Assembly: GCF_006345805.1 (NCBI RefSeq) | Contig: NW_021834578.1 | Span: 1 to 45,286, forward strand | From: Octopus sinensis | Lineage: Eukaryota | Length of the DNA: 45,286 nucleotides | Direction of reading: 5' to 3' | In this document: piece by piece, positions 1 to 45,286 of the stretch | How the letters are laid out: each line of letters begins with the position of its first letter | Numbering within the stretch: the first letter of the stretch is position 1 | Notes under the pieces: generated by a model | Seen by the model: the letters and a program-made list of their open reading frames with translations, nothing else | Databases searched by the model: none | What the model was told of the DNA's origin: nothing | Translations under genes and position numbers: made by a program

Positions 1-488
1 ATTCTGGGGAATAGGAGAGAGGGAACCAACAATATCCAACAATTTTGGTTACACAGACCTCTATATAACCAAATATAAAAGAGTGAACTACAGTGGGCAA
101 TGATGATGTAATGAAAGCCATAGGAAAAAGAAATTCAATTCTATATAACCACCTGAGTTAGGTAATCCTAAGTACTTGTCTTATATATTGTTATTAATGT
201 TTACCAGAAAAAAATCAGCGTTCATTGAATAAAAACTGAAAATATTGTTGTTGAGAGAGAGAGAGAGAGAGAATGAGAGAGTGTGTGCATCTGTAGATAG
301 GGAGAGACAGTGAGAGAAAGAGAGAGGGAAAAGGGTTTTGTGAGAGAGAAGGCAAGAGGCACTGTTTGACTCCCTCTCTCATTGTTATTACCATGTTGTC
401 TCTTCTCTTTTTTACTCTTACTTACATCGCTACTTCCTTATTGCATGATTTTGGACAAACTTACAAACAAGCTTATTATTATAATAGA

Positions 489-875
489 CTAGCAGTATCG
501 CCCGGCGTTGCTCGGGTTTGTAAGGGAAATAACTATAAAGCATTTTTAGAGAGTTATAGCCAAAAAATAGCAAAAAAATGGGAAAAAAAATGATGGTAAA
601 TTTTTTTTTGATAGTTAAAAAGGTCGAGTTGCGTCCCCTACACCATCTGCGGTTTGTGTTTCTGATTGTCGACCCCATGTCGAATTTATCGATCTTTTTC
701 AGAACTGGGGGGAACTTTTCAAAATTTTCTCTGCGTTAATTTTGAATTATGACATTGGGCTATGTGTGTGTCAAGTTTCATCAGAATCGGTTGAAAGCCG
801 TGGTCAGGGTGAGGGTACAACCTGACAGACACACAGACACACACACAGACAAACTGCCGTTTATATAGAGAGAGA
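489..875 (-). mobile_element. Non-autonomous Helitron
   Basis: On the minus strand: 5' TC(tctctatataaa), 3' hairpin cccgagcaacgccggg followed by CTAG, inserted between A and T. Confidence 0.8.
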
Positions 876-1081
876 TTATAATAAATTATTTACACATGAA
901 AACTTTTAAAAATTAGGTTTTGTATAGTTGCACCAGGATGAGTTCAGACCAGTCAGTATGAAAAGACTTATAAGCAGAAGCCAAACAAGCAAATGGTATA
1001 AGGAGTTACGTACCTTGCTTATGGAGACATTAAATGAGACAAATGTTGTTACTGAAAAGTCAACATTACATCCATATGTGA

Positions 1082-1405
1082 GGGCGCGTGGCTTAGTGGT
1101 TAGGGCATTCAGCTCGCGATTGTAAGGTCGTGAGTTCGATTCCCGGCGACGCGTTGGGTCCTTGAGCAAGACACTTTATTTCACGTTGCTCCAGTTCACT
1201 CAGCTGGCAAAAATGAGTTGTACCTGTATTTCAAAGGGCCGGCCTTGTACCTTGCACACTTTGTGTCACGCTGAATCTCCCTGAGAACTACGTTATGGGT
1301 ACGCGTGTCTGTGGATTGCTCAGTCACTGGCACGTTAATTTCATGAGCAGGCTGTTCCGTTGATCGTATCAACTGGGACCCTCGTCGTCGTAACCGACGG
1401 AGTGC
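1082..1405 (+). mobile_element. tRNA-derived SINE with CORE-like central domain
   Basis: A box TGGCTTAGTGG, B box GTTCGATTC, central tccttgagcaagacactt. Related copies at 31785 and 32577. Confidence 0.8.
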
Positions 1406-1534
1406 TCCTCCTAACATCCATATGCACTTTCATGGAAAACACCAGTGAAGCTCAAAGATCAACTTTAAATTTGTATTTTGTTTCATTTAAGATATGTGAA
1501 TATTTTCAATATATTTTATATAGAAATTACAATT

Positions 1535-1662
1535 GTGTGTCAAGAATGCTTCCCAACCACCTAGTTCCTAGTTCAGTCCCACTGCATGGCACATTGGAAA
1601 GTGTCTTTGGGCCAACCAAAGCCTTGTGAGTGGATTTATTAGATGGAAACTGAAAGAAGCCT
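1535..1662 (+). mobile_element. Degenerate fragment of second SINE family
   Basis: gttcagtcccactgc...ccaaagccttgtgagtggattt...ggaaactgaaagaagcc, shared with 41560-41945. Confidence 0.6.
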
Positions 1663-2196
1663 GGGATGGTAGAAAGATAGGATATATCCTATGCAGCACT
1701 CAACCTGAATTTTAGGCTATCTACACTGTCAGATTTCAGACTAATATCAAAATTCTTCAGGTGTAGAAAATCTAGGCTTCACAAAGGTAAAACCGTTGTA
1801 TGGATTTTGTGAAGAGTTAGAGTGGCATTTCTTCAGACTTACAACAAAAGTACGTGCTTACATTGTGCATCTGCCAGGCTGTGTGTTTTGCTTACATCAG
1901 GAGAAAACAAAAAAGTAAACAGAATAAAGATAAAAATGTAAACTGACTGTGAAAAATGGACAGGACAAGAACATTGTTAATACCAAAGTAAGTAAAAATA
2001 TGGTTAGGGGATGAAGAGGAAGGGGACAAGAAAATGAGGTAGAAGTGGAAGAAGTGGGAGGAGAAAGAGAAAGCGAAAGTGAATAGTTGAAAGGAAGAAG
2101 AGGAGTGATGTGGATTGTGATGCCAGAATTACCAGAATCAACTTATAATGGAAAAGTGAAAAGTAATTTTGGTGTAGAATCATAAATATATACTCT

Positions 2197-2597
2197 TTTA
2201 CTTGTTTCAGTCATTTGACTGCGGCCATGCTGGAGCACCGCCTTTAGTCGGGCAAATCGACCCCGGGACTTATTCTTTGTAAGCCCAGTACTTATTCTAT
2301 CGGTTTCTTTTTGCCAAACCGCTAAGTGACGGGAACGTAAACACACCAGCATCGGTTGTCAAGCAATGCTAGGGGGACAAACACAGACACACAAACACAA
2401 ACACACATACATATATATATATATACATATATACGACAGGCTTCTTTGAGTTTCCATCTACCAAATCCACTCACAAGGCATTGGTCGGCCCGGGGCTATA
2501 GCAGAAGACATTTGCCCAAGATGCCACGCAGTGGGACTGAACCCGGAACCATGTGGTTGGTTAGCAAGCTACTTACCACACAACCACTCCTGTGCCT
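2197..2597 (-). mobile_element. tRNA-derived SINE (second family, internal microsatellite)
   Basis: Reverse-complement match to 41560-41945 (ggttccgggttcagtcccactgcgtggca ... gctccagcatggccgcagtcaaatgactgaaac). Confidence 0.8.
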
Positions 2598-2891
2598 ATA
2601 GTGATAAAATATAGTGATAAAATAAAGAAAATAACAAGTAAAAAAAGGAAGGCTAATTGTAAAACAATATCAACAAAGACAGCAAGAATAATGAGAAGAA
2701 AATAATGATAGCAATACTACTACTACTACTATTAATAGTAATAAAAATAATTACGTTTATTTGCTTTGCAAGATTTTTGATGTGAAATCGTGTGTTGAAA
2801 CAGATATTATTGTATTTAGGAATGGTCATTTTGCCAGTTTAGCCAATAAAAACACACGCACTATATATTTGGTGTTACTTTGCTTCAGCAT

Positions 2892-4698
2892 TGCAGGAGA
2901 AATACCTAGCCAAAGATAAGCCCCTGTACCTGGCTTTTGTTGACATGGAGAAAGCCTTCGACAGGGTCCCCCGATCCCTTATCTGGTGGTCAATGAGGAA
3001 ACTAGGGATAGATGAATGGTTAGTGAGAGCTGTGCGAGCCATGTACAGAGACGCTGCTAGTAAGGTGAGGGTTGGCAACGAGTACAGTGAAGAATTCCGG
3101 GTAGAGGTTGGGGTCCACCAAGGTTCAGTCCTCAGTCCCCTCCTATTTATCGTAGTCCTCCAGGCAATAACGGAGGAATTCAAGACAGGATGCCCCTGGG
3201 AGCTCCTCTATGCTGATGACCTTGCTCTAATTGCTGAGTCACTATCAGAACTGGAGGAGAAGTTTCAGGTGTGGAAGCAAGGATTAGAATCGGAGGGCCT
3301 TAGAGTCAACCTAGCTAAAACCAAAGTCCTAATAAGTAGGAAGGTAGACAAATCACAAACGCCTTCAGGTAGATGGCCCTGCTCGATCTGTAGAAAAGGT
3401 GTAGGTAGAAACTCTATAAGATGCACCAAGTGTAAGCTATGGACACATAAGAAGTGCAGCAATGTCAAGGAAGGCTAACTGGGAAGATAGTTTTTGTATG
3501 TGGCAGATGCTCAGAAGCAATAAACACTGAAAATGCGCAGAGACCAACTTCCGTCACATTCCAGAGAGAAAAACTATAATTTGTTGATAGCTTCCGTTAC
3601 CTAGGTGACCAAGTCAGTAGCGGGGGCGGGTGTGTTAAAAGTGTAACTGCTAGAGTAAGAATAGCCTGGGCAAAGTTCAGAGAGCTCTTACCTCTGCTGG
3701 TGACAAAACGCCTCTCGCTCAGAGTAAAAGGCAGACTGTATGATGCATGTGTATGTACAGCCATGATACATGGCAGTGAAACATGGGCTGTGACTGCTGA
3801 GGATATGCGTAAGCTCGCAAGAAATGAAGCCAGTATGCTCCGATGGATGTGTAATGTCAGTGTTCATACTCGACAGAGTGTAAGTACCTTGTGAGAGAAG
3901 TTGGACCTAAGAAGCATCAGTTGTAGTGTGCAAGAGAGACGTTTGCGCTGGTATGGTCATGTGACGAGAATGGATGAAGATAGTTGTGTGAAAAAGTGCC
4001 ACACCCTAGTGGTTGAGGGAACCTGTGGCAGAGGTAGACCCAGGAAAACTTGGGACAAGGTGGTGAAGCATGACCTTCGAACTTTAGGTCTCACCAAGGA
4101 AATGACTAGAGACCGAGACCTTTGGAAGTATGCTGTGCTTGAGAAGACCCAGCAGGACAAGTGAGACCATAACCCATGGCCTCTACCTGGGATGTAGCCA
4201 GTCCACTTATGCATACCTTTCCTTCTTGGGACACAAAACTGTACTTATGAAGACCTGTTGAGGCAAGTGAGAATCAGAATCGATCAGCATCAGTGGAAAT
4301 TGTAGCTGTGAAACCAGTGCCAGTGGCATGTAAGAGAACCATCTGAACGTGGCCGTTGCCAGCGCCGCCTTGACTGGCTTCCGTCCCAGTGGCACGTAAA
4401 AAGCACCATCCGATCGTAGCCATTGCCAGCCCCACCTGGCCTCCGTGCTGGTGGTACGTAAAAAGCACCATCCGTCCGTGGCCGTTTGCCAGCCTCGTCT
4501 GGCACCTGTGTTGGTGGCACGTAAAAAGCACCCACTACACTCATGGAGTGGTTGGCGTTAGGAAGGGTATCCAGCCGTAGAAACATTGCCAGATCAGACT
4601 GGGCCTGGTGCAGCCTTCAGGCTTCCCAGACCCCAGTTGAACCGTTCAACCCATGCCAGCATGGAAAGCGGATGCTAAACGATGATGATGATGATGAT
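2892..4698 (+). mobile_element. 5'-truncated RTE-clade LINE
   Basis: RT motifs AFVDMEKAFDRV, GVHQGSVLSP, LLYADD and a C-terminal RRLRWYGHV...GRPRKTW. The 3'UTR repeats end in a (GAT)n tail. Frameshift and stops present. Confidence 0.93.
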
Positions 4699-4716
4699 TA
4701 ATCTTAATCTTATTTC

Positions 4717-4761
4717 GGCCAGAGTTCTTTCGTCACACTCCTGTGACTGCATCAGTGGTCC
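4717..4761 (-). ncRNA. Minimal type I hammerhead-like motif (variant core)
   Basis: ggacca CUGAUGCA GUCACA ggag UGUGAC GAAA GAAC UC uggcc. Confidence 0.55.
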
Positions 4762-5173
4762 TTTGCTTTCTTCTTTCTTATTTCATGTCTCTCCTTACTA
4801 ACGAAAGAACTCTGGCCGAAATAAGATTAAGATTAATGTAAAAAATAAATAACACTGAAGCAAAGTAACACCAAATATATAGTGTGTGTGTTTTTGTTGG
4901 CTAAACTGGCAAAATGACCATTCCTAGATACAACAATAAAAATAATAGCAAAAATAATATAAAAGATAATAATAGTAATAGCCAGTTGAAACTTTAATGA
5001 TGATGAAGACTAAAGGAAGATAATGTTGTGGACAGTAGAAGAGATATGATGGACATAGGCAATAAACGACATGAGTAAAGTGAGAAGGATGGAAATGAAG
5101 CTAACCAGAATTATTCCTGGTGACCTTATACACATACCTATACATACACACACATATGCAAATGCACATGGAT

Positions 5174-5227
<54 letters not shown>

Positions 5228-5759
5228 AGATATGGAGGGAGAAAGACAAACTTAATTTGCAGCAGTAAGTTTCACCCTACCAAATTGGTAACTTGGGCTG
5301 AGTTGCTTGCACCCATAGTTACATTGAAATATTCTAGTCTGTCCATATGAGGCTGTCATTCAAAGTAAATATTGTTTTCCTAGCTGCTACAATTGGGCTG
5401 GTGTCTTTAAATAAAGAGGTGTTCCTGATGGCAAAGATTATAGCCTCACTGAGAAGTACAAGTTTAATAGATGAGTAGTACAAGTTGATATCTATCTGTA
5501 TGAATTTATTTGTATTTTGTAAAGTAAATTCTTAAACCAGTCAATAACATCAGTTGTGTCTGACCAAAGATCTAGTTTAATAAGTTTCCTCAATGTAGGG
5601 AGTATCATATCTATAACGGTTTTGTGATTGCAAATATGTCAATTTTCATTCGGAACTTTTGTGTGAGCTTACATTAAAAGCTGAGCTCGTACAAAAACAA
5701 CTACAACTGACCATTAAAGATGTGTTGAAGTCTTCTTATTTGGATTGTATAAATATATA

Positions 5760-5970
5760 TAGGAAATGACCAGAGACCGAGACCTTTGGAAGTATGCTGT
5801 GCGTGAGAAGACCCAGCAGGACAAGTGAGGCCTGTGCATACCTTCCTTCTTGGGACACAAAATTCTACTTGTGAAGACCTGTTGAGGCAAGTGAAAATCG
5901 AAATCGATCAACATAAATGGAATTTGTAGTTGTGATACCAGTTCTGGTGGCACGTAAGAGAACCATCCGA
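5760..5970 (+). mobile_element. RTE fragment (ORF end and start of 3'UTR)
   Basis: EMTRDRDLWKYAVREKTQQDK* followed by the 3'UTR start. Confidence 0.85.
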
Positions 5971-6085
5971 AAGAGATACTTTTTTATCGAGATTTCATTG
6001 CTCATAATTACAGGTAAATATTATACAAGCATATATTATCACTAACAAGTATAGTGTATGTATGTAGTGTGTGTGTGTAGATACA

Positions 6086-8199
6086 CATCATCATCATCAT
6101 CATTTAACGTCCGCTTTCCATGCTAGCATGGGTTGGATGGTTCAACTGGGGTCTGTGAAGCCAGAGGGCTGCTTCAGGCCCAGTCTGATCTGGCAGTATT
6201 TCTACGGCTGGATGCCCTTCCTAACGCCAACAACTCCGTGAGTGTAGTGGGTGTCTTTTACGTGCCACCCACACAGGTGTCAGACAGAGCTGGCAGACGG
6301 CCATGGACAGATGGTGCTTTTACGTGCCACTGGCACAGGGGCCAGGCGAGGCTGGCAACGGCCACGAACGGATGGTGCTTTTATGTGCCACCGGCACGGG
6401 GGCCAGGCAAGGCTGGCAACAGCCACGAACGGATGGTGCTTTTTACATGCCACCGGCCCGGAGGCCAGTCGGGGCGGCGCTGGCAACGGACATGATCGGA
6501 TGGTGCTTTTACGTGCCACCGGCACGGGGGCCAGGCGAGGCTGGCAACAACCACGAACAGATGGTGCTTTTTTACATGTCATCGGCACGGAGGCCAGTTG
6601 GGGCGGCGCTGGCAACGTCCACAATCGGATGGTTTGCTTATTTGTCACCGGCACTGGTATCACAGCTGCAATTTCCATTGATGTTGATCGACTTCGATTT
6701 TGGTTCTGCTTTCTGATATCTGATTTGATTTTGATTTTCTGATTTTGATTTTCACTTGCCTCAACGGGTCTTCACAAGTGGAGTTTTGTGTCCCAAGAAA
6801 GAAAGGTATGTATAAGTCGACTGGCTACATACCAGGTAGAGGCCATGGGTTATGGCCTCACTAGTCTTGCCGGGTCTTCTCACGCACAGCACACTTCCAT
6901 AGGTCTCGGTCTCTAGTCATTTCCTTAGTGAGACCTAAAGTTCGAAGGTCATGCTTCACCACCTCGTCCCAGATTTTCCTGGGTCTACCTCTTCCACAGG
7001 TTCCCTCAACCGCTAGGGTGTGGCACTTTTGCACACAACTATCTTCAGCCATTCTCGTCACATGACCATACCAGCGCAAACGTCTCTCTTGCACACCACA
7101 ACTGATGCTTCTTAGGTTCAACTTTTCTCTCAAGGTACTTACACTCTGTCGATTATGAACACTGACATTACACATCCATCGGAGCATACTGGCTTCATTT
7201 CTTGCGAGCTTACGCATATCCTCAGCAGTCACAGCCCATGTTTCACTACCATGTAGCATGGCTGTACGTACACATGCATCATACAGTCTGCCTTTTACTC
7301 TGAGCGACAGGCCTTTTGTCACCAGCAGGGGTAAGAGCTCTCTAAACTTTGCCCAAGCTATTCTTACTCTAGCAGTTACACTTTCAACACACCCACCCCC
7401 ACTACTGACTTGGTCACCTAGGTAGCGGAAGCTATCAACTACTTCTAGTTTTTCTCCCTGGAACGTGGTAGAAGTTGGTCTCTGCACATTTTCAGTGTTT
7501 ATTACTCCTGAGCATCTGCCACAGACAAAAACTATTTTCCTAGTTAGCCTTCCTTTGACATTGCTGCACCTCTTATGTGTCCATAGCTTACACTTGGTGC
7601 ACCTTATAGAGTTTCTACCTACACCTTTTTTACAGATCAAGCAGGGCCATCTACCTGAAGGCGTTTGTGATTGGTCTACCTTCCTACTTATTAGGACTTT
7701 GGTTTTAGCTAGGTTGATTCTGAGGCCCTTCGATTCTAATCCTTGCTTCCACACCTGAAACTTCTCCTCCAGTTCTGATAGCAACTCAGCAATTAGAGCA
7801 AGGTCGTCAGCATAAAGGAGCTCTCAGGGGCATCCTGTCTTGAATTCCTCCGTTATTGCCTGGAGGACTATGATAAATAGGAGGGGACTGAGGACTGAAC
7901 CTTGGTGGACCCCAACCTCTACCCGGAATTCTTCACTGTACTCGTTGCCAACCCTCACCTTACTAGCAGCGTCTCTGTACATGGCTCGCACAGCTCTCAC
8001 TAACCATTCATCTATCCCTAGTTTCCTCATTGACCACCAGATAAGGGATCGGGGGACCCTGTCAAGGCTTTCTCCATGTCAACAAAAGCCAGGTACAGGG
8101 GCTTATCTTTGGCTAGGTATTTCTCCTGCAGCTGTCTTACCAGGAATATAGCATCACTAGTACTTTTCCCTGGCACGAACCCAAACTGCATCTCATCTA
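6086..8199 (-). mobile_element. 5'-truncated RTE-clade LINE
   Basis: ORFs 8027-8230, 7824-8030 and 6861-7784 are frameshifted RT pieces. About 7 3'UTR repeat units and a (GAT)n tail at 6086. Confidence 0.95.
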
Positions 8200-8358
8200 T
8201 AACAATACAGGTTTCCACAGGGACAAACAAATTCTACTCACAAAAGCATTTCAGACAACCAGAAACTATAATAGGAGACACTTGTCCAAAGTGTACACAG
8301 TCCTTACAGAGTACCTGCAATTATAATTTACAGAGGTGTATTACCAATTGTTACTTAC

Positions 8359-8426
8359 TGAGGAGTATCACTTATTTTCAAAACAGAACGTTCTGGTATA
8401 GAAAAATGCTTCTCCCTTTTTTCATC
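8359..8426 (-). CDS. MAN2A1: alpha-mannosidase II coding exon E (not in ORF track)
   Basis: DEKREKHFSIPERSVLKISDTP. Long polyT tract plus aaatacag acceptor, GTAAGT donor, 68 nt, phase 0 to 2. Resembles the corresponding human MAN2A1 segment as recalled (D..Q..QDSLP...I.LS..P). Confidence 0.8.
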
Positions 8427-8899
8427 CTGTATTTAAAAAAAAAAAGAAATAGTTTGTAATTTACTCTCAGCATTTACATTTGTGAGAAATAGCAACCAAA
8501 TCTTCCTCAAATCACACTTTAAAATGCATGACACAGAAGTATTTAAAACAACAATTTTCCTAAAATGATGCATCAAAAATTTTACTGTGTCGCAAGGGAC
8601 AAAAACAAATTTCAAGCAAAGTCTCTTTTTGATATCAACCAACCTGACACAGCTCCCACTTCTTCTGAGATACAAACTTCCTGTTTTAAAGTGATCTGAC
8701 CAAACATTTATTGAAGAATATCTCCCAATGAATACTTATAAAGGAGCAGCCTCAATTATTATTTACTGCATCAGACTCTCTATTTGCCATTCAGTATCCT
8801 GAATCAACAATCTTTTGTAATTACTTTCATGCCAGATTTCTTTTCAGTCATGGAAGTGCTTACGAAGGAAAGGAAATCAAAAGCAGTCATTCAACTCAC

Positions 8900-9014
8900 A
8901 ACATTAAACATAGGTTTTTCTTTGGAGTAGCTGTATTTGCTTTTCTCCTTCATCATTAAAAATGTGATGGATTCTGTTGTCAGTCTCTTCATCTCCATCA
9001 TAGCAGTCAGCAAC
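8900..9014 (-). CDS. MAN2A1: alpha-mannosidase II coding exon D (not in ORF track)
   Basis: (R)LLTAMMEMKRLTTESITFLMMKEKSKYSYSKEKPMFNV. Acceptor ttttcag, donor GTGAGT, 115 nt. Phase 2 to 0 continues exon C and resembles the MAN2A segment after DYGxR. Confidence 0.85.
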
Positions 9015-9309
9015 CTGAAAAATAAAAAAGACAGATTCTCTTATTCCTTTATTTGTATATTTATTTCTTTATCCTTGTAATGGATCCAGGCTTTGAATTA
9101 CAGTTATGATGGAGCACTTCCTTCAGGTAGTGTATGTGCACCTATGTATATGTGTACACACATATACACACAAAATCTTCCCAGTTGGGGAGACTATGTA
9201 GTCACCTCTTCAGCCAGACACCTGTCCTGTCTCTCATACTTTCATAGTAATATACCCCACAGAGTTGAGAGGCCTTGTCTTGCAAATACTTTCTAGCCTA
9301 ACTAGTGCA

Positions 9310-9472
9310 GGCGACACAGAAAAAGCAGCCAGTATACTATGTGAAGTGTAACATGCAACTGTAGAAACCTTGCCAAAACAAACATTAGACTTCAGTGCAG
9401 CCTTTTGGCTCATCAGTTCCAGTCAAACCCATGACAGCATGGAAAAAGGTATGTGAAACGATAACGATGACA
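9310..9472 (+). mobile_element. Degenerate RTE 3' tail
   Basis: ctgtagaaacc...cccatgacagcatggaaaa...aacgataacgatgac. Confidence 0.55.
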
Positions 9473-9482
9473 ACTAGACTAG

Positions 9483-9512
<30 letters not shown>

Positions 9513-9522
<10 letters not shown>

Positions 9523-9820
9523 GAAATGAAGAAAATGCTGACAAAATAATTTAAGTAATTTAAGTAATTTAATTAGGTGAAAGTTCTTTTTACCGGTTGC
9601 GCATTTGTTATGCTTATCAAAAGATATTTTTTTAAGAGAGATTAGAGCTCCTTTTTGATAGATTTCAGATAAGAGGAAAAAATCTATCAGAAAGGAACTC
9701 TATCTCTCTTTTTGATAGGCATAACAAATGCGCAACCGGTAAAAAGAACTTTACCTAATTAAATTACTTAAATTACTTAAATTATTTTGTCAGCATTTTC
9801 TTCATTTCCTTTTTATATAT
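9513..9820. repeat. ~150-bp-arm inverted repeat between (TA)n tracts
   Basis: aaaaggaaatgaagaaaatgctgacaaaat...gatagattt is the reverse complement of aaatctatc...attttgtcagcattttcttcatttcctttt. Confidence 0.9.
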
Positions 9821-9851
9821 CACAACTCGTGTTCCACATCTCCTTTTTTAG

Positions 9852-9911
<60 letters not shown>

Positions 9912-9914
9912 TAT

Positions 9915-12900
9915 GTTGTTGACGAACGACACAGACCTCTTTGTGGCTGGTGATTTCAATGGACATGTTGGACAACGTGCAGGGGGCTTCCATGGCATAC
10001 ATGGAGGCTATAGCTTTGGTTCCCGCAATGAGAAGGGAACCGGACTGCTGGAGTTCTGCGATGCAAATGATCTTATGGTTTGCAATACCAACATCAGGAA
10101 ACCTGCCTGTCACCTAGTCACCTATCGTTCTGGCAGAGACACCAGCCAAATTGACTATATCCTCACCAGAAAAAGGGAAAGAGGGCTGCTTATAAATGCC
10201 AAAACCTTCCCAGGTGAAGAATGCACCCCTCAACATAGATTAGTAGTTAGTGACTTCAGGATCGGGGCTGAATGGATGCCCAGAACACGACCAGCCTGGA
10301 GGAGAAGGGTCTGGAAACTTAAAGATCCTGCAAATGGGCAGAGATTTAGAAACGTATTACTCGAAGCCTTTGATGAAATAGAAGGGGATATAGCATCACA
10401 TAATGTGGAAGACAACTGGAGGTTTCTATGGGACAACCTGCTGAGAGCCACTGACCAGATCTGTGGCTGGTGCAAAGTCCCCTCTCGACCCAAGGTAACG
10501 TGGTGGTGGAACAATGTGGTTGACAGGGCTATTAGACAAAAGAAACAGGCTTGGAAGGACTGGAAGAACGGAGGTAGCAGGGAATTGTATCAGACTGCCA
10601 AAAGGGAAGCTAGGAGACAGGTTTATTTAGCCAGATAAGGAAAAATTTGCCAATGTTCTGTGCTGTGAGGACGAAAGACTTGAGGTATTTCGTGTTGCAA
10701 GACAGTGTGTGAGAGAGAATCATGATGTGGTAGGAGAAAAATGAGTTCGCATGGATGATGGTTCACTTACACTAAATGAGGATGCAAAGAGAGAGGTTTG
10801 GAGACACAACTATGAAAGGTTGCTGAATAAAGAAAATGAATGGGATAAAGAGAGTCTGCCGAATGTCGACCCAACAGAGGGACCAGCAATCCGAGTTAAC
10901 AGTTCCTTAGTAGTTAAGGCAATTACAAGCATGAAAACAGGGAAAGCCCCAGGCCCATCAGGAATTACTGCAGAGATGCTCAAAATATTTGGTAGTGTCG
11001 GCTATAGCCTAGTCACCCGTGTAGTTAACCAGGTGATACACGAAGGAGTCATACCCAATGACTGGTGTAGCAGCATAATAGTCAACTGCTACAAAGGTAA
11101 AGGTGACGCCCTAGATACAAATAACTACAGGGGTATAAAGCTGTTGGATCAGGTAATGAAGGTTACGGAGAGGGTCATAGCCCAACTAATTAGAGAGAGA
11201 GTTAGTTTGGATGAGATGCAGTTTGGGTTGGTGCCAGGGAAAAGTACCACTGATGCTATATTCCTGGTAAGACAGCTGCAGGAGAAATACCTGGCCAAAG
11301 ATAAGCCCCCGTACCTGGCTTTTGTTGACATGGAGAAAGCCTTCGACAGGGTCCCCCGATCTCTTATCTGGTGGTCAATGAGGAAACTAGGGATAGATGA
11401 ATGGTTAGTGAGAGCTGTGCAAGCCATGTACAAGGATGCTGTCAGTAAGGTGAGGGTTGGCAATGAGTACAGTGAAGAATTCCGGGTAGAGGTTGGGGTC
11501 CACCAAGGTTCAGTCCTCGGCCCCCTCCTATTTATCATAGATTTCCAGGCAATAATGGAGGAATTCAAGACAGGATGCCCCTGGGAGCTCCTCTATGCTG
11601 ATGACCTTGCTTTAATTGCTGAGTCACTATCAGAACTGGAGGAGAAGTTTCAGGTGTGGAAACAAGGATTAGAACCGAAGGGCCTTAGAATCAACCTAGC
11701 TAAAACCAAAGTCCTAATAAGTAGGAAGGTAGACCAATCACAAACGCCTTCAGGTAGATGGCCCTGCTCGATCTGTAAAAAAGGTGTAGGTAGAAACTCT
11801 ATAAGGTGCACCAAGTGTAAGCTATGGACACATAAGAGGTGCAGCAATATCAAAGGAAGGCTAACTAGGAAAATAGTTTTTGTATGTGGCAGATGCTCAG
11901 GAGCAATAAACACTGAAAATGTGCAGAGACCAACTTCTACCACGTTCCAGGGAGACAAACTAGAAGTAGTTGATAGCTTCCGCTACCTAGGTGACCAAGT
12001 CAGTAGTGGGGGTGGGTGTGTTGAAAGTGTAACTGCTAGAGTAAGAATAGCTTGGGCAAAGTTTAGAGAGCTCTTACCCCTTACTGGTGACAAAAGTTTA
12101 GAGAGCTCTTACCCCTTACTGGTGACAAAAGGCCTGTCGCTCAGAGTAAAAGGCAGACTGTATGATGCATGTGTACGTACAGCCATGCTACATGGTAGTG
12201 AAACATGGGCCGTGACTGCTGAGGATATGCGTAAGCTCGCAAGAAATGAAGCCAGTATGCTCCGATGGATGTGTAATGTCAGTGTTCATAATCGACAGAG
12301 TGTAAGTACCTTGAGAGAAAAGTTGGACCTAAGAAGCATCAGTTGTGGTGTGCAAGAGAGACGTTTGCGCTGGTATGGTCATGTGGCGAGAATGGATGAA
12401 GATAGTTGTGTGCAAAAGTGCTACACCCTAGCGGTTGAGGAAACCTGTGGAAGAGGTAGACCCAGGAAAACCTGGGACGAGGTGGTGAAGCACGAGCTTC
12501 GAACTTTAGGTCTCACCAAGGAAATGATTAGAGACCGAGACCTATGGAAGTATGCTGTGCGTGAGAAGACCCGGCAAGACTAGTGAGGCCATAACCCATG
12601 GCCTCTACCTGGTATGTAGCCAGTCGACTTATACATACCTTTCTTTCTTGGGACACAAAACTCCACTTGTGAAGACCCGTTGAGGCAAGTGAAAATCAAA
12701 ATCAAAAAATCAAAATCAAATCAGATATCAGAAAGCAGAACCAAAATCGAAGTCGATCAACATCAATGGAAATTGCAGCTGTGATACCAGTGCTGGTGAC
12801 AATTAAGCGAACCATCCGATTGTGGCCGTTGCCAGCACCGCCCTGACTGGCCTCCGTGCCGATGACACGTAAAAAGCACCATCTGTTCGTGGCTGTTGCC

Positions 12901-13613
12901 AGCACCGCCCCAACTGGCCTCCGTGCTGGTGACACGTAAAAGCATCATCCGTTCGTGGCCGTTGCCAGCACCGCCCCAACTGGCCTCCGTGCTGGTGACA
13001 CGTAAAAAGCACCATCCGTTCGTGGCCGTTGCCAGCGCCGCCCCAACTGGCCTCTGTGCTGGTGGCACGTAAAAAGCACCATCCGTTCGTGGCTGTTGCC
13101 AGCCTCGCCTGGCCCCCGTCCCGGTGGCACGTAAAAAGCACCATCCATTCATGGCTGTTGCCAGCGCCGCCCCAACTGGCCTCCGTGCCAGTGGCACGTA
13201 AAAAGCACCATCTGTTCATGTCCGTTGCCTGCTTCACCTGGCCCCCGTGCGGGTGGCACGTAAAAAGCACCATCCGTTCGTGGCTGTTGCCAGCCTTGCC
13301 TGGCCCCCGTGCCGGTGGCACGTAAAAGCATCATCCATTCATGGCCGTTGCCAGCCTCGCCTGGCCCCTGTGCCGGTGGCACGTAAAAAGCACCATCTGT
13401 CCGTGGCTGTCTACCAGCTCTGTCTGACACCTGTGCGGGTGGCACGTAAAAAGCACCCACTACACTCTCGGAGTTGTTGGCGTTAGGAAGGGCATCCAGC
13501 TGTAGAAACATTGCCAGATCAGACTGGGCCTGATGCAGCCTTCTGGCTTCACAGACCCCAGTTGACCCATCCAACCCATGCTAGCATGGAAAACGGACGC
13601 TAAACGATGATGA

Positions 13614-13617
<4 letters not shown>
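9915..13617 (+). mobile_element. Long RTE-clade LINE (partial APE + RT, disrupted)
   Basis: APE motifs GDFNGH and SQIDYIL (ORF to 10638), a 610-aa RT ORF at 10751-12583, ~11 3'UTR repeat units and a (GAT)n tail. Deletion and stop at 10636-10745. Confidence 0.96.
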
Positions 13618-13664
<47 letters not shown>

Positions 13665-13666
13665 AA

Positions 13667-14390
13667 CATGGCTATATGTTCAAGAGGCTTGCTTCTCAAA
13701 CATGTGGTCTTGTCTAGTGTTCAGTCTCACTGAGTAGCACCTTGAGCAAGTGTCCCCTGCTATAGCCAAACCCTTGTGAGTGGAATTGATGTATGGAAAC
13801 TGATAGAAGCCTGCTGTATATATGTGTGACATTTTTCATGCCTGGCCATGTGTAAACATTATCCTGCTTGGAGTGGTTGGATGTTAGGAAGGGCATAGAA
13901 GCCAAGCCAAAACCAAACTGGAGCCTGGTACAGCTCTGCAGCTTACCAGTTCCAGTCAAACCATCCAACCCATGCCAGCATGGAAAGTGGACATTAAATG
14001 ACAATGATACGATGATAATATATATATATTTATCCCATCATTAGCATCTTCATCGTCATTTAATGTCCACTTTTCCATGCTTGCATTGGTTAGACAGAAT
14101 TTGTTGGGGCAGATCTTCTATGGCTCGATACCTTTCCTGTTATCAAGCATGATGTTTACCCATGGCCAGGCGTATGTTTTATGGACGTTGGTTCACAACC
14201 ATCACATGCTGTCACGTACACAAATACATACATATATACAGCAGGCTACTTTCAGTTTCCATATATCAAATCCATTCACAAGGGTTTAGCTATAGTAGGA
14301 GATACTTACTCAAGGTGCTGCACAGTGGGACTAAACCCTAGATAAGACCACATGTTTAGGAAGCAAGATTCTTAACCATGTAGCCATGTT
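13667..14390. mobile_element. Cluster of old SINE fragments and RTE 3' tails in both orientations
   Basis: SINE pieces at ~13667-13815 (+) and ~14210-14385 (-). RTE tails at ~13868-14015 (+) and ~14045-14150 (-). Confidence 0.6.
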
Positions 14391-14397
14391 TGCACGC

Positions 14398-14445
<48 letters not shown>

Positions 14446-14447
14446 TA

Positions 14448-14680
14448 TCTGTAAAATAATATGTGACAATTATTCGGCAGCCAAGATAAAACTCTGAGTT
14501 TCGGATGCCAAGGTGGAAATCTTTGGAGATGGTGTTGTGGATTTCCACCTCAGCATCCGAAACTCAGAGTTTCATCTTGGCTGCCGAATAATTGTCACAT
14601 ATTATTTTACAGATAAATTTCCTCTATTTACATAATGTTGAGGTCTCTGTCTTTCTTTTGTTATCTTACCATTTTTACCA
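14448..14680. repeat. Fold-back Penelope pLTR remnant
   Basis: ~74-bp arms at 14448-14521 and 14540-14613 plus a tail. Same family as 31180-31256, which lies downstream of a GIY-YIG ORF. Retains the hammerhead 3' half catccGAAActcagagtt. Confidence 0.75.
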
Positions 14681-14820
14681 ATATATATATATATATATAT
14701 ACGGTTTAAGTAATTGAGATTCAAGTGAGTTCTAATGAATTCACATGAATATGGTCCTTAACTAGGATGCACCGGAAATCTATATGGTGTTAACCATACG
14801 ACAAAGTGGGGTGTTTACAA

Positions 14821-14890
14821 ATAGGAAAAAAGCAACAAGAATGGATCAATTTACCGATATATTGATCCATTCTTGCTGCTTTTTTCCTAT
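14821..14890. repeat. 30-bp-arm hairpin next to (TA)n
   Basis: ataggaaaaaagcaacaagaatggatcaat pairs with attgatccattcttgctgcttttttcctat. Confidence 0.8.
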
Positions 14891-14904
14891 ATATATATAT
14901 ATAA

Positions 14905-15344
14905 CCAAATCAAAATAGATGAACATCAATGGATTTTGTATCTTTGTGGTACCAGTGCCGATGGCACACAAGAAAACCATCCGAACGTGGCCGTAGCCAG
15001 TACCGCATCGACTGGCCTCCGTGCTGTGGGCATGTAACAAACACCATCCGATCGTGGCTGTTCGCCAGCCTCATCTGGCACCTGTGTCGGTGGCACATAA
15101 AAAACACCATCCGAGCATGGCCGTTCGCCAACCTCGTCTGGCACCTGTGTCGGTGGCACATAAAATCACCCACTACACTCTCGGAGTGGTTGGCGTTAGG
15201 AAGGGCATCCAGCTGTAGAAACACTGCCAGATCTGACTGGCCTGGTGCAGCGTTCGGGCTCCCCAGACCCCAGTTGAACCGTCCAACCCATGCTAGCATG
15301 GTTAGCAGACGTTAAACGATGATGATGATGATGATGATGATGAT
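14905..15344 (+). mobile_element. RTE 3'UTR-only copy
   Basis: Four repeat units, the conserved ggcgttaggaagggcatccagc block and (GAT)n. Near-identical to the minus copy at 30053-30481. Confidence 0.85.
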
Positions 15345-15374
15345 ATATATATACAAAATATATATACACACATA

Positions 15375-16725
15375 AGCGGCACCCAGATATCTTCCATGGG
15401 GTGCATGAGGGACATGGAATTGGTTGCCAAAATGAGAAGTATATAAAGCTGCTGAAATTCTGTCACACAAATGACCCAATGATCTGCAACATCAGAAAGC
15501 CAACAAGTCACTTGATAACCTATAAAGCCAGATTGACTACATTCTCACAAGAAAGCAGACAAATCACAAATCCCCTAAGGTAGATAGCCCTGCTCAATCT
15601 GTAGAAAAGGCATAGGTAGAAACTGAATAAGATGTACCCAGTGTAAGCTATAGATACATAAGAGGTGCAGCAATATCAGAGGAAGTTAACTTGGAAAATA
15701 GTGTTTGTGTGTGTAAGGTGTACAGGTACAATAAACACCACAAATGCACAGAAAATAGATGCCATCAAATGCCAGGCAGGTAAGTGGAGGTGGATGCTCC
15801 GAGAGTATAGCTGTAAGAATAACAATAGGATGGGCAAAGTTCAGAGTGTTCCTATCTCTGTTAGTACCAAAGGGCCTCTCCCTCAGAGTGAAAGGCAGAC
15901 TGTATGATTGATGCCTGTGTTTGAACAGTTGTGCTACATGGCAGTAAAACACAGGCTATGACTACCAAGGACATGTGTAATCTTGAAAGAAATGAAGCAG
16001 GGTATGCTTTGCTGGATGTGCAAAGTCAGTGTGCATGTATGACAGAGTGTAAGCATCTTGAGAGAAAAGCTGGGCATAGGAGGCATCAGATGTGATGTGC
16101 AAGGGAGACAACTGCATTTATATGGTCATATGATGCATCTGGATGAGGACAACTGTGTAAAGAAGTGCCAATCTCTAACTGTGAAGGGAACCTGTGGAAG
16201 AGGTAGACCAGGAAGACATGGAATGAGGTGGTGAAGCATGGTCTTCAAATGTTGGGCTTCATGGAGATGATGACAAGTGACTGAGACCTCTGGCAATATG
16301 CTGTGTGTAAGAGGACTCGTCAGGCGAAATAAAATCATAGTTGTGGCCATGCTAGTGCCATGTAAATAACACCCAATGCATTGAGGTCATGGTCATTCAT
16401 GGCATCTGTGTATCATAGTCATGGTCATTGATTAAGTCCTGAAAATTGGTATCCAGGAATCGTTCTCATTGGCAGTGCCATGTAAATGGCACCTGTGAGT
16501 TTTCGTTACTGGTGCCATGCAAACGGCACCCATGAATTGTAGTCATGGTTGCACGTAAAAGTATCCATTACACTCCTGGAGTGGCTCATGTTGGGAAGGG
16601 CATCCAACAGTAGAAACCAAGCCAAATCAGACTGGAACTTGGTGCAGCTCTCCAGCTCATCAGTTCCAGTCAAACGGTCTAAACGATGCCAGCATGGAGA
16701 GTGGATGTTGAATGATGATGATAAT
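15375..16725 (+). mobile_element. Old, internally deleted RTE LINE
   Basis: Degenerate APE piece joined to the PHD/RT C-terminus and 3' tail. Confidence 0.8.
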
Positions 16726-17217
16726 GAACATTTTTGACATATTTTGCTTTCTTATTATTTTGGTAAAGGCAAGAAAGTTGCTGAGGTTCACAAAGAGATA
16801 TGTGAAGTTTATGGTGTTGATTGCTTAACAGAATGCAGATGTCAGAAATGGTTTTAAAAATTCCATTCTGGAGATTTTTCACTCAAAGGTAACCAATGTT
16901 TTGGTCAACCTACAGAAGTTGATGATGACCGTATCAAAGCTATAATTTAATTTAATTGCCATATAACTGTGTGAGAGATTGCAGAGAGGTTAAATGTATC
17001 ATACATAACAATTGAAAATCATTTAAAATGTCTCGGACTTGTTAAGAAGCTTGACATTTGGGTTCCACAGAAATTGAATGAGATTCACTCAACACAATGA
17101 ATCAACATTTGCGATATGTATTTAAAACACAATGAAATCGACCTGTTTTTGAAACAAATCATCACAGGTGATGAAAAATGGATTGTCTACAATAAGATCA
17201 ATCGAAAACAATCATGG
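16726..17217 (+). mobile_element. Mariner (DD34D) transposase pseudogene, N-terminal half
   Basis: EICEVYG...W..F.SGDFSL...KLDIWVP.KL...IITGDEKWIVY, with in-frame stops. Confidence 0.88.
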
Positions 17218-18222
17218 CAAGCTGTGATGGTGGCTTTGGAGGCTAAACATGGTGATTTAGAAATTTCTTGTTTTCTGAAAGTTGCAAGATCTTTTGTCTA
17301 CAAGATTTGGTGTGAGTTAGAGGAAGCGTATTACCTGTATCAAAACATAAAAAAAACATTCCACACATTCTGATTCTATCAGACACCTGAATTTATTCAA
17401 GAAGTTAAGCAAAACATTGAAAACAATCCAGGAAAATCAATGAGGTCAATCGCAAAAAAAATAATCAGAAATGTTGTGCATGAAGGTATCTGATACAAAT
17501 CTTACCTGATGAGGAGAGGTCAATTAATGTCAGAAAAATCAAAAGAAAAGTCCTTAATCAGAATCAAAAGATTTTTGAACAAACTTAAATATCCATCAGA
17601 AGATGGTATGATTTGGTTTTTCTCAGATGAGAAAAACTTTGACCAGGACCAGAAAACTAACAGATGACAGGTGGCTATGTACAGACACTTCTGAGGTTCC
17701 AAGAGTAATGCATACAAAATTTCCTGCAAGTGTTATGTTTTTGGATGCTGTTAACAATGAAGGACATGTGAGGCCTCCTCACTTTTTTTCTACAAGGCCT
17801 TAGGATGAATACTACTGTATATATTGAGGTTCTGGATAAAGTTGTTAAGCTTTGGATCAACAGTGTTTACAATGGAAGGCCTTATATCTCTAAAGATCTC
17901 AATCCACTGGATTACTGTGTATGGAGCATTGTCGAGAAAAATGTCAATGAACACCCCCATAGCTCTAAAGATTCTTTGAAAGCCACCATAGTTCGAGTCG
18001 TCCAATATGAACAAGGACAATTTAATCTGAGATTGTAAATGATTTCGACCCCGTGTAGAGGCAGTTATTGATGCTTATGGTGGTTTTACTGAATGAAATT
18101 ATTAAAATGATAATTTAGATTTATGTTTATGTTATTTTTAAAAAATACAGTTTTTTTCTGTTATAAAAAATAAGTGTTTTTAAAAAGCATAAATCTGCCC
18201 TCAAATACCATCTGCACTCTGT
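17215..18222 (+). mobile_element. Tc1/mariner-superfamily maT (DD37D-like) transposase relic
   Basis: NPGKSMRSIA, FFSDEKNFDQDQK, VMHTKFPASVM, PPHFF.QGLR and DLNPLDYCVWSIVE, with a deletion around the second catalytic Asp. Confidence 0.8.
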
Positions 18223-18240
18223 GTGTGTTTGTGTAATGTG

Positions 18241-18275
<35 letters not shown>

Positions 18276-18281
18276 ATGCAC

Positions 18282-18412
18282 AGGCATGGTTGCGTAAAAG
18301 AGGCTTACTTTCTGACCACTGGTTGCAGGTACAGTCCTGCTATGTGACAGCCTTAGATTGATCAAAGTCTTGTGAGGAGATTTGATACACAGAAGCTGAA
18401 AGTAGCCCATCA
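18282..18412 (+). mobile_element. Degenerate SINE fragment
   Basis: caggcatggttg...aaagtcttgtgaggagatttgatacacagaagctgaaag. Confidence 0.5.
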
Positions 18413-18554
18413 TATGTGCATATATATGTGTGTATGTGTGTGTTCACGTGTGCGTGGGTCTTTTGTTTTGTGTTGTGTGATAACTGTAAATGATTGTCAC
18501 TATCACAGAAGTAGTGTCATTCATTTCCAATATTCTGCAAGAACATGATAGACA

Positions 18555-20027
18555 AGTTCTTGCAGAATATTGGTCTCGGTTTCTTGCCATCTGAAGATCC
18601 GTCACCACTTCACCCCACATCTTCCTGAGTCTGCCCCTTCCACAATTAGAAATCAGCACTTCTTTATGCAGCTATCCACAGCGCAGTCTTCCTTCTTGCA
18701 CACTACAACTGATGCCCCTGAAACCTAGTTTTTCTCTTAAATCCTTTACTAACATTATCCATCCAGCAGAGCATGCTGGCTTCAATCCTTTCAACCCTTC
18801 TCATGTCCTCTGCAGTCACAGCCCATGTTTCACTGCCAGGTAACATAGCTGTATGTACACAGGCATAATACAATCTGCCTTTCACATTCTTAGTATTTAT
18901 TGTACCTGCACATTTGCCACACACAAAGACTACTTTCATTGTTAACCTTCCTGTGACACCAATACACCTCTTACGTGTCCAAAGCTTGCACCGAGTACAT
19001 ATGGAGTTTTTACCAACACCCTTCTTACATATCAAGCAAAGCCATTTTTCTGAAGGGACTTGTGATTTGTCTAAGGCCTTTAGATTCCAGACTTTGCTTC
19101 CATACCTGAAATTTCCTCTCTAGTTTGGGTAGTAATTCAGTTATAAAAACAAGATCATCAGCATAGAGAAGCTCCCAAGGGATCTTAAATCCCTCTGTTA
19201 TTGCTTGGTGGATTATGATAAACAAAAGGGGGACGAGAACTGATCTTTGGTGAACTCCTACTAAATTCATTGCTATACTCATTACCAACCTTCACCTTAC
19301 TGACATCATTCTGTACATGGATTGTACACTCATCTATCCCTAGCTTTTGCATTGACCAGTAGATAAGGGAGCAGGGGACCCTAACAAAGGTTTTCTATAT
19401 GTCAACAAAAGCCAAATACAGGTTTATTTTTGGCTACATGTTTCTCCTACCAGGTACAAAACCAAACTGCATCTCATCGAAGCTAACTCTCTTATTAGTT
19501 GAACCTAATTAGTTGAACTATGACCATCTCTGTAACTTTCATCATCTGGTCCACCAATTTGATACCTCTGTAATTGTTTCTATCTAAGGTGTCGCCTTTA
19601 CCATTGTAGCAGTTGCTGCTACACCAGCCATTGGGTATGACTCCATTGTCGATAACCTGATTAACTCTACAGATAACTAGGCCATATCAGCAGTGATTTC
19701 TGAAGGGCTAGGGGCTTTCTTTGCTTTCATATCTTCAATTGCTTTATCAGTCAAGCTACTGTCTATTTGGATAGCTGGTTCCTCTGTTGGATCCACATTG
19801 GACAGACTCCTCTTCTCACATGTGTTCTCAACATTTAACAGCCTCACATAGTGGAATCTCCAAGCCTCTTTCTTTGCAGAATAACTAACTGCAAATGCAC
19901 TCTTCTCTCCTGCAGCATCACAATTCTCTCTGATACACTGTCTTGCAATCCAAAACACCTCAAGTCCCTGGTCCTCATGCTGCAGACCACCAGCAGACTT
20001 CTTTCTTTCTACTTCTCCTGTGGCTAA
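18555..20027 (-). mobile_element. Old degenerate RTE LINE
   Basis: ORF pieces NVDPTEEPAI, PWELLYADDL, CKKGVGKNSIC and GRGR. Confidence 0.85.
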
Positions 20028-20102
20028 ATCTACCTAGTATATATTACATATACAGACACATACATATATGCACAGAATAAACAAGCAGACAACGATACAA
20101 AC

Positions 20103-20285
20103 CTGTCACCATAGTCGTCAACTACGACGTCTTTGGAAGTCCCCGTAATACCATCATGGTGCTGAAACAGTGCAAGGTTCCGTCGAGCATTAACCAGACT
20201 CTGCATGAACTCTATGAGAGGGAATTTGCTGCCATCATGTATCTTAAGGTATCGACTGACCAGGAAGAAAAGGATCTCAGCACCC
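20103..20285 (-). CDS. MAN2A1: alpha-mannosidase II coding exon C
   Basis: (R)GAEILFFLVSRYLKIHDGSKFPLIEFMQSLVNARRNLALFQHHDGITGTSKDVVVDDYGD(R), containing the Zn-ligand motif QHHDxITGT. Acceptor tatacag, donor GTTTGT, 183 nt, phase 2 to 2. Confidence 0.94.
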
Positions 20286-20436
20286 CTGTATAACAGACAC
20301 AATACAAGATATAAGACACACGCCTGACACCTGACATTTCATAAAAATGCATTCCATGAATGTAAGCAAAATCAAGGCAACTGAAAAGACAATGTCAGAG
20401 CACAGACCACCTACAAATGCTATAAAGACACTACAT

Positions 20437-20699
20437 CAGGGGTTCTCAACCAGGGTCCAGATAAAACCAGAGGCCATGCAGCAAAATAGTAAATTAGGGA
20501 TCTACAATAGTATTTTGAAGGCCCCTGAAAGAATTTTGCTTTAGATGTATGTATTGGTAAGTATTGCAGAAACAGTTAGGTTTCTTTCTCTAACATTTTA
20601 AGTAGTTCAACCGACAAAACTTTGAATGGCTTTGGGGGTCCACCAGAATGAAATAGTAATCAAAGGTGTTCACAGGTAAGAAATGGTTGAGAACTCTTA
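20437..20699. mobile_element. hAT-type MITE
   Basis: TIRs caggggttctcaacc and ggttgagaactctta, with a degenerate 8-bp TSD (cactacat / ctctacac). Confidence 0.65.
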
Positions 20700-21056
20700 C
20701 TCTACACAGTCACTTGAACTGCTAGAAATAGCAGTCAAATCTTCCTCAAATCACACCCTTTGATCTTAAGTATATCTAAATGGTAGCTAAATATGCTAGA
20801 AATAGCAGCCAATCTCCCTGAAATTACAACCTACAGTCTGAATGAAATTCATGGAGTGTTTTTTTTATTTCTACTTTTTAGAATGTTGGTAATTTAGGAA
20901 TAGAGAGTAAGAGAGAATGTTCTTAGTGTTTTCATACAGACAAAAAAAGCCATTTCCAGGGTAATTCTAGCTTATGAAAATGTTGAAGCTGCTAATAGTT
21001 TCAACATCATCTCCAAATTATTTTTCAATATATCGTTAGAGGTAAAGATATATATA

Positions 21057-22787
21057 CAGAGGGTTTGGGCTAACTTTCATTATTTTTATGTCTCATTTTT
21101 TAAAGGAATATTATCATCATCATCTTCATCATCCTTTCCATGCTGGCATGTGTTGGATGGTTTGAGAGAAACTGGCTGGACGGAAGACTGCACCAAGCTT
21201 CAGTCTCTGTTTTTGCATGGTTTATATGACTAGATGCCCTTCCTAACACCAACCATCCCAGAGAGTGGACATGGCACCAGCATAGGCGAGGTCAGTTCTG
21301 GCATGATTTTTACAGCTGGATGCCCTTCCAAATGCCAACCACTTTACAATATAGACTGGATGCTTTTTACATGGTATCAGCATTGGTATGGGCACTGAGT
21401 AACTCGCAAGACAAAGATCTTTTGAGAGGGGAGAGAGCATTGGAGGGGGGTGATCTTGTGCCAGATTATGAAAGGTTAGAGTGTGAAAGAGAGATAGAAA
21501 GAGGTGACTTGCTAAAGAGATACATGGTTACTTGGCCAGAGGTGGGAAGTGATCAAGAATGAGGACAGAAACAGGTGTGTGGCTGTAGAGGAGATACATG
21601 GTTAACCCGTGAGAGGGAGAGAGAGAGAGAGAGAGAAAGAGCAGAGGAGAGATGGTGGAGAAGTGCCAGGGCATACTGAGAAGGAAGTGGAATCAGAATA
21701 TAGATAGGCTGGTAGAATAGAGCAAGAGAGAGATAGATGGTGGTGAAGTGCTATGGCATATCGTCAAGGTATGGGGTTCAGAATATAAATGGTAAGGTAT
21801 GCCAAAGGTGCATGAGTAGGAATGTAAGGAGTGTGGGGGTGGGGAATGCAGTGACTGTTGAAAACTGGGTATATAGAGGGAGTGGGAGATGACAGGATTG
21901 GGGAGTGAGAGATAAGCATAAGCATAGGAAATGGGAGGAAGTGAAGAGATGTGGTTTGGTTTGCTGAGGTAAAGTGTGTGAAAAGTGGTTCTTTTTTTGT
22001 TAGCTTGATGTGTTGGTGGACAGTGTTGGTGAGCATAAAGATTAAAGAGGTGAGAAAAAGTTAGTTGAGATGGAGGAGTGATGATGATTGATGCTGGGTG
22101 TCAAAATGCCAACATCCTGACTCCTGTCCAATGCTCTGTGAACACTTCATAGGCTATGAGATATGGCATGGACAGCTGCAGCAAAAGCTACAAAGTGAGC
22201 AGGAAGGACACAGTAGGCATTGTGACATGTCCGCATGTTGAATTTCATCCAGCAACTGGGGAACAGGGGATTAGGATTAATTTAGACAGCTATGTGAAGC
22301 TGCTGAGACTGTAGTCAAACTCTGGCTGTAGGGGACTGCTGCTGAAAGGCCATGTGTGTGGCAGTAGGATTCAGCTCCTTGCCTTGACTCTGGAAAAAGT
22401 CAGAAGTGGCTGTTGGAGAATTTGTATGGCTTCACCGGCCCCACTTTTTGGCCTCTGAATTTCTCCAGTTGTAATCCTAAGGATTATTATGTATGAGGTG
22501 TCATTGAGAAAGGCATCTACCACTCTGTCTGCAACACCTGGCCCGAGCTTGTGGCCAAGATCAAAGAGGTTTTCAAAGATCTTTCCAAGGACACAATAAG
22601 GAATGCATGTGCGAGGTTCCAGGGTTATCTAGAGGCTGTGACAGAAGCTGCAGGTAGCTAATTTGGGTAAAATGTTACTTCCTAGCCATAATGTACTTTG
22701 ATTTTCTTTAGAATATCTTTATCTTTGGATGGGATACTGTTTTCTTTTCCTTATATGCAAACTGCCAAATTTAGCCCAAACACCCTG
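21057..22787 (+). mobile_element. maT/DD37D-like DNA transposon relic with nested insertions
   Basis: TA-flanked TIRs cagagggtttgggctaa and ttagcccaaacaccctg. Transposase C-terminus at ~22280-22660 (WQ*DSAPC...SQKWL...FWP...NP.DYYV). RTE-tail-like insert from 21113 (-). Confidence 0.72.
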
Positions 22788-22793
22788 TATATA

Positions 22794-23250
22794 TCATCCT
22801 CATCATCATTTAACGTCTGTTGTCCATGCTGGCATGGGTTGGATGGTTTGACTGGGCTGGCATACTGGAAGACTGTGCCAGGCTCCAGTCTGATTTGGTA
22901 TGGTTTTCTATGGCTGGATGCCCTTCCTAATGCCAACCACTCTGAGAGCATAATGGGTGCTTTCACCACTGGCATAGGTACCATTTGCATGACACCGGTA
23001 TCTGCCTCAACTGCGATTTTGCTCAGTTTGATGGATCTTCTTCTCAAGCACAACATAATGCCAAAGGTTTTGGTCAGTGCCTCCATGAGGCCCAACACTC
23101 AAAAGGAACTCAGCCACTTTGCCTGCATGTGGCCCAAAGCTTGAAAGGAACTCAACCACTTTGCCTCTGTGAAGCCCAATGTTCAAAGGTTGAATTTTTT
23201 ATGTGCCACCAGTACAGGTGCACCTGGCTTGATGAATCCTCTTAAGCAGA
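22794..23250 (-). mobile_element. RTE-type 3' tail variant
   Basis: (CAT)n ttaacgtc...ggatgcccttcctaatgccaacc, followed by a different ~38-bp internal repeat. Confidence 0.65.
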
Positions 23251-23351
23251 GCACATTGCCAAAGGTATCGATCAGAAGACAACAAATGCAGAGGCATATC
23301 AAGCATCTCAAGTCATATACATTATTTTATATTATTCTTGAATTAGTTGAG

Positions 23352-23426
23352 GTCTTACAGCTGTTCTGAGATGTCCCAAATGATAGGTGAGTATGCCTGA
23401 ATATGGGGCGTTCCATCATCAGAGAC
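23352..23426 (-). ncRNA. Type I hammerhead motif (one A of GAAA lost)
   Basis: gucu CUGAUGA ugga...ucuca GAA CAGCUG UA agac. Confidence 0.6.
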
Positions 23427-23564
23427 AAGTAAAGAACATATGAAAGATCTTTATTTCCTTACTCTCTATTCTTCTATTTCATTGCTTATTATCTGCAAAT
23501 TTTCCATGTCTAGATCTTTTATCTGAATATTTCCGTGTCTATATCTTTCCTATGTTCTCTACTT

Positions 23565-23639
23565 GTCTCTGATGATAGAGTACCCCACATTCAGGCATAC
23601 TTGCCTATCACTTGGGATATCCAGAAACAGTAGTAAGAC
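23565..23639 (+). ncRNA. Type I hammerhead motif
   Basis: gucu CUGAUGA uaga...ucca GAAA CAGUAG UA agac. Predicted cleavage after GUA at 23635. Confidence 0.7.
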
Positions 23640-23729
23640 CTCAACTAATTTCAGAATAATATAAAATAAAGTATATGACTTGAGATGCTTGTTGTGCCTC
23701 AGCATTCATTGTCCTCTTTCACAAATATA

Positions 23730-24240
23730 TCTATATATATAAAACTGTAGTTGTGTGAGTGTCTGTCCCCTTCGATTTAGATTCCTAACTCCTCCCACAT
23801 TTTGCGGTGCAGTTTAACCAAATTCGGGTATCTTATAGTTGGGATTCATATCGAGCCCGTCTGGGTATTAGCGCGCGTCTACGATGAGTCTACGATTTTA
23901 AAAATAATTTAACATTATTTTTTATTCCATTTTAATGCATATTTTTTCGTGTGTCGATGGCGGCGAAGTTGGCGTCCATGGTCACAGCTGCACCTGCTTG
24001 CTTCTCCCCCTTCTTCCCTCCCTCGTGAAGCTGTGGGGAAGGGAGTGTAAGGAATCAACGTCGTAAAGCGTTGTCAAGGAGACCAGCGTTCTTTTAGAAC
24101 AACGACTTCATGGCTTGAAGACACCAAAACAGAAATGGCTAAGAAAGCCCGAATTGGCATCTATAAGGGAAGTAACTCTCTAAAAATGCTTATATAGTTA
24201 TTTCCCTTACAAACCCGAGCAACGAGGGCGATACTGCTAG
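23730..24240 (+). mobile_element. Non-autonomous Helitron
   Basis: A|TCtatatatataaaa ... cccgagcaacgaggg cgatactgCTAG|T. Near-identical to 30634-31152. Confidence 0.85.
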
Positions 24241-24352
24241 TATTTGCTAAATCAACAATGTAAAATGGTTACGTGCTTGGAACCGTGATAATTTATTACA
24301 TCATTTACCAGCATACCTATTGTTTATTTGTTAGATCACAAGTGAACCCCAT

Positions 24353-24406
<54 letters not shown>

Positions 24407-24502
24407 TAAATTAGAGACAAAGCCACTATTATGCAAATCAAACAGAGAAAGACTTAATCCAACATAATTAATTATATTTAGAAATTTAACAATTATTAAT
24501 AT

Positions 24503-24566
24503 CCACTACGATCATTTCATGTCTTCTTTTCATCACGTCTTTGAGTAGTAGACATTCTTCAGGTGG
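24503..24566 (-). ncRNA. Type I hammerhead motif in a Penelope-like tail (element ~24400-24640)
   Basis: ccac CUGAAGA AUGUCU ...loop... AGACAU GAAA UGAUCG UA gugg. Confidence 0.75.
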
Positions 24567-24838
24567 TTTCAAATCTAAAATATAATCAATATTTTTAAGA
24601 TATAAATAACCTATATAATCTAAAATAATAAAAACTTACCTTCGAAACACGCATTGAGTCGAACCAGGGGCAGCTGATGAAGGGGAATTTTCCTTGTATT
24701 GTTTGTCCTGTACTCTGTTTTTTCGTTGTTAAAAAAAAGTCCGTTTCCTTGTTTGATTTTATGTTCTCGTCTCTCGTTGTGTTCTACGTTTATTTGTGGT
24801 GTCCTGTACTCATATATATATATATATATATATATATG

Positions 24839-25295
24839 ATAGAAATATTAAAATTACTAAGTCTCTCTAAAAGAGAACAATGGCAGTGTTCCCGGAAAAT
24901 ATTAGTTATCGCCATACTAATATGGCATTCTTATAAAAATAAGAATAAAGCTGACCGCTTATTAGCTCCATGAGGCCATCGCCTAAGTTAGCTATTTGAT
25001 ACACAAACTGTATCCATATAACCTTCGAACAAGGGAGGTCAGTCGCTCCACACTACTTGACCGGCAGCTACAGACGCGTTTCGGGGTATTGCCCCTTTTC
25101 AATGCAGCGTAGCCAGCCAGTAGGTGTCGCTTCTGACAATCTCTGTTCGATGGTTTTATTTACCTAGTTTCGGTGGAATACATCCACTTGTTTTCAATAA
25201 TAGAAATATTAAATTACTAAGTCTCTCTAAAAGAGAACAACGGCAGCGTTCCCGGAAAATATTAGTTATCGCCATACTAATATGGCATTCTTATA
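24839..25295 (-). mobile_element. Terminally redundant 360-bp unit (retrozyme/pLTR-like)
   Basis: ~96-bp direct repeats at 24839-24935 and 25200-25295, flanked by (TA)n, with two hammerhead-like folds inside. Confidence 0.7.
25067..25108 (-). ncRNA. Minimal hammerhead-like motif with variant core
   Basis: gcugca UUGAAAA GGGG caaua CCCC GAAA CGCG UC uguagc. Confidence 0.6.
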
Positions 25296-26015
25296 TATAT
25301 ATGCATGTATATAACATGTAGATGTAAGTATGTACATATATGTATGTATATAGGCATATATTTTATATTATTTATTATATTATATATATATATATACACA
25401 CACATACACACATATATATACATACACACAATTTCTGTATTTGTTTGCAAGATCCTTGATGTGCAATTGTATGTTGGAAGAAATGTTGAAATAATGTCCA
25501 TATACATCTATGAAGTAGATCACTAAACAGTTGCTAAAACTGACACAATGTATGCCAAAAATCTCTCAAATCACACCCTTTTGTCTTATGTAACATATAT
25601 GTACATTTAAACAACTCAGGGAGACTTTTATAAGATAAAGTGATTGATAGAAAAGGTAGTCAAAGCTCCCTCAAATCAAACCTACTGTCTTATGCATGTC
25701 TAGAATTGCCAAAAAAGGTAGTTGGAACTAATACAAATAGCAGCCAAATCTCAAACACAACTTTCTTAAAAAAGTAAAAGGTATATCAAAATGATGAGAA
25801 AGTCATTTATGGAGTGCATTTGGTCAAAGGTCTGCTCAATAAAGACTGAACTGTGGCTAAACACCAACAGCTAGTTACAACTGGTCAGATGATGAGTCAA
25901 TGAGAATCCTGTATATGGACTCTTGAAGGGCTAAAGCTAAATCTCCCTCAACCTACATTTTACAATCTTAAAAAAGCAAGGACACAATAAATGACATAAA
26001 TTCTGTATCTCATAA

Positions 26016-26220
26016 CCCTTTAGTATTTGAGCCAATCATATCCAGTGCAAATATTTGTTTTACATTCTAATTGGTCAGATTTGGCTTCTCACACTAACCC
26101 TACAATGTCATTCTAAAAATGAATAACTGCATCTTTGAACTCTCAAAGCTACATGATTAATTCAACACAATGTAAATAAATAAGCATTACATTTGACAGA
26201 GCAATCTGAATGCTAAAGGG
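26016..26220. mobile_element. piggyBac-type MITE
   Basis: ataa|CCCTTTAGtatt ... aatgCTAAAGGG|ttaa. Confidence 0.7.
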
Positions 26221-26342
26221 TTAAGGGATGAAAGGGTCATAGCCATTAATGCCTTTGGTCCTAGGTTTGCTTGATTCATTTGACCTTGGACTAAACATCA
26301 ACAACCAGTTATAACCAGTTGGATGGCAAGTATTCGGCTTAC

Positions 26343-26544
26343 CGCAGCTGGTGTTCCATCTCTCGGTCAAGAACCTTCTGGAAGGGGCGCGAGGTATAGT
26401 AGCCACTCCAGTAGTGGTCATCTCGATCAGCATAGGTGAAGAAATCACCTGACAGTGAAGGTATGTTTGGGGAGGATCCCCAGGTGCAATTTTATGCTTC
26501 TTGTAGATTGCATTGAAATAGTCAGACAAAGTTCCAAACTTAAT
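26343..26544 (-). CDS. MAN2A1: alpha-mannosidase II coding exon B (apparent 1-bp deletion)
   Basis: Reads [28 protein letters not shown], then after a frame change [40 protein letters not shown]. Acceptor atttcag, donor GTAAG. It is 202 nt where the flanking phases require 203. Confidence 0.92.
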
Positions 26545-26934
26545 CTGAAATAAAACAAAAAAACAAACATAAAAATAGAGAAATAAATAATCAAAACTAA
26601 AAAACAACAAAACTCATCTAGACAAATAATATAAATATATTAAAAAACAAAAATACAATTACATAAACATATAGTATAATAAATCCATAAAAATTTATGT
26701 TTCATTGGTTTGATGAAGGATCCAGATTTTAACTGTTTTTCTTGAAGCTAATTAGAAGACAAAACAGCAGGTAATATGGGGGGGTGCACAATTATTGTGG
26801 CTTTTTTTCAACAAAGTTTATTCAACAAAAACAATACAACATGTAACCAAAACATCTTGAATTGATTATTCCGGAGCATATTCACCATCTACTCCAATTA
26901 CTGCTTCTCATTAGCTTGGCAGAAGTGGTGTGTA

Positions 26935-26966
26935 TGAGAGAGAGAGAGAGAGAGAGGGGGGAGAGG

Positions 26967-27001
<35 letters not shown>

Positions 27002-27025
27002 TGTGTGTGTGCTTGTGTGTGTATG
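26935..27025. repeat. (GA)n(GT)n compound microsatellite
   Basis: Read directly. Many other (TA)n, (CA)n and (GA)n tracts occur across the window. Confidence 0.9.
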
Positions 27026-27126
27026 TGAGAAAGAGATATTCAGTTCTAAGTCAGACTTGATCCAATATATACATACAGTTCAAAGTCACAATATTGTGTA
27101 TACCATGTCTTTCTTTACCGACTTCA

Positions 27127-29350
27127 GATAGTAAGGTATTATTTGAGACAGTAAGGTATTATTTGAGATAATAAGGTATTATTTGAGATAGTAAGGTATT
27201 ATTTGAGACAGTAAGGTATTATTTGAGATAATAAGGTATTATTTGAGATAGTAAGGTATTATTTGAGACAGTAAGGTATTATTTGAGATAATAAGGTATT
27301 ATTTGAGATAGTAAGGTATTATTTGAGATAATAAGGTATTATTTGAGATACTAAGGTATTATTTGAGATAATAAGGTATTATTTGAGATAATAAGGTATT
27401 ATTTGAGATAATAAGGTATTATTTGAGATAGTAAGGTATTATTTGAGATAGTAAGGTATTATTTGAGATAATAAGGTATTATTGAGATAATAAGGTATTA
27501 TTTGAGATAGTAAGGTATTATTTGAGATAATAAGGTATTATTTGAGATAATAAGGTATTATTTGAGATAGTAAGGTATTATTGGAGATAATAAGGTATTA
27601 TTTGAGATAATAAGGTATTATTTGAGATAGTAAGGTATTATTTGAGATAATAAGGTATTATTTGAGATAGTAAGGTATTATTTGAGATAGTAAGGTATTA
27701 TTTGAGAGTAAGGTATTATTTGAGATAATAAGGTATTATTTGAGATAGTAAGGTATTATTTGAGATAGTAAGGTATTATTTGAGATAATAAGTATTATTT
27801 GAGATAATAAGGTATTATTTAGATAATAAGGTATTATTTGAGATAGTAAGGTATTATTTGAGATAATAAGGTATTATTTGAGATAATAAGGTATTATTTG
27901 AGATAATATGGTATTATTTGAGATAATAGGTATTATTTGAGATAATAAGGTATTATTTGAGATAATAAGGTATTATTTGAGATAGTAAGGTATCATTTGA
28001 GATAGTAAGTATCATTTGAGATAGTAAGGTATTATTTGAGATAGTAAGGTATTATTTGAGATAGTAAGGTATTATTTGAGATAATAAGTATTATTTGTGA
28101 TAATAAGGTATTATTTGAGATAATAAGGTATTATTTGAGATAGTAAGGTATTATTTGAGATAATAAGGTATTATTTGAGATAATATGGTATTATTTGAGA
28201 TAATAAGGTATTATTTGAGATAATAAGGTATTATTTGAGATAGTAAGGTATCATTTGAGATAGTAAGGTATCATTTGAGATAGTAAGGTATTATTTGAGA
28301 TAGTAGGTATTATTTGAGATAGTAAGGTATTATTTGAGATAATAAGGTATTATTTGAGATAATAAGGTATTATTTGAGATAATAAGGTATTATTTGAGAT
28401 AATAAGGTATTATTTGAGATAGTAAGGTATTATTTGCGATAATAAGGTATTATTTGAGATAATAAGGTATTATTTGAGATAGTAAGGTATTATTTGAGAT
28501 AGTAAGGTATTATTTGAGATAGTAAGGTATTATTTGAGATAATAAGGTATTATTTGAGATAGTAAGGTATTATTTGAGATAATAAGGTATTATTTGAGAT
28601 AATAAGGTATTATTTGAGATAATAAGGTATTATTTGAGATAATAGGTATTATTTGAGATAGTAAAGTATTATTTGAGATAATAGGTATTATTTGAGATAA
28701 TAAGGTATTATTTGAGATAGTAAGGTATTATTTGAGATAGTAAGGTATTATTGAGATAATAAGGTATCATTTGAGATAGTAAGGTATTATTTGAGATAGT
28801 AAGGTATTATTTGAATAGTAAGGTATTATTTGAGATAATAAGGTATTTTTGAGATAGTAAGGTATTATTTGAGATAGTAAGGTATTATTTGAGATATAAG
28901 GTATTATTTGAGATAATAAGGTATTATTTGAGATAGTAAGGTATTATTTGAGATAGTAAGGTATTATTTGAGATAATAAGGTATTATTTGAGATAATAAT
29001 GTATTATTTGAGATAGTAAGGTATTATTTGAGATAGTAAGGTATTATTTGAGATAATAAGGTATTATTTGAGATAATAAGGTATTATTTGAGATAGTAAG
29101 GTATTATTTGAGATAGTAAGGTATTATTTGAGATAATAAGGTATTATTTGAGATAGTAAGGTATTATTTGAGATAGTAAGGTATCATTTGAGATAATAAG
29201 GTATCATTTGAGATAATAAGGTATCATTTGAGATAGTAAGGTATTATTTGAGATAGTAAGGTATTATTTGAGATAGTAAGGTATTATTTGAGATAGTAAG
29301 GTATTATTTGAGATAATAAGGTATTATTTGAGATAATAAGGTATTATTTG
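27127..29350. repeat. 20-bp tandem satellite, ~111 copies of GATA(A/G)TAAGGTATTATTTGA
   Basis: Read directly. 2224 bp divided by 20. Confidence 0.98.
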
Positions 29351-29890
29351 CAGCTATTTCTAAGTGGTCAAACTACAATGTAAAAGCATTCACTGTTGGA
29401 TCTCTCTTCATATTTGTATTTGACTTGCAAGATTCATAAAATGTGTATCTTTTTTTTTTGGTGGATTTCTAAAAAGAAACACACCCATTAATACTAGTTA
29501 ATTTAATTGTTTATTCAACTACTTAATCAATTAACTTAACTGCTTGATCAATCAATTAATCGGCTAATTGTTTAGAATCTCTTTGTCATGCTCCCATTAC
29601 TCCAGACCTGGCTCAGTCCTTCCTTTATATTCAGAAATCTATTACGGAAAATTAAACCTCCTTGTAATCTACTACTTTTTATTGTATTTTTTCTTTTTTA
29701 TTATTTTATTATATTATATTTCCCCCTTTCTAACCTCTCCTGCTAACAGTGTTCTGCTGTTGTCTTACTGTAGAAATATATATTTATATATAGTTAATCC
29801 AAACAAGAAAACACAAAAAAACACAACAACGCGAGGACGTGGAACAAATATAGTATTATTGGACGCTCAGGAAAGAAGGGAAGAAGGAGG

Positions 29891-29925
29891 GTTTAACGTT
29901 TCGAGCGGAGCTCTTCGTCGGAAAC
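29891..29925 (-). ncRNA. Minimal hammerhead-like motif in a Penelope-like tail (element ~29790-29998)
   Basis: guuu CCGACGA a GAGC ucc GCUC GAAA CG UU aaac. The element is flanked by TA-rich tracts. Confidence 0.6.
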
Positions 29926-30005
29926 ATAGGAGAAGGAAAGATCCCGAGAAAGGAAGACAGAGGGAAAAAAATCGCCAACGGTACACACGAGGTCACATAT
30001 ATATA

Positions 30006-30049
<44 letters not shown>

Positions 30050-30052
30050 TAT

Positions 30053-30481
30053 ATCATCATCATCATCATCATCATCATTTAACGTCCGCTTTCCATGCTA
30101 GCATGGGTGGATGGTTCAACTGGGGTCTGGGGAGCCCGAAGGCTGCAGCAGGCCAGTCAGATCTGGCAGTGTTTCTACAGCTGGATGCCCTTCCTAATGC
30201 CAACCACTCCGAGAGTGTAGTGGGTGATTTTATGTGCTACCGACACAGGTGCCAGACGAGGCTGGCGAACGGCCACGCTCGGATGGTGTTTTTTATGTGC
30301 CACCGACACAGGTGCCAGATGAGGCTGGCGAACGGCCACGATCGAATGGTGTTTGTTACGTGCCCACAGCAAGGAGGCCAGTCGATGCGGTACTGTCTAC
30401 GGCCACGTTCGGATGGTTTTCTTGTGTGCCACCGCACTGGTACCACAAAGATACAAATTCCATTGATGTTCATCTATTTTT
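30053..30481 (-). mobile_element. RTE 3'UTR-only copy
   Basis: Reverse complement of 14905-15344. Confidence 0.85.
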
Positions 30482-30630
30482 AGAGACAAAACCATTATTA
30501 TGCAAATCATTTGCATAATAGTGGTTTTGTCTCTAATTTAATATAATATAATATTTTACTATAAAATTGGATTCAATCCTAAATCTGATTTTTCCCTGTA
30601 AGTTTGGATTTATTCCCTAATATTTATTAT
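30481..30630. repeat. Short palindrome plus tail of the 24400 family
   Basis: tagagacaaaaccattattatgcaaat c atttgcataatagtggttttgtctcta. The same sequence occurs at 24412-24440. Confidence 0.75.
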
Positions 30631-30633
30631 ATA

Positions 30634-31152
30634 TCTATATATATAAAACTGTGGTTGTGTGAGTGTCTGTCCCCTTCGATTAGATTCCTAACTCCTCCCA
30701 CATTTTGCGGTGCAGTTTAACCAAATTCGGGTATCTTATAGTCGGGATTCATATCGAGCCCGTCTGAGTATTAGCGCGCGTCTACGATGAGTCTACGATG
30801 AGTCTACGATTTAAAAAATAATTTAACATCATTTTTTATTCCATTTTAATGCATATTTTTTGTGTGTCGATGGTGGCGGAGTTGGAGTCCATGGTCACAC
30901 CTGCACCTGTTTGCTTCTCCCCCTTCTTCCTCCCTCGTGAAGCTGTGGTGAAGGGAGTGTAAGGAAATCAACGTCGTAAAGCGTTGTCAGGAGACCAGCG
31001 TTCTTTTAGAACAACGACTTCATGGCTTGAAGACACCAAACAGAAATGGCTAAGAAAGCCTGAATTGACATCTATAAGGGAAGTAACTCTCTAAAAATGC
31101 TTATATAGTTATTTCCCTTACAAACCCGAGCAACGCCGGGCGATACTGCTAG
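30634..31152 (+). mobile_element. Non-autonomous Helitron
   Basis: A|TC ... cccgagcaacgccggg ... CTAG|T. Confidence 0.87.
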
Positions 31153-31179
31153 TTATATATATATATATATATATATATG

Positions 31180-31757
31180 TCTCGGTAGTCAAGATAAAAC
31201 TCTGAGTTTCAGATGCCGAAGTGGAAATCCACAACACCATCTCTTTGGTTATCTGGCTATTTGAAAACGTTATGAAAAAATACCGTTAAAAATAAAGGAA
31301 ATTACTCTGTTATAACTCTGCTTTGCCTGCGTACTTAAACATCGCTCGCATTTTTCGTCATAAAAATTATATAAAAATACATAAAAATATATAAAAATAT
31401 ATAAAAATATATAAATTCTTCTTGGGACATAACACAGAAAGCATGTTCTATCTGTTATCTTTAGGGGACCAAAAACGTAACAGAAATTTAGTCACATGTG
31501 GGCATGATCCGAAAAGCTCTGTCCTTGTATTTAGACATGTGGTAGGGTCTAAGCTGCTTTTCCAGATAAGCCATCTCTCCATGTCGCATAAACCGCACCT
31601 TCCGCTGCCGTTAGTATAGGGCTTACATCTGGCCAAAATCTTCCATTGTATGTTATAATCGACCCCTTTATCTCTTAAAGACCAAATATGATTGGATAAT
31701 TGTGTCGCTTTTCTTTTGTTCCAGTGCCTAAAGCTCAAAGTGTGGTTACCGTTTTAT
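31180..31757 (-). mobile_element. Penelope-like element 3' fragment (GIY-YIG endonuclease C-terminus + pLTR)
   Basis: ORF 31448-31738: T.LSNHIWSL...IQWKIL...Y......C.LC..E...I......LN.R.ELF..C.H. A degenerate hammerhead fold lies at 31190-31256. Confidence 0.82.
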
Positions 31758-31784
31758 CAATATATATATATATGTATATACAGT

Positions 31785-32043
31785 AGTGAAGGCTTAGTGG
31801 TTGGAGTAATTGGTTTACAATCATTAGATCGTGAGTTCAATTCCCTGCGGCACGTTGTGTCCTTGAGCAAGACACTTCACTTCATGATGCTCCAGTCCAC
31901 TCAGCTGGCAAAAATGAGTTGTACCTGTAATCCAAATGTCTGATCTTGTCACATTCTGTGTCAGACTGAATCTCCCTGAGAACTACATTAAGGGCACATG
32001 TGTCTGTGGAGTACTCAGCCACTTGCGTGTTAAATTCATGAGA
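31785..32043 (+). mobile_element. tRNA-derived SINE (1082 family)
   Basis: ggcttagtggtt...gagttcaattccc...gtgtccttgagcaagacactt. Confidence 0.78.
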
Positions 32044-32059
32044 ACGCTATTCTCCAGAT

Positions 32060-32570
32060 GTTGAGTTTGACAGTGGAGATGACAAAGGATTGAGATGACT
32101 GGTGATTTGCTGTGCCCGAGAAGACCTCTCCATCTCAGCATAAATGAGAGCCCAAAATCAAATCCCTTATGCCTATAGCCTCAGCACCCAATCCGTCCTA
32201 AACCTGTCTCTTCCCTACAACACATCTAAATACCCACTCTAACATCACTCTTCTGACTAGAGCAAAACAGAACATATTTCATCCTCCACCATTTTGTGCT
32301 CCCACTCACCCTCCCCGACACCATTTACTCTGTTTCTTGCATCCTCAATATCATCTCTTACTTACCATTATATTTTCTGTTAAATGCCCCTTTCACTTCC
32401 AGTCTTCTCCTTCACACCCTCTCATTCCATCAATGGCAGCCCCCACTACTGATGTTCATCTCCCACTATTTCCACCCCTTTGTACCTCTGACCTTGTCTC
32501 TGGCACCTACCATCTCTCACCTACCACCCACACTCCACATCCATTTATGCTGCAACTTATCCCAAGCCTT
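32060..32570 (+). mobile_element. Old RTE-like ORF end with pyrimidine-rich 3' region
   Basis: LTVEMTKD*DDW*FAVPEKT resembles the RTE C-terminus. The downstream assignment is tentative. Confidence 0.4.
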
Positions 32571-32576
32571 AGGTGA

Positions 32577-32706
32577 AGGCGCATGGCTCAGCGGTTAGAG
32601 CGTTGAGCTTACGATCGTGAGGTTGTGAGCTCGAATCCCGGACCGGGCTGCGTGTTGTGTTCTTGAGCAAGGAACTTTATTTCACGTTGCTCCAGTTCAC
32701 TCAGTA
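32577..32706 (+). mobile_element. Truncated tRNA-derived SINE
   Basis: A box tggctcagcgg, B-box-like ctcgaatc, core ttcttgagcaagg. Confidence 0.75.
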
Positions 32707-32762
32707 GAAATACAAGTGAAAACCCAATTTAAAAAAGAGTAAAAAAACAGTGGAGTCCTCAC

Positions 32763-32940
32763 ATCAACTTTCATTTTTGGATGGGAGTTCATGTAGTCAA
32801 ACAGCTTCTTGTAGTTCTGATACTGCAGGTCCCATTCATTGGACTTGTCATACCGAAAGTCATCACCCAGAGGTATCAGTACAATGTTCTGTCGGTTTAG
32901 CTGAGATTTCTTGCGGTACTGATCGAGTAACATTTCAGCC
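32763..32940 (-). CDS. MAN2A1: Golgi alpha-mannosidase II (GH38) coding exon A
   Basis: Translates (R)[59 protein letters not shown], containing the GH38 acid/base motif LIPLGDDFR. Acceptor tttaccag, donor GTGAG, 178 nt, phase 2 to 0. Paralogue (MAN2A1 vs MAN2A2) cannot be resolved by eye. Confidence 0.93.
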
Positions 32941-33088
32941 CTGGTAAAGACAGAGAGAGACAAGCAGACACTCAGACAAACTGACACAAGAAAAATGGCA
33001 ACAGATTAATTAATCTTTTTTTTTATGTTCATATTTCCTTGCTAGTATGGCTTAGATGACTATATTACTGAGGCATTGTTTAAAATTA

Positions 33089-33307
33089 TGTTATGTGTAG
33101 TTTGTGTTCTAATGGGAAAGACAACCAAATGAAAACCATTGTTATTATTTACGTGTTTATTTTCTATTCAGGATACACGGACGACGACATTCAGCGTAGT
33201 AATACATTATATACTTTACACACAGTTGTACTGTTCACTAACAAAATAGTGCCAAGAGTGGGGATGTAGTTTGGCATACGCAAACACATAGATATGAATG
33301 TGTAACA
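33089..33307 (-). repeat. 3' LTR
   Basis: 219 bp. Preceded on the minus strand by the polypurine tract AAGAAGAAGGGA (33308-33319). Confidence 0.93.
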
Positions 33308-36300
33308 TCCCTTCTTCTTGAAAAAAATAAAAGGGGTCTTCTGGCAGTGAAGACAACTATGAGTAGTCTCCCTTGCTCTATGGATTGTCAGCCTGAGGTG
33401 GCAATCCTACAGCAGAAGTCGTGAGATTATTCTGCCTCTGCTTTGTAGTCTAACTGAATTAGATACCTCTCTTTTCATTTTCTTTTTTTTTTTTCTTTAA
33501 CGGTATCAAACCGGTGGCAGAATGTTCTTTCTCCATCTGGTGGATCTTCTGCTTTGCACCGGTGTCTGTTGTGTGTTGTTGGGCTGCTGATAGGTGGTTG
33601 GTGCCCGTTGGGGTGATGATTCTGTGGGTGTTGTCACTGATGCAGCAGGTGTTGTACACGTTGTCAGGTGTGGGTCTTCCTTAGTCTCTCGGCATTTGAC
33701 TAGTGTTCTCTTCACTGTCTGCACCTGTCTTTCTATAAACCCATGGCTTTTGGAGTAGTGTAGAGATGAAGTTGTAATATTGAACCCATACTCATCGGCT
33801 AGCTTTCTGAATTCTTGTGATGTGAACTGGGTTCCATTGTCACATATGATCTGCTCTGGTATTCCTTGCTCTGCTAGGAGTCCTCGAGCCACTGTAGTGA
33901 TTGTTTTGGCTGTCAGGTCTTTCACTTTTCTCACAAATGGAAATTTGGAGTAGTAGCAGGCCATTATTAAATACCATTCTTGGCCCTCTGTGAATAGATC
34001 TACTCCAATAGTTTGCCATGGCCTTCTTGGGATGTCACCGGATATCATTTCCTCCTTTTGTTGTGAGATTCTGTACTTTTGGCAGATGCGGCATGTAGAA
34101 ACTCTCTTTTCTATGTCTTTGTACATGCCTACCCAATATACTGCAGACTTGGCTCGGAGCTTGCATTTCTCCATTCCCAGCTGCCCTTGGTGGATCTTGT
34201 CAAGAATCTCTTTTTGCATTGACTTGGGTATAATTATTGGGGATCCAGCCATCAGGATTCCATTCTCCACTGATATATCATCATGGATGGCCCAATATTC
34301 ACGAATGAGGGGCTGCACCTGATGTCTCTTTTCTGGCCACCCCTGAATCACCATCTGTGTAAGGAGCTGAAGTTCTTCATCTTTGCTGGTCTCCTCTCTG
34401 ATTTGTTCCAGCTTTGTGTTTGTCACATTTACAATGTGGTGGACCTTTATGCTTAGTCCTTCCATCTCCTGTTTATCATGTGAGGATAGTCTGGAAAGAG
34501 CATCCGCCAATATCAGGTCTTTTCCTGGCTTGAACCTGATATCGTAGTCGTATGTTTGAAGCCTTAACAGTAATCTTTGCAGTCTGGCTGGTGCTTTCAT
34601 GAGATTTTTTCTATGTATTTGTTCTAGCGGGCGATGGTCTGTTTCTATATTGAAGTGTCTGCCATACAGGTATGTATGGAACTTTTCACATCCATATACT
34701 ACTGCCAGGAGTTCATTTCAATATTTGCGTACCTTGTCTCTGTGGGTGAGAGAGCTTTCGAGGCATATGCAATGGGTTTGCCTTCCTGTATCAGTGCTGC
34801 ACCAACTCCTCTCATAGAAGCATCGACTTGGAGTGTTACTGGTTTGCGTCTGTCATAGTATTGCAGAGTTGTCTCTTTACTGATGAGCTTTTTGATTGCT
34901 TTGAAATCCTGTGTGTGTGAAGCACACCAATCAAACTCTACGTCATCTTTGTTTAGTTCTCGGAGATTTGCAGTGTGATCGGCCAGCTTGGGTATGAAGG
35001 CTCCCATGTAGTGGATGAGTCCCAGGAAGCTCCTGATTTCCTTCTTGTCTAGGATCTTTAATATCTCTGATGGCTTCGACTTTAGCGGGGTCTGGCTTAA
35101 CTCCCTCTGCAGAGTATATAATTCCAAAGAATTTGTACTCCTTTTCTTTTATTATACACTTGTCTGCATTGAGTTTGATGCCTGCTTGTCGGGTTTTCTC
35201 CATAGCTTCATGTAAATTGAAGTCATGTGTGGTCTCATCCTTGCCATGCACTTGGATGTCATCTGCTATTCCAATTGCTCCCTTGCAGCCTTGGTATGTC
35301 TCATTTGGCGCTGGAAAACATCTTGGCTCACCTTCAATCCAAATGGGAGTCGGTTGAACCGATATCTGCCAAATGGTGTGTTGAAGGTAGTGAGCTTGGA
35401 TGACTCTTTGTCTATTTTTATATTCCAGTACCCATTACTGGCATCCAGCTTGCTGAATATTTTGGATCCAGCCAATGATGGTGTGATTTCTTCAAGGGTT
35501 GGAATTGGATGGTACTTCCTTTTTAATGCCTTGTTCAAGTCCCTTGGGTCGAGGCATATCCGTAGGGTACCATTGGGTTTTTCCTTGATCACAATTGAAT
35601 TTACCCAGTCTGTTGGTCGTGTCACTTTGGTGATTATTTCCTTTTTTTCCATTTTGTCCAACTCTGTCTTCAGCTTCTCTTTTAGTTCTAGAGGGACGCG
35701 GTGAGGTGGGTGAACAATTGGTTTGATATTGGGGTCGACTGTTATATGAAAATCGACATTTCACAAAGCACCCGACTGTATCGTCAAAGCATTCAGGGCA
35801 CATGCTTATCAGTTCCTCTTTGTTTGTGATTGGCGGTCAGTCTTTGATAGGCATATCACTGTCAATCCTGCTCGGAGCTGCTTTCACTTCAGCATTGATT
35901 GATACAATCTTTAGCTTTTTGCAGGTATTGAGTCCAAGAATTGCTGGCCCTTCTGTTCTTGTGACATAAAAAGAACACTTAATTATTTTTCCTTTGTGTG
36001 TCCCTGCGATAGTTGTTTTACCCAGTTGTGGAATCCTGGTTCCTCCATACGCAGTGAGGATTACATCACTTGGTGTGAGGATTCCTTGTTTGACTTTATC
36101 CTCTTTTGTTATGTGTTCTGGGAACATCTTTTTGTCGAGGTTGACAGGTAAGATATTACTCTGGGCTCCAGTGTCAATCTTTAGTCTTAAGTCAATGTTT
36201 ATTCTTTTCTTGCCAGCCTTCTTTTGTATTCTTATTGTCGTGTATGCCTCATCTTTCTTCCGGTCGTCCTTTCCCATCTCATGCACATTTATTGTGCCAA

Positions 36301-37252
36301 CTGCCAAGAATTCCTCCTCTGAGGTGTTTTGTTCCTGTTGTTGTGCATGTATATCTCTTCTGTTTCTGCTCCTCTTTGAAAATTGGGGCTTGTATCTCTG
36401 GGATTTCGTTATCCTACACATTTTCTCCCAGTGGTTCAGTTTTCCACATGCTTTGCAGTGTGTACCGAATGCAGGACATTTTTTTTCGGTTATTAAATTC
36501 ATGCTCTGTACCACAGTACTGGCATGTTCTTTGTTTGTGGGTATGTGTCCTGTGCCTAGATACAACATCTACACTGCTACCAAGTGAGCTTGTTTGTAAG
36601 CTAAGTGAGACCATCTGTTTGGCAGTGGCTTCGAATGCTCTTGCAGTGTCTACTGCTTCTACCAACTGGAGAGCGTCCTTACCTATTAGTGATTTTTGTA
36701 CTTCTTTGTGGGCACACCCCCATATTAATTGGTCTACAATTCTCTCCTCCCTGTCTTTGAATTTGCATTTCTCTGCAACATTTTTCAGTCTTGATAGGAA
36801 ATTGTCAATTGTTTCTTGTGGGTCTTGTTTCAGGCCCTGGAATTCGTATCTGTGAATTCTATGGTTCGACCTGGGCTCTAGGTCCCTTTCAAATTTTTCA
36901 AGAAGTGTATCTGGGTTATTGCAGTCGGATTCTGACATATCCCAGCTATTGTTTAGGTCTATTCCTTTATTACCTGACCATAAAAGGATATAGCTTACCT
37001 TTTCATCGTCAGTAGTGCCTTTCAGGAAACTTTTGAAAGCTAGTTGAGCTTTTTGTTTGAGTTTTTTAAATGCTTCTACGACATCACTGGAATCCCAGTT
37101 CATAATCGGATGTAGATTCATCTGTACAGCGACGGGGGTCGCCATCTTGGATCGTCGTGTATTTTGTCCGAAGACGAAGCGATGTTTTGTTTGTTGATTT
37201 CCTGGGTCGTTGTGTTTCTGTTTTGTTTTAAAGGCACAGTTCCCGATTATTT

Positions 37253-37265
37253 ACCGCTGCCACCA
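37253..37265 (-). promoter_or_regulatory. Primer binding site, tRNA-Leu type
   Basis: TGGTGGCAGCGGT is complementary to the ...ACCGCTGCCA-CCA 3' end of metazoan tRNA-Leu(AAG/UAG). Confidence 0.8.
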
Positions 37266-37483
37266 TGTTATGTGTAGTTTGTGTTCTAATGGGATAGACA
37301 ACCAACTGAAAGCCATTGTTATATTTATGTGTTCATTATCTTTACATGTTACATGGACGACGACATTCAGCGTAGTAATACATTATATACTTTACACACA
37401 GTTGTACTGTTCACTAACAAAATAGTGCCAAGAGTGGGGATGTAGTTTGGCATACGCAAACACATAGATATGAATGTGTAACA
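37266..37483 (-). repeat. 5' LTR
   Basis: 218 bp, followed on the minus strand by the PBS. Confidence 0.93.
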
Positions 37484-37714
37484 AATTAGACACCCTTCCT
37501 ATTGCTGATAATTCTTAACTGTTTCTCAAGTAAAGGATCTTTTGCTTCACACATTTTGAAAGTACAGTCATCACTTGAAACTCAGAGATTTGTAGAGAAG
37601 ACATTTGCCCACAGTGCCACGTAATAGAATTGAAATCAAAAGGCATGTAGTTACAAAATGAACTTCAAACCACATGGTTATGCTAGTTTGGGTCTAGGTG
37701 GCATGGATATTCTA

Positions 37715-38295
37715 CAGGCAGAGAAATGGTGTGGATAAGGTGATTGAAGTAGTCAGGGTATGTGATAGAATTATTACGCTAAGAATAACCTTGTTCAATA
37801 ACAATGAATCTCTTCCATGGACTGCCTCAACAACAAAAGATGACAAAGTTCTCATGGTGGCAGGGGACTTCAATGGTCATGTTGGAAGACACCCTGATGG
37901 ATTCCAGGGTGTGCATGGGGCTTTGGCTCAAGAAATGAGGAGGGTGGGGAACAAGGCTACTGGGATTCTGTGATGCTCATGGCTTACTGGTCTGCAACAC
38001 CAACTTCAGGAAACTGGCCAATCTTCTGGTAGACACACCAGCCAGATTGATTACATCTTCACCAGACACAATGACAGGTGTATTCTCATAAATGTAAAAT
38101 CTTACCCAAGTGAAGAATGTACAACTCAACATAAGCGAGTGGTTAGTGATTTCAGACTTAGGGCCAGAAGGATCCAAAGACACAAGCTAATATGGAAAAG
38201 GAGGTTATGGAATGTCAAGTATCCTTCAAATGGGCAGGGATTTAGTGATGTTCTTAATGAAACCTTTGATGAGAAGGAAACAGGAATAGAGACAT
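37715..38295 (+). mobile_element. Old RTE APE fragment
   Basis: VDKVIEVVRVCDRI, AGDFNGHVG, SQIDYI. Confidence 0.8.
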
Positions 38296-38299
38296 ATTC

Positions 38300-41200
38300 T
38301 TTCACTCATGAAAATTTATCACACCTTCACATAGTCTTTCGTTTCTAATTTCATCTCTAATCTTATCTTTCTCCAAATCCAGGAATCATTCCACTCGCGT
38401 GTTCTGACCCCCCACCCACTGGCTCACCTATCGGCCTTCCTTCTGTCTATCTAATTCCTACATTATATGCCGATAGATATCTATCGGCCTTTTTCTGTCT
38501 CTTAATTCCTAGCCCATGGTTGCCAGTTCGCGGCAGTAGGCCTGCCCCCACCTCTCCACCTGTACTGGAAGTCCCCATCTCGTCTTCCTTTGCCTGTCTC
38601 CCATGAACACCTAAAGGCCTTACGCCAACCCCACCCCTACTATATAAGGTAGTGATCATACAGTGCAAAACATGATAGTTTAGTGTAAGCAGGTTGAACT
38701 TAAGATCATTGTTTGCTTATGAATTCTGCCAAATGCGAGCTCTCTTTTTAGGTACATGACGCCACTGTCCTCCGTCCCAGGGTCTCTAGGGCCCATACCT
38801 CCCACACCCTCAGGGTTGGTACTCTCAACGTCGGCACACTGATGGATAGAGATTTAGAGACATATTTCTCAAAGCCTTTGACGAAATAGAAGGGGATATA
38901 GCTTCACATGGTATAGAAGAAAACTGGAGGTTCCTACAGGACAACCTGCTAAGGGCCACCGACCAGATCTGTGGATGGTGCAAAGTACCCTCCCAACCCA
39001 AAATAACGTGGTGGTGGAACAATGTTGTAGACAGGGCTATTAGACAAAAGAAACAGGCTTGGAAGGACTGGAAGAACAGTGGTAGAAGGGAATTGTATCA
39101 GACTGCCAGAAGGGAAGCTAGGAGGCAGGTTTATTTAACCAGAGGGGAAGCAGATAAGAAAAAATTTGCCAATGTTCTGCGCCGTGAGGATGAAAGACTT
39201 GAGGTATTTCGTGTTGCAAGACAGTGTGTGAGAGTGAATCGTGATGTGGTAGGAGAGAAATGTGTTCGCAAGGATGACGGTTCACTTGCGCTAAATGAGG
39301 ATGCAAAGAGAGAGGTTTGGAGACACCATTATGAAAGGTTGCTGAAATGAATGGGATAAAGAGAGTCTGCCGAATGTCGACCCAACAGAGGGACCAGCTA
39401 TCCGAGTTGACAGTTCCTTGGTAGTTAAGGCAATTAGAAGCATGAAGACAGGGAAAGCCCCGGGCCCATCAGGAATTATTGCAGAGATGCTTAAAATATC
39501 TGATAGTGTCAGCTATAGCCTAGTCACCCGTGTAGTTAACCAGGTGATACACGAAGGAGTCATTCCCAATGACTGGTGTAGCAGCATAATAGTCAACTGC
39601 TACAAAGGTAAAGGTGACGCCCTAGATACAAATAACTACAGGGGTATCAAGCTGCTGGATCAGGTAATGAAGGTTACGGAGAGGGTTATAGCCCAATTAA
39701 TTAGAGAGAGAGTTAGCTTAGATGAGATGCAGTTTGGGTTCGTGCCAGGGAAAAGTACTACTGATGCTATATTCCTGGTAAGACAGCTGCAGGAGAAATA
39801 CCTAGCCAAAGATAAACCCCTATACCTGGCTTTCGTTGACATGGAGAAAGCCTTTGATAGGGTCCCCTGATCCCTTATCTGATGGTCATTGAGGAAACTA
39901 GGGATAGATGAATGGTTAGTGAGAGCTGTGCGAGCCATGTACAGGGACGCTGTCAGTAAGGTGAGGGCTGGCAACGAGTACACTGAAGAATTCAGCCCCC
40001 TCCTATTTATCATAGTCCTCCAGGCAATAACAGAGGAATTCAAGACAGGATGCCCCTGGGAGCTCCTCTATGCTGATGACCTTGCTCTAATTGCTGAGTC
40101 ACTATCAGAACTTGAGGAGAAGTTTCAAGTGTGGAAACAAGGATTAGAATCGAAGGGCCTTAGAGTCAACCTAGCTAAAACCAAAGTCCTAATAAGTAGG
40201 AAGGTAGACCAATCACAAATGCCTTCAGGTAGATGGCCCTGCTCAATCTGTAGGAAAGGTGTAGGTAGAAACTCTATAAGATGCACCAAGTGTAAGCTAT
40301 GGACACATAAGAGGTGCAGCAATGTCAAAGGTAGGCTAACTGGGAAGATAGCTTTTGTATGTGGCAGATGCTCAGGAGTAATAAACACTGAAAATGCGCA
40401 GAGAACAACTTCCGCCAGGGAGAAAAACTAGAAGTAGTTGATAGCCTCTGTTACCTAGGTGACTAAGTCAGAAGTGGGGGAGGGTGCGCTGAAAGTATAG
40501 CTGCTAGAATAAGAATATCTTGGTCAAAGTACAGAGAACTCTTACCTCTGCTGGTGACTAAAGGCCTCTCGCTCAGAGTAAAAGGCAGACTGTATGATGC
40601 ATGTGTACGTACAGCCATGCTACATGGCAGTGAAACATGGGCCGTGACTGCTGAGGACATGCGTAAGCTTGCAAGGAATGAAGCCAGTATGATCTGATGG
40701 ATGTGTAATGTCAATATGCATACTCGACAAAGTGTAAGTACCTTGAGAGAAAAGTTGGACCTAAGAAGCATCAGATGTGGTGTGCAAGAGAGACAACTGC
40801 GCTGGTATGGTCATGTGGCGAGAATGGATGAGATTAGCTGTATGAAAAAGTGCCACACCCTAGTGGTTGAGGGAACCTGTGGGAGAGGTAGACCCGGGGA
40901 GAAAGTGATGAAGCATGACCTTCGGACTTTAGGCCTTACCGAAGCAATGACTAGTGACCAAGACTTTTGGAAATATGCTGTGCTCAAGAAGACCCGGCAA
41001 GCCAAATGAGACCATAACCTCGTGGCCTATGCCAGGGGCGTAACCAGCCCACTTATGTGTACCTTTTCTTTCTTTGGACACTAAACTCTGCTGGCGAAGA
41101 CCTCTTGAGACAAGTGAAATCAAAATCAATTTCAATGACTGGCATCCGTGCTAGCAGGGTGCAAAGAGCACCATATGAGTGTGATCGTTGCCAGAGCGGC

Positions 41201-41527
41201 TAACTGGCTTCTGTGCCGGTGGCACGTGAAAGGCACCATTCAAGCGTGATCATTACCAGCATCGCCTTACTGGCACTTGTGCCAGTGGCATGTGTAAAAA
41301 GATTCGAGCAAAGTTGTTGCCAGTACTGCCTGACTGACCCCCATGCCAGTGGCACGTAAAAAGCACCCACAACACTCTTGGAGTGGTTGGTGTTAGGAAG
41401 GGCATCCAGCTGTAGAAGCTCTGTAGAAATGCTGTAGATATGGTGCAGCCATCTGGTTCGCCAGCCCTCAGTCAAATAGTCCAACCCATGCTAGCATGGA
41501 AAGCAGACGTTAAACGATGATGATGAT
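38300..41527 (+). mobile_element. RTE LINE with 5' leader, APE largely deleted, RT disrupted
   Basis: Leader homologous to 42350-42900. The sequence jumps from GTLNVGTL (~38840) to the post-APE region, then RT pieces, 3'UTR and (GAT)n. Confidence 0.9.
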
Positions 41528-41559
41528 ATATATATACAAATATATGCATGTGTGTGTGT

Positions 41560-41945
41560 GTATGAGTGGATGCGTGGTAAGTAGCTTGTTTACGAACCAC
41601 ATGGTTCCGGGTTCAGTCCCACTGCGTGGCACCTTGGGAAAGTGTCTTCTGCTATAGCCTCGGGCCAACCAAAGCCATGTGAGTGGATTTGGTAGACGGA
41701 AACTGAAAGAAGCCCGTCGTATATATGTATATATATATGTGTATGTTTGTGTGTTGTGTTTGCCCCCCTCACCCAACATCGCTTGACAACCGATGTTGGT
41801 GTGTTTACGTCCCCGTAACTTAGCGGTTCGGCTAAGACTGATAGAATAAGTACTAGGCTTACAAAGAATAAGTCCTGAGGTCGATTTCCTCGACTAAAGG
41901 CGGTGCTCCAGCATGGCCACAGTCAAATGACTGAAACAAATGAAT
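41560..41945 (+). mobile_element. tRNA-derived SINE (second family)
   Basis: Matches 2197-2597 in reverse. Confidence 0.8.
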
Positions 41946-42169
41946 GAATAAAAAATATATATTCTGTGATTTGTAACCTCAACACAGGAGAGTCTCTTTT
42001 TCAAGGATGGACTTTATGAAATTTTACTCATCATACATTGAAGGACAAATCTTTCAATTTACAATTTAATATAGTGGAACATTTAGTATATGCGTGTGTG
42101 ACAAAACACGGATTTCAGAAAAATGACCAGCTAAGCGATTTTAACTTTCAACCTCATCCATTCATATTT

Positions 42170-43592
42170 TTATGCGTAGATTCGTAACCCTAACCCCTTC
42201 CCCTCGTTCTCTATTATCTATTTCTCTATCTTGTAAACATGGCACCGATAGCTTCCTGTCTGTCTTAAGATCTTGCATTTTTCTATTCCTCTTTTATTTC
42301 AGGTTTATCCCTTCGTTATTCCATTCTCCCGAATTCCCTACAAAAATATTCTTTCTTCCTTAACGTCTGACCACCTAAGGCTCTGACCCCACCCCCCTCT
42401 GACCCACTGTCTCTCTCTTTCGACTTAGCACTGCGGTTTCCATTCAATTAAATTATGTTTTCCTCAAATCCCAAAGTTTCAACTTTCAACTCTATCTCAC
42501 GATTTCGGCATTGGCTGTTTCAGTAATTTTTGTTGCAGAGAATTCCCTACGAATAATCTTCTCCCTTGTGTCTGTCCCTCAACCTCGTTGCTCCTTCGCA
42601 GTGCGCCCGCCCGCCCTCCCACCCCCTCCACCAATACCGGAAGTTTCTACCTCTGTCTTACATGGCTATCCCCCCCACGAATACCCCCACCGGCACCCCT
42701 ATGTAGGGTTTATTGTGATCATATAGCGCAAAAACTGTGAAATGTATGCAGGTTGTAGTCTAGAGTCTCAGTATGAAATCTGGCAAATGCAAGCTTTCTT
42801 TTCAGGTACATGACACGGCTGTCCCTCATCCCAGGGTCTCAGAGGCCCACACCTCCCACGCCCTCAGAGTTGGCACACTCAATGTTGGCACATTGAAAGG
42901 TAGGTGTGGAGAGCTGCTTGAACGGAGACGTGTGGATTTATGCTGCATCCAAGAAGTAAAGGTGGAGAGGAGGTTCCTCACAGACAAGGAACACAGGTAC
43001 AAGATTTTCTGGGCAGGGAACACTGACGGGGTCGGGGGCGTGGGTATGCTTCTTGCAGAGAAATGGGTAGATAAGGTAATCGAGGTAGTCAGAGTAAGTG
43101 ACAGAGTACTTAAGATTAGATTAGTGCTTCACCATAGGTCAGCTACCATCATCTCGGCATATGCCCCTCAACCAGGACTACCGGAAGGACAGAAAGACCA
43201 ATTCTATGACACCCTATTGCGGACTACCTCGTTGACAAATGACAGTGACCTTCTCTTTGTGGCAGGTGATTTCAATGGACATGTCGGACGGCATGTCGGG
43301 GGCTTCCATGGCGTTCATGGAGGTTACGGTTTTGGCTCTCGCAATGAGGAGGGAACCAGGCTGCTGGAGTTCTGCGATGCAAATGACCTTATGATTTGCA
43401 ATACCAGCTTCAGGAAACCCCCTCTCACCTAGTCACCTACCGTTCTGGCAGACACACTAGCCAGATTGACTACATCCTAGCCAGAAAGCGGGAAAGGGGC
43501 TGCTTATAAATGCCAAAACCTTCCCAGGCGAAGAATGTACTCCTCAAATATATTAGTAGTTAACGACTTCAGGATCAGAGCTAAATACATGC
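42170..43592 (+). mobile_element. RTE LINE 5' portion (leader + APE endonuclease)
   Basis: ORF 42773-43432: LRVGTLNVGTL, CCIQE, GVG..L, SAYAPQ, GDFNGH. The left boundary is approximate. Confidence 0.9.
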
Positions 43593-43594
43593 AC

Positions 43595-44500
43595 CAGAAT
43601 TCTGTATGGTGTTATCCATATAAATCCGTGGGGTGATTATAATCAAAATAAGCAACAAGAATGACTCCGGAAATTTGGTATGATCGTTTCGTACTACATC
43701 ATTTTATTAAATGTTGTAAGTATTACAACAGTTTTTAAAATACTGAGCACTCATCAGCCAATTATAGAGGTTTTCCATTAATACAAAAATTTTAATATCA
43801 AGTGGCAACATTATGGAGAAGGTAGATACATAGACAAAGATGTGGATTTAAATTTTAAGAACATTTGAGGTAGTGGAGCCCATCAACTGAATGACTAAGA
43901 TTCAGTTGTTCCAGACTGCTGAAAGGTTGTGAGGGAAGACAAATGAAAGGAGACAAAGATTTTCTATTTATAGAAATGGATAAAGGGGATGTCAGAGCTC
44001 TAAAAGGAATTCATGTTGAAGACAGCAATTACCACTACCAAATGCCAATTACTACTATTTGATGAACAGATTTGGCATTAGGAGAACTAGGTCAATGTCA
44101 AGTGGTCACAATAATATTCACAGAGAATGCGGAGACCTTACAAACCCTATGCACATCATCACAACAGTTGGTCTATAATTCCGAGTACATTGACACGTTA
44201 GAATAAAGGAAAAATATAAATCTAAAATTTATTCAATTATGAGTAGGCATAGTACTTATTAACTGGGGGGAAAACCTTATAATCAAGTGAACATATTAGG
44301 GGTCAAAATATATACTAAGAAAGATGAAGAAGAAAAATCAAGAGAAGAAATTCGTAGGTTTAGTAGAAGTGATTTAATAATATGAAGAGAGGTAATTTAG
44401 AAGAGTAAATTATTCAGATTTCATGGATAGTGAGTTGATATTATGAATTAAAAATAGGATCTATTGGAAATAAAATTTGCTACCTGAGGATAAGGTTAAT
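43595..44500 (-). mobile_element. Probable degenerate Penelope-like element
   Basis: AT-rich insert separating the RTE halves, with a hammerhead near its minus-strand 3' end. No intact ORF. Confidence 0.5.
43675..43761 (-). ncRNA. Type I hammerhead motif
   Basis: uugg CUGAUGA GUGCU ...long loop... AGUAC GAAA CGAUCA UA ccaa. Confidence 0.72.
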
Positions 44501-44504
44501 TAGT

Positions 44505-45266
44505 TAGGATGAGGATAGCTGTGTGAAAAAGTGTCACACCTTAGCGGTTGAGAGAAACTGTGGAAGAGGTAGACCCAGGAAGACCTGGGATGAGATGTTG
44601 AAGCACGACCTTCGAACATTAGGGACCAAGACCTTTGGAAATATGATGTGCTTGAGAAGACTTGGCAAACCAAGTGAGACCATAACATGGCCTTTACCAG
44701 GGGTGTAACCAGCCCACTTATGCGTACCTTCCCTTCATTGGACACTAAACTCTGCTTGCAAAGGCCTGTTGAGGCAAGTGAAATTGAAATCAAAATCAAA
44801 ATTGATGACTGGCATCCGTGCTAGTGGAGCGCTAAGAGCACCATCCGAGCGTGATCGTTGCCAGAGCAACAAGCTGTCCTCTGTGCCAGTGGCATGTAAA
44901 AAGTACCATTCGAAGGTGATCGTTACCTGCGTCACCTTACTGGCACTTGTGCTGGTGGCACGTGAAAAAACATTCAAGCGAGGTTGTTACCAGTGCCGCT
45001 GGACTGACTCCTGTGCAGGCGGCACATGAAAAGTACAATTTGAGTGTGGCCGTTGCCAGTACCACCTAACTGGCCCTAGTGCCGGTAGCATTAAAAGCAC
45101 CCACTACACCCTCGGAGCGGTTGGCGTTAGGAAGGGCATCCAGCTGTAGAACTCTGCCAGATCAGATGGAGCCTGGTGCAGCCATCTGGTTCAGCAGACT
45201 TCAGTCAAATCGTCCAACCCATGCCAGCATGGAAATCGGACGTTAAACGATGATGATGATGATGAT
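44505..45266 (+). mobile_element. RTE LINE 3' portion
   Basis: DEDSCVKKCHTL...GRPRKTW, 5 repeat units, (GAT)n tail. Confidence 0.9.
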
Positions 45267-45286
45267 ATATATGTATATACACATAT

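What the first reader, a model, noticed from the sequence alone, without database searches (positions are those of the whole stretch)
4717..43761. Dispersed set of hammerhead-ribozyme-like motifs from several Penelope/retrozyme-like families in the introns of one gene
Seen: nine folds with the layout helix I - CUGANGA-like core - helix II - GAAA - short helix III - UH - helix I, at 4717-4761(-), 23352-23426(-), 23565-23639(+), 24503-24566(-), 25067-25108(-), 25156-25203(-), 29891-29925(-), 31190-31256(-) and 43675-43761(-). Their helix sequences differ between families. Helix III is often palindromic or nearly so (ACAGCUGU, ACGCGU, A(C/U)GAUC(G/A)U). Known: Penelope-like elements and non-LTR retrozymes carry minimal type I hammerheads with palindromic helix III that can act as dimers. 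Inference: octopus introns hold a diverse ribozyme-bearing retroelement community. Eight of the nine motifs are sense to the mannosidase pre-mRNA, so intact ones could nick introns during transcription. I cannot tell whether these particular families are already catalogued.
Basis: partly seen in the sequence, partly recalled or inferred. Interest (0 to 1): 0.85.

Follow-up and report, generated by a model that had tools for sequence, protein, structure and literature searches.

The report
Penelope-type hammerhead ribozymes in octopus introns
The introns of this octopus mannosidase gene hold tail ends of several jumping-gene families that carry small hammerhead RNA motifs predicted to self-cut, a known arrangement that likely does nothing to the gene, though one young 362-base repeat shows clear marks of likely being copied around the genome by Penelope-type enzymes.

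Summary
All nine motifs are at the stated places. The best ones exceed chance (3 strict hits against 0.025 per shuffle). They belong to seven dispersed repeat families. One (31190) is the tail of a Hydra-clade Penelope-like element (PLE); two more are linked to PLE coding sequence in a few copies. The 25067 motif sits in a young, non-coding 362-nt tandem unit (non-LTR retrozyme type; 1,029 exact ribozyme copies). Only 24503, 25067 and 43675 have a canonical or known-variant core with full helices; 29891 is a U4C variant; the other five are damaged or doubtful. The strand bias did not hold in 300 kb of other introns (9 sense, 10 antisense), and each motif lacks a same-family partner in the pre-mRNA for dimer cleavage, so intron nicking is unlikely. 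The kind is known (Cervera 2014), an Octopus Hydra PLE hammerhead is already tabulated (Craig 2021), and this scan noted the same thing in several other genomes. The best new point: the 362-nt unit inserts with the PLE signature (TA targets, inverted arm, two fixed ends; 19 of 20 two-armed insertions have one short and one long end). No cleavage or expression was shown.

The parts
4717..4761 (-). Family A hammerhead-like motif, damaged core (CUGAUGC, A9C), helix III not palindromic; 3' end of a PLE-like family with a small inverted duplication
   Evidence: 11 of 16 distinct sequences A9C, 5 of 16 with intact core; GIY-YIG-like ORF upstream in 2 of 25 loci (E=4e-4, under the Pfam cut-off)
23352..23426 (-). 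Family B motif, one arm of a divergent inverted pair; lacks one A of GAAA
23565..23639 (+). Family B motif, other arm; core intact, helix III mutated from the family's ACAGCUGU, base of helix II mismatched
   Evidence: 0 of 26 distinct family sequences pass the descriptor
24503..24566 (-). Family C minimal type I hammerhead, canonical core, helix III AUGAUCGU (family ACGAUCGU); tail of a Hydra-like PLE; insertion absent from contigs C10485 and C10971
24836..25292 (-). Family D insertion: 1.27 copies of a 362-nt non-coding unit in (TA)n; empty site in contigs C29 and C10485
   Evidence: longest open frame 69 codons in a tripled unit
25067..25108 (-). Family D hammerhead, U3-A8 core variant, helix I 6 bp, helix II 4 bp, helix III ACGCGU; predicted cut between 25073 and 25072; predicted to fold actively only as a homodimer
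   Evidence: 27 of 28 pass; 1,029 exact matches, reversed control 0; z -3.26
25156..25203 (-). Motif E: hammerhead-like string fixed in the family D unit, with bulges at both junctions; relic of a second hammerhead or chance
   Evidence: z -1.05; fails all descriptors
29891..29925 (-). Family F minimal hammerhead: U4C core, extra A before G10.1-C11.1, helix III ACGU; short repeat with no linked coding sequence found
   Evidence: 14 of 23 pass
31190..31256 (-). Family G hammerhead in the 3' repeat of a Hydra-clade PLE; this copy has U4C and G5A, so likely dead
31448..31753 (-). C-terminal end of the family G PLE protein (endonuclease region), 99% identical to the ORF in L137; 5'-truncated, in (TA)n; absent from contig C10485
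43675..43761 (-). Family H minimal hammerhead, canonical core, helix III ACGAUCAU (family ACGAUCGU; self-pairing weakened from -10.0 to -4.8 kcal/mol)
   Evidence: 23 of 30 pass
14459..14602 (.).
8345..32945 (-). Five exons of the host Golgi alpha-mannosidase II (GH38) gene, at about 32945-32775, 26543-26340, 20287-20100, 9016-8905 and 8426-8345

Best explanation
The motifs are minimal type I hammerhead sequences in the 3' ends of several dispersed repeat families, likely all Penelope-like elements (PLEs) or their non-coding passengers, that landed in these introns and likely do not act on the host gene. Shown: the motifs, their families, the Hydra-clade protein motifs of family G, the TA targets, inverted arms, two fixed 3' ends and empty sites of family D, and no strand bias in the other introns sampled. 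Inferred from published PLE work: the PLE protein nicks AT-rich DNA and reverse-transcribes the element RNA from two internal start sites, which leaves mostly 5'-truncated tails that contain the hammerhead. Inferred from folding: the short palindromic helix III forms only between two copies of the same family, so cutting would happen in tandem transcripts (releasing unit-length RNA, for family D 362 nt), not in a lone intronic copy. Not shown: any cleavage, expression or circular RNA.
For: Descriptor hits exceed shuffles. In 986 kb of fetched DNA, 17 unrelated motif clusters appear against 1-4 hits per shuffle. Helix III, not required in that scan, is a >=6-nt palindrome in 13 of 17 clusters against 3 of 40 shuffle hits; leaving out the five query families it is 9 of 12, p=1e-5. 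Family G: the PLE ORF ends about 196 nt before the motif in 25 of 25 loci, 3 of them the window's own site. It has RWK, DKT, CxCx5C, CxxC and CxH, the Hydra features of PMC8557442 section 11. Family C: an RT 39% identical to G lies next to the motif in 3 of 30 loci. Family D: 47 of 49 3' ends fall at unit position 30-38 or 93-96, 43 of 49 abut TA-rich DNA, and 19 of 20 two-armed insertions have one end of each kind. This matches the tail and two start sites in PMC11167929. The D homodimer's lowest-energy fold is the double hammerhead, 6.1 kcal/mol better than two monomers, which misfold. U3-A8, the extra base after A9, palindromic helix III and opposite-strand pairs 100-700 bp apart are all described in PMC4209133. 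Strand split in other introns 5:5 and 9:10.
Against: No RT or endonuclease was found linked to families B, D, F or H within 1.5 kb, so their tie to PLEs rests on architecture and motif type. For C the linked loci come from one region of C4 and no endonuclease was seen. Rfam gave no hammerhead match. The lowest-energy homodimers of the window's C, H and F motifs are not the active fold. Within-family covariation could not be tested because the sampled copies are the 40 best hits and too alike. In the window itself the sense excess remains (8:2 by homology; 8 of 9 gives p=0.039), and the control covers only two genes and 19 copies.
Confidence: 0.85

Rival explanations
1. Intact sense-strand copies cut the mannosidase pre-mRNA during transcription and so affect its splicing or level.
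For: All 4 descriptor-passing motifs in the window are sense; 8 of 9 gives p=0.039. Intronic hammerheads with proposed roles exist in amniotes (review passages).
Against: No bias in 300 kb of other introns. The nine reduce to about seven insertions. Single minimal motifs did not cleave in PMC4209133; the anole PLE hammerhead needed its protein and no RNA-seq reads ended at its site. No same-family sense partner lies in the window. C, D and G are absent from other copies of this gene region, so they are recent, not conserved. The window's copy of the gene has a 1-nt frameshift.
Confidence: 0.07
2. Most motifs are chance look-alikes in AT-rich, repeat-rich DNA.
For: Five of nine fail the descriptor; five fold no better than shuffles (z between -0.7 and -1.3); a relaxed scan also returned two unrelated hits at 21011 and 21934; no Rfam match.
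Against: Shuffle controls; the unselected palindrome excess; other family members restore core bases damaged in four of the window's copies, A, B1, B2 and G. Only motif E remains a fair candidate for chance.
Confidence: 0.04
3. Family D is an ordinary satellite that expands by DNA recombination, and its hammerhead is an inherited relic.
For: Long arrays show higher-order periods (every 4th unit in L231, every 2nd in L232), which unequal crossing-over can make. No partner protein was identified.
Against: Copies are dispersed over many chromosomes at 98% identity, have empty sites, fixed paired 3' ends and inverted arms. Unit-specific variants are shared between the inverted and forward arm of L231 (A162T).
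Confidence: 0.1

Closest known systems
Minimal hammerheads (min-HHR) in pseudo-LTRs of metazoan Penelope-like elements (Cervera and de la Pena 2014, PMC4209133)
   Same: Type I layout, short helix I, palindromic helix III, U3-A8 variant, extra base after A9, opposite-strand pairs, mostly solitary truncated copies, many families per genome.
   Different: Its searchable supplement lists molluscs (Lottia, Crassostrea) but not octopus (one file not searched). Here helix III is often longer (6-9 nt) and two families have U4C as the majority core.
Hydra clade of PLEs, including Hydra-1_Obim of Octopus bimaculoides (Craig et al. 2021, PMC8557442)
   Same: Family G has RWK, DKT, CxCx5C, CxxC and CxH, a C-terminal endonuclease, (TA)n targets and a 3' hammerhead with an odd-length palindromic helix III, as Hydra-1_Obim has.
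   Different: A separate family: 28 of the first 44 residues match Hydra-1_Obim (counted by eye); different helix sequences; U4C core; young (98-99% identical copies).
Non-LTR retrozymes of animals (Cervera and de la Pena 2020, PMC7229834; Li et al. 2026, bioRxiv 10.64898/2026.07.22.740005)
   Same: Family D: 362-nt non-coding tandem unit, 41% GC, one intact type I hammerhead per unit, monomers to 10-mers; the mussel units are 350-390 bp.
   Different: U3-A8 core and a dimer-type helix III; explicit PLE insertion marks (two fixed ends, inverted arm, TA target). Expression and circles are shown for mussel, coral and axolotl but untested here.
Poseidon element PAc of Anolis (Frangieh et al. 2024, PMC11167929)
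   Same: Two internal reverse-transcription start sites that give an optional tail; AT-rich target; hammerhead not needed for insertion in vitro, which fits the spread of damaged-core subfamilies A, F and G.
   Different: PAc is autonomous with a 30-40 bp tail; the tail is about 60 nt in D, about 65 in G and about 80 in C.

Membership tests
Type I minimal hammerhead ribozyme | Core CUGANGA (or UUGANAA) and GAAA, then UH | tested here: met
   Met for 24503, 25067, 43675 and 23565; U4C at 29891; not met for 4717, 23352, 31190
Type I minimal hammerhead ribozyme | Helices I and II abut the core | tested here: met
   Met for C, D, F, H and (with a bulge) the G family; not met for B and E
Type I minimal hammerhead ribozyme | Palindromic helix III allowing dimers | tested here: met
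   13 of 17 clusters against 3 of 40 shuffle hits; not met for family A
Type I minimal hammerhead ribozyme | Compensatory changes in helices | tested here: inconclusive
   Helix sequences differ freely between 17 clusters while pairing holds, but pairing was selected for; a cross-family alignment failed; copies within families are too alike
Type I minimal hammerhead ribozyme | Self-cleavage after H17 | not testable with these tools
   Needs an in vitro assay
Rfam hammerhead families | Covariance-model match | tested here: not met
   No hammerhead among 43 matches at E<=5
Hydra-clade PLE (family G) | RWK, DKT, CxCx5C linker, CxxC and CxH around E and N, C-terminal GIY-YIG | tested here: met
   Read in L124, L140, L137; Pfam GIY-YIG E=0.008, under its cut-off; criteria
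Hydra-clade PLE (family G) | (TA)n insertion, partial tandems, inverted 5' copy, 3' hammerhead | tested here: met
Hydra-clade PLE (family G) | Placement in an RT tree with reference PLEs | not tested
   No reference set was loaded
PLE (families A, B, C, F, H) | RT/GIY-YIG ORF upstream of the hammerhead | tested here: inconclusive
   RT beside C in 3 of 30 loci; GIY-YIG-like ORF before A in 2 of 25; none for B (30), F (25), H (30) within 1.5 kb
Non-LTR retrozyme (family D) | 150-450 nt non-coding tandem unit, GC under 50%, type I hammerhead in each unit | tested here: met
Non-LTR retrozyme (family D) | Expressed as unit-length linear and circular RNA | not testable with these tools
   No read evidence was obtained

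The most novel reading that the evidence does not exclude
Family D is a currently active octopus retrozyme that a TA-targeting Penelope-like enzyme pastes into the genome by priming both nicked target strands at two different fixed sites of the RNA and running round a circular template. Monomer circles would give arrays whose units all share the same variants; dimer and tetramer circles would give the 2-unit and 4-unit periods seen in long arrays. This would be direct genomic evidence for the proposed but unproven link between retrozyme circles and PLE reverse transcription.
Probability: 0.45. Interest if true: 0.6.

Novelty: new member of a known kind. Interest (0 to 1): 0.32.

Why it matters
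As a class this is known: PLE tails with minimal hammerheads litter many animal genomes. The octopus adds new families (about 10 descriptor-passing motifs per 300 kb of intron in my sample) and a clean natural example for an open question, how non-LTR retrozymes move. The 362-nt family has young copies, empty sites, fixed start sites and a hammerhead predicted to need a dimer, so the PLE-driven, circle-templated model can be tested on it directly. The idea that the motifs regulate the mannosidase gene is not supported.

Tried and rejected
Rfam scan: no hammerhead. Strand bias as a general feature: rejected; three further intron sets of 200 kb each were not obtained, so the control is two genes. 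Cross-family MAFFT alignment for pair counts: unusable. A first palindrome test that counted 2-4 nt helices was not significant (15 of 17 against 9 of 14, p=0.2); the >=6-nt test replaced it. Search for coding partners of B, D, F, H with tblastn and small endonuclease profiles: none; D has no relative under 93% identity in about 1 Mb. Type II hammerheads: 4 hits against 0-7 in shuffles, rejected; an alternative type III fold appears only for family H and rests on G-U pairs, not pursued. A C/H heterodimer (their helix III strands are complementary) was rejected by reasoning, since helix I would also have to pair across copies and cannot. Core bases varied less than flanks in B, C, F, H (15 of 862 against 285 of 8,388), but related copies are counted many times, so I do not rely on it. 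The H count read an overwritten file and was redone. Expression: no RNA holder listed; no reads were laid. Lunse et al. (dimer cleavage) was not held and is known to me only through review passages. Supplements not seen: PMC7229834 (too large), file 1 of PMC4209133, and both bioRxiv preprints; octopus families could be listed there.
Full report
Setting. The window is the whole of contig C11049 of a 2.72 Gb genome. The best named mollusc match to an exon is an Argonauta alpha-mannosidase, 83% identical, so the host is an octopod. Five exons of a GH38 Golgi mannosidase II lie on the minus strand between 8345 and 32945. The region recurs on at least six other contigs, which gave filled and empty sites to compare.

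Observation. A strict type I descriptor finds three (24503, 25067, 43675) against 0.025 per shuffle. Allowing U4C and one extra base adds 29891, with 0 hits in 15 shuffles. The remaining five fail: A9C and no palindrome at 4717; a missing A at 23352; damaged helices at 23565; U4C plus G5A at 31190; bulged junctions at 25156. Rfam finds no hammerhead at E<=5. The nine come from seven families, each with 604 to 2,610 first-look candidates in the genome (these are not copy numbers, and only the best 40 were scored). Among distinct sampled sequences the descriptor is passed by 0 of 16 (A), 0 of 26 (B), 14 of 20 (C), 27 of 28 (D), 14 of 23 (F), 5 of 8 (G) and 23 of 30 (H).

The motif class is real. 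With no palindrome required, 986 kb of fetched DNA gave 209 hits in 17 clusters with unrelated helices, against 1-4 hits per shuffled set. This DNA is enriched for the query families, so the hit number is no density. Helix III was a palindrome of 6 nt or more in 13 of 17 clusters and in 3 of 40 shuffle hits; without the five query families, 9 of 12 (p=1e-5). Cervera and de la Pena 2014 (PMC4209133; parts 1-2 of 4 read, supplement searched) describe these same traits in PLE repeats, including the U3-A8 core of D, the extra base of F and opposite-strand pairs like B. Perreault 2011 (PMC3088659, passages) notes that U4C lowers activity in vitro.

What carries them. Family G is a young autonomous PLE: its ORF ends about 196 nt before the motif in 25 of 25 loci, three of which are the window's own site. 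It shows RWK, DKT, CxCx5C, CxxC and CxH, the marks of the Hydra clade in Craig 2021 (PMC8557442; passages, section 11 and supplement rows). That supplement lists Hydra-1_Obim from Octopus bimaculoides with its hammerhead; G is a different family. Family C has a related RT (39%) next to it in 3 of 30 loci. Family A follows a GIY-YIG-like frame in 2 of 25 loci. For B, F and H no coding sequence was linked; they share 3' ends at TA runs and some inverted pairs.

Family D. This is a 362-nt, 41% GC, non-coding unit, 98% identical between the best copies, with 1,029 exact matches to a 35-base hammerhead pattern. It fits the non-LTR retrozymes of PMC7229834 (passages and section 14). The window's copy is missing at the same site in C29 and C10485. 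Over 29 insertions, 47 of 49 3' ends lie at unit position 30-38 or 93-96, 43 of 49 abut TA-rich DNA, and of 20 insertions with two outward-facing arms 19 have one short and one long end. Frangieh 2024 (PMC11167929; parts 1-2 of 4) traces this tail to two internal start sites and shows both target strands cut and extended. Li 2026 (bioRxiv 10.64898/2026.07.22.740005; parts 1-3 of 5) argues from trees and co-occurrence that retrozymes derive from PLEs and leaves the mechanism open. I saw no report of the tail signature in a retrozyme in the listings of searches, or of octopus retrozymes in searches; unread supplements may hold them. Of 80 variants at positions covered twice within an insertion, 20 are carried by every unit, 5 by some and 55 by one; divergence is 0.79% within and 1.21% between insertions. 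Four longer arrays each have array-wide variants, and two show periods of 4 and 2 units. A circular template explains this; so does copying or recombination of an already homogenised array. The D hammerhead misfolds as a monomer, while two copies fold best as the double hammerhead. These are predictions.

The host-gene idea. Eight of nine on one strand gives p=0.039, but the motifs are about seven insertions and two partial copies were missed (8:2 by homology). In 100 kb of the 5' part of a mannosidase gene on C30 and 200 kb of a dynein gene on C18 (direction) the split was 5:5 by descriptor and 9:10 by homology. The window's four intact motifs against 1.5 expected is not exceptional (p=0.07). 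Lone minimal motifs did not cleave in PMC4209133, and the anole motif needed protein. A dimer needs the same family on both sides, and none has a full sense partner in the window. C, D and G are absent from other copies of the region, and this copy has a 1-nt frameshift near 26470. The control is small, so a weak genome-wide bias is not excluded.

Earlier notes of this scan record the same kind of motif in introns of several other genomes and none in this genome; I treat them as leads only.

Verdict. Real motifs, about half damaged, of a known class; new families; no sign of host function. Family D is the part worth following.

Noticed in passing
window about 26470 (-): The mannosidase exon has one C fewer in a C run, shifting the frame, in contigs C11049 and C12456; five other contigs (C29, C10485, C10971, C10932, C10717) are intact. 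Sequencing error or a dead duplicate.
   Followed up: partly
G000 C11049, C12456, C29, C10485, C10717, C10932, C10971, C16, C30, C11365: Pieces of this gene occur on many contigs with different insertions; the 5' exons are on C30; C11365 has a near-intronless relative at 42% identity.
   Followed up: partly
window 24638-24690 (+): Hammerhead core halves in permuted order (GAAAC first, CUGAUGA about 30 nt later), also in two related copies in L087; no helix I found and type II motifs are not enriched. Unexplained.
   Followed up: partly
window 33500-37300 (-): Ty3/Gypsy-type element with integrase and RNase H domains, several frame breaks; absent from contig C10485.
   Followed up: no
window 2800-4700, 6100-8200, 9900-13600, 38800-41600 and others: Several copies of a LINE with RT and PHD-like domains and a 62-67 nt tandem 3' region; RTE type by recall.
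   Followed up: no
window 27126-29350: 20-bp satellite of 112 copies, longer in C29 and nearly absent in C10485.
   Followed up: no
window 5251-5519 (-): Decayed fragment of a PLE reverse transcriptase, 39-45% identical to family C RT.
   Followed up: no
window 23730-24241 and about 30640-31150: Two copies of a roughly 510-bp repeat; the first is absent from C29 and C10485. Kind not determined.
   Followed up: no
G000 C9183, C8702, C8740, C8701, C8698: Small contigs hold whole dynein heavy chain genes in about 15 kb with stops inside the matches: tiny introns of a co-sequenced organism (a dicyemid parasite is my recalled guess) or processed copies.
   Followed up: no
L005, L033, L085, L105, L130, L163, L202, L212, L228: About ten further hammerhead families with intact cores turned up in flanking DNA.
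   Followed up: partly
L234 (G000 C2:41418500-41420600): A family D insertion outside TA repeats is flanked by a shared 9-base string, a possible target-site duplication.
   Followed up: no
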